64,000 nt of DNA from Candidatus Enterousia sp. (GTDB lineage: Bacteria; Pseudomonadota; Alphaproteobacteria; Rs-D84). How positions within the stretch are numbered: position 1 is the stretch's first letter; every line of letters begins with the position of its first letter. Location: NCBI GenBank assembly GCA_045613785.1, contig JAZLBQ010000026.1, positions 1 to 64,000 of the forward strand. The letters are read 5' to 3'. A program made the position numbers and the translations under genes. The notes under the pieces are model-generated. The model ran no database searches. It saw only the letters and a list, made by a program, of their open reading frames with translations, and had not been told where the DNA came from. Shown piece by piece: positions 1 through 64,000 of this stretch.

Positions 1-1659
1 GACCTGACGCAAGTTTGGTTCGTCCAGCATAATCTGAACCAGTCGATCCAAACCGAACGCACAACCACCGTGTGGCGGTGCACCATATTGGAATGCAGTA
101 TACATACCACCGAACTTTTCTTTTACAACATCTTCGCTGTACCCAGTGATATCAAAGCATTTCAACATAACTTCTGGGTTAAAGTTACGCAATCCACCAC
201 TGCAAATTTCTGCACCATTCAAGACCATATCAAACTGAGCGGCTTTGATTTCCAATGGATTTTTTGTATTTAATTCTTCCAATGTTGCCATCGGGAACGA
301 GAACGGATTATGTGTAAACGCAATACCTGTTGGTGATTCTTCATCTTCTTCAAAGAATGGGAATTCTTCAATCCAGCAGAATCTGAATTCTTTTTTATTT
401 ATCAAATTCAAATCTTCGCCTAACTTATTACGCAACTTACCTGCGGCCTTGGCTGCGGCGTTCTTTTCGTCGCACACAAAGAACAACGAAGAATTATCGC
501 CTGCAATTTCACGCAGTTTTGCAATACGTTCTGCATCTAATTTTTTTGCCACAGGTCCTTTTGCTTCTTCTGCAAAAACGATATATCCCAAACCACCCAG
601 ACCTAGTTCTTTGACTGCGAATTCACCCAGTTTATCGAACCAAGAACGTGGTTTATCTGCTGAATTAGGTGCAGGAATAGCACGAACAACACTGCCATTT
701 TCGACAGCATTTGCAAAGATACCAAAATCAGACCCACGGAATATTTCCGTCACATCACTGATAACAATAGGGTTACGCAAATCTGGCTTATCAGATCCAT
801 ACTTTAACATAGCCTCATCAAAAGGAATATGTGGAATTTCTGGGTGAATAATCGCATCTGGCACAAATTCACGGATCATTTCTGGCATCAATTTATTACC
901 CACCGCCTGAATATCTGGCAGGTCAACAAAGGACATTTCCAAATCCAACTGATAGAATTCCAGCAATCTGTCTGCACGCAAATCTTCATCACGGAAGCAA
1001 GGTGCAATCTGGAAATAGCGGTCAAAACCAGAAATCTGAATAAACTGCTTAAACTGCTGTGGTGCCTGTGGCAATGCATAGAACATACCATGATGATTAC
1101 GACTTGGCACGATAAAATCACGAGCCCCTTCTGGGCTAGACGCTGTCAAAATAGGTGTCTGGAATTCTGAAAAACCCATACCCCACATTTTATCACGAAT
1201 AAACTTCATCACCCGATTGCGGAACAAGATATTTTTATGCAAACTTTCACGACGCAAATCGATATAACGATATTTCAATCTTAAATCTTCGGCCACAGAA
1301 TCATCATCGCCAAAAACCTGGAACGGCAGAACATCAGCATTAGTCAACACCTCAAAAGATTCAGCCTGAATTTCGATACCACCTGTTGGGATTTTATCGT
1401 TCACGGCGGCGGCATCACGTGCCACAACCTTTCCCACTACTTTAATCACAGATTCTGGACGCACTTTTTCCAGTGCTTCATTTCCGCCATCAAAAACAAT
1501 CTGTGTAATACCATAATTATCACGCAGGTCAACAAACAACAAAGCCCCGTGATCACGTTTACGATGCACCCACCCCGACAAAACAACAGTTTCGCCAACG
1601 TTTTGTGTGTTCAGTTCACCACACGTATGTGTTCTATACTTTGATTTCAAAGATAACAT
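1..1659 (-). CDS. aspS: aspartate--tRNA ligase (3' end runs off the window)
   Basis: Not in the ORF track because it has no stop in the window. Minus-strand translation from ATG 1659: MLSLKSKYRTHTCGEL...LSGWVHRKRDHGALLFVDLRD...LRLKYRYIDLRR...QIAPCFRDEDLRADR...PPHGGCAFGLDRL, which are class II AspRS motifs. Confidence 0.96.
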   Translation of the reverse strand, partial: MLSLKSKYRTHTCGELNTQNVGETVVLSGWVHRKRDHGALLFVDLRDNYGITQIVFDGGNEALEKVRPESVIKVVGKVVARDAAAVNDKIPTGGIEIQAESFEVLTNADVLPFQVFGDDDSVAEDLRLKYRYIDLRRESLHKNILFRNRVMKFIRDKMWGMGFSEFQTPILTASSPEGARDFIVPSRNHHGMFYALPQAPQQFKQFIQISGFDRYFQIAPCFRDEDLRADRLLEFYQLDLEMSFVDLPDIQAVGNKLMPEMIREFVPDAIIHPEIPHIPFDEAMLKYGSDKPDLRNPIVISDVTEIFRGSDFGIFANAVENGSVVRAIPAPNSADKPRSWFDKLGEFAVKELGLGGLGYIVFAEEAKGPVAKKLDAERIAKLREIAGDNSSLFFVCDEKNAAAKAAGKLRNKLGEDLNLINKKEFRFCWIEEFPFFEEDEESPTGIAFTHNPFSFPMATLEELNTKNPLEIKAAQFDMVLNGAEICSGGLRNFNPEVMLKCFDITGYSEDVVKEKFGGMYTAFQYGAPPHGGCAFGLDRLVQIMLDEPNLRQV

Positions 1660-1661
1660 TT

Positions 1662-1828
1662 TGGTCCCTTTTTTATTTTGGGCAACGAATTCAAGATTGT
1701 AATTCGGCACCCGATTTAATTGTTAAACTTCAGGGGCGCAAGTCTATAATGGCTGCGCGGTGCCACCCTGATTTATAACTTTCATAAAAAAATCGCACTC
1801 CGTGGTTGTCAGGCACATCATCGCACTA
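1662..1828 (-). promoter_or_regulatory. T-box riboswitch-like leader of aspS (Asp specifier GAC)
   Basis: Minus strand AAAUCAGGG-UGGCACC-GCGCA...UGCGC-CCCUG is a canonical antiterminator (1731-1774). Upstream short Stem I GCGAUGAU-GUG-CCUGACAAC-CAC-GGAGUGC has GAC at 1808-1810. Confidence 0.85.
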
Positions 1829-1913
1829 AATTTTTTTCAATATCCTGATATTATTCTATAAAAATCCTATTTGCAATAAAAAGTTATCAGCATCTGCCCC
1901 AAGATTATTACAG

Positions 1914-2016
1914 AATAAAAGATAATGGCGTAGATATAAGTGAAAGAGTCAACGTAGTGTACTTAACGCTACATGAGTTGACACTCACGCTTATAGATAC
2001 GCCATTAGATTTTATT
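1914..2016. repeat. AGAT-mismatch palindromic element, copy 1 (3' of trxB)
   Basis: AATAAA-AGAT-AATGGCGT-AGAT-ATAAGTG..GTCAAC-GTAGTGTACTTAACGCTACATGA-GTTGAC..CGCTTAT-AGAT-ACGCCATT-AGAT-TTTATT nested inverted repeat. Confidence 0.85.
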
Positions 2017-2914
2017 ATAATTTGTTCAAGAATGCGACTGCATCCATACCCGCTGTGCAGCCTGTTCCGACAGCTGTTGCAATCTGCATTTTTATATTAC
2101 TGTGAACATCACCAGCAACAAAGATACCATCTGGTAAATTTTCTGGTGCCAAACGCCCCAACGAATCCCGCTTGATATCTTCGGACAAATAATCTGTGTT
2201 TGCCTCATGCCCGATGGCAACAAAGACCCCATCAACAACCATTTCATTGCCATCTGTTGTTGTTACAATCAGTTCACCATCATTAGAATCCGGCTTTGCG
2301 GCGATTTTTGCCAAGTCTGTATTAAACAAGCATTCAATATTTTCACGAGCCTCGACCCGTTCACGCAACACCGCCTCTGCCCTGGTAAACGCCCCCTTGC
2401 GATATACAATTTTAACAGTTTTTGCCAAATCAGCCAGATACAAAGCATCATTTAATGCACTGTTTCCGCCGCCTAAAACAATAACTGTCTTTCCGCTGTA
2501 AAAGAATCCATCACACGTCGCACAATAAGACACGCCACGCCCCATAAATTCACGAGCCCCTTCTATTTCCAGTTTTCTTGGGCTTGCTCCTGTTGCAACG
2601 ATGACTGTGCGACCTTGATATTCTGTTCCATTATCTGCAACAACAACAAATCCATTATTTGCATTACCAGAAACGCTTTTTGCAGATACAAATTCGACCT
2701 GTGCACCAAATGTTTCGCATTGATTTTTCATAAACTGTGCCAGTTCCAAACCACTACCTGCCCAACCTGGATAATTCTCCAAAACTGCGATACCTGCGGT
2801 CTGTCCACCCAAACGATCACCACCTAAAACGATAGTTTTTTTATTTGCACGTGCCGTATATAACGCCGCTGTCAACCCTGCGGGTCCAGACCCTAAAATA
2901 ATAACATCATACAT
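2015..2914 (-). CDS. trxB: thioredoxin-disulfide reductase
   Basis: MYDVIILGSGPAGLTAA FAD motif, CATCDG redox centre, GGGNSA NADPH motif. Start moved to ATG 2914, which follows an AAGGAAGG SD. Confidence 0.93.
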   Translation of the reverse strand: MYDVIILGSGPAGLTAALYTARANKKTIVLGGDRLGGQTAGIAVLENYPGWAGSGLELAQFMKNQCETFGAQVEFVSAKSVSGNANNGFVVVADNGTEYQGRTVIVATGASPRKLEIEGAREFMGRGVSYCATCDGFFYSGKTVIVLGGGNSALNDALYLADLAKTVKIVYRKGAFTRAEAVLRERVEARENIECLFNTDLAKIAAKPDSNDGELIVTTTDGNEMVVDGVFVAIGHEANTDYLSEDIKRDSLGRLAPENLPDGIFVAGDVHSNIKMQIATAVGTGCTAGMDAVAFLNKL

Positions 2915-3164
2915 AAGATACCTTCCTTTTGTTTTCCCCAGCATAACACAAGGCATAAATTCACGCAAACAAAAACAGCACAATGAAATTATTGCAAATA
3001 ACAACTAATTGTTTTATAATTAGCACTGAAATGTTTTTAAGTTTTACATTTTCATCATCATTTTCTTCATCCCCTTTTGGGGAATAAAATATTTGCAATT
3101 TTCATATAACATCATAATATCATAACTAAATATAAATTTATAACAAACCCAAGGAAAGACAACA

Positions 3165-4442
3165 ATGTTGGATATAAAATTTATTCGTGAAAACCCAGAC
3201 GCAATAAAAAAAGCCTGTGAATTAAAGGGTTTTGATGACCACACCGATGAAATTTTAGCACTGGACGCCCGTGTTCGTGAATTAAAGACAATCACCCAGT
3301 CCAAGACCGCAGAAAAGAATAAAATTACACGTGAAATTCCAACAGCAACGGACAAAGCCCCATTGATTGCACGTTCACGTGAAATAGGTGCAGAAATTGC
3401 GGCTGACCTGGATGAACTGGCCAACAAAGAGACACAATTAAACGACCTGATGCACCGTGTTCCACAAATTCCATCAGCTGACGCCCCTATTGGTCGTGAC
3501 GACAGTGAAAATATAGAAGTCCGCCGTGTTGGCACGCCACGTGAATTTGATTTTACCCCACGTCCACAGTGGGAATTGCTGGAAATGAACGGCTGGTGGA
3601 AACCAGAAAAGATTGCATCTATCTGTGGAACACGCACCTATGCCCTGTTTGGCGAAGCCGCAGAACTGGAATTGGCGATTCAAACCTATGTATTACAAAA
3701 ACTGATAGCCAAAGGTTTTACATTTGTAAACTGCCCATCGATTACAAAGCCACAAACAATCTTTAACGCAGGGCACTTTATGGGTGCGGACCAATCAGTT
3801 ATGGCAAACGACGTATTTATGCTGACAGACACTGATCGTTGCCTGGCTGGGACTGCTGAAATTATCCTAAATTCTCTGCACAGTGATGAAGTCTTAAATG
3901 AAAAAGACCTGCCAATCAAATACGCAGGATTTTCGCCATGCTTCCGCAAAGAAGCCGGTGCTGCTGGTCGTGACACCCGTGGAATCGTGCGTATTCACCA
4001 ATTTAACAAGGTTGAACAATACATCTATTGCACACCTGAACAATCAGACGAAATGCACGAACATTTGTTAAATAATTTATGTGAAGTCATGGCAGACCTG
4101 GAATTACCATACCGTGTAATTGCGGCCTGCACTGGCGACATGGGCTTTAACAAAATCAAGATGCACGACGTAGAAGCCTGGTTTCCAAGTGAAAACACAT
4201 ATCGTGAACTTGGTTCATGTTCATCGATTGGTCAATTCCAGGCTCGTCGCACAAACACACGCTATCGTGATAAAAATGGCAACATGCAGTTCTGTGCAAC
4301 CCTGAACAACACAGGTATTGCCCTGCCCCGTGCGATTGTGCCAGTAATTGAAAATCACCAAAACCCAGACGGTTCTGTAAACATACCAAAATGCTTACAA
4401 GCCTTGATGGGCGGTCGCACAAAAATTGGTGGCAAACACTAA
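3165..4442 (+). CDS. serS: serine--tRNA ligase
   Basis: MLDIKFIRENPD N-terminus, GTAE, FRKEAGAAGRDTRGIVRIHQFNKVE, ELGSCS, TLNNTG motifs. Confidence 0.96.
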   Translation: MLDIKFIRENPDAIKKACELKGFDDHTDEILALDARVRELKTITQSKTAEKNKITREIPTATDKAPLIARSREIGAEIAADLDELANKETQLNDLMHRVPQIPSADAPIGRDDSENIEVRRVGTPREFDFTPRPQWELLEMNGWWKPEKIASICGTRTYALFGEAAELELAIQTYVLQKLIAKGFTFVNCPSITKPQTIFNAGHFMGADQSVMANDVFMLTDTDRCLAGTAEIILNSLHSDEVLNEKDLPIKYAGFSPCFRKEAGAAGRDTRGIVRIHQFNKVEQYIYCTPEQSDEMHEHLLNNLCEVMADLELPYRVIAACTGDMGFNKIKMHDVEAWFPSENTYRELGSCSSIGQFQARRTNTRYRDKNGNMQFCATLNNTGIALPRAIVPVIENHQNPDGSVNIPKCLQALMGGRTKIGGKH

Positions 4443-4445
4443 ATT

Positions 4446-4475
4446 AAAAATCCCGCATTTTGCGGGATTTTTTTT
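4446..4475. terminator. bidirectional intrinsic terminator
   Basis: AAAAATCCCGCA-TTT-TGCGGGATTTTTTT between convergent serS and an ORFan. Confidence 0.85.
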
Positions 4476-4926
4476 ATCGTTGAAACATTTGTGCAACTTT
4501 TTTAAATGGACGCACCAGAACACTTGATTTTTGTAAATCTAGCAAGTTATTCAAACGCTTTGATTCTTCAATAATCTTCTTGGCCTGGCGTGCATTTTTA
4601 TCACCTGTAAACCAGTGATCAACATAAACAGAAAAATTATGAAACATAACATACAGTTCATGATCACAACTAGCACCTAAAATCCCTTCTACATCATCAA
4701 TTATTTTATCCGAAACAGATTTTTTACCAGCCTTATCTTTATAGGCCTCTAATGCAATACGTGGTCTTTTTATAATCAAGTCAATATTTTCCATTGATTT
4801 TTTTACATCTGCTTGGCTTTTTGGCAAAGAATGCTTTTTCAAAGAAATTTCCGCCAATTTTTTTAATGCAACAAAAGCTGACTTTACAGCCAAAAACACC
4901 TCTGCATCTGAATAACTATTAGTCAT
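4474..4926 (-). CDS. hypothetical protein (ends ...QMFQR)
   Basis: 150 aa ORF with AAGGAG SD. No recognisable motif. Confidence 0.75.
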   Translation of the reverse strand: MTNSYSDAEVFLAVKSAFVALKKLAEISLKKHSLPKSQADVKKSMENIDLIIKRPRIALEAYKDKAGKKSVSDKIIDDVEGILGASCDHELYVMFHNFSVYVDHWFTGDKNARQAKKIIEESKRLNNLLDLQKSSVLVRPFKKVAQMFQR

Positions 4927-4990
4927 TTAAAACTCCCTTTACTTTTGCTATTATTATAACACAAAAAAAATGCCCAATTGGGCATTTTTA

Positions 4991-5425
4991 TTATTTCTGA
5001 TTTACCTTTACTGCAAAACTTTTGCCCGTTCTAAACAAAAAGGTTAAATCTTTAAACAAATTTGTTGAGTTTTTATATTTAATTGCACGCAACATTTCTA
5101 ACAACGTTTCCTGTGCTCCTTTACGATAATAATCGTATTCACTGCCCAAATTTTGGATTGCATGCAAAACACGATTGTATATCAAATAGACAGAATTATC
5201 CAATGATGTTGGCATAAAAGCATCAGGCCAAATTTCAACTCCCATTTTCACACGATAATCATAGTCCGCATATTGCTTTGGGTTTTCAGCAATCTTTGAA
5301 ACCGCAGCGATTGCAGTCTTGATTCTTCCAAGTTCGATTTCATCTTTTGCTTTATTTTTACGTCTTTCCAAGAAAACAATAATTTCCTTAAAAAACTCTT
5401 TTAATGTTGCATCATAATCTATCAT
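4991..5425 (-). CDS. hypothetical protein (ends ...KVNQK)
   Basis: 144 aa ORF followed by a terminator-like hairpin (AAAATGCCCAATTGGGCATTTT). Confidence 0.75.
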   Translation of the reverse strand: MIDYDATLKEFFKEIIVFLERRKNKAKDEIELGRIKTAIAAVSKIAENPKQYADYDYRVKMGVEIWPDAFMPTSLDNSVYLIYNRVLHAIQNLGSEYDYYRKGAQETLLEMLRAIKYKNSTNLFKDLTFLFRTGKSFAVKVNQK

Positions 5426-5434
5426 TTTTTACCC

Positions 5435-6007
5435 CTATCGTTGATATTTTATGTCATACATAAACTGCTTTACTTGTTTCATAACGGGTTTTGCAGACTG
5501 CACCTGGGCCAAGGCAACCAAACGTTGTGATTGCGCAATAATTTTTTCCGCATCCACATTTGCCGCACATTGAATTGTTGCATCCTTAGACGTGCGTCCA
5601 TATTCCCAACGCTGAACAGAATTACATAAATTATAAAACTCTGAATGTAAATCACCGTTTTTTACCGCCCCAAAGAATCCATCCATCTTGCCCAATGCTA
5701 CTTCGGCCGGACCGTGAACAATATAGAACGCAAACTGCGCATCTTCTGGGGCAACATTATTTTCCTTGACCCAGGCATCTGCACGCCCCAGCCACGCCTG
5801 CCAGGTTTTACTGCGTGAAAAATGTTCATCTGGATTTCTTGCAATATTACGCAATTGAACCATTGAACGACCCGCAGCATAGCGTTCATCAACCAGCGTG
5901 CGTTTCCAATTCTTTCTTAATTCGGCACGAAACAAAGAAACCAAACTTTCAAAGCCCCGCTTTATCGCCAAACGAACATCTTGCTCTGTGAACTTCTGCA
6001 CCATCAT
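5435..6007 (-). CDS. hypothetical protein (ends ...IKYQR)
   Basis: Start moved to MMVQKF (6007), which follows an AAGGAGG SD. Confidence 0.75.
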   Translation of the reverse strand: MMVQKFTEQDVRLAIKRGFESLVSLFRAELRKNWKRTLVDERYAAGRSMVQLRNIARNPDEHFSRSKTWQAWLGRADAWVKENNVAPEDAQFAFYIVHGPAEVALGKMDGFFGAVKNGDLHSEFYNLCNSVQRWEYGRTSKDATIQCAANVDAEKIIAQSQRLVALAQVQSAKPVMKQVKQFMYDIKYQR

Positions 6008-6159
6008 TTTGCCTCCTTTTGTTATCTCTTTATAACACCCACACTTACAAATATAGACAAAACACAACAAATGTCAATATTTTCTCATAAAAAAGTTGAA
6101 AATTCATAATTTTAGTTATACCCTATACCTGATAAACAAAAATGCAAACAGGATAACAA

Positions 6160-7992
6160 ATGAAAATACGTAACATTGCAATTATTGCACACGTTGACCA
6201 CGGGAAAACGACCTTGGTTGACAACATGTTAAAACAAGCCGGCACTTTCCGTGAAAACGAACGTGTCGAAGAACGTGTTATGGACAGTGGCGACATTGAA
6301 CGTGAACGTGGCATTACCATTTCTGCCAAGCCTACATCAATCCAGTGGGGCGAATACAAAATCAACATTGTTGACACACCTGGGCACGCGGACTTTGGTG
6401 GCGAAGTAGAACGTATTTTATCAATGGTTGACGGTGTTGTTCTGTTGGTTGACAGTGCCGAAGGTCCACTACCACAAACAAAATTCGTATTATCCAAGGC
6501 ATTAAAACTGGGACTACGTCCAATTGTTTGCATAAACAAAGTTGACCGTGGCGATGCCCGCCCAGACGAAGTCTTATCAGAAACATTTGACCTGTTTGAT
6601 AAACTTGGTGCAACTGATTCCCAACTAGATTTCCCATATTTGTATTCTGTTGGTCGTGATGGTTGGGCTGTTCGTGATTTGAACGACGAACGCAAAGACC
6701 TAACACCATTATTCCAATTGATTGTTGACCACGTTCCTGCACCTGATTGCGGTGGCAGTCGCTGTCAACTGGACGCACCATTTACAATGCTGGCAACAAC
6801 ATTGGAAGCAGACCCATACGTTGGCCGTATTTTAACAGGCAAGATTGAATCAGGCACTGTTCGTGTTGGTCAATCGGTCAAAGCAATCAATCGCAACGGT
6901 GAATTTATCGAAAATGCCAAGATTACAAAAATCATCGAACACCGTGGTGTTGAAAAGATTTCTCGTGATTGTGCATCTGCTGGCGACATTGTAGTTATTG
7001 CTGGTTTTTCCAAAGCAACTGTTGCGGACACATTGTGTGATCCATCTGTCAACGAACCAATTCCAGCAATGCCAATTGATCCACCAACCCTGACGATGAC
7101 ATTTTTTGTAAACACATCACCATTGGCTGGTAAATCAGGCAAGAAATTGACATCACGTATGATTGGCGAACGCCTATTCAAAGAAGCAGAAACAAACATT
7201 GCGTTGCGTGTTGAACAAAGTGAAAACAACGAAGCATTCGAAGTATCTGGTCGTGGTGAATTGCAACTAGGCATTTTGATTGAAACAATGCGTCGTGAAG
7301 GATTTGAATTATCGGTATCTCGACCACGTGTTGTTATGCAGACAGACGAAAACGGCAACCGCCTAGAACCAATCGAAGACGTTGTGATTGACGTTGACGA
7401 CGAATTCAGCGGTGTTGTTATTGAAAAAATGACTAAACGCAAGGCCACAATTTCTGAAATGAAGGCATCTGGTGCTGGCAAAACCCGCATTGTATTTTCT
7501 GCCCCATCACGTGGTCTGATTGGATATTTATCAGAATTCCGCACAGACACCCGTGGCACAGGCATTATGAACCGTGTATTTGATAAATACGACATCTATC
7601 GTGGTCCAATACAACAATACCGTCCTGGCGTGTTGGTTTCCATGGAAAAAGGTTCTGCTGCGACATACGCACTATTTAACTTGCAGCCACGTGGAACGCT
7701 GTTCATCGATCCCCAGACCGAAGTTTACTCTGGTATGATTATCGGCGAACACAGCAAAGAAAACGACCTAGAAGTAAATCCGATAAAAGGTAAAGAATTG
7801 ACGAACATGCGTTCTGTTACCGCAGACGAAAAATTATTCCTAGCACCTCCACGTCGTATTTCTTTGGAAGAAGCCTTGTCCTATATCCTAGACGACGAAT
7901 TGGTTGAAATCACACCTGACACAATTCGCTTACGTAAAAAGGAACTGGACAGCAACACACGTAAAAAACTGAAAAAACACGTTGAAGAATAA
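6160..7992 (+). CDS. typA: translational GTPase TypA/BipA
   Basis: RNIAIIAHVDHGKTTLVD, ERERGITI, DTPGHADFGGEVER, GRGELQL, C-terminal DDELVEITP..IRLRK. Confidence 0.97.
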   Translation: MKIRNIAIIAHVDHGKTTLVDNMLKQAGTFRENERVEERVMDSGDIERERGITISAKPTSIQWGEYKINIVDTPGHADFGGEVERILSMVDGVVLLVDSAEGPLPQTKFVLSKALKLGLRPIVCINKVDRGDARPDEVLSETFDLFDKLGATDSQLDFPYLYSVGRDGWAVRDLNDERKDLTPLFQLIVDHVPAPDCGGSRCQLDAPFTMLATTLEADPYVGRILTGKIESGTVRVGQSVKAINRNGEFIENAKITKIIEHRGVEKISRDCASAGDIVVIAGFSKATVADTLCDPSVNEPIPAMPIDPPTLTMTFFVNTSPLAGKSGKKLTSRMIGERLFKEAETNIALRVEQSENNEAFEVSGRGELQLGILIETMRREGFELSVSRPRVVMQTDENGNRLEPIEDVVIDVDDEFSGVVIEKMTKRKATISEMKASGAGKTRIVFSAPSRGLIGYLSEFRTDTRGTGIMNRVFDKYDIYRGPIQQYRPGVLVSMEKGSAATYALFNLQPRGTLFIDPQTEVYSGMIIGEHSKENDLEVNPIKGKELTNMRSVTADEKLFLAPPRRISLEEALSYILDDELVEITPDTIRLRKKELDSNTRKKLKKHVEE

Positions 7993-8089
7993 ACCCTGGC
8001 CCCCATTTGGGGGCTTATTTTATAACCAATCATAACCTTGCAAAAGATTCATAGCTATTATAATATATCAACATACAGGAATCGAAAAT

Positions 8090-8938
8090 ATGTCTAAAAA
8101 GCGTTTGTTTTTATTTGCTGGCTATAACAAATCTGGTGTAATCGACCCTGCATTGATTCACTATGTAAAGTCCCTATCTGAATTTGGCGATATTGCTTTG
8201 GTTATGGATTCAGACTGTCCTGATTCTGAATTATCGAAACTTGATAAATATTGCCTATTTGCATCTGGCGAACGCCACGGCGAATACGATTTCGGATCTT
8301 ACAAGCGTGCATATCAGTGGGCAACTGAAAACCTGAACATTTCAGAATATGATTTTGTATATCTGGTCAACGATTCCGTCTATGGGCCATTATATGACAT
8401 GCTCCCATACTTTAATGAAATGGAATCATTTGGCACAGACGCATTTGGCATTGTAAAAAATCCAAAGCCTGACCACCCGCATATTCAATCTTGGTTTATC
8501 GGTTTACGCAAGTCAGTATTTTTAACTGATTGGTTTGATAAATTTATCCGCAGTATATCCAAACAACCGTCCAAAGGACTAATAACCAAGATATACGAAC
8601 ACGGTTTATCAAAACTAATAACCCAAAACAACCTGACCTGGAAATGCCTATATACGGTAAAGAACAGGGGAGTTTATAACAAGGTAAAAAAACTTTACAA
8701 TATGAAAATGCCTTTTATGAAAAAGCTTGCATTTTCACGCCACAACGGCACCCTGGGTCGCCAGATTTTATATGTCTTGCGTCGCCTTGATGACGATGTT
8801 CGGATTGCAATTTTAATATCTGCACGTGGCCAATACGGTTCAAAATATATTGATTGGTTGCTAACCAACAACCCAATAAAAATATTTATCAGACAAATAA
8901 AGCACATAACCCAAAAAATTTGTTCGAGGCAACTATGA
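8090..8938 (+). CDS. rhamnan synthesis F (RgpF)-like glycosyltransferase
   Basis: LFLFAGY, YDFGSYKRAY, LVNDSVYGPL, HIQSWF, YEHGLS motifs. Confidence 0.75.
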   Translation: MSKKRLFLFAGYNKSGVIDPALIHYVKSLSEFGDIALVMDSDCPDSELSKLDKYCLFASGERHGEYDFGSYKRAYQWATENLNISEYDFVYLVNDSVYGPLYDMLPYFNEMESFGTDAFGIVKNPKPDHPHIQSWFIGLRKSVFLTDWFDKFIRSISKQPSKGLITKIYEHGLSKLITQNNLTWKCLYTVKNRGVYNKVKKLYNMKMPFMKKLAFSRHNGTLGRQILYVLRRLDDDVRIAILISARGQYGSKYIDWLLTNNPIKIFIRQIKHITQKICSRQL

Positions 8939-9795
8939 CAAACCACACCACAAAATCAACGCCAACCAAACGCATTGCTGCGATAACAATGGCTCGCAAT
9001 GATGAATTCTTTTTATCCCGTTGGATAACATATTACGGCAACCAGATTGGCACAGAAAACTTATACATCTATCTGGACGGCACAGACCAAGAAATTCCTG
9101 AAAATTCTGGTTCTACCCACATAACAAAATTACCCCACACTGATATGTCACGCAGTGCTGGCGACAAATACCGTATTGGAAAAATGTCCGACCTGGCGTC
9201 CAGTTTATTTGCCCAAGGCTATGACATTGTAATCGGTTGTGATTGTGATGAATTTTTAATTGTTGACCCTGCCCTGAACACAACACTGGCAGAATACTTA
9301 TCAAACACCAAGATTCATACAACCTTGTCTGGTTTAGGTCTGGACATTGGTCAACATATGAAGCTGGAACAACCACTCGATACAACTAAACCATTTCTAG
9401 ACCAACGTGAATATGCATTATTATCAACCCGCTATACCAAGCCCGTTGTAATAAACCGTCCTGTTCGCTGGGGCAGCGGTTTTCACAGCATAAACGGTCA
9501 TAATTTTCACATTGATAAAAACCTGTATTTATTGCACTTTGGTGCGGTTGATATGGATATGCTGGTAGCCAAGGCGGCTAACCGTGGTCCGGACTGGGTA
9601 AACCACCTTCGTCGTCGTGGCAACGGCACAATAAACGCTGTTACAAATTCCACAGCCCACAATGAAAACTGGTTAAAAATTGCCCGCATAATGCAACGAA
9701 TTTTCCGCCCAATATATGCACTGGACAAACCCGGAATGTTAGGCCTAAAACCAATTGTTAAAATTCCACAACGCTTTAAAAAATCAAAGGTATAA
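8935..9795 (+). CDS. glycosyltransferase family 2-like protein
   Basis: IAAITMARND..FLSRWITYY, DCDEFL (DxD), WGSGFH. ATGA overlap with the upstream gene. Confidence 0.75.
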   Translation: MTNHTTKSTPTKRIAAITMARNDEFFLSRWITYYGNQIGTENLYIYLDGTDQEIPENSGSTHITKLPHTDMSRSAGDKYRIGKMSDLASSLFAQGYDIVIGCDCDEFLIVDPALNTTLAEYLSNTKIHTTLSGLGLDIGQHMKLEQPLDTTKPFLDQREYALLSTRYTKPVVINRPVRWGSGFHSINGHNFHIDKNLYLLHFGAVDMDMLVAKAANRGPDWVNHLRRRGNGTINAVTNSTAHNENWLKIARIMQRIFRPIYALDKPGMLGLKPIVKIPQRFKKSKV

Positions 9796-9799
9796 AAAT

Positions 9800-10810
9800 A
9801 TGCAAAACAAAAAAATAGATATTGTTTACCTGTGGGTTGACGACAACGATGAAAACTGGCGTTCCCAGAAAGATAAATGGCTTGAAATCGTCAAGGGCGA
9901 ACATCCTGTCTATTCTGATGCAGCCATTGCTGCCCGCTGGCGTGATAATGGCGAATTCAGATACTCGCTACGAAGTGTTGCCGAATACGCACCATGGGTA
10001 AATCACATTTATATCATAACTGGCTTTAATCAAGTTCCAACATGGCTAAACACCAATCATCCAAAAATCACGATTGTTCCGCACGAACAGATTATGCCTG
10101 CGGACGCAATTCCGACATTTAATGCGACCGCGATAGAGATGTGTATTCCAAATATCCCAGGTCTATCCGAACGGTTTTTGCTGATGAACGACGATATGTT
10201 TTTCAATCGTCCGCTATCTCCTGACTTCTTCTACGACGTCCAGGGTCGGGCCCGTGTTTTATACAGCAACCATTCCGGCCGCAGCAAGAACATTGGTGAA
10301 TGGATGACCCACGTTGATGAATACACCCAGACCTTGATACTATCTGCCCAGTTTATTGATAAAATATTTGGACACAACGTATATAAATACCGCCCATCAC
10401 ACGGCATTGATCCATACTTCAAATCCACCTGGTCTGAATGTCGCAACCACCCATTATTGACAGGTTTAATTGACAAGCAAATCAGGAACAAATTCCGCAC
10501 AAATAACGAAGTCCAACGTTGGATGTTTAACTTGTATGACCTAACCACAGGCCGTGCAAAGTTCATTCACAGTCGTGCACGCAAGCATTCTCGTCATAAA
10601 ATCAGTGATTTTATATACAACAGCATTTTTGCACCGTTTATCAAAAATTCACCTGTATATTGCACAGATGCACAAACAGCACGTTTTGCACTTAAAAACG
10701 CACCAACATTTTGCATAAATGATTCACGTGATACAGACGACAGAATATTGAAAAACAATGCGAAATTTTTAGCTGAACGTTTTCCAAACAAATGTGAATT
10801 TGAAAAATAA
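9800..10810 (+). CDS. Stealth family hexose-1-phosphate transferase
   Basis: CR1 IDIVYLWVD, CR2 EFRYSLRSV..YAPWVNHIYIIT...PTFNATAIE...LSERFLLMNDDMFF, CR4 FCIND...RFPNKCEFE. Confidence 0.9.
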   Translation: MQNKKIDIVYLWVDDNDENWRSQKDKWLEIVKGEHPVYSDAAIAARWRDNGEFRYSLRSVAEYAPWVNHIYIITGFNQVPTWLNTNHPKITIVPHEQIMPADAIPTFNATAIEMCIPNIPGLSERFLLMNDDMFFNRPLSPDFFYDVQGRARVLYSNHSGRSKNIGEWMTHVDEYTQTLILSAQFIDKIFGHNVYKYRPSHGIDPYFKSTWSECRNHPLLTGLIDKQIRNKFRTNNEVQRWMFNLYDLTTGRAKFIHSRARKHSRHKISDFIYNSIFAPFIKNSPVYCTDAQTARFALKNAPTFCINDSRDTDDRILKNNAKFLAERFPNKCEFEK

Positions 10811-10835
10811 AAATCCCCCAAATGGGGGATTTAAT

Positions 10836-11873
10836 TTATTCAAACCTGCAAGTTTTTATAAAATCACAAATATTTGCCCTGACCTTCTTTGCCCACTTAA
10901 ACGGCGGTCTATCTAATGCCCCAATATGTTCCAAGCGTTGCAAAGCCTGACGTGCTTCTTCTAATTCACCATCGCTTGTAATATATTTAATTTTACTAAA
11001 CGCCTTGGCGATAAAATACCATTGAAAATTTTCGGACCATTTTTTCATCTGATATTGCGATGCTTGACTTGCATACTTTGTATAAGCATCTTCTAATCCG
11101 ACGCACAAACTTTTCATTATTCTCAGTTGTTTTGCACTCAAAACAATTCCACCAAAATTAGGAATATAAAAATACAAAGGCAACGGCACAATAGTAGTTC
11201 TTGGATTACGCAACATAACATTGCTCCACCAAGGAAAATCTTCGAACAAAATCCCCTTGATAAAAGGAACATCTGCAATCAATTCACGCTTATACAGATT
11301 TTTCCACACCTGACAATGTTTAATCAGCCACTTCTTTTTTCTGCCTGCCTTGTTATGTGTTTTTTCTGTTGCATATTCATAAACATCATCTGTCTTTAAA
11401 GTCTTGATACACTTTAAATCATAAATTTTATTAAACCGCCGTGGCACAACATTATCAGTATTTAACTTCAATATATGACGAATCATCAACTGTGGTCGAT
11501 AAATTCTGTCATATGTAAACGACACAATATCAGACCCATCACGCAACGCCAAACCATGTGCAATTTCCATTGTCTGAGGTTGAATAAAATCATCACTATC
11601 CAGATATAAAATATAATCACCTGTTGCGACTGCCATACCTGCATTACGTGCATCACTCAGCCCACCATTTTCCTTATTTACAATTCGAAAGCGACTGTCT
11701 TTTGCAGCATACTCTGCCAAAATTTCTGCTGATTTATCAGGACTGCCATCATTTACACAAATAGCCTCCCAGTCTGTAAAGGTCTGATTTTTAACACTAT
11801 CTAGACATCTGCGTAAATATTTTTCAACATTATAAATTGGAATAATTACTGAAATCGCAGGCATATCAATCAC
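10836..11873 (-). CDS. glycosyltransferase family 2
   Basis: ISVIIPIYNVEKYLRRCLDS, VNDGSPD, NGGLSDARN, YLDSDD, FEDF. Confidence 0.9.
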   Translation of the reverse strand: MIDMPAISVIIPIYNVEKYLRRCLDSVKNQTFTDWEAICVNDGSPDKSAEILAEYAAKDSRFRIVNKENGGLSDARNAGMAVATGDYILYLDSDDFIQPQTMEIAHGLALRDGSDIVSFTYDRIYRPQLMIRHILKLNTDNVVPRRFNKIYDLKCIKTLKTDDVYEYATEKTHNKAGRKKKWLIKHCQVWKNLYKRELIADVPFIKGILFEDFPWWSNVMLRNPRTTIVPLPLYFYIPNFGGIVLSAKQLRIMKSLCVGLEDAYTKYASQASQYQMKKWSENFQWYFIAKAFSKIKYITSDGELEEARQALQRLEHIGALDRPPFKWAKKVRANICDFIKTCRFE

Positions 11874-11888
11874 TCCCCTATTTTATAT

Positions 11889-12662
11889 TTATTTGAACAA
11901 TCTGATAAGTTTACGCAATCGCCATAAATGCATTACTTTATGCTGTTTTGCAAAATCCCGTCTGTATTGTTTTCCGATTTTATATTGTTTTTTGACCCGT
12001 GCATGATGCTCTGCATCACGATTATTTAATGCAGACGTTTCATTGAACATATAGTGATAAAACACCCACGGCACACTGACGACAAAGCCAGCTTTTTCAA
12101 TTGCTTTTAACACAAACAAAGTATCTTCCTGTGCGATTAAATTTGTATCAAAATGCAAATCATTATTTTTGATAAATTCAGTTTTGAACAAATACCGCCA
12201 CACATAAGAATCCGTCAATGCCCGTGTCAGACGCAACTTGTCAGCGATTCCACGTCCCAGTTTAACCCCACTATAAACAATCTGTTTAGTGTATTTATTA
12301 TCGCTATCAAACCCTGAAACCACCATATCCGCATTTGAATCCTGGGCAACGGTCAGCATTGATTGATAGTATTCAGGGTCAATCCAATCGTCTGCGTCCA
12401 GAAAGTGAATATATTCACCATCTGCGTTCATTATTCCATCATTACGAGCCGAAGACACACCTGCATTTGCCTTGTGAATAACCCGAAATCGTTTATCACG
12501 CATTGCATATTCGTCCAAGATTGCCGCTGATTTATCAGGGCTGCCATCATCGATACAAATTGCCTGCCAATCAGTAAATGTCTGTGCGATTAAACTGTCC
12601 AGACATCTACGCAGATATTTTTCAACTTTGAACACAGGAATAACGACACTAATCACTGGCAT
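11889..12662 (-). CDS. glycosyltransferase family 2
   Basis: ISVVIPVFKVEKYLRRCLDS, IDDGSPD, NAGVSSARN, FLDADD, QED. Paralogous to the downstream GT2. Confidence 0.9.
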   Translation of the reverse strand: MPVISVVIPVFKVEKYLRRCLDSLIAQTFTDWQAICIDDGSPDKSAAILDEYAMRDKRFRVIHKANAGVSSARNDGIMNADGEYIHFLDADDWIDPEYYQSMLTVAQDSNADMVVSGFDSDNKYTKQIVYSGVKLGRGIADKLRLTRALTDSYVWRYLFKTEFIKNNDLHFDTNLIAQEDTLFVLKAIEKAGFVVSVPWVFYHYMFNETSALNNRDAEHHARVKKQYKIGKQYRRDFAKQHKVMHLWRLRKLIRLFK

Positions 12663-12677
12663 AACAAATCCTTTTTA

Positions 12678-13574
12678 TTACATTTTCAGCATTTCCGCAG
12701 CAACTGTTCCTGGCTTTGGATTTTTCGCCTGATGATAAGTCGTTTTTTGAAAGAACGCCCCACTTGTCACCTTATCAAATTCTTCCTTGTTAAAAGGTTT
12801 ATCGTGCCAGTCCCACCACAATGCATGTGTTGGGTCCTGGTCAACGTGTGGCATTTTTGCAAAATATTTTATTGCCCGTGGGTCATTGTGAACCATTGTC
12901 TTGAACAACAATTGATGCATAAAGTAATCAAACGGTCCATTTTCTTTTGTCCAATAATCCAGCATCATAGCCCGCCAAGCGTCCAGCAAATACGCCCCCT
13001 TGCGTGAACGGATAAAGCAATTTTGCATATAACTATATGGGCTGCCAACCTTTTGTCCAGCCATATAGACAAAGAAATCTTCATCAGCAATCCAGTCAGG
13101 AATAGGCTGTGTTACAAAGCCCGTAGAATCCAGCCAAAAACCGCCGTGGTTATATAGCAATTCGACACGACAAATATCTGCGAAATGTGCGTGAGATATT
13201 TTTCCAGCCTTACGCTTTTTCATAATAATTTCTGGCAGTGTTATATAATCAAACACTGTCTTTTCGTCCAGCACCACCAATTCTTGTTTACAGTGTTTTC
13301 TGACACTACGGAAACAAGCCTTGACTAATTCCGGTGCATTTTCTTCACCCTGCAACCACAGTGAAAAAATTTTATCATTTGCATCATTATTGACCACTTT
13401 GCGTTCCTTGACAGCGGCTGCGGCTGGCAAATATCTTTCAAAATATTTTGGTATTACACGTTCAATCACAGCACTTCGCACAGCACGACGTTTTAGTCGT
13501 GGTCGCCAAAACCAGTTTAAAATATGTCCTTCTACAATAATCTGAGTCATTGCCCACATACGTTGAAAATTCAT
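12678..13574 (-). CDS. capsular polysaccharide synthesis protein (Caps_synth/GT32-like)
   Basis: IFSLWLQGEENAPELVKACF, HFADICRVELLYNHGGFWLDST, DYFMHQ. Confidence 0.82.
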   Translation of the reverse strand: MNFQRMWAMTQIIVEGHILNWFWRPRLKRRAVRSAVIERVIPKYFERYLPAAAAVKERKVVNNDANDKIFSLWLQGEENAPELVKACFRSVRKHCKQELVVLDEKTVFDYITLPEIIMKKRKAGKISHAHFADICRVELLYNHGGFWLDSTGFVTQPIPDWIADEDFFVYMAGQKVGSPYSYMQNCFIRSRKGAYLLDAWRAMMLDYWTKENGPFDYFMHQLLFKTMVHNDPRAIKYFAKMPHVDQDPTHALWWDWHDKPFNKEEFDKVTSGAFFQKTTYHQAKNPKPGTVAAEMLKM

Positions 13575-13627
13575 AACCAATCCTTTTTATAAAACTAAAT
13601 TTCCCCAGTCAAAAACTGGGGAACCAA

Positions 13628-14710
13628 TTACTCTTCAGAATCCACCGCTGATGTTTCTTCATCATCGATTGGACCAGTTGTCATTTCTTCGGCTATTCCG
13701 GACGAACGTGCCATAATTTTATTCAACAATTCTTCCTGTTCTGCCGGGTGATCTTTCAACCACTGACGAGCGTTAGCCTCGCCCTGCCCCATACGTTCAC
13801 TGTTATAAGAATAGAAACTGCCTGCTTTTTCAATCAAGTCATATTTCACACCCATATCCAGAATTTCACTTATTCTTGAAATACCTTCACCATACATAAT
13901 CTTGAAATCAACAGTTCTAAATGGTGGTGCAACCTTGTTTTTAACAATTTTAACACGTGTTTCATTACCGACAATATTTTCTTTGTCTTTGATTTGTCCT
14001 GTTCTACGAATATCCAAACGCACCGACGCATAGAACTTTAACGCATTACCACCCGATGTTGTTTCTGGATTACCGAACATAACCCCAATCTTCATACGAA
14101 TTTGATTGATAAAGATAAGCAATGTATTACTGCGAGAAACAGACCCAGCCAATTTTTTCAAACTTTGACTCATAAGTCTTGCTGTTGTTCCAACGAATGA
14201 ATCCCCAATATTTCCTTCCAATTCTGCCTTTGGCACCAATGCCGCCACAGAATCAATTACAACAACATCAACCGCACCAGATTTAATCAAAGTATCTGCG
14301 ATTTCCAATGCCTGTTCCCCAGAATCTGGCTGTGAAATAATAAGATTCGAAACATCAACACCCAACTTTTTTGCATAAGAAGGATCTAATGCATTTTCCG
14401 CATCAATATATGCACACGTTCCGCCTTTTTTCTGTGATTCTGCAACCGCATGCAACGCTAATGTTGTCTTACCTGATGATTCAGGGCCATATATTTCGAC
14501 TATACGTCCTTTTGGATAACCGCCGACACCCAACGCAATATCCAACCCTAACGAGCCTGACGAAATCGCCTCTATATTTTGCTGCGATCCATCGCCCATT
14601 TTCATAATGGCTTCTTTACCGAACTGTTTTTGAATTTGTGCCAACGCAGATTCCAACGCTGGATTTTTTCCAGCCACTCCGCTATCTTTTGCAGCATCTT
14701 TTTTTGCCAT
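13628..14710 (-). CDS. recA: recombinase RecA
   Basis: [60 protein letters not shown]. Confidence 0.99.
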
Positions 14711-14773
14711 AATTTTCCCCTTTTTTTCTTAAGGAAATCTTACAAACAAACCACGAAAAAAGCAACGAATTTG

Positions 14774-15961
14774 TTATCTTTTCTTTTCTGGCAAAATCAA
14801 CAAACTAAACGCCCCGACAAAGACGGTTACAACCCACACAGCCGACGTTGTTCCGAACAAAGAAATCACAACTGCCGCCAACATCGGTGCAATAACATTT
14901 GGCAAATTAGAACTTGTTCTAAACACGCCATAATACTTGGCCTGCTGTGCCCGTCCCATACCGTCAAAGAACAACAAATCATGAACAGATTCCATCAATG
15001 CCCCCGACACCTGCCATGCAACAAATATAACCAATAACGGCACACCTGTAACGATTGTTGCAGCCGCTGACAATAATGCAAAAGAACCAAATCCCAGCAT
15101 CAGCCAAATTGTTTTACCAAAACGTCTAACTGCCCGCCCCATAAATTCACTAAGCAACAAATAAGGCACAATCCCCAGCGTTAAAACCCAACCCAACACG
15201 TCCTTATCAAATCCATTTTCAACAACCAAAATCGGCACATACAAGACACGCATTGCACGCAAAGAATAATACCCAAAGTTTACCAAATAAGCCCGCACCA
15301 TACCTGGCACCCTGAAAAATTGAACAGTATTTTTCCACAACGCCCGGAAAGTCTTGCGTGGATTGACCGGCTTTATTTGTTTATCTTCCTGAACGATTTT
15401 GAAATATTTGAACACCGACCAAGCAATCAGATAAATCACAGCAGATGCAAAAAACGCCGCCCGATTACCAAACAAATCTGCAATCCAAACAGCAAGCATT
15501 GGTGCGAACAAGGCCCCCACATTCAACCATAAATGATACCGTGAATTTAACCTAGCCATACCGATATTTTTTGAAAAATCAGACATAAACAACGGAATCA
15601 ACATACTTGACAATGTGATTGCAATCCCGGTTGTATAGTCCAGAATAACAAAAGTCCGTGGCAATATTGAAAAGCTCATCATCGCATAGCAAATTGCCAT
15701 CATCAGCAAAGCAAAAAAGAACACCCGAACCTTGGAAAAAGCCCGCAAGATTTCATTTGCGAACAGCCCTACAACAAAACAGAACACAGAATAAATAGCA
15801 ACATAAATTCCGACAATTGCAGAAGACTTAAAAATCTCTAATAAAACCAGTGAATAAACAGCATTGTAAATTCCATCTGCAAACCCTGTAAACAAACCCA
15901 GATTTGCAAACGAAAAGCCACTAACACTTTTTCGAACTGAAATATATTTATCCCTTGCCAT
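14774..15961 (-). CDS. MFS transporter
   Basis: 395 aa with about 12 hydrophobic segments in two halves and an MFS-like GR..RRFGK loop. Confidence 0.75.
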   Translation of the reverse strand: MARDKYISVRKSVSGFSFANLGLFTGFADGIYNAVYSLVLLEIFKSSAIVGIYVAIYSVFCFVVGLFANEILRAFSKVRVFFFALLMMAICYAMMSFSILPRTFVILDYTTGIAITLSSMLIPLFMSDFSKNIGMARLNSRYHLWLNVGALFAPMLAVWIADLFGNRAAFFASAVIYLIAWSVFKYFKIVQEDKQIKPVNPRKTFRALWKNTVQFFRVPGMVRAYLVNFGYYSLRAMRVLYVPILVVENGFDKDVLGWVLTLGIVPYLLLSEFMGRAVRRFGKTIWLMLGFGSFALLSAAATIVTGVPLLVIFVAWQVSGALMESVHDLLFFDGMGRAQQAKYYGVFRTSSNLPNVIAPMLAAVVISLFGTTSAVWVVTVFVGAFSLLILPEKKR

Positions 15962-16022
15962 ATTGATAAATTATAGCATAAAAAAAACAAATCAGCAAAC
16001 GCAAGGAATCAAAATTTTAATG

Positions 16023-16126
16023 AAATTAAATAGAATAATTTAGATACGGACAGTGCCGTCCCCGCTGTGTCCAGAAGCGACATAAGGGAACGGCACCGTT
16101 CGCAGATGAATTATTATATTTAATTT
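16023..16126. repeat. AGAT-mismatch palindromic element, copy 2 (3' of yebC; supplies its stop codon)
   Basis: AAATTAAATAGAATAATTT-AGAT-ACGGACAGTGCCGTCCC..GGGAACGGCACCGTTCGC-AGAT-GAATTATTATATTTAATTT. Near-identical to the copies at 28713 and 35363. Confidence 0.92.
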
Positions 16127-16836
16127 GCGGCAGTAAACACCTTCTGCACATCATCATTCGCATCCAATGCATCAACTAACTTTTCCAATTTAGCATACGC
16201 TTCGTCGTCCAAGTCCATTGGCATATTTGGAAGCCATGTCAATTCTGCCTGTTCTGGTTCACCCAATTTATCAGCCAAGATTTTTTGTGCATTGATAAAA
16301 TCTTCTGGTTTTGTTGTGATGATAAAACCTTCTTCGGATGTTTCCAGGTTATCAGCATTAGCCTCCATAATGATTTCCATCATTTCATCTTCAGTTTTGC
16401 CGATTGATGCAGGATACATAATCTGACCGGCACGTGTAAACATAAAGACAACACTGCCTTCTTCACCCATATTTCCGCCATTTTTACCAAAGATGTTACG
16501 AATTTCTGGCACTGTGCGACGTGGGTTATCGGTCAAGGCCTCTACAATAACAGGCACTGCCCCTGGTCCATAACCTTCATATCTTACTGCTTCATAGTTT
16601 TCGGTATTTGACCCCGATGCTTTATCGATTGCACGTTTGATATTATCGTTCGGCATAGAATTCTTGCGTGCTGTCAAGATTGCCAAACGCAGGCGTGGAT
16701 TATTATCAGGGTTTTTATCACCCAGCTTTGCCGCCATTGTAATTTCACGTGCTAATTTTGTAAACAAACCACTTCGTGCTGCGTCTGCTGCACCTTTTTT
16801 GTGTTGGATATTATGCCATTTACTATGTCCACTCAT
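16120..16836 (-). CDS. yebC: YebC/PmpR family protein
   Basis: MSGHSKWHNIQHKKG, NPRLRLAI, YEGYGPG, LTDNPRRT, DDVQKVF. Confidence 0.96.
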   Translation of the reverse strand: MSGHSKWHNIQHKKGAADAARSGLFTKLAREITMAAKLGDKNPDNNPRLRLAILTARKNSMPNDNIKRAIDKASGSNTENYEAVRYEGYGPGAVPVIVEALTDNPRRTVPEIRNIFGKNGGNMGEEGSVVFMFTRAGQIMYPASIGKTEDEMMEIIMEANADNLETSEEGFIITTKPEDFINAQKILADKLGEPEQAELTWLPNMPMDLDDEAYAKLEKLVDALDANDDVQKVFTAAN

Positions 16837-16886
16837 ATTTGACCTTTTTATTTATTTAGGTTAAAATCACCCCAAAAGGATAGCAA

Positions 16887-17480
16887 ATGATTGGTAAATT
16901 GCAAGGCATAGTTGACTATATTGGCGACGGATATGTAATTTTATTGACAGGGGGTGTCGGCTACAAGGTTTATACTGCCGAATACCTGCCGCACAAAAGC
17001 ACGGTAGAGCTGTGGATAGAAACAATTGTCCGAGAAGATTCCATACGCCTATTTGGTTTTACCAGTCTATCTGCACAAAACCTGTTTAATATGCTAACGG
17101 GGGTTTCTGGTGTTGGTCCAAAGGTTGCTTTGGCAATACTTGGGACAATAAATTCCGACACATTGATGTCAGCGATTGCGACAGGCGACGCAAAAACGAT
17201 TGCTACTGCCCCAGGGGTTGGCAAAAAGATGGCAGAAAAAATCATTGTTGAATTAAAGAACAAAGTAGGTGGCATATCTGCGACATTATTTGCCCCAGAA
17301 GTTGACACAACTATGACAGCATCGTCTGCCCTACCAGATTTATTGATGGCATTAGAATCCTTGGGCTATCGCCGTCTAGACATTATTGAAATGGCACAAA
17401 AGTTGGTGAATCAAAACCCAACCGCAGACGTATCTAAACTGGTTCCCCTGGCATTAAAAGAAATCAGCAAAGGCAAATAA
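16887..17480 (+). CDS. ruvA: Holliday junction branch migration protein RuvA
   Basis: MIGKLQG, GGVGYKV, VREDSIRLFGF, VSGVGPKVAL, PGVGKKMAEKIIVELK, ALESLGY. Confidence 0.95.
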   Translation: MIGKLQGIVDYIGDGYVILLTGGVGYKVYTAEYLPHKSTVELWIETIVREDSIRLFGFTSLSAQNLFNMLTGVSGVGPKVALAILGTINSDTLMSAIATGDAKTIATAPGVGKKMAEKIIVELKNKVGGISATLFAPEVDTTMTASSALPDLLMALESLGYRRLDIIEMAQKLVNQNPTADVSKLVPLALKEISKGK

Positions 17481-17484
17481 AACA

Positions 17485-18810
17485 ATGAACAATAACGACA
17501 CAATTTTTGCACTTTCATCTGGGCACGGCAAATCAGGCGTTGCGGTTATTCGCATATCTGGCGACAAACTGCACGACGTATTTTCCACTTTTATAAACAA
17601 GCCTGAATTTACCCCACGCCAGGCATATTTTTGCAATCTTCACGACAATAATAATGACCTGCTGGATCAATGCCTGGCAATATATTTTCCTGCTCCACAC
17701 AGTTTCACAGGCACTGACGTTATTGAATTACACACACACGGTGCACCTGCAACAATCAATGCGGTATTTGAATACCTAAAGACATTAGGCATGCGTCTTG
17801 CGACCCCTGGGGAATTTTCACGTCGTGCATTTTATAATAACAAAATGGACTTAGCAGATGTTGACGGTCTGGCGGCATTACTTGACGCCCAAACAGACCA
17901 GCAACGCAAACACGCCCTTAAATCAATGCTGGGTTCAGACAGCCAGATTTACAACACCTGGCGTAATCAGATGGTTGAAATATCGGCTTATGCTGCTGCT
18001 ATCCTTGATTACAGTCCTGATGATTTACCAGAAAACATATCTGAAACAATAAAATCCAGAACATCAAAATTATACATTGAAATAACCAATGCATTAAAAA
18101 AATACAAAACATCACGTGCAATCCGTGGCGGTATAAATATTGCATTAGTTGGCGAAACAAACGTTGGTAAATCATCAATATTTAATTACATTGTTGGTTC
18201 TAATCGCGCGATTGTATCTGATATTGCTGGCACTACACGTGATGTCATATCTGCAAATCTTGACATTGACGGATACCTGGTAAATTTATCAGACACGGCA
18301 GGTCTGCGTGAAACAGACGATATAATTGAATCAATCGGGATACAGCGAACAAAATCAGAAATCAAAAACGCAGATATTGTCTTGCACGTTTACACGCCGG
18401 ACACTGTTCCACTGTTACGCATAGATGAATCCCGCATTGGTCCAAATCCAAACATAAACATTGTGAACAAGTGCGACACAATTCCTCAATCAGAATACGA
18501 CTATGAATTTGGTCTGCCCATATCTGCCAAGACAGGTATTGGAATGGATGATTTAATGGAAACAATCCGCAATAAAATTCACGAGATATTTGACACCACA
18601 GAAAACAGCCTTTGCATAAATGCCCGCACCAAAGAATTATTAGAAACTGCCCAATCCGAATTAGGCAACGCACTAAACGCTGGCGAAAATTACGACATAT
18701 TTGCCGAACACACTCGCCGTTCTGCGGACGCAATTGGCAAGATTCTGGGCACAATCACGGCAAGCGAGGTTCTAGACAAAACCTTTGGGCAACTATGCCT
18801 AGGCAAATAA
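17485..18810 (+). CDS. mnmE: tRNA modification GTPase MnmE/TrmE
   Basis: DTIFALSSG..GVAVIRISG, SFTGTD, PGEFSRRAF, GETNVGKSS, AGTTRD, DTAGLRE, C-terminal CLGK. Confidence 0.95.
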   Translation: MNNNDTIFALSSGHGKSGVAVIRISGDKLHDVFSTFINKPEFTPRQAYFCNLHDNNNDLLDQCLAIYFPAPHSFTGTDVIELHTHGAPATINAVFEYLKTLGMRLATPGEFSRRAFYNNKMDLADVDGLAALLDAQTDQQRKHALKSMLGSDSQIYNTWRNQMVEISAYAAAILDYSPDDLPENISETIKSRTSKLYIEITNALKKYKTSRAIRGGINIALVGETNVGKSSIFNYIVGSNRAIVSDIAGTTRDVISANLDIDGYLVNLSDTAGLRETDDIIESIGIQRTKSEIKNADIVLHVYTPDTVPLLRIDESRIGPNPNINIVNKCDTIPQSEYDYEFGLPISAKTGIGMDDLMETIRNKIHEIFDTTENSLCINARTKELLETAQSELGNALNAGENYDIFAEHTRRSADAIGKILGTITASEVLDKTFGQLCLGK

Positions 18811-18830
18811 CTCCCCAATCAGCATAGATA

Positions 18831-19026
18831 AAATTAAATAGAATAGTCTAGAAAAAAACAATCGGGAATCGTAGTGCACAAACGCTACATACGATTCCCG
18901 ATTTAAATTATAATTTATTGAAAATAAAAGATAATAGTATAGATACGGGTGGGGACGATATCGTAGTGCTCAAACGCTACATAAGATATCCCCCCCACCC
19001 ATAGATATGCCATCAGATTTTATTTT
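18831..19026. repeat. two tandem palindromic elements, copies 3 and 4 (18831-18916, 18921-19026)
   Basis: Both carry the apical CGTAGTGC(A/T)CAAACGCTACATA core inside different stems (ATCGGGAATC/GATTCCCGAT and GGGTGGGG/CCCCACCC). The second has two AGAT/AGAT mismatches like copy 1. Confidence 0.85.
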
Positions 19027-20606
19027 TATTCGTGGCGGTCAGGATACATTCCATCTATCAGATTCTGACGAACCACGTGATGTTTAACCTTTTGCGTGCC
19101 AGTCAAAGGCAAATCCTCGGTTGTCATCGCAAAGTGTGTAACCCACTTATAACTGGCAACTTTTTTATTTGCTGCTGCAATTTCCGCCCCCAGTTTTTCG
19201 ATTGTCATACCTGGTTCAACACTGAACACACCATATGAAACCGTTTTATCTTTGACCTTGTGTTCAAAGACAGCAACGTTTTTAACACCAGGGATTGTGA
19301 TAAACATACCTTCTAATTCATCTGGATAAACGTTTTTACCACTGTCTAAAACGATAACCTGCTTTTTGCGACCAGCAAAATGCAATTCACCGTTTTTGTC
19401 CATTGTAACCATATCACCAGTATTAAAGAAGCCACGTTCATCAAAGATTTCTTTATTGGCTTCTTCGTTATTCAAGTATCCACCGAACACCTGATGTCCA
19501 CGCAACCACAGAACACCAACGCCATCTTCGTTTTTATCACGAATTTCGCATTCATTATTCAGTGTTGGTCCACCAAAAGCGAACGGCAAACGTTTTTTAG
19601 TTGGCTTTGAAATACAGATTGGTCCAACAGTTTCGGTCAAACCATACCCCTGGATAAATGTCAACCCCAAACGTTCATAGAAAGTTTCAACCTCTGGCTT
19701 AGTTGCTGCACCACCTGCAATCAACAAGCGTGCACGTCCACCAAAGACATCCAAGATTGGTTTTTGGACTTTACGCACCAGCGCACCCAAACCAATTTTC
19801 TGCAATGTCTTGCCGTATTTCAATACAAAAGACACCAACCCCCATTTTTTCTGTGCTTTGACGTTATCAATAATTTTGTTCCGGAAAACTTCCCACAATC
19901 TTGGCACAGCTGGGATAACTTGTGGTCGGAATTTTTTAAAGTCCGCCATAATTTCCTTTGGATTGATTGTTGGCTGCAACAACACCCCTGCCCCATAGTG
20001 CAAAGTTGCCAAGATTTCGACTGCGAAACCGAACACGTGATACATTGGCAAAAATCCATACAGATAATCACCTGGTTTAATCCATTCAGCCATTGATTCC
20101 AATGAATTTGTGCATTCAACGATATTAAAGTGTGTCAACGGCACAACCTTTGGCTGCCCTGTTGAGCCTGATGTAAAAGACATTGTTGCAATATCCAAAG
20201 ATTCTACTGCAGCAGGCTTTAAATCAGGGTTTATATCGCCATCTTTCTTGGTAATTTCATAGAAAGTAAATTTATCTGTTTTGTAAACAAAAGACTTTTC
20301 TGCACACACGAACTTACAGTCTGTGATTGTTGCCATATTGTCATATTCAAATGGGGTCAGATTTGTATCCAACAACAATACTGTCCCCCCCAGATACCAA
20401 ATTGCGAATAACGATATTGGGAATTCTGGGATATTATGCGACAAGATACCAATTACATCGCCTTTTTTAACACCTGCTTTATCAAGTGAAGCGGCTCTAG
20501 CCTTTACCAAACCAATGAAGTCTTTATACGTAACCCCTTCACGCACCAGATATAAATTATCTGGATATGTCTGTGCTGTTTTTTCCAGCATTTGATACAT
20601 ATTCAT
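19026..20606 (-). CDS. long-chain acyl-CoA synthetase (AMP-binding enzyme)
   Basis: FTSGSTGQPK, QGYGLTET, FNTGD, GRKK..SGKNVYPDELE. Start moved to MNMYQML at 20606. Confidence 0.88.
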   Translation of the reverse strand: MNMYQMLEKTAQTYPDNLYLVREGVTYKDFIGLVKARAASLDKAGVKKGDVIGILSHNIPEFPISLFAIWYLGGTVLLLDTNLTPFEYDNMATITDCKFVCAEKSFVYKTDKFTFYEITKKDGDINPDLKPAAVESLDIATMSFTSGSTGQPKVVPLTHFNIVECTNSLESMAEWIKPGDYLYGFLPMYHVFGFAVEILATLHYGAGVLLQPTINPKEIMADFKKFRPQVIPAVPRLWEVFRNKIIDNVKAQKKWGLVSFVLKYGKTLQKIGLGALVRKVQKPILDVFGGRARLLIAGGAATKPEVETFYERLGLTFIQGYGLTETVGPICISKPTKKRLPFAFGGPTLNNECEIRDKNEDGVGVLWLRGHQVFGGYLNNEEANKEIFDERGFFNTGDMVTMDKNGELHFAGRKKQVIVLDSGKNVYPDELEGMFITIPGVKNVAVFEHKVKDKTVSYGVFSVEPGMTIEKLGAEIAAANKKVASYKWVTHFAMTTEDLPLTGTQKVKHHVVRQNLIDGMYPDRHE

Positions 20607-20676
20607 AGTATAAAATTCCTTGTTGTTTTTTATATTGGACACGGATATTATACTCAGTAAACCAAGGAAATCAATT

Positions 20677-21447
20677 ATGAAAATTTTGACATTAAATATA
20701 AACTCTATCCGTGCCCACATTGAAAGTTTCATTGACATTTTGCGTCGTGGTGAATACGACACAATCCTTGTTCAGGAATTAAAGGTTGAAACTGCAAACT
20801 TTCCACATGCCCTATTTGATGAATATGGATATAACGTGAAAGTTTTTGGTCAAAAGTCCTGGAATGGCGTTGCAACATTTTCCAAATTCTCCATCGAAGA
20901 CGCTATCCTTGGCATGCCAAATTACGCAGATCCTAACGCCCGTTTTCTAGAATGTGTTGTTGACGGTCACGTTCGCCTGATAAACACATACATGCCAAAC
21001 GGGGACACAGTTGAATCGCCCAAATTTCCATACAAACTAGAATGGATGCGTGCCTTTACAGATTACATATCCCAATATTTGGACAGTCCAGAACCTGTAA
21101 TCATTGGTGGTGATTTCAACGTTGCAATCCAGGATCGAGATATCTGGAAGCCCAAAAATTACGAAGGCATTGCAATTTCTGCACCTGCCGCACGCAGCAT
21201 TATGAACCAATGGCTAGACGCAGGCTGGACAGACGCCTGGCGTTCTCTGCACCCAGACGAAATAGATTATACCTGGTATGGCTATCGTGGCCGTGACACA
21301 GTCGGCAACAAACAAGGCCTTCGCCTGGACTACTTTTTGTGCAACAAAACTGCTACAAAAATGATAAAGAATTGTGAAATAGACCTTGAACCACGCCTGG
21401 CCACAAAACCAACAGACCACTGTGGTTTAATGCTTGAAATAAAATAA
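20677..21447 (+). CDS. xth: exodeoxyribonuclease III
   Basis: MKILTLNINSIRA, QELK, GQKSWNGVA, YMPNG, GGDFN, GLRLDY, TDHC. Confidence 0.93.
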   Translation: MKILTLNINSIRAHIESFIDILRRGEYDTILVQELKVETANFPHALFDEYGYNVKVFGQKSWNGVATFSKFSIEDAILGMPNYADPNARFLECVVDGHVRLINTYMPNGDTVESPKFPYKLEWMRAFTDYISQYLDSPEPVIIGGDFNVAIQDRDIWKPKNYEGIAISAPAARSIMNQWLDAGWTDAWRSLHPDEIDYTWYGYRGRDTVGNKQGLRLDYFLCNKTATKMIKNCEIDLEPRLATKPTDHCGLMLEIK

Positions 21448-21479
21448 AATAAAATAAAATAAAATAAAATAAAATAAAA
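21440..21479. repeat. (TAAAA)8 simple sequence repeat
   Basis: Perfect pentanucleotide tract overlapping the xth stop codon. Confidence 0.9.
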
Positions 21480-21527
21480 CAGCACAACAAAGACCTAAAT
21501 AGAATGGTAAAACCCCAACCATTCTAT

Positions 21528-24041
21528 TTAATCTTTTGCTCTTTTCAAATCATCAAACGCCTGATATTTCTTATCGCTTGTTTCATAGTATTCATATCCT
21601 GCATTTCCTGCCGAATACATATTAAACAACTCTGTTGTTTTATTGACTGCGGCATCTATCATTTGTTGTGTTTGCTCTTTATCATAATTGATAACACGTG
21701 CATCACCATTTTTTAACTGCAAGAACTTCATCACAGGTGTTTTAGACAATTCTGTTGTTTCGATTGGAAATCCATCTGTTTGCAGGATATAAGCCTCTAA
21801 TGGTAATTGTGGCATATTGCCCTGCTCTAATTGACTTTTTGATGGTGCAGAACCTGTTTTAATATCCATCACCACCCCGTCCCAGAATCTATCTGCCTTG
21901 GCACGAACTGTTCGTCCAGCAATTTTTACACTACCCTCTTTTTCAATTCCTGGGTTTTGAATATCTTTCAGTGCCTCGGACACCACGGGTGCTATTTCAT
22001 AAAACCGCTTTCGCCAGAAATGAAACAACACACTATTTGTTCCCAGCAATTCACGAGCCTTATTCTCCATTTGAGCCGCCAACACATCAGGATTCCAATC
22101 GGTTGCATCTTCGATAACCTTGTGAACCAGATTTCCAAAATCACGTCCATCGACCCCGACCCAATAATCGTCCAATACCCTCAGTCTTAAAATATGCTTT
22201 ACATAAAAAGCGTATGGATTATGAATTAAATATTCCAGTTCTGTCACATATACATCAGACCAATCTGCTGGTGGTGTTGGCACAGAATAATCCAAACTCT
22301 GCATTTTCACATTATCTAATTTTGCCACGGCCTGTGTAATATCTTTATTTCTGTCAAACTTTCCTTTGGCCACAATCACACGTGAAATAAATCTAGACTC
22401 GGCGGTTTGCACCCCACCTGAAACAGTGCTTCGCAGCCACCAAACCTGTGAACCACAGGACAGATTCATAAAATCCAACGACTGCAACGAAACCTTGCGG
22501 TCAGGCGACGGCAATCCAATTTTTTCAGCCAAATGCCAGGGCAGCCAGGCATTTTCATAACCACGTGCCGGAAACATTCCATCATTTAGTCCTGTTAAAA
22601 TCACAACATCTGCGGTCTGCATTCTGGATTCGATTGTTCCCAGCACAACGACCTGTGCTTTATCGTCCATAACCCCACGCACAGACACATTTGATATGGC
22701 ATCTAAAACAAAAGCACGTGCATCAACCAGACTCAACTGCACACCAATTGCAGCCAACGCATCTGAAACCTTTTTAATTTCAATCCATATCTGCACAGAT
22801 GTTGCATCGTCCACCACAAAGTTCGGTGTAAATTCCGCCTGATGTTTTTGAACAATCAAAGAAATCGTATCAAATAAATTGTGTTTGCATTCTGCACAAA
22901 TTTCATCAAATTCATTTGAAGACGTTTCAATCCATCCATCAATCATATTCAGCAACGCCCGCCCTGTTGCGGTCATTGTTCCTGGGACACCACCTGAAAA
23001 ATCAGCCTTTATTCCCCGACTTGCCAATTCTGTTGCAATACGTTGATTTCCGGCTGCGTCAGGTGTTATAACTAAAACTGTTTTATTTTCATCTAATGCC
23101 CTTTGTGCAATTTCTGCAACGGCTGCAGCCTCGACTGATTCACGTGAACATTCGACCAAATGACAGTGCGACAAATCTACATCACTATTCATCACTGAAA
23201 CATCATTTCCAAAAGCCTTATTCATAAAATCAATTGCAGATGGTCCAACATCAATCGGCACAACATCATCAGCCTCTAAGCCCAGTCTTGATAAAAATTT
23301 ATATTCAGAATTATATGGATTTGTATTTAATTGAAAATCCTGAACACGCCCCGATATTTTTCCAGACAAAATTATTCGTCCATGTGGTTGCTTGGCAATT
23401 TCAACCATCAAATCAGCTGTCGCTGGAACACTAGCAGTTGACGCACAAACAACAACCAATTTATATCGATTCAAATAATCTTTCCAACGACGAATATCCC
23501 TATTTTTAGCCATTGCAGATGTCAATCTTCCGCCTGCATAATCATTCATAAAAGTTGACATTATGCTTAAAAATCTGGCCTTATTTTGAAAATGTCGTGC
23601 ATACTTTTCATCAACCAATCCCGCCCAGTCAACAGTTGCAACATCAATTCCTTCATTTTCCAGATAATCGCACATACGCACTAAATCTCGTGCCAATGTC
23701 AAAGCAGTTGTCCAGTTTCCAACACTTGCATCTGCGACCAGCAATCTAGCCATTAAAACAATACGTTCAGTATTTGAAATAATATCCCTAGAACGAATAT
23801 CTTCCCAGTCTTCATCATTTGGGTTATCAACCCCTTCCCCCAGCGCAACCAACTGTGGCAAAATCACAGCACCACCAGACTTTTGCACAATCATTTTTTC
23901 GACTGTTCGCACAGCACGACGACTGGGCAAGAAAATCAGCATATCTGCCAACGCCACCCCAGAAGCACTGATAAGTTTCCACAACGCCTCTGAAATCTTG
24001 GCAGGATTAGTTGCGTAAAAAACGCTATGATTATTTGACAC
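21528..24041 (-). CDS. addB: AddB-like double-strand break repair protein (C-terminal PD-(D/E)XK nuclease)
   Basis: IFLPSRRAVR N-terminus, LGTIESRMQ..VILTGLNDG, NPYAFY..ILRLR, RAKADR..MDIKTG, QLPLEA, as in alphaproteobacterial AddB. Confidence 0.8.
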   Translation of the reverse strand: MSNNHSVFYATNPAKISEALWKLISASGVALADMLIFLPSRRAVRTVEKMIVQKSGGAVILPQLVALGEGVDNPNDEDWEDIRSRDIISNTERIVLMARLLVADASVGNWTTALTLARDLVRMCDYLENEGIDVATVDWAGLVDEKYARHFQNKARFLSIMSTFMNDYAGGRLTSAMAKNRDIRRWKDYLNRYKLVVVCASTASVPATADLMVEIAKQPHGRIILSGKISGRVQDFQLNTNPYNSEYKFLSRLGLEADDVVPIDVGPSAIDFMNKAFGNDVSVMNSDVDLSHCHLVECSRESVEAAAVAEIAQRALDENKTVLVITPDAAGNQRIATELASRGIKADFSGGVPGTMTATGRALLNMIDGWIETSSNEFDEICAECKHNLFDTISLIVQKHQAEFTPNFVVDDATSVQIWIEIKKVSDALAAIGVQLSLVDARAFVLDAISNVSVRGVMDDKAQVVVLGTIESRMQTADVVILTGLNDGMFPARGYENAWLPWHLAEKIGLPSPDRKVSLQSLDFMNLSCGSQVWWLRSTVSGGVQTAESRFISRVIVAKGKFDRNKDITQAVAKLDNVKMQSLDYSVPTPPADWSDVYVTELEYLIHNPYAFYVKHILRLRVLDDYWVGVDGRDFGNLVHKVIEDATDWNPDVLAAQMENKARELLGTNSVLFHFWRKRFYEIAPVVSEALKDIQNPGIEKEGSVKIAGRTVRAKADRFWDGVVMDIKTGSAPSKSQLEQGNMPQLPLEAYILQTDGFPIETTELSKTPVMKFLQLKNGDARVINYDKEQTQQMIDAAVNKTTELFNMYSAGNAGYEYYETSDKKYQAFDDLKRAKD

Positions 24042-24591
24042 CCAACGTTTCCTTTATTTTTTCCAAACCTGTTTTCTTTTCTGCAGACGTCATTAAAACT
24101 TCTGGCAACATTGCTCCATGTTCAGTATGCAGAATTTCGATCTGTTTAGTTTCACGAACTTTTTTATCTTTTTTTGTGTAAACAATCTGATAAGGGATTG
24201 CATTTGCATCGCAAAAATCCATCAAATCCAAATCAGCATCTTTTGCACCAATTCGTGAATCAATCAATATAAACAGACGCTTTAATTGACTTCTGCTCAA
24301 CAAATATTCTTCTAAACGTTTCAGCCATCTCATTGCATCGACTTTGGACACTTTGGCATAACCATAGCCCGGCAAATCAACAATCATCACCCTATCGTCC
24401 AGATTAAACAGATTTAAACTTTGTGTTCGCCCAGGGGTATTAGACGTTCGTGCAACAGGCGTTCCGACGACTGCATTTATCAACGACGACTTTCCAACAT
24501 TACTACGTCCAATAAAAGCATATTCTGCGAATTGCGTCTTGGGCAACGACTTTACTGTTTCGAAACTGCCAACAAATTTAATCATCTGCAC
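24031..24591 (-). CDS. yihA: ribosome biogenesis GTP-binding protein YihA/YsxC
   Basis: GRSNVGKSSLIN, SNTPGRTQ, DLPGYGYAK, TKKD. Confidence 0.95.
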   Translation of the reverse strand: MQMIKFVGSFETVKSLPKTQFAEYAFIGRSNVGKSSLINAVVGTPVARTSNTPGRTQSLNLFNLDDRVMIVDLPGYGYAKVSKVDAMRWLKRLEEYLLSRSQLKRLFILIDSRIGAKDADLDLMDFCDANAIPYQIVYTKKDKKVRETKQIEILHTEHGAMLPEVLMTSAEKKTGLEKIKETLGVK

Positions 24592-25378
24592 CCTCTTTTT
24601 CTAGCAAGCGTTTATAAGCTTCTTTTTTTGAAATTCCTGTCATTTTTGCTAAATCTGCCGCTGCGGATTTCATCGAAGTCAATGCGATATCATTGACAAT
24701 TTTTGATATTTCATCATCAGTCATTTTAACTTCTGGTCGTGGTGCGACGACTATAACGATTTCGCCACGTGGCGGAGTAATATTCATCAATTCCGCCGGA
24801 TAGCCTATAATAGTTTCTTCATAGATTTTAGTAATTTCACGAACAATTGCAATTTTTCGTTCTGGCATAACCCGTGCCATATGTTCGATTGTTGCCATAA
24901 TTCTATTTGGGCTTTCATAGTAAATAATTGTATGCGGTATTTTATTATCATCACGCAGTTTTTTTTCATCAAAGAATCCACAAAATGTAAATCTGTCTGT
25001 TGGGAATCCGCTCAGAACCAATGCACTAATTGCTGCCACAGGCCCTGGCACAACAAAGACAGGCAGTCCTGCCTCTCGTGCTGCCCTGACGATACGAAAC
25101 CCAGGATCAGAAATACCAGGCATACCCGCATCACTAACTGTTGCGACTGCCATACCGGACTGAATTTTTTCAATAATTCCTGGCACTGCATCACGTTCAT
25201 TATGTTCGTGCAAAGAAATCCGCTTTGTTTTTATATCAAAATGACTGGCCAATTTGCCAAAGACCCGTGTATCTTCTGCGGTAATCAAATCAACATTTTG
25301 CAAAACTTCTATTGCCCGTGGCGACATATCCGCCAAATTTCCTATTGGAGTTCCAACAATGTAAAGCCCTGATTGCAT
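24578..25378 (-). CDS. rsmI: 16S rRNA (C1402) 2'-O-methyltransferase
   Basis: LYIVGTPIGNLADMSPRA, AEDTR, VSDAGMPGISDPG, YESPNR, REITKIYE. Confidence 0.95.
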   Translation of the reverse strand: MQSGLYIVGTPIGNLADMSPRAIEVLQNVDLITAEDTRVFGKLASHFDIKTKRISLHEHNERDAVPGIIEKIQSGMAVATVSDAGMPGISDPGFRIVRAAREAGLPVFVVPGPVAAISALVLSGFPTDRFTFCGFFDEKKLRDDNKIPHTIIYYESPNRIMATIEHMARVMPERKIAIVREITKIYEETIIGYPAELMNITPPRGEIVIVVAPRPEVKMTDDEISKIVNDIALTSMKSAAADLAKMTGISKKEAYKRLLEKEGADD

Positions 25379-25399
25379 TAAAAATCCTTTTATAGTAAA

Positions 25400-27046
25400 A
25401 TGATACAGAATAAAATGGATTTTTCAATGTATATAAACAGAATTTTTGCATATTTAACAACTGCCGTTATCCTGGCTGGCTGTGCTGGCACTGACAACCA
25501 AGACACCACATCAATCGATTGGTTTGATGCCCACGACGCAATGCAGACAGGCACACCAACATTGATGTATGGCCAACTATCTGACGGCTATGGAACACTT
25601 GAATCAACCTCTGACGATTCTGAACACACAATCGCAGTCCTATTGCCACTATCTGGTCAAAATGCATCTGTTGGAAAAACGATACGCACTTCGGTTGAAG
25701 CAGCAGTTTTAAAGAACGCACCAAAAAATCTGTCAGTCTTATTTTATGACACATCTGAAAACCTGCCTGAAACAATCAACACGGCTCTATCAGAGAATCC
25801 AGAAATTATTGTAGGCCCTGTATTTTCCGACTCGGTCAAGACACTAGCCCAACAAAAGCCTGCAAACCTGCCGGTTATATCATTTACATCTGATGCATCA
25901 GCCCTGGGCGATGGTATTTTAACAATGAACCTTATGCCAACAAATGGCGTTGAAACAATCGTCCACCAGATGAAGGCAGACAATACAAATCAGTTTGTAA
26001 TTCTAGCACCAAATACAACATCTGGAAAATTATTGGCAGGCACTGCAAAAAACGCTGCCCAGATATATGAATTACCACTGTCTGGAATAATCTATTATAC
26101 CCCTGGCGACCCCGACTCTATTAAAACCGCCAGTCAAAGTGCCGCAATGCACAACGCCCGCACAGCGGCTCACACTCGTGCCCGCCAGGTATTATCTGAT
26201 ATTTTAATAAACGAACGCTTGACTGCATTGGAACGCAGCAGTCTAAACACTCAACTGGAAAAACTGTCTAAAACAGAAACCGTTGGTCGTGTTCCTTATG
26301 ACGCTGTCCTATTCCTAGGCAATGGCGATGACACAAAATCATTAGCATCATACTTACGCTATTTTGATGTTCCTGCAAATAGCACAAAATTCTATGGCAC
26401 AACAATGTGGGACGGCTCTGACATAACATCTGACCTGACAATGTCTGGGGCAAAATTCGCAACATTGCCTGACACAGCCCCTGAATTTATCAAGATTTAT
26501 GAACAGATTTCAGGCACACAACCTGACAAACTAGCATCATTTGGCTATGATGCCGCCAACCTTGCAATTGGAATGATTTATTCTGATAAATCAACCGCTG
26601 CATACCTACTAGACCCCAGCGGTTATATCGGCAGCAACGGCTTATTCCGTATACAACCAACAGGTGCATCTGAACACGCCTTGCGTATTGTTCAGTTAAA
26701 CGGCACAGGAACACCGATTGAAATCAAATCTGCCCCAACAGACTTTCAATCACCATTGTATAACATCGAACAGCGGCACATAACACCTGCCCCTGCAATG
26801 GCTTTGGAAACCCCTGGCATTGACCCAGACAATTACGTAAAACTGCCTGAACGCCTACGCAGCAAATACCGCAGCAAAACCATTGGGACAAACATTTCCA
26901 TTGCCCCAACAGTCCGCAAAAGTGAAATTGTTGCGATTCTCCCCGAAGACGACAGCGACACAATTCAATCAGAAAACTATACACCCGTAAAACTAGAATC
27001 TGTCTCACGCAGTTATATCGAAGAATACGAAATCTACGAAGACTAA
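25400..27046 (+). CDS. penicillin-binding protein activator LpoA-like lipoprotein
   Basis: Lipobox LAGC, IAVLLPLSG, IIVGPVF, ASFGYDAA, GSNGLFR. Divergent from rsmI, as is usual. True start may be the downstream Met (MYINR). Confidence 0.75.
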   Translation: MIQNKMDFSMYINRIFAYLTTAVILAGCAGTDNQDTTSIDWFDAHDAMQTGTPTLMYGQLSDGYGTLESTSDDSEHTIAVLLPLSGQNASVGKTIRTSVEAAVLKNAPKNLSVLFYDTSENLPETINTALSENPEIIVGPVFSDSVKTLAQQKPANLPVISFTSDASALGDGILTMNLMPTNGVETIVHQMKADNTNQFVILAPNTTSGKLLAGTAKNAAQIYELPLSGIIYYTPGDPDSIKTASQSAAMHNARTAAHTRARQVLSDILINERLTALERSSLNTQLEKLSKTETVGRVPYDAVLFLGNGDDTKSLASYLRYFDVPANSTKFYGTTMWDGSDITSDLTMSGAKFATLPDTAPEFIKIYEQISGTQPDKLASFGYDAANLAIGMIYSDKSTAAYLLDPSGYIGSNGLFRIQPTGASEHALRIVQLNGTGTPIEIKSAPTDFQSPLYNIEQRHITPAPAMALETPGIDPDNYVKLPERLRSKYRSKTIGTNISIAPTVRKSEIVAILPEDDSDTIQSENYTPVKLESVSRSYIEEYEIYED

Positions 27047-27219
27047 CGGAAAAACCTATACAATTTACCCCCAAAAAAAACGGGGGTGTTTTTTTGACAA
27101 ACAAAATAAAAAAATACCCACATAGCGTGGGTCGGGAGTATGCTTGCACTAATCGAACAGAAAACAAACAAGAATTTTCCAATTTAATGCAACTGGTAAA
27201 AGAGTTTAAAGAGAAATGG

Positions 27220-28227
27220 TTAATATCTTGATTTTTTTAATTGATTAAATAATTCGTATTCTATTCCATAGGAACTGATTTCTGTTGCGGATTTATGGTA
27301 TGCTTTGTCGTTTATATGAGCAGGTACATACGTAGCACGATCAATATACTGAATTTGTGGTCCCAATGCACCTTGGCGTGGTTTTTGATAATCTAATGCA
27401 TGGTGTATTTCGTGTGCTAATACGCTAACCATGCTATAAAAGAAATCGTTTTTATCTGGATGATGTTTTTTTACGTTCGTGATATTTACACGTACAACTG
27501 ATGATTTATATGCGTTTGGGTGTTTTTCTAGATCTTTGAGAAATTCATCCAAAAGTTCTTTCTTTTCTGTTTCGGATATATTTGATGGAAAAGTTATGCT
27601 ATAGGCGTGCGTGTGAAAACCATCGGTAACATCGTATCTGCCATTTGGTTTTACATCAGAATTTTCCCAATCAGTTATGACTTTTGAATCAATATAGCAG
27701 TCATATTCTTTGCAAAAATCTTTAGTTAAGGCATTAAATAAAGCATTATAAGCATCGATTATGCTACTTTCATCAGCCTCACGAGCAGCCACAACCAAAT
27801 CTTTATGATTGTTTAATCTGCGTATCCAATCGGCAGAAAATTGTTTAGCCAATATGTATATATTTACTGTTCCTGCTTTGAATTTATCGCGTATTTTTTC
27901 TGGATTTTCATTGTTTTTGAACATTTGACTTAATTCTCTGTCGAATGTATCAAATTCACCTTTTATATAATTCAAATCCTTACTAACAGCGAACAATGTA
28001 ATAGGCAAATTTTTTGGCCTGTATTGATCCAATGAAATCGCTTTTGTAATTTTTGTGACCAATTCATCCGGTGAAAATTTGGTTAATAACCTGTTGGCAA
28101 AACCATCAATATCATTCATTTGTTTAAGTATACTATCTTTTTCATTTTGGTTTTTGGCGGCTTTATATTGTTTTAACAAATCAATGGTTTGTAATGCAGA
28201 GTTTATTTCAAGATTTTCATTATCCAT
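27220..28227 (-). CDS. hypothetical protein with HExxH zincin motif
   Basis: SVLAHEIHHALD plus a downstream E (TEISSY). More AT-rich than neighbours and next to the tRNA-Tyr 3' end. Confidence 0.7.
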   Translation of the reverse strand: MDNENLEINSALQTIDLLKQYKAAKNQNEKDSILKQMNDIDGFANRLLTKFSPDELVTKITKAISLDQYRPKNLPITLFAVSKDLNYIKGEFDTFDRELSQMFKNNENPEKIRDKFKAGTVNIYILAKQFSADWIRRLNNHKDLVVAAREADESSIIDAYNALFNALTKDFCKEYDCYIDSKVITDWENSDVKPNGRYDVTDGFHTHAYSITFPSNISETEKKELLDEFLKDLEKHPNAYKSSVVRVNITNVKKHHPDKNDFFYSMVSVLAHEIHHALDYQKPRQGALGPQIQYIDRATYVPAHINDKAYHKSATEISSYGIEYELFNQLKKSRY

Positions 28228-28436
28228 ATTAAATTCCTTTGCGTGAATTATATCATAAAGCTTTGTATATTAAAATTATATATAGAGAGGGAGGATCCGA
28301 ACGGGGCAAACCATTGGAAATCTTGACTGTTCGAAGATTGGTAAAATTTAGTGTTTTTTAGATATGATTTTTTCGAACAAGTAAAAGCATTGGAAATCTA
28401 AAAGAAAACCGCACTTTAATGGTGCGGTGTATCTTT

Positions 28437-28523
28437 TGGTGGGAGTGGCTGGATTCGAACCAGCTCAGGCTTAAGCCAACAGATTTACAGTCTGCCCCGG
28501 CTCTCCAACTCCGGCGCACGCCC
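28437..28523 (-). tRNA. tRNA-Tyr(GTA)
   Basis: GGGCGTGCGCCGGAGTTGG...GCAGACTGTAAATCTGT, long variable arm, GGTTCGAATCC, ends ACCA. Confidence 0.96.
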
Positions 28524-28529
28524 AATCCT

Positions 28530-28604
28530 TGGTGCGGGCAGCGGGAATCGAACCCGCATTTCAAGCTTGGAAGGCTTGCATACTAGCCTTTGTACTATGC
28601 CCGC
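28530..28604 (-). tRNA. tRNA-Gly(TCC)
   Basis: GCGGGCATAGT...CAAGCCTTCCAAGCTTG...GGTTCGATTCCCGCTGCCCGCACCA. Confidence 0.95.
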
Positions 28605-28712
28605 AACAAAATCAAAGCCATCTGATTATATACGAAATGAAAACAAAATCAAGAACAAAGTAAAAGAAGAATAAAAATAAATTCCTGCCCCACCCAAATC
28701 CTGAGTTTAATG

Positions 28713-28816
28713 AAATTAAATAGAATGATTTAGATGCGGACAGTGCCGTCCCCGCAGTGTCCACAAGCGACATAAGGGAACGGCACCGTTCGCAGATGAA
28801 TTATTATATTTAATTT
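28713..28816. repeat. AGAT-mismatch palindromic element, copy 5
   Basis: Near-identical to 16023-16126. Abuts the stop of the 80 aa Cys-rich ORF. Confidence 0.92.
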
Positions 28817-29057
28817 ACCGCAATGGCGGGAAACAATCACCCCCCACTTCCGGACAACAGTTAAATCCTAAATCAGCCATGTCGGTATATACTTCACCTG
28901 GACAACAACCATATTTATCTGGTTGTGCACCATAATCACAGACCGGCATATCACTAGGACGCATTGCATCACGATTAGCCCCTGTTAAAACACCAAAAGC
29001 AAAGCCTACAAAAAAAGCAATTACAACTGAAACTATTGAACAGATGTTTTTCTTCAT
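28815..29057 (-). CDS. small exported Cys-rich protein
   Basis: N-terminal hydrophobic helix, then CDYGAQPDKYGCCPGE...FNCCPEVGGDCFPP. Confidence 0.75.
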   Translation of the reverse strand: MKKNICSIVSVVIAFFVGFAFGVLTGANRDAMRPSDMPVCDYGAQPDKYGCCPGEVYTDMADLGFNCCPEVGGDCFPPLR

Positions 29058-29078
29058 CTTTACGCCCTTTGTCTTGTG

Positions 29079-29666
29079 TTACTGTTGTTTAAATGGTGGG
29101 AAACATTCATTGCCACCGTCTTTTGGGCAACATGCAAAAACGGCATTTCCCAAATCTCTGAATATTTCATCGCCACAGCAACCAAATTTATTTGGCTTTG
29201 AACCATCTGCACAAAGCCCTGCATCTAAATTGGCTAATTCCTTTTCAACTTCGGCCTGAATCTTGGCATTTTCTGCTGCGATTTTTTCTTCTTCAGTCAT
29301 CGTATCTTCTGGAGCTACTTCTTCTGCACTTGCAACTTCTTCGGCCTTAACCTCTTCTTCTGTGGTTGAATTTTCTGGATTTTCTTCAACCTCTTGTGCT
29401 TTTTCCTCTGTTTCAATCACAACCATAGACGTCGCACTAGAACGTCTTGATGCAGCAACCTTGGCACATTTGCGACGATAATCCGCCTTTAACTTGGTTA
29501 GTTCTGCAATTATTTCATCATCAGGATCCACAATCTGCACCAATTCAGTAATTTTGTTTTGAATATCAACACAAGTCAAACGCTGAGAAACATTAACTGT
29601 TGACACATCATCAGCCCATGCATTTATTGCAAAAATACAGCCGAACAAGACAATTAGTTTTTTCAT
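29079..29666 (-). CDS. secreted protein with acidic linker and C-terminal Cys-rich domain
   Basis: Signal peptide (AWA-DD), Glu-rich linker, CADGSKPNKFGCCGDE...FACCPKDGGNECFPP. Confidence 0.78.
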   Translation of the reverse strand: MKKLIVLFGCIFAINAWADDVSTVNVSQRLTCVDIQNKITELVQIVDPDDEIIAELTKLKADYRRKCAKVAASRRSSATSMVVIETEEKAQEVEENPENSTTEEEVKAEEVASAEEVAPEDTMTEEEKIAAENAKIQAEVEKELANLDAGLCADGSKPNKFGCCGDEIFRDLGNAVFACCPKDGGNECFPPFKQQ

Positions 29667-29674
29667 TTTTTTTC

Positions 29675-30211
29675 CTATTGTTCATTGATTATTTTTTCGA
29701 CTTCCAAGATAAAATCAATCGCAGGTGCAGTCAGTTTTTTCGCAGTTTCGAATATTTCTTCGGCTGCCATCTGCATATTCAAACGTTTATACGTTTCAAC
29801 AACTTCGATTGTATCTTCTTGACTAAATTCATCATCTGTTATTGCCCGTGCAATTTCCAGTTCTTGCTTTGCCAATTCAACATACTTTTCAGAGTTTTCC
29901 GCACATCCCCGTTCGGACAAATTAGCATAGATTTTTGCACGCATAATTCTGTCATCAGAAATAGTATTTTCTGCTGGCAATTTTTCCAACAATAACTCTT
30001 CTACAATGACACAAGTTGGTTTTGGTTCTATCTGAATTTCTGGCACAGGGTTTGTTGTTTCTTCGACCTCTGCTGCAATAACTTTTTTTGAACTACTGAA
30101 CCCCAGTCCAACCATTATACCACATACAAACAATGCAAGCAGTCCCATAATTCCCCAGAATTTTTGAGCCTTGGTATGAACAATTTTATATTGTTGTTTT
30201 TGTTTTTTCAT
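29675..30211 (-). CDS. membrane-anchored hypothetical protein
   Basis: AAGGGAG SD, single N-terminal TM segment, helical acidic body. Confidence 0.72.
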   Translation of the reverse strand: MKKQKQQYKIVHTKAQKFWGIMGLLALFVCGIMVGLGFSSSKKVIAAEVEETTNPVPEIQIEPKPTCVIVEELLLEKLPAENTISDDRIMRAKIYANLSERGCAENSEKYVELAKQELEIARAITDDEFSQEDTIEVVETYKRLNMQMAAEEIFETAKKLTAPAIDFILEVEKIINEQ

Positions 30212-30239
30212 TTAACTCTCTCCCTTAGTTTTATTATTG

Positions 30240-30950
30240 TTATTCCACGATTCCGTTGTTGATTGTAATTCTACGATCTGCCCGCTGTGCCAGATTCATA
30301 TCATGTGTCACGAACAGCATTGCCATTTTATTCTTGCGTGCTAAATCCAGCAATAAATCGAACACCGCCCCTGCATTATGCGGGTCAAGACTGCCAGTTG
30401 GTTCATCTGCCAACAAAATATCAGGATTGTTTGCCAAGGCTCGTGCCACTGCCGTTCGTTGTTGTTCACCACCACTCATTTCACCAGGATGATGAGATGC
30501 ACGATGTGCAACATTTGCAGCCCGCAACAATTTCATTGCCCTGGCCCTGGCGACATTTTCTTCGACGCCATTTGCCAGCATTGGCAACATGACATTTTCC
30601 AATGCGGTAAAGTCAGCCAACAAATTATGTCGCTGATAAACAAAGCCTATTTTTTTACGACGAACCTGAGTCCTTCTTTCTTCGTCCATTCTTTGAACAG
30701 GCATACCGTTTATCAAGATACTGCCACCACTTGGCTTGTCCAACAGTCCTACACATTGCAACAAAGTAGATTTTCCTGACCCAGACGAACCAACCATTGC
30801 AACAATTTCACCACGATGCAAATCAAATCCCCCACCACGCAATATATGCAAAGGCTGTCCGCCTTCGACAAACGTGCGTTTAATATCCCGCACTGACATA
30901 ACCACGTCACCAGACTGTACCTTTGACAAAGACTCTAAAATATTCGCCAT
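30240..30950 (-). CDS. lolD: lipoprotein-releasing ABC transporter ATPase
   Basis: GSSGSGKSTLL, GLLDKPSGG, MSGGEQQR, LADEPTGSLD, VTHD. Confidence 0.9.
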   Translation of the reverse strand: MANILESLSKVQSGDVVMSVRDIKRTFVEGGQPLHILRGGGFDLHRGEIVAMVGSSGSGKSTLLQCVGLLDKPSGGSILINGMPVQRMDEERRTQVRRKKIGFVYQRHNLLADFTALENVMLPMLANGVEENVARARAMKLLRAANVAHRASHHPGEMSGGEQQRTAVARALANNPDILLADEPTGSLDPHNAGAVFDLLLDLARKNKMAMLFVTHDMNLAQRADRRITINNGIVE

Positions 30951-31625
30951 TTATTCCCGCCCATTATTCTTATTTAGTTCTATCTGTGCCACAGCCTGCT
31001 TTAATATATCACGAAATTGTGGCGCAACCACATGCCCAACTCCATACCAAATGCCCTTCAGCGCTTCTTGGGTATCAACATCCATCTGGTCTTTGGTTCT
31101 ATTCAGATAATATTCAATATCTTCGGGCGAAAAACCAAAGGCAACCCCATGAATAAAATCCAACTCCAAATTATTTAACAACTTATCTGCATATTGCGGA
31201 AAGTTCTTTTTTGCATCCTGCACTTTTGCTGGCTTTATCGAAACATTTGCCAATTCTGGATTCAGACGCTTTATTTCATCTACATAACGCTTCATCTGAA
31301 CACGCCAATTGTCCTTATTTTGCAAAATATAATTTTCTAAATCTGCAATTTCCTGTTCTGAATATCGCGTATCACCAACCACTATTTTACGCACCGCTTT
31401 TTGATAATCTTGCAGTCTGTACATATACCCATATCGCATCATCAAACCAAATGGACTTAATCCATCTGGCAACTTATATTGATAATAAATCTTGAATGGT
31501 AATTTTACCCCATGCTCCACAAACATCTTTTCTGCATCCAACGCACTAGACTGATACTCGCCCCACTCTGCATTAAATTGTTCCAGCATAATTTTGTTAA
31601 AAAGCAATTCTGTTTTCTTACTCAT
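30951..31625 (-). CDS. hypothetical protein inserted between lolE and lolD
   Basis: 224 aa ORF overlapping the lolE stop and abutting the lolD start. Confidence 0.75.
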   Translation of the reverse strand: MSKKTELLFNKIMLEQFNAEWGEYQSSALDAEKMFVEHGVKLPFKIYYQYKLPDGLSPFGLMMRYGYMYRLQDYQKAVRKIVVGDTRYSEQEIADLENYILQNKDNWRVQMKRYVDEIKRLNPELANVSIKPAKVQDAKKNFPQYADKLLNNLELDFIHGVAFGFSPEDIEYYLNRTKDQMDVDTQEALKGIWYGVGHVVAPQFRDILKQAVAQIELNKNNGRE

Positions 31626-32871
31626 TTCTCAGCACCTCAACCGGGTCTGTATTTGCCGCTTTCCACGCTGGATACAGCGTCGCCAAAAATGCCAACAATA
31701 TTGCAATCAGCGCAATACCCAAAACATCTGTCCACACCAACTTTGATGGCAACTCTGACAGATAATATAATTCCGCCGGGAACAAATCCCGTCCTGTCAA
31801 CCATTGGAAAAACTGTCGTATTGGTTCAATATAAATTGCGACCACCACCCCCAGTATTGTTCCAAATAACGCCCCAATAATTCCAATTGATGTTCCTGAC
31901 AAAACAAAGATTTTCATCATAGACCGACGACTGACCCCAAAAGTTCGCAACACTGCAATATCTTTGTTTTTATCTTTGACCAGCATTACCAACGACGAAA
32001 CTATATTAAAAGCCGCCACAATAACAATCAGCAACAAGATTAAAAACATAACATTTGATTCGACCTGCAACGCCCCAACAAACCCACGATTTAAATCACG
32101 CCAATCACGGACAACAAATCCTTCGGGCAATAACCTTGCCAAACTTTCCACAACGACTGTTGTATCTTCTGGGTCTTCCAAGAAAACATCAATATGTGTT
32201 ACACTATTTCCGATATTTAGATACTTTTGTGCAGTTTCCAGCGGCATAAAGATATACCCAGAATCATATTCATACATACCCATAAAGAAAGAACTCATCA
32301 CCGGATAAGACATAATTCGTGGCATTGACCCAAAAGGTGTTGGTGTTGCTGCATTTGCCGATACCAATGAAATTTTATCCCCCATCGTGACACGCAACGC
32401 ACGTGTAAGCGACGCCCCTGCAACCAATTCACCATCAGATATAGCAGACAAATCCTTACCATAAATACGTGTTCCATTTTGTGTTTTTTTTGCCAAATCA
32501 GACATACGAATACCACGAATCATTGCCCCTGTGTTATTACCATTGGCTGTGGCCATAACCTGCCCTTCTGCGATTGGCACGATACCGGTTGCCCGTTGTT
32601 CAACAACCTTGTTTTGTTTAATTTTGTCGATTAGGAAATCAAAGTCAGCAATTGCACCATCTTGATGATAGACAACGACATGTCCGTTCATTCCCACGAT
32701 ACGCCCTAACAGAGTCTCGTGAAAACCACCCATTACAGACATCACAACAATCAAGGTCGCAACACCTAACATGATACCAATCAGCGACACCCAGGAAATC
32801 ACAGAACCGAATCCCCGTTTTTTTGCCCCCAAATATCTAAAAGCGATTTTTCTTTCCAGTTTTGAAAACAT
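31618..32871 (-). CDS. lolE: lipoprotein-releasing ABC transporter permease (LolC/E)
   Basis: IAFRYL, GIMLGVATLIVVMSVMGGF, VAAFNIVSSLVMLVKDK, ATLYPAWKAA..DPVEVLRNE. Confidence 0.9.
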   Translation of the reverse strand: MFSKLERKIAFRYLGAKKRGFGSVISWVSLIGIMLGVATLIVVMSVMGGFHETLLGRIVGMNGHVVVYHQDGAIADFDFLIDKIKQNKVVEQRATGIVPIAEGQVMATANGNNTGAMIRGIRMSDLAKKTQNGTRIYGKDLSAISDGELVAGASLTRALRVTMGDKISLVSANAATPTPFGSMPRIMSYPVMSSFFMGMYEYDSGYIFMPLETAQKYLNIGNSVTHIDVFLEDPEDTTVVVESLARLLPEGFVVRDWRDLNRGFVGALQVESNVMFLILLLIVIVAAFNIVSSLVMLVKDKNKDIAVLRTFGVSRRSMMKIFVLSGTSIGIIGALFGTILGVVVAIYIEPIRQFFQWLTGRDLFPAELYYLSELPSKLVWTDVLGIALIAILLAFLATLYPAWKAANTDPVEVLRNE

Positions 32872-32883
32872 CAGTTTTTATCC

Positions 32884-34212
32884 TTATTCACTCAAAAAAT
32901 CACGCAACGCATCACCAATCAGTTCATTTGCCTGTCCAATTTGAGCAGGTCCATCAACAATTGAAATCACACGTGGCGACATAAAGACAACCAGTTCTGC
33001 AAAAGGCGACACCAATGTTTCAGGTGTTGTCACAAACGAATGCGTTGGAATACCGATAATCACATAGTTATCCCCAACACTTGTTGGCAAATTGAATGAG
33101 CTCAATTCTCCCTGACTTGTTCGCAACACGATTTTTGCATCAATCTTATCACGACCACCAAAGTCCCCATATTTTCCGGTTGCCCCAACAATTAAATCTG
33201 TTTCCAATCGTTCTTCACGACCACATTGTCCGATATCAAATCTTGATTGCCAACCATTTGGTATAGCAAACGTTCCTTGAGAAATTAAAACAACATTTGC
33301 CTGTTGTGCTAAAAATTCCTGCAAAGTTTTTGTATTGATTTCAGGACCTACGACCAACGCACGTCCAACGACACCTGGCACAGACATTTTAATATTCTTT
33401 TCACCGAACGCTGGCAATAAATTCATCCAAACAATTGGGTTATCTGTTCGTGGATAGACACGATAAACATCGATATCCCACGCCAACATATATTTCTTTC
33501 CAGAAACATCTGCGATAATCCTTGCGACCTCACGTTCAGTCTGATAATTTCCTTCAAAGACCAACGTTTTATCTTGCCAATCAACAATTAGATTACGCAT
33601 ATCTGCACCATGCATTGCGTCCAGCAACGCCATAATAATCGTTTCATCTTGTGGCATTTTAATCAGCCACTTTCCACGATGCATCAAATGCAATTCGCCA
33701 TTTTGTGCATCATAGGAATAATAAGCACGTCCCATTTTTGCCATCAATTCAACAGCATCAGACAACGCCCCCGATGAAATAGTCCCTGAAATTTTTTCAA
33801 ATAACTGTTCATCTTCTACAACTGCAATATCTGTTCCGTCCAGCAATTTATCCAACGCCCGTTTAACAGTCAAATCCTTGAATTCATAGTCTGAAACTTT
33901 CAACTCTGGCAGTTCATCACCCACCCCCAGACGTATCATTTCAATTTTTTCAGCAGGCACAACCGAAACCACACTTTGATTATTCCAATCAACTTCACAC
34001 CGCTTTGGCAGCTCTACCGAAAAGCGTCGTGCAGTATCTGTTGTCAAGGCTGCTTTTTTTGGAAAGATTGGCACAGAATTTTCATCGATTACCAACTCGT
34101 CAATAACAGTGATATTATCAATAATCTGCACAGGCTTGTCTTCTTGAACACAGGCCGCCATTGCGAAACAACAAATCACCCAAGATAATTTTTTTAATGC
34201 TCTCATACCCAC
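32884..34212 (-). CDS. outer-membrane lipoprotein, possibly secretin-like
   Basis: Lipobox AMAAC, N0/STN-like segment (FKDLTVKRALDKLL), C-terminal ELVVFMSPRVI reminiscent of secretins. Confidence 0.5.
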   Translation of the reverse strand: MGMRALKKLSWVICCFAMAACVQEDKPVQIIDNITVIDELVIDENSVPIFPKKAALTTDTARRFSVELPKRCEVDWNNQSVVSVVPAEKIEMIRLGVGDELPELKVSDYEFKDLTVKRALDKLLDGTDIAVVEDEQLFEKISGTISSGALSDAVELMAKMGRAYYSYDAQNGELHLMHRGKWLIKMPQDETIIMALLDAMHGADMRNLIVDWQDKTLVFEGNYQTEREVARIIADVSGKKYMLAWDIDVYRVYPRTDNPIVWMNLLPAFGEKNIKMSVPGVVGRALVVGPEINTKTLQEFLAQQANVVLISQGTFAIPNGWQSRFDIGQCGREERLETDLIVGATGKYGDFGGRDKIDAKIVLRTSQGELSSFNLPTSVGDNYVIIGIPTHSFVTTPETLVSPFAELVVFMSPRVISIVDGPAQIGQANELIGDALRDFLSE

Positions 34213-34232
34213 TTCCTTTCGATTAGACCCTA

Positions 34233-34556
34233 TCAGATATTCATAACCCTTTCAAATTCTTCCAACGTCATTTCATGTATAGGCTTTTGCGTTGGTGTTA
34301 CTAAATCACGCACACGTTCAAATTGTGCTGCAAAGCGATTTATCAGCCCGACAATTTCTGGGGTCAGATTTTTATTCTGTGCAATCAAACGTCGTCCATA
34401 CTCTACAACATACTCTAACACATCAGCCATATAAAATCGCCCGACATAGTTTTCCATTGCAATCCCACCCTTTTGGACACAGATTGCAGACATCATCATT
34501 GCGGTCTGATTATAGTAATTTGCCAACTTGATAAACTGCTGAACAGTCACAGCCAT
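34233..34556 (-). CDS. hypothetical protein
   Basis: Start moved to MAVTVQQF, which follows an AAGGA SD. Confidence 0.65.
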   Translation of the reverse strand: MAVTVQQFIKLANYYNQTAMMMSAICVQKGGIAMENYVGRFYMADVLEYVVEYGRRLIAQNKNLTPEIVGLINRFAAQFERVRDLVTPTQKPIHEMTLEEFERVMNI

Positions 34557-34632
34557 ACTATTGTCCTTTCTCTCTTTTTTTACATTATAAAAACTATTGC
34601 CCCCATAACGCAATTAAATTATAATATAAACC

Positions 34633-35019
34633 ATGAGAATAAAAATTCTAAGCATCTTTTTATGCATTGCTTTAACTTCATGTGCCTCTGTAAACCAAGG
34701 CAGTATTGACGACGCAACTGTTTTAAATTGGGAAAATGAAGCGGTTACTACCGAACAATTCGTCCGTGACCACAAATCATGCCTGGGAATAGACCGCCCG
34801 TCATACCAGCCACGCTCACGCATTGCGAAATTACTGGCCCCTAACCAGTCTGCAATGATGCCTGATTGGGACGGTCTGTGGGTAACCTTTCAATCAAACG
34901 AATATCGTGACGTTGGGCAACGCAGCCTGATGAGTGTCCCCCGCAACAGTTCATCACGCACCGTTGGTGCATACCGCCGTTGTATGTTCCGCCGTGGATA
35001 TTTATTACGTGCAATGTAA
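34633..35019 (+). CDS. lipoprotein of unknown function
   Basis: Lipobox LTSC, RDHKSC ... YRRCMFRRGY Cys pair. Confidence 0.75.
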   Translation: MRIKILSIFLCIALTSCASVNQGSIDDATVLNWENEAVTTEQFVRDHKSCLGIDRPSYQPRSRIAKLLAPNQSAMMPDWDGLWVTFQSNEYRDVGQRSLMSVPRNSSSRTVGAYRRCMFRRGYLLRAM

Positions 35020-35056
35020 AAAAAACAATCCCGAACAGGGATTTTTTTATTCTCAA

Positions 35057-35217
35057 AAACAAACGCAAAATAGATGATGAATTTCTGGTGCCCGCAGGGT
35101 GCCAGAAAATTATCAGATATTGCGTATTGTGCAAATTTTACGATGGGCGTGTATTGAACATACATAACCTGAGTAAAATTAAACAAACGCAAAATAGATG
35201 GTGAATTTCTGGTGCCC
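35057..35217. repeat. 37 bp direct repeat including the tRNA-Thr 3' end, flanking a related palindromic module
   Basis: AAACAAACGCAAAATAGATG(A/G)TGAATTTCTGGTGCCC at 35057-35093 and 35181-35217. Confidence 0.85.
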
Positions 35218-35283
35218 TAAGCAAGAATCGGACTTGCGACTCGTCCTTACCAAGGACGTGTTTTACCACTAGACTATTAGGGC
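35210..35283 (-). tRNA. tRNA-Thr(GGT)
   Basis: GCCCTAATAGTCTAGTGGTAAAACACGTCCTTGGTAAGGACG...TTAGGGCACCA cloverleaf. Confidence 0.93.
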
Positions 35284-35362
35284 GACAAAACTTTTTTTCA
35301 ATTATACGAAGCCACAAGAAAAAATCAAGGATAAAAAATAAAGAATCCTAAACGTTTAAATG

Positions 35363-35570
35363 AAATTAAATAGAATGATTTAGATGCGGACAGTGCCGTC
35401 CCCACAGTGTCCAGAAGCGACATAAGGGAACGGCCCGTTCGCAGATGAATTATCAACAAATAAATGAAATTAAATAGAATAGTTTAGATATGTGAAAATC
35501 CGTTGGCGTAATGTATTGAACATACATGAGCCAACGGATTTACGCATAGATGAATTATTATATTTAATTT
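35363..35570. repeat. two tandem palindromic elements, copies 6 and 7 (35363-35453, 35467-35570)
   Basis: Same AAATTAAATAGAAT..TAGAT left end. The second has an AATCCGTTGGC/GCCAACGGATT stem and a GTAATGTATTGAACATACATGA core. Confidence 0.88.
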
Positions 35571-36127
35571 TACTCGATACAACAGTTGACGGCATTCCTA
35601 ACCCAGTTCTTTAACTTGCCCATACCACTCTTTTTTTCAGCCTTTGCGGTTTCAGGTGGACATTCAGCAGTTTTTACTGATTCTGATTTTTTTGTTGCTT
35701 TGGCTTCTTTTTTTTCGCCGGTCAGCATCCCCATATTCAATCCCCAGAACATACAATACAATTCATAGGATTGATCAAACAAAGAATACGCAGTTTCTTT
35801 ATCCCCTGCAGCCAAGGCTTTAGTTCCAACTTCGAACACACGCATAGATGCCGCCAACAAGTGCTTTGAAATACACCAAACCTCACCTTCATAAGAAGGG
35901 ATAATTTTCAGCATTGCATTTTTACGCATTTCACGGACTTCGTTTATCAAGTCATAGAATTCTGTCTTGCCAGTTTTTGCACCTGAAAACATTAAATGTT
36001 CTTCGATAGAAATCAGGTTCATAATACCGATTGTCAAATCTTGGTCGCTAGACAAATCTTTTGGATTTACTTTTTTTGCGGCATCTAACTTTTCGACAAA
36101 TTCCTGAACAGATTCAATTTTTTTCAT
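35570..36127 (-). CDS. hypothetical protein ending in CCIE
   Basis: IMNLISIEEH, EGEVWCISKHLL, terminal NCCIE. GAGGT SD. Confidence 0.78.
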   Translation of the reverse strand: MKKIESVQEFVEKLDAAKKVNPKDLSSDQDLTIGIMNLISIEEHLMFSGAKTGKTEFYDLINEVREMRKNAMLKIIPSYEGEVWCISKHLLAASMRVFEVGTKALAAGDKETAYSLFDQSYELYCMFWGLNMGMLTGEKKEAKATKKSESVKTAECPPETAKAEKKSGMGKLKNWVRNAVNCCIE

Positions 36128-36144
36128 ACCTCAATCCTTTTAAT

Positions 36145-36642
36145 TTACATACAACCAATCATCAACCAACTAGCCAACAACAATGCTACAATAGGCAAAA
36201 CTACTTTTTCAAACGGAAAGTGAGCATGTCCACCATTTTTATTTTTCATCCACTGATATAATTTGCCTACCAAGACAAAAATCAATGCCCCACACAAAGT
36301 TCCAAACAACACAGGGTCCATAACGAACGCCCCACAAATTGTTACAGGGTTATATTCGACGACGCCCATATAAACGAACCCGATCATTGCAACAGACAAC
36401 AAAATCACGAATGCATCACGTCCACGGAAATGCCATTTTTTCTTGTCCATAAATTTCAAGGTCCAATACCCCAGCAAAGTCAACAATGCCCCAGCCCACA
36501 AACCAACAACTGCATCAGGCACGCCCAAGCGTCGTGCGATATCCAACCCTGCCCCAATGGCGATTGTGCAAACCGGGCACGCCGGATTAGCCAAAAGATT
36601 TCCTGGCATCAACGCAATCAAAGCCAACAAAAATTTACGCAT
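36145..36642 (-). CDS. multi-TM membrane protein with CxxC
   Basis: ANPACPVCTIAIGAGL, several TM helices, HAHFPFEKVV. Start moved to MRKFLL. Confidence 0.78.
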   Translation of the reverse strand: MRKFLLALIALMPGNLLANPACPVCTIAIGAGLDIARRLGVPDAVVGLWAGALLTLLGYWTLKFMDKKKWHFRGRDAFVILLSVAMIGFVYMGVVEYNPVTICGAFVMDPVLFGTLCGALIFVLVGKLYQWMKNKNGGHAHFPFEKVVLPIVALLLASWLMIGCM

Positions 36643-36814
36643 AACCTTTCCTTTTACTGCTAAATCGTTAGCATTATACAAAATATATAAAAGATAAGTC
36701 AACCCCCACAAATCAAAAACCACCTTCTGCTTGCACCCCTGCATTTTTATGCTATAAACTCTATGTAAAGTTTTTTTATAAAAATATTCCTAAAAATTTG
36801 ATATAATTATAGTT

Positions 36815-37744
36815 ATGAGATATATCACTTTATTTTTTATAATATTTCCATTTGTCGCATCGGCGAATGCACTGCCGCTGGATGATGCATTGCGTGCCAC
36901 ATACACCGCATGCGTTGGTATTGATGATGAATTGACTGACCTGAAAACAATGGCCGGGATAAATACTGCAATTACATCTGTTGGAACGGCGGCCGGTGTT
37001 GGTGCAACGGTCACAGGGCTTGTAAAAGCCAACAAAGATAAACAAATTGAAGTAAAACTGGAAAAACTGCGCGAAATTGAACAAAAAAATCCAGACCTAC
37101 AATCCACAAATGCTGAATGGGATAATTTTGAATCCGGCCTGACAACAGAACTGGCCAATGCAAAAATAGAGGTTGAAAAATATCAGGCTGAAATTGAAAA
37201 ACTGAATAAGCAATCAAAAAAATTGGGTAATTGGCGGACAGGCCTGATGGCGGGCGCAACCGCAACCAATGTGGCTGGTGCAATTATTGCCGGCACAAAT
37301 AAAGTAGATGGCGACCTGAAAACGCAAATAGACAATTGTATCGGCAGTGTCAAAACCCTGCAAAATTCCATTATGCAGGCACGAATAAATGGCGAAGATG
37401 TGTCCGAGGCAGAAACAATCGCATCCGCATGCGTCGAATATGAATATGTCGATGTGTCCAAAATAAACAATCGTGCCAAGGGCGCAATGATTTCATCCTC
37501 CGTTGGTGCTGCGACTGGATTGGCCGGAACGATTACATCCGCCACAGCCAATTCAAACAAAATACGCAATGCCCAGGGTGATGCAGCACAACAAAAAGAA
37601 AAAAATCTGAATACTGCCTCAAATGTGTTGGCGGGCGCAACAACTGTGGCTTCGGCAACAGCAACTGTATTCAACGCGACACAGATATCCGCGATAAAAA
37701 AAGTAGCAAGTGTTGCCGAAAAATGTACGGGGGTATTGAAATGA
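36815..37744 (+). CDS. secreted Ala/Gly/Thr-rich helical protein
   Basis: Signal peptide (ANA-LP), repeated glycine-zipper-like GAATG segments and a coiled coil. Confidence 0.75.
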   Translation: MRYITLFFIIFPFVASANALPLDDALRATYTACVGIDDELTDLKTMAGINTAITSVGTAAGVGATVTGLVKANKDKQIEVKLEKLREIEQKNPDLQSTNAEWDNFESGLTTELANAKIEVEKYQAEIEKLNKQSKKLGNWRTGLMAGATATNVAGAIIAGTNKVDGDLKTQIDNCIGSVKTLQNSIMQARINGEDVSEAETIASACVEYEYVDVSKINNRAKGAMISSSVGAATGLAGTITSATANSNKIRNAQGDAAQQKEKNLNTASNVLAGATTVASATATVFNATQISAIKKVASVAEKCTGVLK

Positions 37745-40374
37745 AGAAAACCCTGATTGCATTTTTGTGTACATTTATTGCGTTACCTGCGGTGGCTGAT
37801 AATTATATCAAATTCAAGGCATCCGCAATCGAAGATACGATAAATACAATGGTGCCAGAATCACACCGCGCGTCCGCAGCAGACGAATATCAAAAACAGA
37901 TGGATTCAACCACCGGTAAAATATCTGTTATGGGTATTTACAAGGTTTGTGCAGCCGCCGGGTTCAATATAAATAACACAAATGGATATAACGGTTGTCG
38001 CCTGTTTATAAATACAATCGCAGAAAAATCTGGTTTTGGCTCTGGCAGCGCAACCCAACAAAATTGTGCAAACAAGTTCAATGGCATTTGGGCTTTATCC
38101 CCCGATGGCACAGAACAATGTGTTGGCAGAGACGGCCATAAATTGGTATATCACGCATCATGTGATGGTGCGGGTGACGGTTGTATACGGGATTTTTCAT
38201 CCCTGCAAACCCAGGAACCAAATGCACGCGAATTTATACAGGCATACGGACAACAAAAGAATCTGCAATTTACATGTTGGTATACATATGACAATCGTCG
38301 TGGCATAACCAGCCCACTGGGGCAAGATTACATAAAATGTAGTGCCGGTGGTAAATCATACGAATTTGAATTTGACGATTTGATTCAGGACCCAAGTAAA
38401 ACCGCGGTTGAATCTGAAAATACAGCCCTGTGTGAAATGTTTGGTGGTAAAATTGTAAAAAATCCAGACAGCAGTATTGAAAAACAATGGCAATCGTGCG
38501 AAGTATCAAGGGAAATTTGCAATGGCCCACTACATAATTTGGCAGTCAAAATCGGACACAATGTAATGTACCAGGGATACTGCCGCCTGTCACGCACAGT
38601 AACAGAAACATCGGTCGTTGGTCTGAAAACATTACCAGGTGTGGACAGTCGTATATTCTATAACACAGGCGCCCAAATGCGTGCCGGCATGGCCAAGGAA
38701 CAAACCGAAGAATATCTGCGCACAAAATTCCCAAATGAAACATATGTAAACTGTGACCCAAATCCAAAAATATTGAACGAAGGCTTTGGAATTGACCGGG
38801 ACTATGTCATGACCTGTACCGTTGGCAGTAAACAGGTTGATTTCATATTCCATGACCTGACCGAGGGGGCGGATTATAAAGCAGAATCTGGCGAAGCAAA
38901 AATGGCATGTGCAATTGTGTCCGAGCGTCTTAACGGACAAAACTGCCATGGTTTGGACCAAGCTGCATGTACAGACCTGGGCAACAAATTAAAGCAAATG
39001 GGGCGTCGTGGCACAGACTATAAACCCGAACAAGGTGGCTGTATATTACTAGACACACAAAACGAAGAACTGGTTAATCTGGGATTGGAAATTGCGGGCG
39101 GTGTTGCATTAACAGTCCTCACAGGTGGCTATGGCGCAATTGCTGTCGTTGCCTCAATTGCAACAGATATTGGCTTTGAACAACTGAATCAATTGCTACG
39201 CAAAATTCCCTATAACGACTATCTAGAGTTTATGGAACACGCCAATAAATGTAGCGACACCGACACCAGCATTGAAAATCAGTATTGCGCTGGGAATGTT
39301 CTGAATAAATATTTTGCATTAATTGCGGGCAGCATGGATAATCTGGCGCCTGAAATCCAGCAACGTGCAAGTGATAAATTACAATCCATGATGAGAATTC
39401 TTTCAGATCCCGAAATCCTAACAACGGTTGATTTGTCTCACATTTCGGTTCAAAAGCGATCACGAAACCTGGCTTCGTTTGGTGCACTGGGATTATTATG
39501 GCTGGCAAACCCTGATAAATGGGCAACCAAGGCCGATGATTTAATCCGCCAAGCCACAAAAATGGGAAAAACTATCAACAAAATTGATAATGTCGTTGAC
39601 GCTGCGCGTATGTTTGGACGCACCAATCTTGATGATATTGGTGTTTATTCCAAGGGGTGGAGTGCTTTTCCATTGGAAGGATACAATAAATTCAAAATAA
39701 AGGAAATAAGTTATCCAGGTGAAGCCGATGATGTACGTAGGGCCTTAGAATCTTCTGTGCCTAAAAAACCAAACCAAGCATTCTTAGGTGTAAAAGACGA
39801 CTATATTTACATAACATATGCAACAGATTTAGATCAGATGCGTCCTATATTCAACAGATATGTATCTGGTTCTAGTGTCGATAATGTTGCCGAAGCAACA
39901 ATAAAAATTCCAGCTGGAAAACAGGGGGCGGCAGATATTATCCACAGAAGCGGAAACTCGGATGGTCTTACCGGATGGGAACCTGTCGAGACAATCGGTG
40001 ATATAAAGACACCTACATATAACCAAGCTTACACATCGCCATCAAATACAAGCACAAGCAAAAGGTCTATTGTTGACGATTTGTTGGAGGAAAGACGCAA
40101 AGCACAACAGGTATCTGTTCAAACACCGCAAACAACAGCAACAACCCAAAAATCGTTCTTAGATATTGCACGTGAAGCCGATGAGGCGGGTCAAGCAAGA
40201 ATAGACGCATTTCGTGCAAAATACGACATGAGTACACAAGGCAGACTAAAATATACAAAAGAGCAATGGAAAGAAATTTTTGATAATGAAATCGGGTGGT
40301 CTGACCTAGAGGATACTTTCAGGGATGATTTTTTCCGTGATTATCAGTCTCTACTTGAACTAAATCGATACTAA
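37741..40374 (+). CDS. large secreted Cys-rich protein with distinct C-terminal region
   Basis: MKKTLIAF signal peptide, two related Cys-rich modules (DYIKCSAGGKSYEFEFDDL / DYVMTCTVGSKQVDFIFHDL), a hydrophobic hairpin, then a Cys-free tail. ATGA overlap with the upstream gene. Confidence 0.8.
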   Translation: MKKTLIAFLCTFIALPAVADNYIKFKASAIEDTINTMVPESHRASAADEYQKQMDSTTGKISVMGIYKVCAAAGFNINNTNGYNGCRLFINTIAEKSGFGSGSATQQNCANKFNGIWALSPDGTEQCVGRDGHKLVYHASCDGAGDGCIRDFSSLQTQEPNAREFIQAYGQQKNLQFTCWYTYDNRRGITSPLGQDYIKCSAGGKSYEFEFDDLIQDPSKTAVESENTALCEMFGGKIVKNPDSSIEKQWQSCEVSREICNGPLHNLAVKIGHNVMYQGYCRLSRTVTETSVVGLKTLPGVDSRIFYNTGAQMRAGMAKEQTEEYLRTKFPNETYVNCDPNPKILNEGFGIDRDYVMTCTVGSKQVDFIFHDLTEGADYKAESGEAKMACAIVSERLNGQNCHGLDQAACTDLGNKLKQMGRRGTDYKPEQGGCILLDTQNEELVNLGLEIAGGVALTVLTGGYGAIAVVASIATDIGFEQLNQLLRKIPYNDYLEFMEHANKCSDTDTSIENQYCAGNVLNKYFALIAGSMDNLAPEIQQRASDKLQSMMRILSDPEILTTVDLSHISVQKRSRNLASFGALGLLWLANPDKWATKADDLIRQATKMGKTINKIDNVVDAARMFGRTNLDDIGVYSKGWSAFPLEGYNKFKIKEISYPGEADDVRRALESSVPKKPNQAFLGVKDDYIYITYATDLDQMRPIFNRYVSGSSVDNVAEATIKIPAGKQGAADIIHRSGNSDGLTGWEPVETIGDIKTPTYNQAYTSPSNTSTSKRSIVDDLLEERRKAQQVSVQTPQTTATTQKSFLDIAREADEAGQARIDAFRAKYDMSTQGRLKYTKEQWKEIFDNEIGWSDLEDTFRDDFFRDYQSLLELNRY

Positions 40375-40646
40375 TCCAATCGCCCCTGTGGCGGTTTTTG
40401 TTTAGTTGTATTTTGTATTATACCTTATCCCTTTGTAAACCTTTGTAATCTTTTGTAGCCTTTTGCCGCGACTTTCTGTTTGTTTCCCTTTATAATTCAT
40501 AGTGTAAAGCAAGCAAAAGGATTACGCATGTAAACATATTTTTCTATGTCCGAAATTATGTCTAGAATATGTAAAACAATCTGCGTAAAGTCGCGAAATC
40601 GGGAAAATTGGCACAAAATAAAAAATCCCGGAACACCGGGAAATTC

Positions 40647-40721
40647 TGGTAGCAGCGGAGGGATTCGGACCCCCGACCAAAGGATTATGATTCCTCTGCT
40701 CTACCACTGAGCTACGCTGCC
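40647..40721 (-). tRNA. tRNA-Met(CAT), elongator type
   Basis: GGCAGCGTAGCTCAGTGGTAGAGCAGAGGAATCATAATCCTT...CGCTGCTACCA. Confidence 0.92.
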
Positions 40722-40858
40722 AAACGCCACAAATTATAACATTAAAATTTTAAATTGCAAGAAAAACAAATTATTGGATTTTATTCTTGTTTACAAACAT
40801 TATGTTTTTTAACAAAATTTGATTGAGCCCTTATCCCAACTGTGGTATTATGTCCGCT

Positions 40859-41416
40859 ATGAGAAAATTTTTATGTGCCTTATTACTATCTTTATCCGTG
40901 GCAACTGCCAACGCAAAAACAAACCCATTTTTTAATGATTACGACAACCAGTTTGCCGTCAATTTTGGCTGGGGTGTGGACAGTGGTTTTTTAATTCCTG
41001 CACCTGTTCGCTGGGTTCCTTTTGTTATGTTAAACGCCCAGTATTCACAACCTTCAGATTTTTTCCGCCTGCCGGGTCGTATGTCTATCAACATAACCCA
41101 GACACTTGGTTTTGGCACATCACGTGGCTGGCATTGGGATAAATACACAATTCCGATTGTAACTCTTTCCCAAGATTTCATTTTTGCCCAGACAACAAAT
41201 TGGTATTTCTTTTCTGGTATTTCTGCCGGTTTTCAGATGCAACAAAACGAACGCATTGGCTCTAAATTGTTATTTGGATTCAAACTAGGCACAGGGTATA
41301 AACTAAGTGATTGCACCAACCTAGAATTTTTTGCCCAGCATTATTCCAATGGCAACACCGCCCCAGAAAATCATTCTTATGCGTTTTTCGGAACAGGTTT
41401 AACCTTTAACTTTTAA
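40859..41416 (+). CDS. PagL-like lipid A deacylase / outer-membrane beta-barrel
   Basis: Signal peptide, amphipathic beta strands, QHYSNG (HxSN) motif, terminal FNF. Confidence 0.65.
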   Translation: MRKFLCALLLSLSVATANAKTNPFFNDYDNQFAVNFGWGVDSGFLIPAPVRWVPFVMLNAQYSQPSDFFRLPGRMSINITQTLGFGTSRGWHWDKYTIPIVTLSQDFIFAQTTNWYFFSGISAGFQMQQNERIGSKLLFGFKLGTGYKLSDCTNLEFFAQHYSNGNTAPENHSYAFFGTGLTFNF

Positions 41417-42079
41417 TCACCAATCAATTGGTGTTTTTCCGACCTTTTCCAGGTATTGATTTGCCTGACTAAAATGCTTACACCCATAAAATCCACGATA
41501 CACCGACAAGGGCGACGGATGAGCACATTTCAACACCAGATTTTTTTCATTATTCACAAAAGCCGCTTTTTTCTGGGCATCACCCCCCCACAACAAAAAG
41601 ACAATATTTTCACGTTGCCCAAGAATTTTGATAACAGCATTTGTAAATTCTTCCCAACCACGACCAAAATGCGACCGTGCCTGATGAGCTTGAACAGTCA
41701 ACGTCGCATTCAGCAATAAGACCCCTTGATTTGCCCAACTGGTTAAATCGCCATTTGTCTTGGACTTTCGTCCTAAATCAGATTGAATTTCCTTGTAAAT
41801 ATTTTGCAGACTCGGTGGCACAGGCGTTGGCGACAACACAGAAAAACAAAGCCCATGTGCCTGCCCTGGTTCATGATATGGGTCTTGACCAATGATTACA
41901 ACTTTGACTTTTTCCAATGGGCATAAATTAAAGGCATTAAAAATATTTTGTGGTGCCGGATAAATTGCCTTGCCAGACATATATTCTCCACGCACAAAAT
42001 CCGTCAGTTTGATAAAATAATCCTTATCAAATTCGTCCTTTAAAGCATCTTTCCAAGATTGTTCAATTTTTACATTCAT
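41417..42079 (-). CDS. ung: uracil-DNA glycosylase (family 1)
   Basis: GQDPYH, QAHGLCFS, PPSLQNIY, QGVLLLN, HPSPLS. Confidence 0.97.
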   Translation of the reverse strand: MNVKIEQSWKDALKDEFDKDYFIKLTDFVRGEYMSGKAIYPAPQNIFNAFNLCPLEKVKVVIIGQDPYHEPGQAHGLCFSVLSPTPVPPSLQNIYKEIQSDLGRKSKTNGDLTSWANQGVLLLNATLTVQAHQARSHFGRGWEEFTNAVIKILGQRENIVFLLWGGDAQKKAAFVNNEKNLVLKCAHPSPLSVYRGFYGCKHFSQANQYLEKVGKTPIDW

Positions 42080-42720
42080 AGTTTTATCAATCCTTGTTGT
42101 AAACTACGCCACAAAACGACATCTATATACCCACGTGGCAAACCTGTCTGATTTACTAGATGTGCAAACATATCATCACAAGCATTTTTCACTTCTGCTG
42201 ACAAATTACCGTTATCTATTAGCAAAGATTTATTTGCAAACACACACCCCAACCGTTGAATCCAGACATCATATTTCACAACATCTTCACCCAGATTTCT
42301 TGCCAAATGGTTTGCGGTAATTTTACCGATATGTGGTAATTTTTGCAGATAGTTCAATCGTTCATCTGTTGAATTCAACAAATAATAACCAGAACAAAAA
42401 TCGACACGATTTTCCCAAATTTTACAAATCGCATTTATTTTATTTTTATTATTGAACAGATGCATCAGCATTTCGAAATCAGCACCAACTGCATTCAACA
42501 CAGTCATAATTTCCAAGTGCTTTTTCTTGGCTGTTTTTTGAGAAAACCCACCTGCCAAAATCACATAGACACAGTGCGACGCAAAATCATCGGGCTTATA
42601 TATTTGACGTGCAGATAAATTCTTTAAAATTTCATCAAAAGTTTGTGCATCACTATCCAGTCCCATTTGACGCAACTGTCTGTCCAACGCAAAAAACCAA
42701 TCTTTTGTCCACATAGTCAT
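42076..42720 (-). CDS. hypothetical protein with helix-hairpin-helix (glycosylase-like) motif
   Basis: LQKLPHIGKITANHLARNLG..VKYDVW resembles the HhH of Ogg-like glycosylases. ATGA-coupled to ung. Confidence 0.6.
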   Translation of the reverse strand: MTMWTKDWFFALDRQLRQMGLDSDAQTFDEILKNLSARQIYKPDDFASHCVYVILAGGFSQKTAKKKHLEIMTVLNAVGADFEMLMHLFNNKNKINAICKIWENRVDFCSGYYLLNSTDERLNYLQKLPHIGKITANHLARNLGEDVVKYDVWIQRLGCVFANKSLLIDNGNLSAEVKNACDDMFAHLVNQTGLPRGYIDVVLWRSLQQGLIKL

Positions 42721-42765
42721 CACATATAAAAACGATGGCACAGATTAAACTGTGCCATCATCTAA

Positions 42766-45165
<2,400 letters not shown>

Positions 45166-45242
45166 TTAACATTCCTTTCTTTTTTCTGTGTAAAACATAG
45201 CAATTTCTGCTATAATTAGCAAGGAAAAAGGGGATAAATATA

Positions 45243-45533
45243 GTGGTGAATGAAACAGAAAAAATTTTTACAAAATCGGATTATATGACACCACTACAAG
45301 TGTCCAAGAAATTGAACATTGACGAAGAAACAGCATACAAAGCATTAAAAATAATGTATCTTCGTCGTGCTACAATTGCGGTTCGAACAAAAACATCTAC
45401 TGTTATCCGTCCAATTGTAATCTGTTCAAAATTCTCACGCACTAAAAATGGCGGAATTCTGCCATATCGTCTTCGTTCTGATGCACTATCTGAAATCGCC
45501 AAATATTTACAAGAACAAAAAAACCAAGGGTAA
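45243..45533 (+). CDS. small basic hypothetical protein, possible HTH
   Basis: YMTPLQVSKKLNIDEETAYKAL HTH-like segment. Confidence 0.6.
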   Translation: MVNETEKIFTKSDYMTPLQVSKKLNIDEETAYKALKIMYLRRATIAVRTKTSTVIRPIVICSKFSRTKNGGILPYRLRSDALSEIAKYLQEQKNQG

Positions 45534-45538
45534 GTAAT

Positions 45539-46108
45539 ATGAAATTCAAACTGTTATATTTTGGAGACATTTTAATCAATCCTAAAAAGCGTGCACAACA
45601 CATTGCTGACATTCGCATGCAGTTTCATCCACAATTAAAAAAATTGATTGAACACAGTCCTTGGAACAACCTGACCCAGTATATGGTTCCGAACCCAACC
45701 AAAAGCCCAATAACAACGCGTCACGTTGGTGGCATTGATTGGAACCCCATTATTACACCAAATTTAAAATTGATTGCAGAGCTAGACATTCAAATGCTGC
45801 ATCCTGAAATCGTAGGTGTTCCACGTTCAGACATTGACAACCGTGTAAAGACAATTATGGACGGTCTTCGTTGTCCACAAAACGAACACGAAATAGGCTC
45901 AAACACGCCACGTGATATTGGTCCTATTTATACACTGCTGGACGACGACCATTTGATTACAAAACTATCCGTCAACACCAGCCACTTGCTTGATTCAAAC
46001 ATATTTGCAGAACACGAATTAAGCACACCTGATTCTGTATTTATGATGATTGATGTAAATGTCCGTGTTGCCGAAGGCACATTGGAAAATCTGCCATTTA
46101 TGGTATAA
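45539..46108 (+). CDS. RusA-like endonuclease fold protein
   Basis: SDIDNRVKTIMDGL ... LLDDDHLI matches the RusA DxDNxxKxxxD...DD signature. Confidence 0.6.
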   Translation: MKFKLLYFGDILINPKKRAQHIADIRMQFHPQLKKLIEHSPWNNLTQYMVPNPTKSPITTRHVGGIDWNPIITPNLKLIAELDIQMLHPEIVGVPRSDIDNRVKTIMDGLRCPQNEHEIGSNTPRDIGPIYTLLDDDHLITKLSVNTSHLLDSNIFAEHELSTPDSVFMMIDVNVRVAEGTLENLPFMV

Positions 46109-46208
46109 AGCCAAAAAGCAAATAAAACAAAAAATCCCCTACTTGGGGATTTTTTAATATTAAATAACACATAACAGATAAAAAAAATCCCCCAAACGGG
46201 GGAATTTA

Positions 46209-46628
46209 TTATTTAACCGTTGTTGTAGCATTACGGTTCCACTTCCAGACTTCTTCACCAGAACCCTGAACTAATGGACGTTCTTTACCATATGAGATAG
46301 TAGAGATACGTTTTGCATCGACACCGTCTTTTACGATAACAGCTTTTGCTGCATTTGCACGACGTGCACCCAATGCCAAGTTGTATTCTGTTGAACCACG
46401 TTCGTCGCAATTACCTGCGATTTGGATTTTAACATCTTCGTGATTTTTCATATACAAAGCCTGACCCAGCAAGTTATTCTGTGCATCTTCTGAGATTTCA
46501 TAAGAATTAAAACCAAAGAATACACGCTGATCGTTCAAGTCTGCTGGTTCAACGATTTTAGAAGAACCGCCGCACGCTGCCAACAAGCCTGCAACGCCTG
46601 CCAACAAAGCAAAGTTTTTGATTTTCAT
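46209..46628 (-). CDS. pal: peptidoglycan-associated lipoprotein (OmpA-like)
   Basis: Lipobox LAAC, VFFGFNS, CDERGSTEYNLALGARRANA, ISYGKERP. Confidence 0.92.
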   Translation of the reverse strand: MKIKNFALLAGVAGLLAACGGSSKIVEPADLNDQRVFFGFNSYEISEDAQNNLLGQALYMKNHEDVKIQIAGNCDERGSTEYNLALGARRANAAKAVIVKDGVDAKRISTISYGKERPLVQGSGEEVWKWNRNATTTVK

Positions 46629-46709
46629 GAAAATACTCCCTTGTATTTCTGTTGCTCGTGGTATATTCTACTATAAAAATATTGAATTATCAAGGGGCAA
46701 ACAAAAAAA

Positions 46710-47486
46710 ATGTCTTACAGTGAATTGGCTTATCTTGAACTTGCTGGCGTTCGTTGGGAAATCAGCGACACCCCGATTACTGCACCTCGAACACCTGTTG
46801 AAACGACTAATTCTGCCCCTGCCCGTCCAACGGCTGCCACCATTATTGCAGAAATTGGTCGCAGTGCATCGGCTGTTGTTCCACCGATTACTCCGACTGC
46901 AACAGTATCGATTGAAACTGTCCGTTCAATGGCGGCACGTCCTGGCGATACAGCAACATTGAATCGAATGATTGGTGAATTTAATCACCCATTACGTCCA
47001 ACGGCGACAAACACTGTCCTGCCACACATTGGCAATGGCAAACTGATGATTATCACAGACACCCCTGGTCCAGATGATGATTTAAGTGGCAACGTCTTGT
47101 CTGGGACACCTGGTGAATTGATGGATAAAATGCTGGCAGCAATTGGGCAAAGCCGTCAAACAACATCGATAGTTCCGATTGTATTCTGGCGAACACCTGG
47201 TGGCCGCACACCGACCCAATCAGAACTTGACCTTGCCCGTCCATTTATTGACCGTGCAATAGAATTATTAAAACCAACTGTAATTTTAACACTTGGGACA
47301 TTACCTGCCACCCAGATGTGCGGTGTAAACCTTGCCAAATCGCACGGTGTTGCGACAACTCTTGAAAATGGCACAACAATAGTCCCGATTTATCATCCAA
47401 ATTATCTGATATTAAAGCCAGCGGCCAAGCGTGACGTATGGACTGTCCTACAAAATGTTCAAAATATCTTGAAAAGTGCCGAATAA
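46710..47486 (+). CDS. uracil-DNA glycosylase family 4-like protein
   Basis: GELMDKMLAAIG, WRTPGGRTPT, IELLKPTVILTLG, IYHPNYL..KRDVW. The GEAPG motif has degenerated to TDTPG. Confidence 0.75.
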   Translation: MSYSELAYLELAGVRWEISDTPITAPRTPVETTNSAPARPTAATIIAEIGRSASAVVPPITPTATVSIETVRSMAARPGDTATLNRMIGEFNHPLRPTATNTVLPHIGNGKLMIITDTPGPDDDLSGNVLSGTPGELMDKMLAAIGQSRQTTSIVPIVFWRTPGGRTPTQSELDLARPFIDRAIELLKPTVILTLGTLPATQMCGVNLAKSHGVATTLENGTTIVPIYHPNYLILKPAAKRDVWTVLQNVQNILKSAE

Positions 47487-47524
47487 TAGTTAATAATTTG
47501 GCATATTTAACAAAGGAGCCTACA

Positions 47525-48073
47525 ATTAAACCTACAATGAACCGTGACAATCGTCGTGACGCAGGTCCACGTATGAACAATCGGATATTTGCAAAAGCCG
47601 TCCAGGTAATTAGTTCAGACGGCCAGAATCTGGGCATTATGCCAACATCTCAGGCCTTACAGATGGCATCTGACGCTGGTCTTGACCTGGTTGAAATCAA
47701 TGCGAACAACGCCACCCCTATTGTAAAGATAATGGATTATGGCAAATTCAAATACGAACAAAAGAAACGTGCGTCTGAGGCTCGCAAGAATCAAAAAACC
47801 ATTGAAATGAAAGAAGTTTGGGTAAAACCTTTTATCGAAGAAAACGACCTGAACATCAAATTAAAAAAGGTTTTTGAATTTTTATCATCAGGGAACAAGG
47901 TTAAAATTGCAGTTATGACCCGTGGTTCCAAGAAAGTTCTAGCCCGTGGCAAAGATGCAGTTCCTGAATTATTTGCCCGCATTTTGGAAATAATTGGTGA
48001 CAAGGGAACACTGGAATCAAAATCGAAACCAGACGAACGCACAAAATCAATTATTGTTGCCCCGGCAAAATAA
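47525..48073 (+). CDS. infC: translation initiation factor IF-3 (probable ATT start)
   Basis: LDLVEI..PIVKIMDYGKFKYEQKK. In-frame ATT at 47525 follows an AAGGAG SD. Confidence 0.92.
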   Translation: MKPTMNRDNRRDAGPRMNNRIFAKAVQVISSDGQNLGIMPTSQALQMASDAGLDLVEINANNATPIVKIMDYGKFKYEQKKRASEARKNQKTIEMKEVWVKPFIEENDLNIKLKKVFEFLSSGNKVKIAVMTRGSKKVLARGKDAVPELFARILEIIGDKGTLESKSKPDERTKSIIVAPAK

Positions 48074-48164
48074 AGAATAGATTAAAAAAATCCCCGTTTG
48101 GGGATTTATTTTTTCAAGAACAGTTGATTTATCCAATAAAAAAATCCCCACTTGGGGATTTTCA

Positions 48165-48578
48165 TTATTTACAATTTCCATACTCACATTCCCGATATGG
48201 ATTTGGTGCACTAACTGTGGCAGGCCCACCATCTTTTGCAGTTCTAACATTATTAGGATGTGGACAGTCATAAACATTTGCGACCAAAACAAAAGCACGT
48301 TCTGGGCCAAATATTACCCATTCGTTTGGTTTTGTTCTCTGACTTGTAATCCAGTATGCATTACCTGTTCTTGCCTGGTCAACGATACGATTTTCCAAAT
48401 ATCTACGTGCATCATCAGCATCATAAACCGAAACTTCTGATTCCAGTTTATACAAGAAAGTGCAACCAATTGGTTCTGCATCTAATTGAACAAGATACTG
48501 ACTGCCGTTTTCATTTTTTATCATGCCACCGCATGCTGCCAATGCACCAACAATCAACAATGCAAAAATTTTTTTCAT
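48165..48578 (-). CDS. lipoprotein (DUF4156-like)
   Basis: Lipobox LAAC, GCTFL..., NVYDC. Confidence 0.65.
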   Translation of the reverse strand: MKKIFALLIVGALAACGGMIKNENGSQYLVQLDAEPIGCTFLYKLESEVSVYDADDARRYLENRIVDQARTGNAYWITSQRTKPNEWVIFGPERAFVLVANVYDCPHPNNVRTAKDGGPATVSAPNPYRECEYGNCK

Positions 48579-48595
48579 AACAGTGCCTTTTTATT

Positions 48596-49537
48596 CTATT
48601 CAGCTTCAATTATATCATAATTGTCAGGATTACTAAATAACTTTTTCAAGACTAAATTATTCAACGCATGGCTGCCTTTATAAGATTCCAATTTTCCACA
48701 AACCATACCACCGCTGGTAAACATATCGCCAACAGCATCAACGATTTTATGTCTAACGAATTCATCAGGCCAAATCAGTTCATTTAATGTCCCATCCCCT
48801 GCATCGTTCAATGCAATAACATTATGTTCACTTGCACCACGTCCCATACCACGTTTTTTCAAATACTCCCATTCAGAATACTTACCAAAAGTTCTTGCCC
48901 GTGCGATATTTTGCACAAAATCTTCCGCCGCCTTTTCCGACCCATCAAAAGAATAAGAAAAAGATTGCTTTCCTATAATTTTTTCTGGATAAACCAACGT
49001 TGCAACAATATCCAAAGACTTAGCGTCATTTGGGCTCAACTTTACAAATCCATCTGATTTACGTCCTGCGATTGTATTGATAATCCACAGTTTAAATCGG
49101 CCAAACAATGGCAGTTGACGCAAAACTTCCTGTGCTTTTACAACAACTTCTTTTTTCACAACGACACGTTTTCTAGCACCACCTGTAATACCTGCAGCAC
49201 GGAAAGCCTTGATAAATTCTGCAGCACTACCGTCCAGAATTGGTGTTTCTGGTCCATTTATTTCAATAACAGCACTGTCCACACCGACAATAAATAACGC
49301 TGCCATTAAATGTTCTACTGTCTGAACATGTGCCCCTGACATTTTACCAATAGTGGTATTACGCATTTTTGTTTCACCGACATTATTCCATGTTGCCGGA
49401 ATCAATTCAGAATCTTTCAAATCCACCCTACGCCAAAAGATTCCAGGTTTCTCAGATGGCCGAATCAAAACTTCGACTTTATCCCCAGAATGAATACCAA
49501 CCCCCGAAATTTTCAACATATTTTTCAAAGTGCTCAT
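48596..49537 (-). CDS. lpxC: UDP-3-O-acyl-GlcNAc deacetylase
   Basis: GVGIHSG, TVEHLMAAL, PILDGSA, ARARTFG, EFVRHKIVDAVGD, GSHALN. Confidence 0.93.
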   Translation of the reverse strand: MSTLKNMLKISGVGIHSGDKVEVLIRPSEKPGIFWRRVDLKDSELIPATWNNVGETKMRNTTIGKMSGAHVQTVEHLMAALFIVGVDSAVIEINGPETPILDGSAAEFIKAFRAAGITGGARKRVVVKKEVVVKAQEVLRQLPLFGRFKLWIINTIAGRKSDGFVKLSPNDAKSLDIVATLVYPEKIIGKQSFSYSFDGSEKAAEDFVQNIARARTFGKYSEWEYLKKRGMGRGASEHNVIALNDAGDGTLNELIWPDEFVRHKIVDAVGDMFTSGGMVCGKLESYKGSHALNNLVLKKLFSNPDNYDIIEAE

Positions 49538-50436
49538 TTAACTTTCTCCTTTAACCAATCCAAAAACGCATTATCAATAACAGTATCCAAACGTGCGTAT
49601 TTAATTTGATCCTGCATTGGTGCAGGCAATCGCACCCAGTCTTTTTCAGTTGTAATCAGTTTTGCGTTTTTCTTATTTGCCAGATTTATCAACTTTTCCA
49701 AATCTTCATTTGTGTATTGATAGTGGTCTGCAAACGAACGAGTTGCTACAACATTTTTCAACGCATTAAAGAACTTTTTTGGATAACCGATTCCAGCAAA
49801 AGCGACCAATTTCACATCATCTGCATATGGCGACACAGTCTGATTTTTTGCATAGAACACGGGCACACCATCTGGCAATTTAAAGTTCTTTTTTGCTTTT
49901 TTATTTTTTATGACAATAATAGCGTCTGCTTTTTTTGCAAATCTTTTTGGCACTCGCAAAGGCCCTGCTGGCAAGATAAACCCATTTCCATATCCCAACG
50001 CCTCATCAAATACGATAATAGAAACATCTTTTTTTATTGTTGGATTTTGCAAACCATCGTCCATAACAATTGGTGTTTTATCATCTTGCTTGTTCAACAA
50101 GACAATATTAGACCGCCTATCACCGACATGCACAGCCAACCCAGTTCGTGCCAGCATTGCGGCCTCGTCCCCGACATTACCATTTTCTTTACTTTTCTTA
50201 TACCCCCTCATAACGACAGGGGCGCCAAAATAGTTTGCAATAGCCCTAACCACAGGTGTTTTTCCGACCCCACCTGCAAAAATATTACCAACACAAATAA
50301 TTGGTCGCTGTGATTTTAACGGTCTAAATGCACGCAACCAAAATACAACACGACTAAAAGCAAAATAAATCCACCCCACCGGCATCAGAACTAACGCCAC
50401 AGGATTTTTTTTCAAAAACCACCACGGAGTCTTCAT
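49534..50436 (-). CDS. lpxK: tetraacyldisaccharide 4'-kinase
   Basis: ICVGNIFAGGVGKTP, GDEA, MDDGLQ, PAGPLR, FADHY, TTEKDWVR. Confidence 0.93.
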   Translation of the reverse strand: MKTPWWFLKKNPVALVLMPVGWIYFAFSRVVFWLRAFRPLKSQRPIICVGNIFAGGVGKTPVVRAIANYFGAPVVMRGYKKSKENGNVGDEAAMLARTGLAVHVGDRRSNIVLLNKQDDKTPIVMDDGLQNPTIKKDVSIIVFDEALGYGNGFILPAGPLRVPKRFAKKADAIIVIKNKKAKKNFKLPDGVPVFYAKNQTVSPYADDVKLVAFAGIGYPKKFFNALKNVVATRSFADHYQYTNEDLEKLINLANKKNAKLITTEKDWVRLPAPMQDQIKYARLDTVIDNAFLDWLKEKVK

Positions 50437-50438
50437 TT

Positions 50439-51236
50439 TTATCCTTTTTTCTTAGCGTTCTTTTTTTCTTGTGCGACTTCTCTTTTTTTACGTTTATACT
50501 CAGAGGCAGTCAAATCCTGTTCTATTTCAGGCAATCCAAATTCGGCATCCAATTCACGCATCTGTGCCACCATAAAGTTCTCTAAATCCTTTCGAATTTT
50601 TTCAAACTCTTCGTTTGTTGCCTTACGTGGGACAAATATAGGATTACCTATATTGCATATAATTTTCGAGAACGGCAAACAAACCAAATACTTATCCCAT
50701 CTATCCTGAATCCATGCCCGTGAAGTCGAATAGCAAACAGGAATAATTGGTGCCCCTGACATTTTTGCGAAATACAAAGCCCCATCTTGCACACGCAAGG
50801 ACGGTCCACCAGGTCCATCTGGCGACATACAAATAGCATGATCTCCACGTGCCAAAATACGCAACCCCTCACGCAGGACAGACACCCCGCCCTTATGAGA
50901 AGAACCATAAATTGCCCTCAACCCGAACAGATGCTGTAATTTTGCCATCATTCGTCCATCTTTATGGCGACTTGCTACGGCATAAGCCCTCATTCCGCCC
51001 AAACAAATAATCGGGCTAAGCATCATTGACCGCCCATGCCAAAAGACAAAAATTGCTGGTTTTTTACGATATTCATAGAAAGTTTCGATATTAGAAACAC
51101 GTTTTTTTGATGTAAAATACGTAAACCACATTGGGATTGCCAAGCAAACAGCGATAATCCATTGAAAGATTCCCAATCCCAGGATAGGCTCCCAAAACTT
51201 TTTCCAAACTTTTCTAAACGTTTTATTATGAATCAC
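50439..51236 (-). CDS. DUF374 lysophospholipid acyltransferase-family protein
   Basis: FVFWHGR, SRHKDG, GSSHKGG, SPDGPGGP, WDKYLVCLPFS. Located in a lipid A operon. Confidence 0.82.
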   Translation of the reverse strand: MIHNKTFRKVWKKFWEPILGLGIFQWIIAVCLAIPMWFTYFTSKKRVSNIETFYEYRKKPAIFVFWHGRSMMLSPIICLGGMRAYAVASRHKDGRMMAKLQHLFGLRAIYGSSHKGGVSVLREGLRILARGDHAICMSPDGPGGPSLRVQDGALYFAKMSGAPIIPVCYSTSRAWIQDRWDKYLVCLPFSKIICNIGNPIFVPRKATNEEFEKIRKDLENFMVAQMRELDAEFGLPEIEQDLTASEYKRKKREVAQEKKNAKKKG

Positions 51237-51393
51237 AATAAACCCTTACTTTAAATACGACTGTGCAAATCTTAGCAACAAAAATTAGATAATTCAAGGC
51301 ACTTAGGAAATTCCGACAAAAAAGCAGGTATAATTTTTTTCATTTGACTTTTCGTATAACAATAAGTATAATAGCATAGCTTTTTTACTTTAT

Positions 51394-51470
<77 letters not shown>

Positions 51471-51760
51471 GAATTCCGCCCCATTTTCACCCTTTTGCTA
51501 CCTATTTGCTACCAAGAACAACCATTAAAGATAAACAAAATCATACATTATTAAGAATTGACATCTGATTTGAACATACTAGAATTCAAGCATAATCAAA
51601 AGAATTCTTATTTTTCTAACAATACCTAACCCAACTTCAAATACACACAGGGGACGGGGGGGGGAGCAAGGTATAAGCCATAAAAAACACAAATCGGTCT
51701 TGAACTAAATAAAATAGAACAAGAATTAAACCAAACATCGTATCTTATTACTATACAATA

Positions 51761-52435
51761 TCAAACATTCTGGCTTATAAACTTCTCATTTACTATTTCT
51801 TTTGTTTTATGCATCAAATACAATCTCATCAAATGTGAAAATGTTTCCGTTGTCGGTTTTATAATATCCCAAACCAACAATTCTGTATCAAACACACCTG
51901 TTTTCATCCATTTTTCTTCAAGTTTTTCATAAACATAAATCATACTTTGGCCAACATATTTATAATCAAAACTATAAACCTTTCTTTCTTGTGGGTTAAG
52001 ACTAGGAATAGCACTTGCCGCTATTGCCATTCCCATAAATGCAAACTTTGGTTCAAATGTTTGATAATCCCAACACGCTGAAACACCTATTATATTTCCA
52101 TACTTATCCCACAACAGCCATGTATAGGTATCCAATGAGTTATTATAAGTCGGAACCAAATGCTTAAAATACCAATCCGTCCTATCCAGACAAATATCCT
52201 TTAGCAAAGGATAATTTCCAACAAGTTTTTCAACATTGTTAAAATCACCAGCATATTCAAATAATAATGGTCCTGTTTCTCTGTTATAAGAAAACATCAT
52301 AATGGTGCTTATCTCAGAATTAATACCGTTGTCTTTTAAGATTTTATAATTTATCTCAAACCAATCTTTTGAATATTGTGTATAAACTGGCAATTTTACT
52401 TTTTTTTGAAATAACTTTTTAATTATATTTGTCAT
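51761..52435 (-). CDS. hypothetical protein (islet)
   Basis: 224 aa AT-rich ORF with GGGGA SD. Confidence 0.7.
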   Translation of the reverse strand: MTNIIKKLFQKKVKLPVYTQYSKDWFEINYKILKDNGINSEISTIMMFSYNRETGPLLFEYAGDFNNVEKLVGNYPLLKDICLDRTDWYFKHLVPTYNNSLDTYTWLLWDKYGNIIGVSACWDYQTFEPKFAFMGMAIAASAIPSLNPQERKVYSFDYKYVGQSMIYVYEKLEEKWMKTGVFDTELLVWDIIKPTTETFSHLMRLYLMHKTKEIVNEKFISQNV

Positions 52436-52443
52436 ATTTCCCC

Positions 52444-53106
52444 CTATTCAGACACCACGTTTTCTCTCTTTCTTTCCAATTCTAAAATATCTCTAAACTG
52501 GTAGGTATATGTAAAAATTTTATCCATATACATATTATCACCAGCCCAATACTTATCAGAAATATACCCCAAATATATTTTATCTTTATAAAACTTTATT
52601 TCTGTCAAAAATAACGTTTTTCTACAAGGCACTAACTCTGTATTAAATACAGGATATGAATTATTAAAAGCATTCATATAACCATACCCCACGATAGTTT
52701 TTGACCCCGTATAAACAGAACCAGCATAATTAGCTTTTTCACAAACATCCGGCACAGATATACTATATACATTAATTTCCCTTCTTACCTTTACAGGATT
52801 TTTGCATTTATAATTATTTATTTCTTTATCATAGTCTCGCTTAGTCATTTTTATACCCGACCTTGCGTAACCAACATTTGTATTAAACGGGTCATTGGTA
52901 TAAAATGGATTTTCATCCAATTCTTTAAACCCAGTACTAAATTCTGCACCTTCAAAAACAATGCAAAAATCATCCGATTTTAAATACTGTTCAATTTTGT
53001 GCATATTTTCATAATCATAACCACTACCTTCAAAACACCTATCTACACAAGGTTCCATTACACATCCAAACAACAAAAAAACAGACAATAAAAACGCCCT
53101 ATTCAT
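52444..53106 (-). CDS. lipoprotein of unknown function (islet)
   Basis: MNRAFLLSVFLLFGC lipobox. Start moved to ATG 53106. Confidence 0.72.
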   Translation of the reverse strand: MNRAFLLSVFLLFGCVMEPCVDRCFEGSGYDYENMHKIEQYLKSDDFCIVFEGAEFSTGFKELDENPFYTNDPFNTNVGYARSGIKMTKRDYDKEINNYKCKNPVKVRREINVYSISVPDVCEKANYAGSVYTGSKTIVGYGYMNAFNNSYPVFNTELVPCRKTLFLTEIKFYKDKIYLGYISDKYWAGDNMYMDKIFTYTYQFRDILELERKRENVVSE

Positions 53107-53120
53107 ACCACACCCCTTAT

Positions 53121-53345
53121 AAAAAAATACCGTCAACAAGGGAATATTGACGGTCGGGTGGCTTCAAAACATCAAGTAAATGCCCCGTTGCTTTCAGAAT
53201 AATCCTATTATATAACAACGGACACCCGACCACAGGTCAGGCAAAACGGTGCGAACACACCATTTAGAATATGGATAACGATGCAATTCGCACCGTACTT
53301 GATGGGTTTTGAAGGCCCCGAACCCGCTAGTCCCCTATCGGATTC
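53121..53345 (-). ncRNA. C4-antisense-like structured RNA with intrinsic terminator
   Basis: CTTCAAAAC and GGTCGGGTG segments with downstream complements GTTTTGAAG-CCACCCGACC, an ATCAAGTA/TACTTGAT closing stem, then a CCGTCAA..TTGACGG-TATTTTTTT terminator. Confidence 0.65.
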
Positions 53346-53574
53346 AATGCTTATGATAACAATAAATACCTATAAATGCAAAACAAAAACCGGCCCACCA
53401 CAACTATTAAATAACCAACAACAAAAGCCCGTATTTTAATACTAACAGACCTTTTAGATTATATTTAAACACAAACAACTTAATTAGCTTGTATTAAAAC
53501 ATTGACTATTTGTTTTGCTTGTATTAAAATACAATCTATATAAATAGGTTATATTAAAATAAAAGGTAATAAAA

Positions 53575-54672
53575 TTGGCTTCTTTTACTTTAAAAAAATT
53601 TCCAGACATTTTATCCGATATACCATCAACTACAGATACATCTAGTGCCTTATTAAAATTAGCTAGATATGATGGCATGATAGAATTCATACCGTATCCA
53701 GAAGTATTAACAAGCATATTATTTTACCAAGAATCGGTTATGTCATCTAGACTGGAAGGCACGATAGCAACAATTACTGACATATTAAATTATAAAGTTG
53801 GAAAAAATCTATCAGAAAGATTAGAAAAAGACGCTACAGAAATAGAAAATTATAAAGACGCTCTAGGATACTGTATTAAAGAAGCAAAAGATAATAATTT
53901 TGAAATCACAAACAGACTAATAAAAAACATACAAGCTATTATACTAAACAACTCTAGAGGTGGAGACAAACTTAAAGGAAAATATAAAGAAAAACAGAAT
54001 TATATAGGTAATAAATACGATGGAGAGATAACATATACTCCAGTATCTTACTTACACACAGAAGAATATATGAATAATCTAATAAATTTTATAAATTCAA
54101 ATACATCTGAAAACCCGCTTGTTAAAACCGCAATTATTCATGCATATTTTGAACTAATACACCCTTTTGAAGATGGAAACGGAAGAGTTGGACGTATTTT
54201 AATACCAATACTATTAAAAAAATACAATATACTATCCACGCCATATTTTTATATAAGTTATTACTTTTCTGTAAATAGAAACAAATACATATCTGCCTTG
54301 GAAAAAATTTCAAAAGAAAACGATTGGCAGACCTGGATTGACTTTTTTATCAAAGCAATTGAACACCAGACAACGGTATTAACAAACATATTAAGACAAT
54401 TAAAAGAAATTAGAAAAAAAACAGAAGAAGAAATATCAAGCTTAAAAACACAATTTTGTATCCCTATACTTAATTTTCTATTTAAACAAATTAAATTTAA
54501 AACTACTGATTTTATAGAAAAAACAGGAATTAATGCTAACACATCAAGAGCATTATTGAAAACACTAGAAGAGAAAAACATACTTGAAATAGAAGAAAAA
54601 GGAACCGGACAAAGTCCAACAATATACAGGTTTAAAGAGTTATATCAAATTGTTAAGGATATATCAGCATAA
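53575..54672 (+). CDS. Fic family protein (DUF4172/SoFic-like, with C-terminal wHTH)
   Basis: ESVMSSRLEGT inhibitory-helix region, catalytic HPFEDGNGRVGR. Confidence 0.92.
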   Translation: MASFTLKKFPDILSDIPSTTDTSSALLKLARYDGMIEFIPYPEVLTSILFYQESVMSSRLEGTIATITDILNYKVGKNLSERLEKDATEIENYKDALGYCIKEAKDNNFEITNRLIKNIQAIILNNSRGGDKLKGKYKEKQNYIGNKYDGEITYTPVSYLHTEEYMNNLINFINSNTSENPLVKTAIIHAYFELIHPFEDGNGRVGRILIPILLKKYNILSTPYFYISYYFSVNRNKYISALEKISKENDWQTWIDFFIKAIEHQTTVLTNILRQLKEIRKKTEEEISSLKTQFCIPILNFLFKQIKFKTTDFIEKTGINANTSRALLKTLEEKNILEIEEKGTGQSPTIYRFKELYQIVKDISA

Positions 54673-54828
54673 ATGTTTATCCACAAACCCCAGCATTTTA
54701 TCTGTAGCGGTTTGCATTGAATCACGAATTGGGTCAACCGTCAGGCGGCTATAAACCTGTGTTTCGCTGGTGGATTTGTGGCCAAGTGATTTACCAATAA
54801 CCGGCAAACTGGCACCTAATATCGCCTG
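54664..54828 (-). pseudogene. tyrosine integrase C-terminal remnant
   Basis: QAILGASLPVIGKSLGHKSTSETQVYSRLTVDPIRDSM carries the box II LGH...catalytic Tyr. N-terminal part is missing. Confidence 0.85.
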
Positions 54829-55200
54829 TCATGAATCCAAATACACCAACCCCTGTGGAGGGGATTTCAACCCAATTTCTGCCAACGTTTTTGGCACATC
54901 AAACCGAACAACATTCCCCAATTGATATGCATACGCCACATCACAACCTGCAAAATAAGACTTAAAAAATTCATACGACACGCCGGCATTATTCTTTACA
55001 ATTTCCCACATTTCATCAGGCCCCATTGAAATAATCCGAACAACCCTTGCCGCACCTACAACCCTTTTCATCGGCCGTGTTTCATAGATAAAAATTTCAT
55101 CAACCGCCTTTCTTGGACAAACTTTTCTAAATTCAAACTTTTTATCCCCAGATAAAATTTTTTCAACAAATTCAGGCTTTATCGCCAACAAAATCGCCAT
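54829..55200 (-). CDS. ASCH/PUA-like domain protein
   Basis: ILLAIKPEFVEKILSGDKKFEFRK, IYETRP, PPQG. Confidence 0.85.
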   Translation of the reverse strand: MAILLAIKPEFVEKILSGDKKFEFRKVCPRKAVDEIFIYETRPMKRVVGAARVVRIISMGPDEMWEIVKNNAGVSYEFFKSYFAGCDVAYAYQLGNVVRFDVPKTLAEIGLKSPPQGLVYLDS

Positions 55201-55295
55201 TTGTTCCTCTTTCAAGATAAAAACAGAATTATTCAATATGACCTATTGGGCACTTATCCAAGAAACCCAACGATTTCAACGTTAAAAGAAAATAA

Positions 55296-56279
55296 TCACA
55301 TTTTATAGATTCTAACAAAACTTGTTTCACTAGTTCCCGTTGAACCACTTCCACCATCACCACCATTTACAACAAGTGTTGTTGATGTTCCAGCACCATT
55401 GATTGCACCACCACCGCCGCCACCACCATAAGATATTGCCGTCTGACCACCGCATGAAAAACTAACACTTTCACCGCCCTTGCCACCTATGACCGATGCA
55501 TATTCTGTGCATTTATATGTTTTACAACTGGTGGCATTACCGCCATCGCCACCACTTTCTGGTGTTCCGTCCGTTCCCGGGTCAATACTCACAGTAAAAT
55601 CTGGATAAGATGACGCATTATTATATTGCCACGACGTCCCCCCCTTATCACTTGGCGAACCACCGCCACCGCCACCAACACCATATGTATCTGTTTTATA
55701 TATTCTAAATCCCCGATATCCATTTGCACCGCTAAGTCCAGACTTTCCACCAAAACCATTGCCTATTGCCACAGCAGTTGCACTATACAATCTGTTCACG
55801 GCACTATTATTATATGAAATTGTGCATGTATTTCCGGGACCACCTTCGGCCCGCCAAACACGTTCACCAACAACCAGCAAAGAATCGACCCCTGATGCAC
55901 CACCACCAAAAGTCCCGTGTTTTGTTCCCGTTTTCTTCACACTTCCTGGATTACCATCGCCACCACGAAACACATGAACTTCTGTTGGTTCAAACACTGA
56001 AAACAAAGCAGACACAACCGATGTTTCAGACAAATCAACAAAGTCCACACATTCATCGTTTTTCAGTCCGACACCACCACGCAATTCCGCCCGATAACAT
56101 CCTGGTTCCAAGGTAATAGAATTACAAACATTGATATCATTTTCTTCATAGACTAATTCTTCACTACCGGACATAACGCAAGCCCCCTGTGGCACTTCGT
56201 CTGCCGCCATATAGATATTACCTCCAGGTCCGGTTATATATAATGCATTTGCTAAGATCAAGGCAGGTATAAACATCAA
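55296..56279 (-). CDS. glycine-rich domain protein, paralog 2
   Basis: LEPGCYRAELRGG, multiple GxGGxGG and GGGGGG runs, terminal SFVRIYKM. Confidence 0.78.
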   Translation of the reverse strand: MMFIPALILANALYITGPGGNIYMAADEVPQGACVMSGSEELVYEENDINVCNSITLEPGCYRAELRGGVGLKNDECVDFVDLSETSVVSALFSVFEPTEVHVFRGGDGNPGSVKKTGTKHGTFGGGASGVDSLLVVGERVWRAEGGPGNTCTISYNNSAVNRLYSATAVAIGNGFGGKSGLSGANGYRGFRIYKTDTYGVGGGGGGSPSDKGGTSWQYNNASSYPDFTVSIDPGTDGTPESGGDGGNATSCKTYKCTEYASVIGGKGGESVSFSCGGQTAISYGGGGGGGAINGAGTSTTLVVNGGDGGSGSTGTSETSFVRIYKM

Positions 56280-56287
56280 GTATTACT

Positions 56288-57292
56288 TTAACCTATTTTA
56301 TAAATTTTTACAAAGCTTGTTTTACTTGTTCCTTTTGAACCACTGGCACCATCACCACCATTGACACAGTCCGTGTCACACCACTGCCCACTTGATTCAC
56401 ATCCCGACTGATAAAAAAAACACATGCCACCACCACCACCGCCACCATACGAAATTGCCGTCGTCCCAGCACAAGAAAACACAACATTTTCTCCACCCTT
56501 TCCACCATAACCATAATTAGAGGTCAAAGAATTTTCTTTTTTATTTTTTACAGTTCCACCATCACCACCGGCACTTGCAGTTGCGTTACTACCACCTGCA
56601 ATATAAGAATACGAAGAACTTGCCTCACCTCCTATTCCGCCACCAATATTATTTGAACCACCACCGCCAGCACCACAATAACCACGTGCCTGGTATTTAA
56701 TTGTTGACCCATTATTTATGGTTTTATCTGCCGTAATACCACCGCCACCGCCATAACAAACGTCAAACAAAGCATACCCCCCACCATTCAAACCACTCAC
56801 TGTTCCTGTGATACACTTTGAACCAACCGCCCCTGTTGCCCTGATTACACGTCCTTCAACAACCAACAACGAATCCACCCCTGACGCACCACCACCAGAA
56901 ATCTGATGTGAATTCGCCCTTTTGCTATCATTACCATCGCCACCACGAAAAACATCAATCACTGTTTCTTGGTTTATTTTGAAAATACTTGAAACAATTT
57001 CACTATCAAAACGTTGAGTTCCAATTCCGGACTGACAAGACGCAGGTTTTCCCCCTGTTCCACCACGCAATTCTGCCCGATAAATTCCTGCTTCCAACCG
57101 CACAGAATTACAGGTATTTATCGAGTTTTCTTCATACACCAGTGTTTCAGATCCATCATAAATTCCACCTTCTACTGGGATTAAAGCTACGTGAAAAACC
57201 TCGCCTGCGGCGTTTTTTATATGCATAGCAGGCGACGTCAACTGTTGCTGTTGTGCAACAATTTGAATATTATCAACATTTATTACAGGCAT
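56288..57292 (-). CDS. glycine-rich domain protein, paralog 1
   Basis: LEAGIYRAELRGG, polyglycine runs, terminal SFVKIYKIG. Confidence 0.78.
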   Translation of the reverse strand: MPVINVDNIQIVAQQQQLTSPAMHIKNAAGEVFHVALIPVEGGIYDGSETLVYEENSINTCNSVRLEAGIYRAELRGGTGGKPASCQSGIGTQRFDSEIVSSIFKINQETVIDVFRGGDGNDSKRANSHQISGGGASGVDSLLVVEGRVIRATGAVGSKCITGTVSGLNGGGYALFDVCYGGGGGITADKTINNGSTIKYQARGYCGAGGGGSNNIGGGIGGEASSSYSYIAGGSNATASAGGDGGTVKNKKENSLTSNYGYGGKGGENVVFSCAGTTAISYGGGGGGGMCFFYQSGCESSGQWCDTDCVNGGDGASGSKGTSKTSFVKIYKIG

Positions 57293-57430
57293 AGTCCCTC
57301 AAAATACCTACTCTAATCATAGAAAAAAAACATCACATTGAGCAAGTCATAAAGAAAGAAACAATAAAGTAATTGCGACATATTCATAAAAAGTCTTAAA
57401 ATAGCATTAAACAAAGACAGGCAAACAGAT

Positions 57431-58006
57431 ATGAAAAAGATAATCGCAACAATTTTACTATTTATTTTCAGCACCCTGCCAGGACAATCCAAAGATTTTG
57501 CCCCATATCTTGGTGTTGATATAGGATTAAACATTGCACAATACACATCAGACTACGGTCTGGACAAGAATTATTACAACGGAACAATCAACGCAGGTGC
57601 ACGCATTGGCAGTAATTTTGGAATAGAATTATTTTATACTCACACGCTACCCAACGAAGTTGATTATGTTTTTTCGGCTGAAACAATAACCAACCAAGTT
57701 TATTATAATGCATTTGGTTTTGACATTTATGCATATTATAACCTGCCATCGAACTTTGATTTTTTCACATCATTTGGGGTTGCAAATTATAAAACATATA
57801 ACAAATTGACCTATACCACACCGTTCGATGAAGCATCTGCCAAGACAGACTTTACCAACACCACGACCCGATTTGGAATAGGCCTGTTATACACATTTTC
57901 TGACGATAATGTATCAGGTCTTATTCAATATCAATATGCCCCGATAAACAATGAAATAATAAATACTATATCTGAATTTTCGATTGGTTTTCGATATATA
58001 TTCTAA
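57431..58006 (+). CDS. outer-membrane beta-barrel protein (OmpA-TM/porin-like)
   Basis: Signal peptide, PYLGVDIG, alternating aromatic strands, terminal GFRYIF. Confidence 0.8.
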   Translation: MKKIIATILLFIFSTLPGQSKDFAPYLGVDIGLNIAQYTSDYGLDKNYYNGTINAGARIGSNFGIELFYTHTLPNEVDYVFSAETITNQVYYNAFGFDIYAYYNLPSNFDFFTSFGVANYKTYNKLTYTTPFDEASAKTDFTNTTTRFGIGLLYTFSDDNVSGLIQYQYAPINNEIINTISEFSIGFRYIF

Positions 58007-58032
58007 AAAAATCCCCGGAAAGGGGATTTATT

Positions 58033-58857
58033 TTAATCAAAATCTTTTAATGCTTTTTTCAAACTATCCTTCCAGTGTGAAATTTTTATTCCAAAGACTT
58101 CTTTTATTTTATCTTTATCCAAGACACTATAAAACGGTCGCACTGCCCGTGTAGGATATTGATTTGATTTAATTGGATTTACAACACATTTAATTCCAGA
58201 CAAATCCAAAATCTCGACTGCAAAGTCATACCACGAACAAACACCTTCATTAGTAAAATGATAAACACCTGAGTTTTCTGGTTTCATCTGTGGAATAATT
58301 TGCACGATTGCATCTGCCAAATCCGCTGCAAACGTAGGCGTTCCAATCTGGTCTGCGACAACATTGATAACATCTTTTTCATTACCTAATTTTCGCATAG
58401 TCTTTACGAAATTATTACCAAACGCTGAATACAACCACGCAGTTCTAATAACAACTGCACAATTTGAATTTTTCAGAACAGCAATTTCCCCTGCCCGCTT
58501 TGTTTTTCCATAAACAGACACAGGATTTGTTTTTTCATCTGTTTCATATGGTCTATGTGCTGTTCCATCAAAAACATAGTCCGTTGAAATATGTATAATT
58601 TTTGCTCCTGTCTTGGCCAGATTTCTTGGGCCATCAACATTTATTTTTGTTGCTAACTCCACCTCATCTTCGGCCTTGTCCACGGCGGTCCATGCAGCAC
58701 AATTTATAATCAGTTCAATATTATTTTCTTTTACAAAATTCTGAACAGCTCTTTCATCTGTGATATCAAGTTTATCAACATCAGCACAAATTGCATCGGG
58801 CAATTTTTTTGATAATTCTTTACCCAACTGTCCATTACAGCCCGTTATCAGGAACAT
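58033..58857 (-). CDS. rfbD: dTDP-4-dehydrorhamnose reductase
   Basis: LITGCNGQLG, NCAAWTAVDKAE, HISTDYVFDG, YGKTKRAGE, DQIGTPT. Confidence 0.95.
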   Translation of the reverse strand: MFLITGCNGQLGKELSKKLPDAICADVDKLDITDERAVQNFVKENNIELIINCAAWTAVDKAEDEVELATKINVDGPRNLAKTGAKIIHISTDYVFDGTAHRPYETDEKTNPVSVYGKTKRAGEIAVLKNSNCAVVIRTAWLYSAFGNNFVKTMRKLGNEKDVINVVADQIGTPTFAADLADAIVQIIPQMKPENSGVYHFTNEGVCSWYDFAVEILDLSGIKCVVNPIKSNQYPTRAVRPFYSVLDKDKIKEVFGIKISHWKDSLKKALKDFD

Positions 58858-59386
58858 CTTTCAATCCTTTTGCTATTCTATCTTTATCCGAAGTTATAAT
58901 TTTATCTGCTGGTATTTTCCAATCGATTCCGATATCTGGGTCATCAAATCTGATACCAAATTCTGCCGCTGGTGCATAGAAATTATCACATTTGTATGCG
59001 AAAACGGCCTCGTCAGACAAAACAGAAAACCCATGCAAGAATCCACGAGGAATAAACAACTGCCTTTTATTATCATCACTCAATTCCACAGCCACGTGTT
59101 TACCAAAAGTAGGTGAATTTTTTCTGATATCAACTGCGACGTCCAGCACCCGTCCAGATAAAACCCGAACTAATTTAGCCTGGGCAAATTCCCCCAACTG
59201 ACAGTGCAAACCACGCACCACCCCGAACGAAGACTTTGATTGATTATCTTGGACAAACTTATTAGGTATTCCATTTTTTTCAAATTCTGCTTCATTATAA
59301 CTTTCAAAGAAATACCCACGTGCATCCACAAAAATCCGTGGTTCAACAATAACCACACCATCTATTTCGGTTTTAATAAAGTTCAT
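58835..59386 (-). CDS. rfbC: dTDP-4-dehydrorhamnose 3,5-epimerase
   Basis: DARGYFFE, FVQDNQS, VVRGLH, QAKLVRV, DVAVDIR..SPTFG, FLHGF. Start moved to MNFIK. Confidence 0.95.
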   Translation of the reverse strand: MNFIKTEIDGVVIVEPRIFVDARGYFFESYNEAEFEKNGIPNKFVQDNQSKSSFGVVRGLHCQLGEFAQAKLVRVLSGRVLDVAVDIRKNSPTFGKHVAVELSDDNKRQLFIPRGFLHGFSVLSDEAVFAYKCDNFYAPAAEFGIRFDDPDIGIDWKIPADKIITSDKDRIAKGLKDVPDNGL

Positions 59387-59411
59387 ATTTTTCCCCTGCT
59401 TTCTAAGAACA

Positions 59412-60023
59412 TTAAAAACACTTATCCAGTTCTGCACCAGACTCGTTTTGATCAATTTGTTTATTTCTAATTTCTTGTGCGGCTTTGATTTTTTGTTTCA
59501 ACAAAATTATTTCGGGGTGTTTTTGAAATTCCATATTAAACAAATCAATAACCGCATCTACATCATCTTTTGATTTAACAAAGACGGGCATAACAGAATC
59601 TGCCGCCACAAACATAGACTGTTGTAAATCTGGCTTAAAATCATCAATCACCGATAAATAAGATTCAATATGTTTATCTTCGTGTTTTAGCACGGCATTA
59701 TAACTGCACGATTTTGGGACGTGTCGCATATCAATTTGAACTATAAATTCAGAATATCCAACCAAAGCCTCAACTGTTTTTAATCCGACACAAAAACCAT
59801 CATCAACAGGATTGACATCTGCGACAAAATCATAATTATCAACCAAAGTTGCGACGACATTGCCATGCCAAAAATCCATTGGTGTTTTTGGTTGAACAAC
59901 GACTTTTTCCCAATCTGGCAAATTCACGAAAACGGCTGGATTTTTTTTAAATTTCAAACAATCATTGGCCACAGCCTGCCCTGACACCAAGATTGCAAAA
60001 ATCCACCCCAAACACTTTTGCAT
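59412..60023 (-). CDS. secreted hypothetical protein with HExxH
   Basis: Signal peptide and VLKHEDKH motif. Confidence 0.68.
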   Translation of the reverse strand: MQKCLGWIFAILVSGQAVANDCLKFKKNPAVFVNLPDWEKVVVQPKTPMDFWHGNVVATLVDNYDFVADVNPVDDGFCVGLKTVEALVGYSEFIVQIDMRHVPKSCSYNAVLKHEDKHIESYLSVIDDFKPDLQQSMFVAADSVMPVFVKSKDDVDAVIDLFNMEFQKHPEIILLKQKIKAAQEIRNKQIDQNESGAELDKCF

Positions 60024-60030
60024 AATAAAG

Positions 60031-62460
60031 TTACTCTGCCGCCCCCTGCTTTTTCAGGTATTCATTTACAAAATTATTACCATACATTTTGTATAATTCT
60101 TCTGCCAACAGCACTGACGAGCGTCCAGATTCAAACAATCTCAACAGATTTCCCAAACCGCCCAATTCTGTATTTAATATAACAGATTCACCATTTACAG
60201 GTCTTGACAACAACACAGCTCTTTTCAGATTTGGATATGCCTTACCCTGGATAAAAGCCATTTCCAGCGGATTCAAATTCCAGTGTGCATAGTCATTTGC
60301 ATCAGCGGCAGGATTTCTGAAAAACATCACCGTCTGAGCCTGTCCACGCACCACATCACCAATTCCCATTTTATCCAAAACATTCGCACGTTGGAACGCC
60401 ACCATATATGCCTGACGGTTTTTACGTCCTTCTTGTAAACCGGTAATAAAGTTATCACGGAACATTTTGTTTTCCAGCATAGGTGCAGTTTCGTCAATCA
60501 TAATCAGCGACGGATTTCCCCCTGACACAGTAATATTATTGATTCTGTGCAAGATATAAGAAATAACTGCTGGCGACAAGACCTCGTCCTGTAAGATATC
60601 AGTAAAATCGAACGTAGTCAGTCTTGAATGTAAATCCAATGTATCTGATGCTTCATTAAACATATCACCATATTGCAGTGGATCGACCCATTTTTTTAGT
60701 GCGGGCCGCATATTACCAGCCGAAGAAAAACAACTTTCCCACAGATTTTTCAACATTCTGTCATTTTCGTTCAGATAATCAAAATTCACGGAAACAGCCC
60801 GTGCTATTTCATCTGCTGACACTGCATCATTTTGTCCAGAAATAATGGCAAACCACCGCCGCAAGAACGCACGATTTGCGGCACTATCAGGCATTTTCAA
60901 TGGATTTAAGTGTGTAATAAAACTTTGTTCTGTTGCATTTTGAGCTTTTTCCTTTCCCTGCATAGTGATATATTTTCCACCAGCGGCCAGTGTGAATATT
61001 TCTGCCCCTTTATTTCTATCAAAGAAAAACGCTTTTAACTTTGGATGTCTTAAACTTTGTGCAATCAGGAAAGAAAACAGCGTAGTTTTTCCCCCACCTG
61101 TCGGACCTATTGTCAAAGTATGTCCCACAGCAGCAGGTTTATCAGACACATGGAATTGGAATTGATAAGGTGTTCCCTGTGCAGTTGGGAAAACCACCAA
61201 TGGTCCTGGACCCCAGTCTGAATTTTCAACACCACGTGGCTGGGTTGACATAGGAATTGAAATTGCTGCTGCCCTTGACAACAACTTGAAACTGCGTGGG
61301 AAAACATCAAATCCTGGGATTTGTGCAAACCACGAAACTTTTGACGCAAACGTTTCCACGACAGGCGAAATTCCAAATGTTGCTGAAATCTTTTTAAATT
61401 CATCAACATACTTTTGCAAATCACTTGGCGTTGCCCCGAACAGAACAAACAGCGGATAATAATTTACCAGACTTTGATTTCCTGAAACATTTTCGTCCAT
61501 CACGCTTTGTGCCTGAGAAATTTGTGTTTCTGTTGAATCTTTGTTTTCATCTGCTGTTGAACGCCGCTGACGGATAGTCGCTTCTACATCTGCAGCCCCC
61601 ATAATATGAAATCCGTTCATACAAATCATTTCTGTCTGAATAGTAGATATTGTATCAAAGAATTCTTCTTCCAGATAATCAGGTGAAATCTTGAAAGACA
61701 AACAAGCAGCAAACGATTGATTTGGTCCACTGATATATCTTATTAAACCATCATTCAAGAATTCTACATCATCAACGGTTGTTAAACTAGCAATATTGTT
61801 ATCGGCCCTCATTGGTCTTGGTTTTGAAATAGGCGATAATATACGCCCCAAAAAGCAGGCCATATTATCAGGTGCATTATTTTTCAACAATTTTGGTCGA
61901 TACGCTGCCAATATAGATTCAATATAATTACCATATTGATTTAATTTTGCCCGTGCATCACTGCCACTAACTGACAAAACGACATAGTAATTATTCAAAA
62001 ATATTTTCAAGCCTTGTCCCCGCCACTTATTATAGATACGCTGTAAGGTAGGCTGATCAAATTCATAGTTTGTATTTTCATCTGCTGCATCACGCACCAT
62101 ATAGAAACGCAACACAACATTAGGGTCTCTGATTTGATTAAACAACTGTGCTCTTAAATCCAAGAATTTTTCTTTTGTAGCATTATCCTGCATACTGGTC
62201 TGAACACCATCAATATGATAAACCCTGATGATACTACCGTCAGTCAGTTCCATTGAATTATCATTATAAACAGTTTTGAACGGCAAATAGTTAGCATATT
62301 TTGCATATCCGAACTTTGGGAACAGCCTTTTTGTTAAAAAGGGCAAATAAATCAGCAATACAATAAACACAAACGCCACAGCCAAGGCCAGAACCACCAA
62401 AGTCATCTGAAAACCACTACCTGCGAAATAGTTAAAAAAATCATTTAAATGTGTGTTCAT
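60031..62460 (-). CDS. virB4: type IV secretion ATPase VirB4
   Basis: WFAQIPG, GHTLTIGPTGGGKTT Walker A, FFDRNKG, IMIDE Walker B, GRKNR. Coupled to the upstream small TM protein. Confidence 0.88.
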   Translation of the reverse strand: MNTHLNDFFNYFAGSGFQMTLVVLALAVAFVFIVLLIYLPFLTKRLFPKFGYAKYANYLPFKTVYNDNSMELTDGSIIRVYHIDGVQTSMQDNATKEKFLDLRAQLFNQIRDPNVVLRFYMVRDAADENTNYEFDQPTLQRIYNKWRGQGLKIFLNNYYVVLSVSGSDARAKLNQYGNYIESILAAYRPKLLKNNAPDNMACFLGRILSPISKPRPMRADNNIASLTTVDDVEFLNDGLIRYISGPNQSFAACLSFKISPDYLEEEFFDTISTIQTEMICMNGFHIMGAADVEATIRQRRSTADENKDSTETQISQAQSVMDENVSGNQSLVNYYPLFVLFGATPSDLQKYVDEFKKISATFGISPVVETFASKVSWFAQIPGFDVFPRSFKLLSRAAAISIPMSTQPRGVENSDWGPGPLVVFPTAQGTPYQFQFHVSDKPAAVGHTLTIGPTGGGKTTLFSFLIAQSLRHPKLKAFFFDRNKGAEIFTLAAGGKYITMQGKEKAQNATEQSFITHLNPLKMPDSAANRAFLRRWFAIISGQNDAVSADEIARAVSVNFDYLNENDRMLKNLWESCFSSAGNMRPALKKWVDPLQYGDMFNEASDTLDLHSRLTTFDFTDILQDEVLSPAVISYILHRINNITVSGGNPSLIMIDETAPMLENKMFRDNFITGLQEGRKNRQAYMVAFQRANVLDKMGIGDVVRGQAQTVMFFRNPAADANDYAHWNLNPLEMAFIQGKAYPNLKRAVLLSRPVNGESVILNTELGGLGNLLRLFESGRSSVLLAEELYKMYGNNFVNEYLKKQGAAE

Positions 62461-62753
62461 GCTGCTAACTTTCCTGGTATTTTCTTTTTAAACAATTGAA
62501 TTTTTGCGGACACAATCTGTCCCAACTGCGGATCACGTTTTGAAAATATAGCGATAATAGAATGAACGACAATAACAGAGATTAAAAAGAACAATGGATT
62601 TACGCTTTCTTTTCCGCCTGAAACAATCAAGACGATGACGAAAACCGCCATAAAAATAATAAATTGCACAACAAAGTTCAACACGGCCAGCGAATAAGGC
62701 ACATAAAAAATATGTGCTGGATTTGCCAACGCTTTTAATACCTGCTGTTTCAT
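62457..62753 (-). CDS. virB3: VirB3-like protein
   Basis: KALANPAHIFYVPY, two TM helices, KRDPQ. ATGA-coupled to virB4. Confidence 0.75.
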   Translation of the reverse strand: MKQQVLKALANPAHIFYVPYSLAVLNFVVQFIIFMAVFVIVLIVSGGKESVNPLFFLISVIVVHSIIAIFSKRDPQLGQIVSAKIQLFKKKIPGKLAA

Positions 62754-62769
62754 TCTCTATCCGTCCTTG

Positions 62770-63025
62770 TTTACAATTATAACAATTTCAACAATTTTCA
62801 ACAAGCAGAAAAGCCCCCCGTCCTAAAATTGTTAAAAGTGTTAAAAACTTCAAATTTATCAACTGTTGATTATTTTGTTTAATATTTAACAATTTGAAAT
62901 CAAAACCGCACAAATCCTGGATTTTTTTGTTAAAAAACTGTTCAGAAAAAGTTAAAAACAGTTTTCAACAATTTCAACAGGCCCTACAACAACAACTATT
63001 AAATAATATTATTATTTGATTTTTC
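62770..63025. other. candidate chromosomal replication origin (oriC)
   Basis: About ten TT(T/A)(T/C)AACA-type 9-mers in both orientations, ending in TTTTCAACA-ATTTCAACA-GGCCC-TACAACAACAACTAT and an AT-rich tract. Confidence 0.75.
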
Positions 63026-63066
63026 AAAAAATATGTTTATAATCGACCTGTAAAAAGGATAACGAT

Positions 63067-63201
63067 ATGAAATTTTTAAGTTCATTAAAGGCTTGGAAGA
63101 AACGTGGAAATGTAAAACAGATCCGTCGTGGAAAGCAAGTTATCTTAATAGACCCTGACAATCCAAAGTTCAAAGCGAAACAGGGCTTTAAGAAGAAATA
63201 A
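63067..63201 (+). CDS. rpmJ: 50S ribosomal protein L36 (Cys-free, type B)
   Basis: 44 aa MKFLSSLKAWKKRGNVKQIRRGKQVILIDPDNPKFKAKQGFKKK with AAGGA SD and a downstream terminator. Below the ORF-track length cutoff. Confidence 0.88.
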   Translation: MKFLSSLKAWKKRGNVKQIRRGKQVILIDPDNPKFKAKQGFKKK

Positions 63202-63241
63202 AAAATCGCCGCTTGGCGGTTTTTTTTTATACCTATAATAA

Positions 63242-63913
63242 TTATTCAAAAGATAAGAACGCCTCTTTCAGAACTTCTTGGACTTCACATCCTGACAGCC
63301 CTGCCCCACGCAAGAAACGCATTTGAAAATCAGTTGGTTTATAAATACTTGCACTATGGTCTGCTTGTTTAGGAATCGATTTAATTTTCTGTCCGGGGAT
63401 AAAATCAATTTTTGCACCTTCATCTGCCATTGCGACAAAAGCAACATCAGACTGGCAATCATCACAGTTTTTATCGATAACGGCAATACCAGATAATTTA
63501 GAAACAGAATTTTTACCGGCCAGTATTTTATTTTTAATTAAAATGCCGGTATTTTTATATAGATGCCGTGCATTGCAATTATAATTCAGTTCACTGGAAT
63601 TATCAATCAACACAGTTCCTGAAATTTTAGAATTTTCCCCGGCGTTTTTAATAAAAATGTTCAAAAAAGCCGGTGATTTTATTTTTACATTTACACTTAA
63701 AATTACATTTTGATTTTTTACACCGACTTCTATATCTAAAATATTTTCGCCGGCGATTTCCCCGACATAAATAAAATGGACAGGCAAATCGTAATTTTTA
63801 TTTATTGGCTTATTTTCCAAAGTAGATAATTCAGGGCAATAAACACCATCACGGAAAACGACAGTTTCCGCTGGCATAGTTTTTATGTTGAATTCATTCC
63901 ACATGTATGACAT
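63242..63913 (-). CDS. SufD/SufBD-like beta-helix protein
   Basis: Beta-solenoid-like repeats, IDFIPGQKI...ADHSASI...[18 protein letters not shown] resembles the SufBD C-terminus. Confidence 0.65.
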
Positions 63914-63940
63914 ATTATCGACATTATAAAGGATTTTAAA

Positions 63941-64000
63941 ATGGGATTCAATTGTGGAATCGTAGGCTTACCAAATGTAGGTAAATCTACATTATTTAAT
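63941..64000 (+). CDS. ychF: redox-regulated ATPase YchF (5' end only)
   Basis: [20 protein letters not shown]. Confidence 0.92.

Follow-up and report, generated by a model that had tools for sequence, protein, structure and literature searches.

Locus and Host

The window, i.e., the whole stretch of 64,000 nt analysed here, carries on its minus strand a T-box-type leader located directly upstream of aspS, which encodes a bacterial-type aspartate--tRNA ligase (AspRS) and runs off the window end (Table 1). The aspS product was assigned to NCBIfam NF001750 (694.7 bits; cut-off 443), its N-terminus MLSLKSKYRTHTCGEL is conserved in the AspRS comparison, and its closest match (95% identity) was found in a Ca. 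Enterousia MAG. Together with a gene content that includes addB_alphas, pal, lolCDE, and lpxC/lpxK, this match bears out the suggestion of a first-pass annotation of the sequence that the host is an alphaproteobacterium, here a Candidatus Enterousia-like one. A candidate promoter noticed by eye, which matches eight of the 12 consensus positions and to which we assign low confidence, would start the transcript at about position 1841; a simple promoter scan of the minus strand reported none, this candidate included. Furthermore, tRNA-Thr is encoded at most 100 nt upstream of the leader core in four related loci (L008, L016, L018, and L027).

Table 1. Features of the aspS leader region (positions within the window)
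Feature	Position	Strand	Description
Possible promoter	1848..1876	minus	by eye; TTGCAA 1876-1871, 17-nt spacer, TAATAT 1853-1848
T-box-type leader	1837..1657	minus	directly upstream of aspS
Stem I, whole (window copy)	1786..1837	minus	outer A-run 1837-1831 paired with U-run 1792-1786
Stem I core	1795..1826	minus	P1, K-turn, and P2
P1	1826-1823 with 1798-1795	minus	GUGC/GUGC; Stem I core
K-turn/GA motif (putative, from sequence pattern)	1822-1818 opposite 1800-1799	minus	GAU-GA opposite GA
P2	1817-1814 with 1804-1801	minus	UGUG/CACG; 4-bp helix
Terminal specifier loop	1805..1813	minus	CCUGACAAC; 9 nt; Asp codon GAC 1810-1808, then A
Purine-rich linker	1771..1783	minus	GAAAGUUAUAAAU; conserved
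Antiterminator (antisequestrator)	1731..1770	minus	A1, bulge, and A2; loop 1753-1741
A1	1770-1766 with 1735-1731	minus	CAGGG/CCCUG; antiterminator helix
T-box bulge	1765-1759	minus	UGGCACC; 7 nt between A1 and A2
A2	1758-1754 with 1740-1736	minus	GCGCA/UGCGC; antiterminator helix
D1	1705..1712	minus	GGGUGCCG; invariant block downstream of the antiterminator
D1:D2 hairpin	1680..1712	minus	GGGUG.CGAAUU ... AAUUCG.UGCCC; D2 at 1686-1680
Shine-Dalgarno (SD)	1665..1670	minus	AAGGGA; conserved block AAGGGACC, 1670-1663
aspS CDS	1659..1	minus	ATG 1659-1657; runs off window end

Architecture of the Leader

The first-pass annotation had described a very short Stem I with the Asp codon in its loop, a missing Stem II, and a complete antiterminator with a UGGC bulge, and each of these was recovered at the locus; 30 leaders were aligned for comparison. 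Stem I stops at a 9-nt specifier loop carried by a 4-bp helix (P2) above the putative K-turn, and the distal platform of interdigitated T-loops that touches the tRNA elbow is absent. The inner seven nucleotides of this loop, CUGACAA, look like an anticodon loop, a placement of the specifier that is atypical for a T-box, in which an internal loop would be expected instead of a terminal one. P1 showed compensatory changes in all five pairs (94% of cells paired), while P2 was paired in 90% of cells with double changes in two pairs. Based on the sequence pattern, the UGA of the proposed K-turn is kept in 30/30 leaders and the opposing GA in 28/30. An outer helix formed by an A-run and a U-run appears in the MFE structure of 1729-1841 and is particular to the window, with other sequences at the same place in relatives; with no more than 67.8% of cells paired in alignment columns 8-10/57-59, this part of Stem I is variable.

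The specifier, followed by A in the window copy, reads GAC in 26 of the 30 leaders and AAC (Asn) in the other four, no other codon was seen, and the A-C-A following the first codon base is invariant. Placed on the AspRS tree, the exchange of GAC for AAC needs three changes, and thus at least two switches. According to the literature, tRNA-Asp and tRNA-Asn are the two tRNAs that an AspRS may charge; they differ at position 36, and G73, described as a major Asp determinant in all domains, is common to tRNA-Asn (PMC9976931).

Between the 3' end of P1 and A1, all 30 leaders have a spacing of just 23–28 nt, so that Stem II (S-turn) and the IIA/B pseudoknot are absent in 30/30, a typical Stem II domain being given as about 70 nt (PMC7583486). 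Absence of Stem II and the IIA/B pseudoknot is otherwise known only from glycine T-boxes. The same review describes Stem II as essential where Stem I is truncated and reports no appreciable tRNA binding for an antiterminator without Stem III (PMC7583486). In the Enterousia leaders, Stem III is gone as well, and the purine-rich linker, the counterpart of the sequences flanking Stem III in canonical T-boxes, cannot form any hairpin. The flanking motifs themselves (AAAGUG ... AAAUAGGG in the Rfam consensus) persist as (G)AAAGU-N-AUAAAU, and little or no variation is seen at linker columns A68, A69, G70, T71, A73, A75, and A76.

The antiterminator was aligned to the Rfam T-box model RF00230 with high posterior probability. 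A1 is paired in 100% of cells, with covariation of the outer two pairs (CG in 25 and UA in five leaders; AU in 18, GU in six, CG in four, and GC in two), while the antiterminator core including UGGC is invariant in 30/30 leaders. One deviation concerns the A2 pair adjoining the bulge (column pair 90-115), which is G-C in all 30 leaders instead of the canonical G.U, as seen in CGCCCC compared to CGUCCC in the Rfam consensus. Steric sensing of the aminoacyl group is described as resting primarily on the bulge-side G.U pair (PMC7583486); with G-C in its place throughout, discrimination of the charging state may therefore be weak or different. The UGGC bulge predicts a G73 discriminator, a match that is drawn from the literature on tRNA-Asp; neither a tRNA-Asp nor a tRNA-Asn gene was found within the window or the 34 loci scanned. 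The sequence just past the antiterminator can pair with the 3' side of the antiterminator loop, e.g., AGACUU/AAGUUU in the window or AAAUCUUA/UAAGAUUU in L019, L025, L026, L028, and L032, which resembled covariation but turned out not to be general (Wilcoxon p = 0.13; 29 leaders).

Conservation, Covariation, and Distribution

Using AspRS as query of a genome-contig search, 79 loci were fetched, and in 29 of them the core GGGTGGCACCGCG precedes the aspS ATG by 64–131 nt. All 29 belong to Candidatus Enterousia-like gut Alphaproteobacteria forming one AspRS clade, which corresponds to one gain of the leader on the AspRS tree, and in each of them the core lies upstream of aspS. A purpose-built model of the leader (R1) detected no element away from aspS in 622 kb; neither the window, with the region upstream of serS (3165-4442), nor the 50 core-less loci yielded another T-box. 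The top extra match in the latter (L036, 2628-2722 on the minus strand, 22.3 bits) was rejected, being Stem-I-like only and located on the opposite strand.

The leader elements are kept across AspRS divergence down to 75% identity, while surrounding loops and linkers vary freely. In the alignment of 30 sequences, the proposed helices were paired in 91.2% of cells compared to 77.9% in shuffles, slid controls reached 37–57%, changes on both sides occurred in 13 of 22 pairs, and none of 500 shuffles attained the observed covariation score. Thus, GAC, UGGC, and the helices, on whose behaviour in orthologous leaders the first-pass annotation had staked its T-box reading, are conserved or covarying. 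The outcome for Rfam, which it had likewise proposed as a check, was divided. In a permissive search of 601 nt, RF00230 picked up the antiterminator with E = 3.9e-5, and this half aligns to the consensus AAaUaGGGUGGUACCGCG...CGUCCCu; the 31.1 bits obtained, however, stayed under the gathering score (93), and the half with Stem I was misaligned. At gathering level, this model gave no T-box match in the whole window, nor did it reach the threshold in any of 20 related loci scanned from among the 29 with the core. The permissive 601-nt search additionally returned DUF2815 RNA (E = 4, 1657-1713) and snoR28 (E = 8.9), which were both taken as chance matches.

A chance resemblance without any T-box would agree with the sub-threshold Rfam score, with the 12-nt core motif, which alone occurs at chance frequency (two matches in the window at no more than one mismatch vs. 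1.41 expected), and with ordinary single-sequence folding energies (aptamer z = +0.18, platform z = −1.02). Motif count and folding energy alone are no better than chance. The decisive evidence is comparative; the T-box signature elements are all conserved together, in canonical order and with covariation. A related explanation would be an operator that binds AspRS by mimicking tRNA-Asp. Such a synthetase-binding operator is known from E. coli thrS. The loop, however, cannot mimic an anticodon arm, because GAC is the complement of the tRNA-Asp anticodon GUC and not a copy of it. We consider the chance that the leader is either of these to be almost negligible, both being already disfavoured. 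Attenuation by a leader peptide was also rejected, as the AUG within the K-turn sequence (GAUGA) is missing in 17 of 30 leaders (GUUGA, AGUGA, or UGUGA).

Expression Platform

The region between antiterminator and start codon was left out of the first-pass annotation and is described here as an addition to it. It contains the conserved block D1, of which positions 2–5 and 7 are invariant in 29/29 leaders (position 7 being C), position 6 is C in 28/29, position 8 a purine in 28/29, and position 1 G in 25/29 and U in 4/29. The D1 heptamer GGUGCCR complements the whole bulge UGGCACC (7 bp), and D1 is also able to pair with the 3' strand of the antiterminator, GCGCCC (6 bp), or with D2. The D1:D2 hairpin belongs to the RNAalifold consensus and was predicted in 29/30 leaders; in L010, which harbors neither D1 nor D2, the SD region GGGUCC occupies the place that D1 has in the other leaders. 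Behind the hairpin, the alignment shows an A-rich tract without a U-run, and the aspS SD matches those of other window genes in position and type.

No terminator-like site, i.e., a stem followed by a U-run, was found in 1550-2150, and the expression platform therefore differs from the classical one. Transcription attenuation of the classical kind, or a Rho- or RNase-dependent version of it, would be in line with reviews describing most known T-boxes as transcriptional (PMC7583486, PMC7778990), and an OFF state would leave a long AU-rich single-stranded stretch before the SD accessible, perhaps to Rho or RNase E. Nevertheless, the missing stem and U-run, the A-rich tract following D1:D2, and the (C)RAAAUYC that follows the helix of 3' strand and D1 make this kind of control highly improbable, and control of aspS is most likely translational.

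Proposed Mechanism and OFF State

With the T-box signature elements, their order, and their covariation all upheld, aspS of the Candidatus Enterousia lineage (order Rs-D84) is probably under the control of a genuine and functional T-box-type tRNA-sensing leader of 91–103 nt. How the leader would bind tRNA, sense its charge, act on translation, and pair in the OFF state is inferred as follows. The anticodon GUC of tRNA-Asp would pair with GAC in the anticodon-loop-like terminal loop on the 4-bp helix above the K-turn, and its free G73-C-C-A end with UGGC of the bulge, whereby the A1/A2 antiterminator would be stabilised. While the antiterminator is held, its 3' strand GCGC-CCCU would be occupied, D1 would pair with D2, and the SD would be free for translation of aspS. 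With charged tRNA-Asp, or with none, the 3' strand would be freed and could pair with the SD (AGGG, AGGGGU, or GGGUGU) and/or with D1, so that initiation would drop. In the four relatives with AAC leaders, the same device would read tRNA-Asn, a substrate of a non-discriminating AspRS.

In structure predictions, the 3' strand of the antiterminator was among the top three SD partners in 27/30 leaders, with L001 and L011 as examples where it fell outside the three best. This complementarity comprises 4–6 bp, namely 6 bp in L005, L029, L031, L025, and L026 and only 4 bp in the 18 leaders with the SD GGGACC. For the whole platform, RNAalifold predicted the antiterminator together with D1:D2 and an open SD; with the 5' strand of the T-box withheld, the 3' strand was paired to D1. 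The MFE structure of the window's leader including 12 nt of coding sequence had CCCU paired with AGGG, full-length MFEs being dominated by spurious long-range pairs. On average, the antiterminator ensemble was favoured by 1.8 ± 2.6 kcal/mol over pairing of bulge and D1 and by 5.6 ± 2.3 kcal/mol over pairing of 3' strand and D1. The thermodynamic models revealed no clear switch, and ON and OFF were not separated by SD accessibility, which in predictions did not differ between states in constrained ensembles of three states (Wilcoxon p = 0.49 and 0.72).

The possible pairing of D1 with the bulge leads to a different OFF state on the same T-box aptamer, in which D1, encoded in cis, would imitate the tRNA acceptor end and pair with all seven bulge nucleotides as long as no uncharged tRNA is bound, without sequestration of the SD by the 3' strand. 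Uncharged tRNA would displace D1, which would then form D1:D2, and D2 together with the AU-rich tract would set translation or access of RNase. Several features of D1 fit this idea: positions 2–7 are essentially invariant while the partner D2 varies freely, the purine at position 8 and the C at position 7 matter only for bulge pairing, position 1, needed only for 3'-strand pairing, is U in four leaders, and the U at position 4 is the sole base fitting both the bulge A and the 3'-strand G. Moreover, the bulge:D1 state lies nearer to the antiterminator in energy than the 3'-strand:D1 state, and the unconstrained RNAfold MFE adopts it in L003 and L019. Because D1 and the bulge are both invariant, however, their pairing gives no covariation test, L010 works without D1 and D2, and pairing of D2 with the SD amounts to just GGG/CCC in the majority class. 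As a general relay, this D2:SD pairing, which reaches 5–6 bp only in the group with GGUGU-type SDs and 3 bp in the majority, was rejected and retained solely within this alternative. Taking into account also that predicted SD accessibility does not differ between states and that RNAalifold without the T-box 5' strand favours 3' strand:D1, we regard an acceptor mimic acting without SD sequestration as unlikely.

Rather unlikely, and put forward tentatively, is a joint reading of the leader as a T-box of about 95 nt with two short tRNA contacts, D1 as a competitor relayed via D2, a single gain, and retargeting from Asp to Asn. Accordingly worded as a model, the tRNA would be held only by the kiss between its anticodon and the anticodon-like loop and by Watson-Crick pairing of NCCA with UGGC. 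GGUGCC(A/G) would mimic the tRNA acceptor end and mask the whole bulge until uncharged tRNA displaces D1, and this exchange would be passed through D2 to the ribosome-binding site. A reduced-genome gut alphaproteobacterial lineage would have acquired the device once, and a single G-to-A exchange would have redirected it from Asp to Asn tRNA on at least two occasions.

Alternatively, the leader might be the relic of a decayed T-box, i.e., a constitutive 5' UTR structure involved, for instance, in mRNA stability or in processing after an upstream tRNA-Thr, without charge sensing. Decay of this kind would be in line with G-C in place of the G.U sensor and with the lack of Stem II, Stem III, and the distal part of Stem I, as well as with an antiterminator predicted to be stable alone in many leaders and with the tRNA-Thr close to four of the cores. 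On the other hand, codon, next A, K-turn, UGGCACC, and linker purines are kept down to 75% AspRS identity while nearby loops and linkers vary freely, and a relic would not confine codon change to GAC and AAC. This explanation thus appears quite improbable to us, and we keep to a functional tRNA-sensing leader.

Comparison with Known T-Boxes

In the ultrashort ileS form of the T-box, the specifier sits in the apical loop. The actinobacterial translational ileS T-boxes (Mycobacterium tuberculosis, M. smegmatis, and Nocardia farcinica) are described as likewise having a truncated Stem I without the elbow-binding platform, a basal K-turn, a canonical bulge with A1/A2, no terminator, and an aminoacyl-tRNA synthetase gene under an antisequestrator/sequestrator choice (PMC7583486, PMC12647780). 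In contrast to the Enterousia leader with its 23–28 nt at this place, they keep Stem II with the S-turn, the IIA/B pseudoknot, and Stem III, parts without which a short Stem I is reported not to suffice for tRNA binding (PMC7583486). Furthermore, they concern Ile and another phylum, whereas the aspS leader concerns Asp and Alphaproteobacteria and harbors an extra conserved D1:D2 hairpin between antiterminator and SD. The glyQS (glycine) T-boxes of Bacillales, as reviewed, also naturally lack Stem II and IIA/B and have the K-turn followed by a linker (PMC7583486). Apart from that, glyQS leaders possess a long Stem I with a distal platform stacking on the tRNA elbow, Stem III, the G.U sensor pair, and an intrinsic terminator, all of which are absent in the Enterousia leader, and their GGC:GCC pairing is all G-C, unlike GAC:GUC.

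Altogether, the aspS leader is a minimal new variant of the T-box class in an unexpected lineage, which upholds the inference of the first-pass annotation in the form of a reduced variant of a known riboswitch class. According to structural work, tRNA is held by a T-box only if a long Stem I platform or Stem II is available, and reading of the aminoacyl group depends on Stem III and the G.U pair. A natural, conserved leader without all four could represent the true minimal tRNA-sensing core or point to a different mechanism of charge sensing or competition. Its small size and its retargeting by one base (GAC to AAC) also make it attractive for engineered tRNA sensors.

Since the class falls below the Rfam threshold, similar reduced T-boxes may be overlooked elsewhere. 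The TBDB translational model is described as having been run only on Actinobacteria and on class I matches with truncated Stem I (PMC7778990), and TBDB would therefore have missed the Enterousia class. With these leaders, the range of T-boxes is extended to Alphaproteobacteria, namely to an uncultured, genome-reduced gut lineage described as unable to make amino acids (PMC12306168), and a riboswitch gain across phyla is likely. Among 125 proteobacterial genomes in a survey of 2008, only two were reported with T-boxes, those of leuA in the deltaproteobacteria Geobacter sulfurreducens and Pelobacter carbinolicus (PMC2494555). Located before a biosynthetic gene, these were described as typical and not minimal (PMC2494555), whereas the Enterousia leader is minimal and belongs to the alpha class.

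Architecture and family placement of the aspS leader

Within 180 nt 5' of the aspS ATG (1659-1657, minus strand), we identified the parts of a T-box in canonical order (see table). The inner seven bases of the terminal loop (CUGACAA) are anticodon-loop-like. Reading the sequence alone, the first-pass annotation had described a minimal Asp T-box riboswitch upstream of aspS at 1662..1828. Its description of the sequence elements was accurate, since all of them were read on the minus strand and the downstream ORF was identified with NF001750, and the elements were placed correctly; the outer Stem I slightly passes its left limit, to 1837. The observation of a T-box-type leader is confirmed, and its interpretation is supported with corrections.

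Features of the aspS leader and its surroundings (window coordinates unless a locus is named)
Feature	Position	Strand	Remark
P1, GUGC/GUGC	1826-1823 with 1798-1795	minus	short Stem I helix
K-turn-type GA motif, GAU-GA opposite GA	1822-1818 versus 1800-1799	minus	
P2	1817-1814 with 1804-1801	minus	Stem I helix, 4 bp
Terminal loop CCUGACAAC	1813-1805	minus	9 nt; GAC, then A
Purine-rich linker		minus	between Stem I and antiterminator
Antiterminator: helix A1 CAGGG/CCCUG, bulge UGGCACC, helix A2 GCGCA/UGCGC	1765-1759 (bulge)	minus	bulge of 7 nt
D1:D2 hairpin	1712-1680	minus	
aspS ORF		minus	3' of leader; bacterial-type aspartate--tRNA ligase (NF001750, 694.7 bits, cut-off 443)
T-box core of AAC leaders	L006 2895; L027 2886; L028 2894; L030 2898		
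tRNA-Thr(GGU)	L018 2754-2827; L008 2747-2820; L016 2735-2808; L027 2717-2790	same as leader	just 5' of leader
tRNA-Thr(GGU)	35210-35283		33 kb off
Inverted repeat	1914-1953 and 1977-2016		arms of 40 nt
serS	3165-4442	plus	divergent, beside trxB
Fic-family adenylyltransferase-like gene	53575-54672	plus	
VirB4-type type IV secretion ATPase	60031-62460	minus	

Since the signature sequence, the K-turn, the specifier with its following purine, and the linker purines all occur in canonical order, the leader clearly descends from the T-box family, and its homology to T-boxes is nearly certain. It would work like a translational T-box, and functional sensing of tRNA-Asp/Asn with translational output is probable. 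In contrast to known T-boxes, it lacks several near-universal or defining features, namely the distal Stem I platform, Stem II, the IIA/B pseudoknot, Stem III, and the G.U sensor pair, and falls short of the Rfam threshold. We file this reduced leader as a variant within the T-box family. According to the available text of a 2008 survey, T-boxes occurred in two of 125 proteobacterial genomes, both upstream of deltaproteobacterial leuA (PMC2494555), and TBDB, as far as its accessible description goes, applied its translational model solely to Actinobacteria and to class I hits whose Stem I is truncated (PMC7778990). No earlier report of this aspS leader was found in searches covering open-access papers and bioRxiv.

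Conservation and covariation

Taken alone, the window copy does not exceed chance: the core motif with up to one mismatch was found twice versus 1.41 expected, which is chance frequency, folding energy was ordinary (z = +0.18 for the aptamer, -1.02 for the platform), and the Rfam T-box model reached its gathering score nowhere in the window. A permissive local search with RF00230 yielded 31.1 bits (E = 3.9e-5), aligning the antiterminator at high posterior probability and misplacing the Stem I half. The weight of the evidence is comparative.

Using the window's AspRS as query, 79 loci were retrieved, 29 of which carried the exact core GGGTGGCACCGCG, in each case on the same strand as aspS, 64-131 nt ahead of its ATG. 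One locus (L002) had no upstream DNA, and the core was not found in the other 49, all with at most 70% AspRS identity. Covariation was tested on the stated structure in a 30-sequence aptamer alignment (alignment A2; the window and the 29 loci). Paired cells amounted to 91.2% versus 77.9 +/- 0.9 in shuffles, with 37-57% paired in slid controls; 13 of 22 pairs showed changes on both sides, and the covariation score of 0.445 (0.197 in shuffles) was reached by none of 500 shuffles. Compensatory changes were seen in all five pairs of P1, two of four in P2, and the two outer pairs of A1, while the inner pairs of both A1 and A2 show no variation and are uninformative either way.

Searching 622 kb (window and loci) with R1, a covariance model derived from these 30 sequences, recovered the 30 leaders only (79-112 bits), the next match scoring 22.3 bits. 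The Rfam T-box threshold was reached by none of 20 T-box-bearing loci scanned among the 29. The 22.3-bit match (L036 2628-2722, minus strand, opposite to aspS), from a more distant gut alphaproteobacterium, displays a Stem-I-like K-turn, a GAC loop, and UGGCAC without antiterminator helices, and is probably due to chance. Neither motif search nor R1 detected a T-box-like leader at serS, so within this 64-kb stretch the device is specific to aspS.

Specifier codon and tRNA specificity

The specifier codon was GAC in 26 of the 30 leaders and AAC in the remaining four, with no third codon, and both the A that follows and UGGC were invariant. The AAC (Asn) loops lie upstream of aspS, about 45-50 nt 5' of the T-box core. 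As stated in the available text of PMC9976931, G73 acts across all domains as a major aspartate determinant and is common to tRNA-Asn, non-discriminating AspRS charges tRNA-Asp as well as tRNA-Asn, and the two tRNAs differ at C36/U36. This is precisely the base reading the first codon position, where GAC and AAC differ, and the AAC specifier agrees with a non-discriminating AspRS for which tRNA-Asn is a further substrate. The switch amounts to three events on the AspRS tree and at least two by leader similarity: L028 groups with the L025/L026/L032 type, and the other three AAC leaders have another antiterminator loop in common. This pattern suggests a loop read by a tRNA anticodon and would otherwise be hard to explain. 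No tRNA-Asp or tRNA-Asn gene was found in the window or 34 loci scanned, so that the predicted G73 rests on the literature.

Reduction relative to known T-boxes

Stem I stops at the specifier loop, so the distal platform is absent. The distance from P1 to A1 is just 23-28 nt in all 30 leaders, too short for Stem II, the IIA/B pseudoknot, or Stem III, and the aptamer measures 91-103 nt from P1 through the A1 3' strand. The linker retains (G)AAAGU-N-AUAAAU, matching the Stem III flanks of the Rfam consensus (...AAAGuG[Stem III]AAaUaGGG), and looks as if Stem III had been excised while the purine strings on either side stayed. Beside the bulge, the A2 pair is G-C in 30/30, as opposed to G.U in the consensus. 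In the available text of PMC7583486, Stem II is essential in T-boxes whose Stem I is truncated, antiterminators without Stem III show no appreciable tRNA binding, and the G.U pair serves as primary steric sensor for a 3'-aminoacyl group.

In about half of the leaders, the base of Stem I is conserved as GGG(C/U)GCG ... (U/C)AAACCC and contains an A-rich internal loop (columns 8-14 and 53-59 of alignment A2; for instance, L007 2266-2272 and about 2308-2314). Its three outer pairs are GC in 10-15 of 30 leaders, the window copy having an A-run/U-run instead. Docking of this A-rich loop on the codon-anticodon helix as a substitute for Stem II is purely speculative.

Putative expression platform

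In 29 of 30 leaders, the antiterminator is followed by a hairpin of two blocks (D1:D2), an A-rich tract, and the SD, in that order; no terminator-like site was found at 1550-2150 of the window. The SD reads AAGGGACC in 18 leaders, with variants AGGGGUC, (G)GGUGUA, GGGAAC, GAGGAAC, and GGGUCC; other window genes possess AAGGA/AAGGG-type SDs at equal start distance. Potential pairing of the antiterminator 3' strand with the SD comprises 4 bp in most leaders (CCCU/AGGG) and 6 bp in L005, L029, and L031 (GCCCCU/AGGGGU) and in L025 and L026 (GCGCCC/GGGUGU), and this strand ranks among the top three SD partners in 27/30. For the whole platform, RNAalifold predicted the antiterminator and D1:D2 with the SD open; with the T-box 5' strand withheld, the 3' strand paired with D1. 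The window MFE including some coding sequence contained the CCCU:AGGG pairing around the D1:D2 hairpin. Together, the missing terminator, the 3' strand:SD pairing, and these predictions favour translational control, which would operate through competing pairings of the antiterminator 3' strand, as described for actinobacterial ileS T-boxes in the accessible text of PMC12647780. In energy models, the antiterminator ensemble was the most stable state on average, no difference in SD accessibility was predicted between states (p = 0.49 and 0.72), and no clean switch emerged.

The sole leader without the D1:D2 hairpin (L010 290-363) has its SD region (GGGUCC) 19 nt after the antiterminator, at the usual place of D1, and seems to reflect either loss of the stretch between D1 and the SD, two similar blocks, or an ancestral simple form.

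In the window (1741-1746 with 1725-1730, AGACUU/AAGUUU) and in L019, L025, L026, L028, and L032 (AAAUCUUA/UAAGAUUU), the antiterminator loop has a 3' part that complements the sequence right after the antiterminator. Such a hairpin would exclude the antiterminator; as a general feature it was rejected, occurring in subsets only (p = 0.13 over 29 leaders).

Block D1 reads GGGUGCC(R): positions 2-5 and 7 are invariant (29/29), position 6 is C and position 8 a purine in 28/29 each, and position 1 is G in 25/29. Since D2 varies (UUGCCC, GCGCCC, GUGCCC, GCACCC, GUACCC, GCUCCC, GCACU, ACACC, and others) while D1 is constant, D1 must have a second, invariant partner. Complementarity points to two candidates: the antiterminator 3' strand GCGCCC (positions 1-6, one G.U) and the entire bulge UGGCACC (positions 2-8, seven pairs). 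The limits of D1 conservation fit the bulge better, with positions 7-8 kept and position 1 relaxed; bulge:D1 lies +1.8 +/- 2.6 and 3' strand:D1 +5.6 +/- 2.3 kcal/mol above the antiterminator ensemble. The U at position 4 is the sole base suiting both, and as both partners are invariant, covariation cannot choose between them. Should D1 pair with the bulge, a reading we consider unlikely, its GCC(A/G) would resemble the tRNA 3' end.

Host, distribution and upstream neighbourhood

The best AspRS matches came from Candidatus Enterousia and gut or rumen Alphaproteobacteria MAGs (75-95% identity), and among the window's genes are addB of alphaproteobacterial type, pal, lolCDE, lpxC, lpxK, and virB4; the contig belongs to a Gram-negative alphaproteobacterial chromosome rather than to a misbinned Firmicute. 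Enterousia belongs to the order Rs-D84, with genomes below ~1 Mbp lacking amino-acid biosynthesis, according to the available text of PMC12306168. A quick IQ-TREE analysis with 37 AspRS sequences placed the 30 aspS genes that bear a T-box in one group (SH-aLRT 94) on a long stem, sister to T-box-less L033, and T-box presence required one change. The part of the window with the Fic-family and VirB4-type genes has lower GC (0.34-0.38) and many adjoining ORFs without NCBIfam match, and could represent a mobile region or one related to interactions.

A tRNA-Thr(GGU) gene lies just 5' of the leader in four loci and farther upstream in 16 more T-box loci. In L018, its end and Stem I are only about 3-4 nt apart, which leaves no promoter space and implies co-transcription, with the leader 5' end arising from tRNA processing. 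In the window, trxB precedes the leader. Between the two lies an inverted repeat (80% complementary, 23 nt between arms) that overlaps the trxB stop codon, is followed by a T-rich run (minus strand), and may be a trxB terminator or a repeat element.

Follow-up and report, generated by a model that had tools for sequence, protein, structure and literature searches.

A palindromic repeat family docked at stop codons in Candidatus Enterousia and its close relatives

Copies of the element in the window

The window analysed here, a 64,000-nt stretch of a Candidatus Enterousia contig, carries seven copies of an imperfect palindrome of ~104 nt, which belongs to a repeat family specific to Candidatus Enterousia and its close relatives. 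The host is a small-genome gut bacterium, many of whose housekeeping genes carry copies. All seven copies described in an earlier note on this DNA were found again with a covariance model (R1), and six of them with a search pattern; they are listed here with a probable remnant and a mini-hairpin.

1914..2016, + strand: full copy, its outer arms bearing two AGAT/AGAT motifs, on the trxB stop (R1 95.2 bits; stop offset -3; trxB at 2015-3004, - strand)
16023..16126, + strand: full copy on yebC, with the TAA 7 nt inside the element (R1 97.5 bits; offset -7; yebC at 16120-16836, - strand)
18831..18916, + strand: degenerate gene-distal member of a tandem pair, without the AGAT pair (TAGAA) (R1 37.6 bits)
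18921..19026, + strand: full gene-proximal copy on the acyl-CoA synthetase stop (R1 85.0 bits; offset 0)
21497..21530, + strand: perfectly paired mini-hairpin with outer-arm sequence only, on the addB stop (R1 17.7 bits)
28713..28816, + strand: full copy on the stop of a small Cys-rich ORF at 28815-29057, - strand (R1 104.6 bits)
35055..35175, + strand: probable decayed remnant, an AGAT-facing-AGAT hairpin plus a piece that resembles the 35467 copy's apical core (R1 28 bits, E=0.0003, at 35055-35140)
35363..35453, + strand: gene-distal tandem member, its right arm short by the last ~12 nt, followed by a 13-nt linker (R1 59.7 bits)
35467..35570, + strand: full gene-proximal copy on the ORF at 35570-36127, - strand (R1 100.5 bits; offset -1)

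R1 recovered all seven on the + strand (37.6-104.6 bits), and because the five full-length copies score only about half as many bits on the - strand, the orientation of the window copies is unambiguous. The claims that they share one orientation and that each locus touches the stop of a minus-strand gene hold, as does the placing of the yebC TAA inside the element. The 18831 copy is, as had been said, short and degenerate. Less exact was the statement that three copies are near-identical: those at 16023 and 28713 are 96% alike, but the truncated 35363 copy reaches only 84-86%. Similarly, the two genes taken for ORFans match nothing in Pfam or NCBIfam, yet relatives occur in other Enterousia loci.

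The mnmE and acyl-CoA synthetase genes converge, and the copies at 18831-18916 and 18921-19026 are the only strong hairpins seen between them. The ORF at 28815-29057 terminates within its element; tRNA-Gly and tRNA-Tyr genes lie downstream of the same copy. The 13-nt linker of the 35363/35467 pair recurs at another gene, in locus L112. The mini-hairpin behind addB is possibly a deletion or excision footprint, and addB carries the full element in five other species.

Structure of the hairpin

Each copy is built of outer arms rich in A and T, an internal loop in which AGAT faces AGAT (tandem G.A), a 17-bp variable stem and a conserved apical hairpin, the helix of which (GTGTA/TACAT) is closed by a G.U pair; the mismatch and the apical core are as the earlier note described them. 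The element has sharp boundaries and ends in inverted repeats, and all seven window copies fold as a long hairpin with z-scores of -5.9 to -11.5. The stems had been said to stay paired while differing completely between subtypes. Pairing was borne out by the covariation of the 43-pair hairpin, in which 90.1% of cells are paired versus 73.0% in shuffles (0 of 500 reached the observed value), with changes on both sides in 33 of the 43 pairs and only 35-47% pairing in slid controls; the complete difference was not, since the stems follow a loose common pattern and covary. The invariant columns of the alignment are partly imposed by the search pattern itself.

The two strands of the element are not equivalent. 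In 121 of 127 copies the + strand has the more stable fold (mean -48.1 versus -37.8 kcal/mol), and it is only on this strand, which is antisense to the docked gene, that the tandem G.A and the conserved G.U pairs exist. Wobbles in the variable stem are without strand bias (51 G.T, 52 A.C), and selection on the stem at the RNA level is therefore not visible. By eye the arms are not self-palindromic, save for ACGG..CCGT in one subfamily, and 28 of 129 copies have a REP-like CCCCTTGCnnnGGGG box that is not part of the hairpin but outside it. No Rfam family matched: Rfam 15 at gathering scores called only five tRNAs, and E-value scans of two copies returned weak hairpin noise of at most 18.6 bits. 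The search of plasmids and phages with the element by blastn likewise gave no match.

Copies across genomes and their docking at stop codons

The geometry of the element was expressed as a + strand pattern, TAGAT-N17-CRYWRTG-N9-12-ACATRAG-N15-18-AGAT, which matches six of the seven window copies where none is expected (100 shuffles). The further copies foreseen by the earlier note were found, dispersed over 118 more loci in 60 genomes of Candidatus Enterousia and related alphaproteobacteria; the pattern copies total 133, and the covariance model adds 23. To the right of the element, 121 of the 133 have an opposite-strand ORF as neighbour (same strand in 2, none in 10), and 104 stops are found between -13 and +8 nt relative to the element end, so placed that the element starts directly after the stop or reaches at most 13 nt into the gene, always with the same strand facing it. 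These docked stops are TAA in 101 of 104 cases, versus 48 of 62 for the window genes. Copies within a locus are all co-oriented, and none of the 133 interrupts a gene, the element contributing no more than the stop and the final 1-4 codons. Most undocked pattern copies lie behind another copy, and the 23 extra copies include 14 docked at -7 to +1 and seven distal array members. On the left side, 66 of 133 copies have a neighbour that is convergent with the element.

Placement also has a replication polarity. As judged by third-codon-position GC skew, docked genes are on the leading strand in 67 of 68 loci, and in as many the + strand of the element is the C-rich strand, including by opposite-strand genes (mean -0.255); the sole exception, L026, carries phage capsid genes. 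Asked whether orientation follows the replichore or the upstream gene, we can answer that it tracks the gene (121/133) and also the skew-defined replication strand. The better-folding strand is not the lagging-strand template.

Only 29 gene families, which recur across species, account for the 112 docked copies, a sharing read from loci chosen for having an element. Near-identical inner stems are found in 13 of 76 same-genome pairs and 19 of 260 same-gene pairs, with a background of 3.7%. Inner stems are more alike inside one genome than between genomes at one gene: many species share the occupied gene ends, but the occupant is renewed within each genome. At yebC, for example, the window has one copy of one subfamily and locus L015 has two of another between identical flanks, and stop offsets vary between loci (-7, -6, -2, 0, +4). 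The presence/absence differences that the earlier note had wanted sought exist between orthologous gene ends, 167 of which comprise 116 with the element, 21 with a canonical terminator and 30 with neither; of the docked elements, only 13 in 101 have a canonical terminator after them. In tandem arrays the gene-proximal copy is the intact one and outscores the distal one in all 15 with both scores listed, and the distal copies are truncated and have linkers, which simple re-insertion at the TAA does not predict. Chimeric copies (e.g., L100 and L107) and a copy with an inverted inner module (L013) are evidence that copies recombine with one another.

Mobility and likeness to known repeats

The enzyme had been supposed to lie outside the window, and indeed no transposase, RAYT, reverse transcriptase or integrase is found among the window ORFs. 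No HUH/Y1, RAYT or other transposase was found in 150 rare-cluster ORFs of the loci, a scan outside which most multi-member clusters fall, and E. coli RayT had no phmmer match in 5433 ORFs (a sample of ~0.9 Mb). Filled sites were checked for target duplications and had none, flanking direct repeats of at least 2 nt occurring in 6 of 127 copies versus ~15 expected, and no locus has a pair of copies in inverted order around a gene.

REPINs, according to PMC3337134, are ~89-bp hairpins with A/T-run flanks, the excision of which leaves perfect palindromes. The Enterousia element resembles the REPIN-RAYT system in being an extragenic hairpin repeat of ~90-100 nt with A and T runs at its flanks, in its candidate perfect-palindrome footprint and lack of target duplication, in forming a persistent and mostly vertically inherited population within the genome, and in the greater likeness of copies within a genome. 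It differs in that its arms are not REP-type short palindromes, and hence not two inverted REP units, in that no RAYT gene was seen in the ORF sets above and no inverted pair around a gene in the loci, and in its strict stop docking, single orientation and restriction to leading-strand genes. With the REPs and BIMEs of E. coli it has in common a transcribed palindrome at gene ends and between cistrons. PMC12306157, with reference to Liang, Rudd and Deutscher 2015, reports that ribosomes stall and translation falls where a REP is within 15 nt of a stop, and that only ~11% of E. coli REPs lie that near, in contrast to 104 of 133 pattern copies here. The element is not itself a REP or BIME, which are 20-40 nt long and often alternating; it is 3-4 times longer and co-oriented within loci, with a conserved apical hairpin and G.A loops.

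IS200/IS605 elements (IS608) are likewise strand-specific, make no target duplication, insert beside a short fixed sequence and have mismatch-bearing hairpins that are recognised; according to PMC5027513 and PMC6006769, they transpose via single strands at the lagging-strand template. The missing target duplication, the TAA on the gene side in 101 of 104 and the skew in 67 of 68 loci are traits of this type. However, the element is one long hairpin and not two subterminal ones, no TnpA (Y1) or same-ended autonomous partner was found in ~0.9 Mb, and its more stable strand is not on the lagging-strand template. Rickettsial RPEs (PMC10969869) are palindromic repeats too, 100-150 bp long, and they likewise occur in a reduced alphaproteobacterial genome and lack a known transposase, but they encode a conserved peptide and often lie in frame within genes; membership is not supported, because no Enterousia copy lies in frame inside a gene. 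The same source describes a dispersed repeat resembling a terminator hairpin, which differs from ours in lineage and sequence, the Enterousia element also occurring within operons and being longer than a terminator.

What the element may be

We give a probability of roughly 0.5 to the reading that a REP/REPIN-like non-autonomous repeat holds the 3'-end hairpin slot of genes and that a strand-specific process renews it; the broad proposal of the earlier note, either a non-autonomous element or a 3'-end or single-strand signal recognised by its structure, holds in general and is partly supported. Both the enzyme and the RNA role are ones that we infer. For spread we suppose a single-strand process like those of IS200/IS605 and REP-RAYT, which would recognise the hairpin and set new copies down 3' of the TAA on one template strand, with gene conversion between copies as the fallback. 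The element would be transcribed as the tail of the docked gene's mRNA, at a place that sister species fill with an ordinary short terminator hairpin, and its effect may be REP-like, that of a 3'-end barrier or attenuator rather than a full terminator, possibly with stalling of the terminating ribosome. That the better-folding strand is antisense and is not the lagging-strand template is not quite what one would expect from an mRNA role, nor from an IS608-like top strand. A more speculative version, which we entertain only tentatively, is that a domesticated, replication-coupled single-strand insertion system writes hairpins 3' of the TAA on leading-strand genes only, as 3'-end control modules. 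The writer would be either an HUH-type enzyme of a new kind or nothing more than host replication and repair, the tandem G.A loops and conserved apex may form the surface that is recognised, and a layered record would build up behind each gene as insertions recur.

The occupation of the same 29 gene families across 60 genomes could also mean that the hairpin is a host-functional 3'-UTR or intercistronic RNA structure, inherited vertically at fixed gene ends and homogenised by gene conversion without transposition, for which the shared outer arms could serve as homology and of which the chimeras and the inverted module could be products. Copies follow rpsM, rpsK and rpoA within the rpsM-rpsK / rpoA-rplQ ribosomal operon, in agreement with this. 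We nevertheless find it doubtful, as it sits badly with the decayed distal copies in 15 of 15 arrays, the differing offsets at yebC, the alternation with canonical terminators at orthologous ends, a leading-strand restriction without obvious RNA-level reason, and the lack of an excess of G.U over A.C in the stem. Those same operon copies weigh against a bidirectional intrinsic terminator or insulator, which would end the docked transcript and, through its stronger strand, stop convergent transcription before it enters the gene, for rpsM, rpsK and rpoA are normally co-transcribed. A canonical terminator does occupy the slot at 21 of 51 orthologous ends without the element, 42 of 53 element-bearing convergent junctions have none on either strand, left neighbours often converge, and the A/T-rich arms would give U-rich tails both ways. 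Yet the G+C-rich stem is ~20 nt from the U-rich tail, termination needs neither a conserved apical sequence nor fixed mismatches, and no terminator-like site was called at two element loci (scan of window 15900-19100), all of which makes this reading rather unlikely.

That scan called no promoter-like site either, which bears on the suggestion that the active molecule is the + strand, whether as a small antisense RNA or as a signal, in protein-binding RNA or in single-strand DNA, that is built around the tandem G.A and apical hairpin. The better fold of that strand and its exclusive G.U and G.A pairs speak for it, as does a C-rich box containing TTGC, which in 28 of 129 copies precedes a TAnAAT-like hexamer by 14-17 nt; but this spacer is short for a sigma-70 promoter, the box is missing from most copies, including those of the window, Rfam gave no match, and we think the suggestion improbable. 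Orientation by replication strand in 67 of 68 loci would suit a polar DNA signal like KOPS or Chi, read on one strand, with the gene-end position secondary. Exact docking at stop codons and the turnover of sequence subfamilies speak against this, and known polar motifs are short, unlike a 104-nt palindrome, so that we give it very little credence. Least credible is a classical MITE, moved by a DDE transposase via its terminal inverted repeats: size, ends and dispersal are suitable, but there is no target-site duplication (6/127 versus ~15), the conserved mismatches are strand-specific, orientation is single, and no transposase was found in the window or rare-cluster ORFs.

Significance

Palindromes dispersed through genomes, REP, REPIN and RPE among them, are common, and the reasons for their positions are still debated. 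What is new here is the docking at the TAA of opposite-strand genes, the restriction to the leading strand, and the 29 shared gene families with renewal within the genome. In genomes of less than 1 Mb this amounts to an unusually clean rule (a TAA stop, one orientation, leading-strand genes, and shared sites with renewed occupants), and three questions are therefore directly testable: how the target is chosen, whether replication or translation termination is the guide, and whether such elements replace ordinary terminators. For those annotating Enterousia genomes, the family is one to be masked or modelled, and in this lineage it accounts for rearrangement breakpoints and for short C-termini that derive from the element, for example the final residues of TrxB.

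Extent and Structure of the Family

All seven copies of the element that the earlier note had read in the window (1914-2016, 16023-16126, 18831-18916, 18921-19026, 28713-28816, 35363-35453 and 35467-35570) were present where it had placed them, and every one folds into a long hairpin (folding z-scores -5.9 to -11.5). Six fit the pattern TAGAT-N17-CRYWRTG-N9-12-ACATRAG-N15-18-AGAT on the + strand, for which 100 shuffles gave an expectation of 0, and the remaining one (18831-18916) is degenerate. A covariance model (R1) recovered all seven on the + strand at 37.6-104.6 bits; five also score on the - strand, the + strand score being about twice as high, and there is a further weak match at 35055-35140. 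No match to Rfam was found, as 5 tRNAs alone reached gathering scores in the window and E-value scans of two copies returned noise.

Further copies, for which the earlier note had proposed a scan, do exist beyond the window. When the geometry pattern was scanned over a species-representative genome collection, at least 119 stretches matched, and 118 of those listed fall in 60 genomes of animal and human gut origin, under the labels Candidatus Enterousia, Alphaproteobacteria bacterium or uncultured Rickettsiales. One match in Aigarchaeota (L040) was discarded as chance, being without a covariance-model match. There are at least 133 pattern copies in all (6 in the window, 127 in the listed loci), to which R1 adds 23 further copies of full length, together with a set of half copies, at loci among the matches listed. 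The window shares 88.6-92.5% DNA identity with loci of genome JAZTYU01. Enterousia is a member of the uncultured order Rs-D84, with genomes of about 0.75-1.0 Mb, and the accessible portion of PMC12306168 mentions neither repeats nor transposons. Plasmids and phages gave no match in blastn with a consensus-like copy, and the literature searched held no description of this repeat family, which does not in itself show its absence from print.

Information content falls abruptly 18 nt to the left of TAGAT and 19-20 nt to the right of AGAT, so that the unit measures about 104 nt. The covariation anticipated in the earlier note was evident in an alignment (A1) of 127 distinct copies among the matches listed, against which a 43-pair hairpin was tested: 90.1% of cells were paired, versus 73.0% after shuffling (0 of 500 shuffles reached the observed value), both-sided changes occurred at 33 of the 43 pairs, and slid controls were 35-47% paired. 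The apical helix is GTGTA/TACAT with a G.U closing pair, and the window has its own variant, in which A-U is exchanged for C-G. Columns required by the pattern are invariant by construction; the GTGTA...TACA core is kept even in copies detected by R1 alone.

Docking at Stop Codons

With positions given in the reader's orientation, the right-hand ORF lies on the opposite strand for 121 of the 133 copies in the window and the matches listed (same strand 2, none 10), so the + strand is antisense to the docked gene. For 104 of these 133 copies the stop codon lies -13 to +8 nt from the element end, and these stops are TAA in 101 cases, TGA in 2 and TAG in 1, an excess of TAA (Fisher p = 4e-5) over the 48 of 62 window genes that end in it. 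Most of the remaining copies among the matches listed sit about 104-110 nt off, behind another copy. The left neighbour, at variable distance, is on the + strand for 66 and the - strand for 42 of the 133. Among the 23 copies added by R1 in the matches listed, 14 are docked (-7 to +1), 7 are array-distal, 1 was left unassigned and 1, at locus L013, has an inner module inverted with respect to its arms.

Stop offsets at one gene vary between species. In several species the outer arm of the element supplies the codons for the final TrxB residues (NKL or NKI) together with the stop, and in the window trxB retains the element-derived end with a different element subfamily behind it:

Window 2015-2030, and loci L011, L020, L083, L097, L099 and L108: trxB ending with an element-derived C-terminus

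Among the matches listed, 112 docked copies fall in 29 gene families; the loci were picked for the presence of the element, so recurrence of a site is informative and occupancy rates are not. Among the named families are trxB (14 docked copies), yebC (8), efp, clpB, a PilN-like secretin, addB, fabF, dnaN, secB, leuS, ftsK, rpsK, dnaA, thrS, murG, rpmA and mltG, and several docked families had no family match. Since copies follow rpsM and rpsK (L022) and also rpoA, ahead of rplQ (L039), the element also occurs inside a normally co-transcribed operon. Docking is also frequent at genes for small, lineage-specific proteins rich in Cys, which have a signal-like N-terminus and end in motifs such as CFPP:

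Window 28815-29057 and 29079-29666, and loci L004, L067, L074, L089, L105 and L113: small Cys-rich family

Turnover and Rearrangement

When left inner stems matching at 15 or more of 17 positions were taken as near-identical, such stems were found in 13 of 76 pairs from different genes of one genome and in 19 of 260 pairs from the same gene in different genomes, versus 3.7% of other pairs (among the matches listed). Within the same flanks at yebC, a single copy of one subfamily stands in the window and two copies of another in locus L015. The gene-proximal copy outscores the distal one in 15 of 15 arrays in the window and the matches listed, these being the arrays with both scores (4 missing a score and 1 cut by the locus end were left out); array-distal copies are shortened at the gene-facing end, and one 13-nt linker is common to different genes. 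Target duplications, a point that the earlier note had listed for checking, were not seen in the element flanks tested.

The window addB is followed by a perfect mini-hairpin of outer-arm sequence only, where five other species have a full element at addB; directly beside the mini-hairpin runs an (AAAAT)n microsatellite, about nine units long (21436-21479). A yebC copy (L013, 5152-5259) keeps the usual orientation of its outer arms relative to the gene, with inner stem and apex inverted, as a flip between arms would produce. In three other species (L114, L110, L069) aspS and the ORF that the window has at 35570-36127 share an 8-kb stretch, and in the window (1-1825 vs 35467-36655) aspS instead adjoins the trxB element, a rearrangement with its breakpoint at an element. 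A 37-nt direct repeat, 97% identical (35057-35093 and 35181-35217), copies the 3' end of tRNA-Thr (35210-35283, - strand) and sequence beyond, a pattern expected of integration at a tRNA gene; between its copies lie an AGAT-facing-AGAT hairpin and a fragment like the element apex.

Replication Strand and Folding Strand

The earlier note had left open whether orientation follows the replichore or the gene, and it tracks both the docked gene and the skew-defined replication strand. At loci among the matches listed, G-C skew at third codon positions, expressed on the element's + strand, was -0.346 for docked-strand genes and -0.255 for other-strand genes, which bear about one third of the coding sequence there, and skew was negative across the whole window. 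The strand-neutral component was negative in 67 of 68 listed loci that have 1.5 kb or more of coding sequence per strand, and the docked genes are therefore leading-strand genes. The sole listed locus with reversed skew (L026) carries phage capsid and capsid-assembly genes and is probably a prophage.

Folding favours the + strand in 121 of 127 copies with RNA parameters (mean -48.1 vs -37.8 kcal/mol) and in 118 of 127 with DNA parameters, and this is the strand with the tandem G.A and the conserved G.U pairs; it differs from both the mRNA strand and the lagging-strand template. Wobbles in the variable stem are equal (G.T 51, A.C 52), which leaves no visible trace of RNA-type selection there.

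The 3'-End Slot and the Search for an Enzyme

The 167 orthologous ends of 29 families among the matches listed carried an element in 116 cases, a canonical short terminator in 21 and neither in 30, by a classifier that is imperfect, having misclassified two known copies (family F20). Canonical terminators of the window genome also begin only a few bases from the stop:

Window 4447, 4963, 10803, 46124, 46177, 48083, 48132, 58000 and 63194: short A-tract/GGGG-loop-CCCC/T-tract hairpins (canonical bidirectional terminators)

Among the matches listed, a canonical terminator in gene sense follows just 13 of 101 docked elements, and of 53 convergent junctions that contain an element, 42 lack such a terminator on either strand. 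A conserved C-rich box, CCCAACCCCTTGCnnnGGGG, with a variant ending GTGATTAGCG, stands just outside the hairpin in the left flank of 28 of 129 listed copies, often with a half copy before it (for example at L103, L081, L035 and L025); its 13 exact matches, in 12 listed loci, occur only beside elements, and in the window it is not above chance. A promoter (TTGC box plus TAnAAT) was considered and rejected, with a spacer of 14-17 nt and a box in just 28 of the 129 listed copies, and a promoter scan of window 15900-19100 gave nothing above chance at the element loci. Integron attC sites were rejected on inspection by eye, the docked genes being housekeeping ones and no end motifs of the attC type being apparent.

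Pfam revealed no transposase, integrase, reverse transcriptase or HUH family among the 57 window ORFs, nor among 150 ORFs from one- and two-member clusters of the listed loci, and a phmmer search of E. coli RayT against 5433 ORFs gave none at E<=10; the sample is about 0.9 Mb, with most clusters of three or more members outside the scan. Two tandem paralogous ORFs share several 76-86% identical blocks at a spacing of about 990 nt, contain G-rich coding repeats and match no Pfam family. Their positions and those of two further window genes are:

Window 53575-54672: Fic-domain protein
Window 55296-56279 and 56288-57292, - strand: tandem paralogues
Window 60031-62460: VirB4/TrbE-like ATPase of a type IV secretion system

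Interpretation

Judged by the defining features of those groups, the family is no member of REPIN, REP, RPE or classical MITE. The data agree with a REP/REPIN-like repeat which occupies the 3'-end hairpin slot of the gene and whose renewal is strand-specific and free of duplication. Spread may proceed by single-strand insertion 3' of TAA in the lagging-strand template, which would account for why elements dock at stop codons, in one orientation and on leading-strand genes, and leave no duplication, and which parallels IS200/IS605 and REP-RAYT as treated in PMC5027513, PMC6006769 and PMC3337134. In the transcript, the position of the element and what E. coli REPs are reported to do when a stop lies within 15 nt (PMC12306157) suggest that it may act as a barrier or attenuator, possibly through ribosome stalling.
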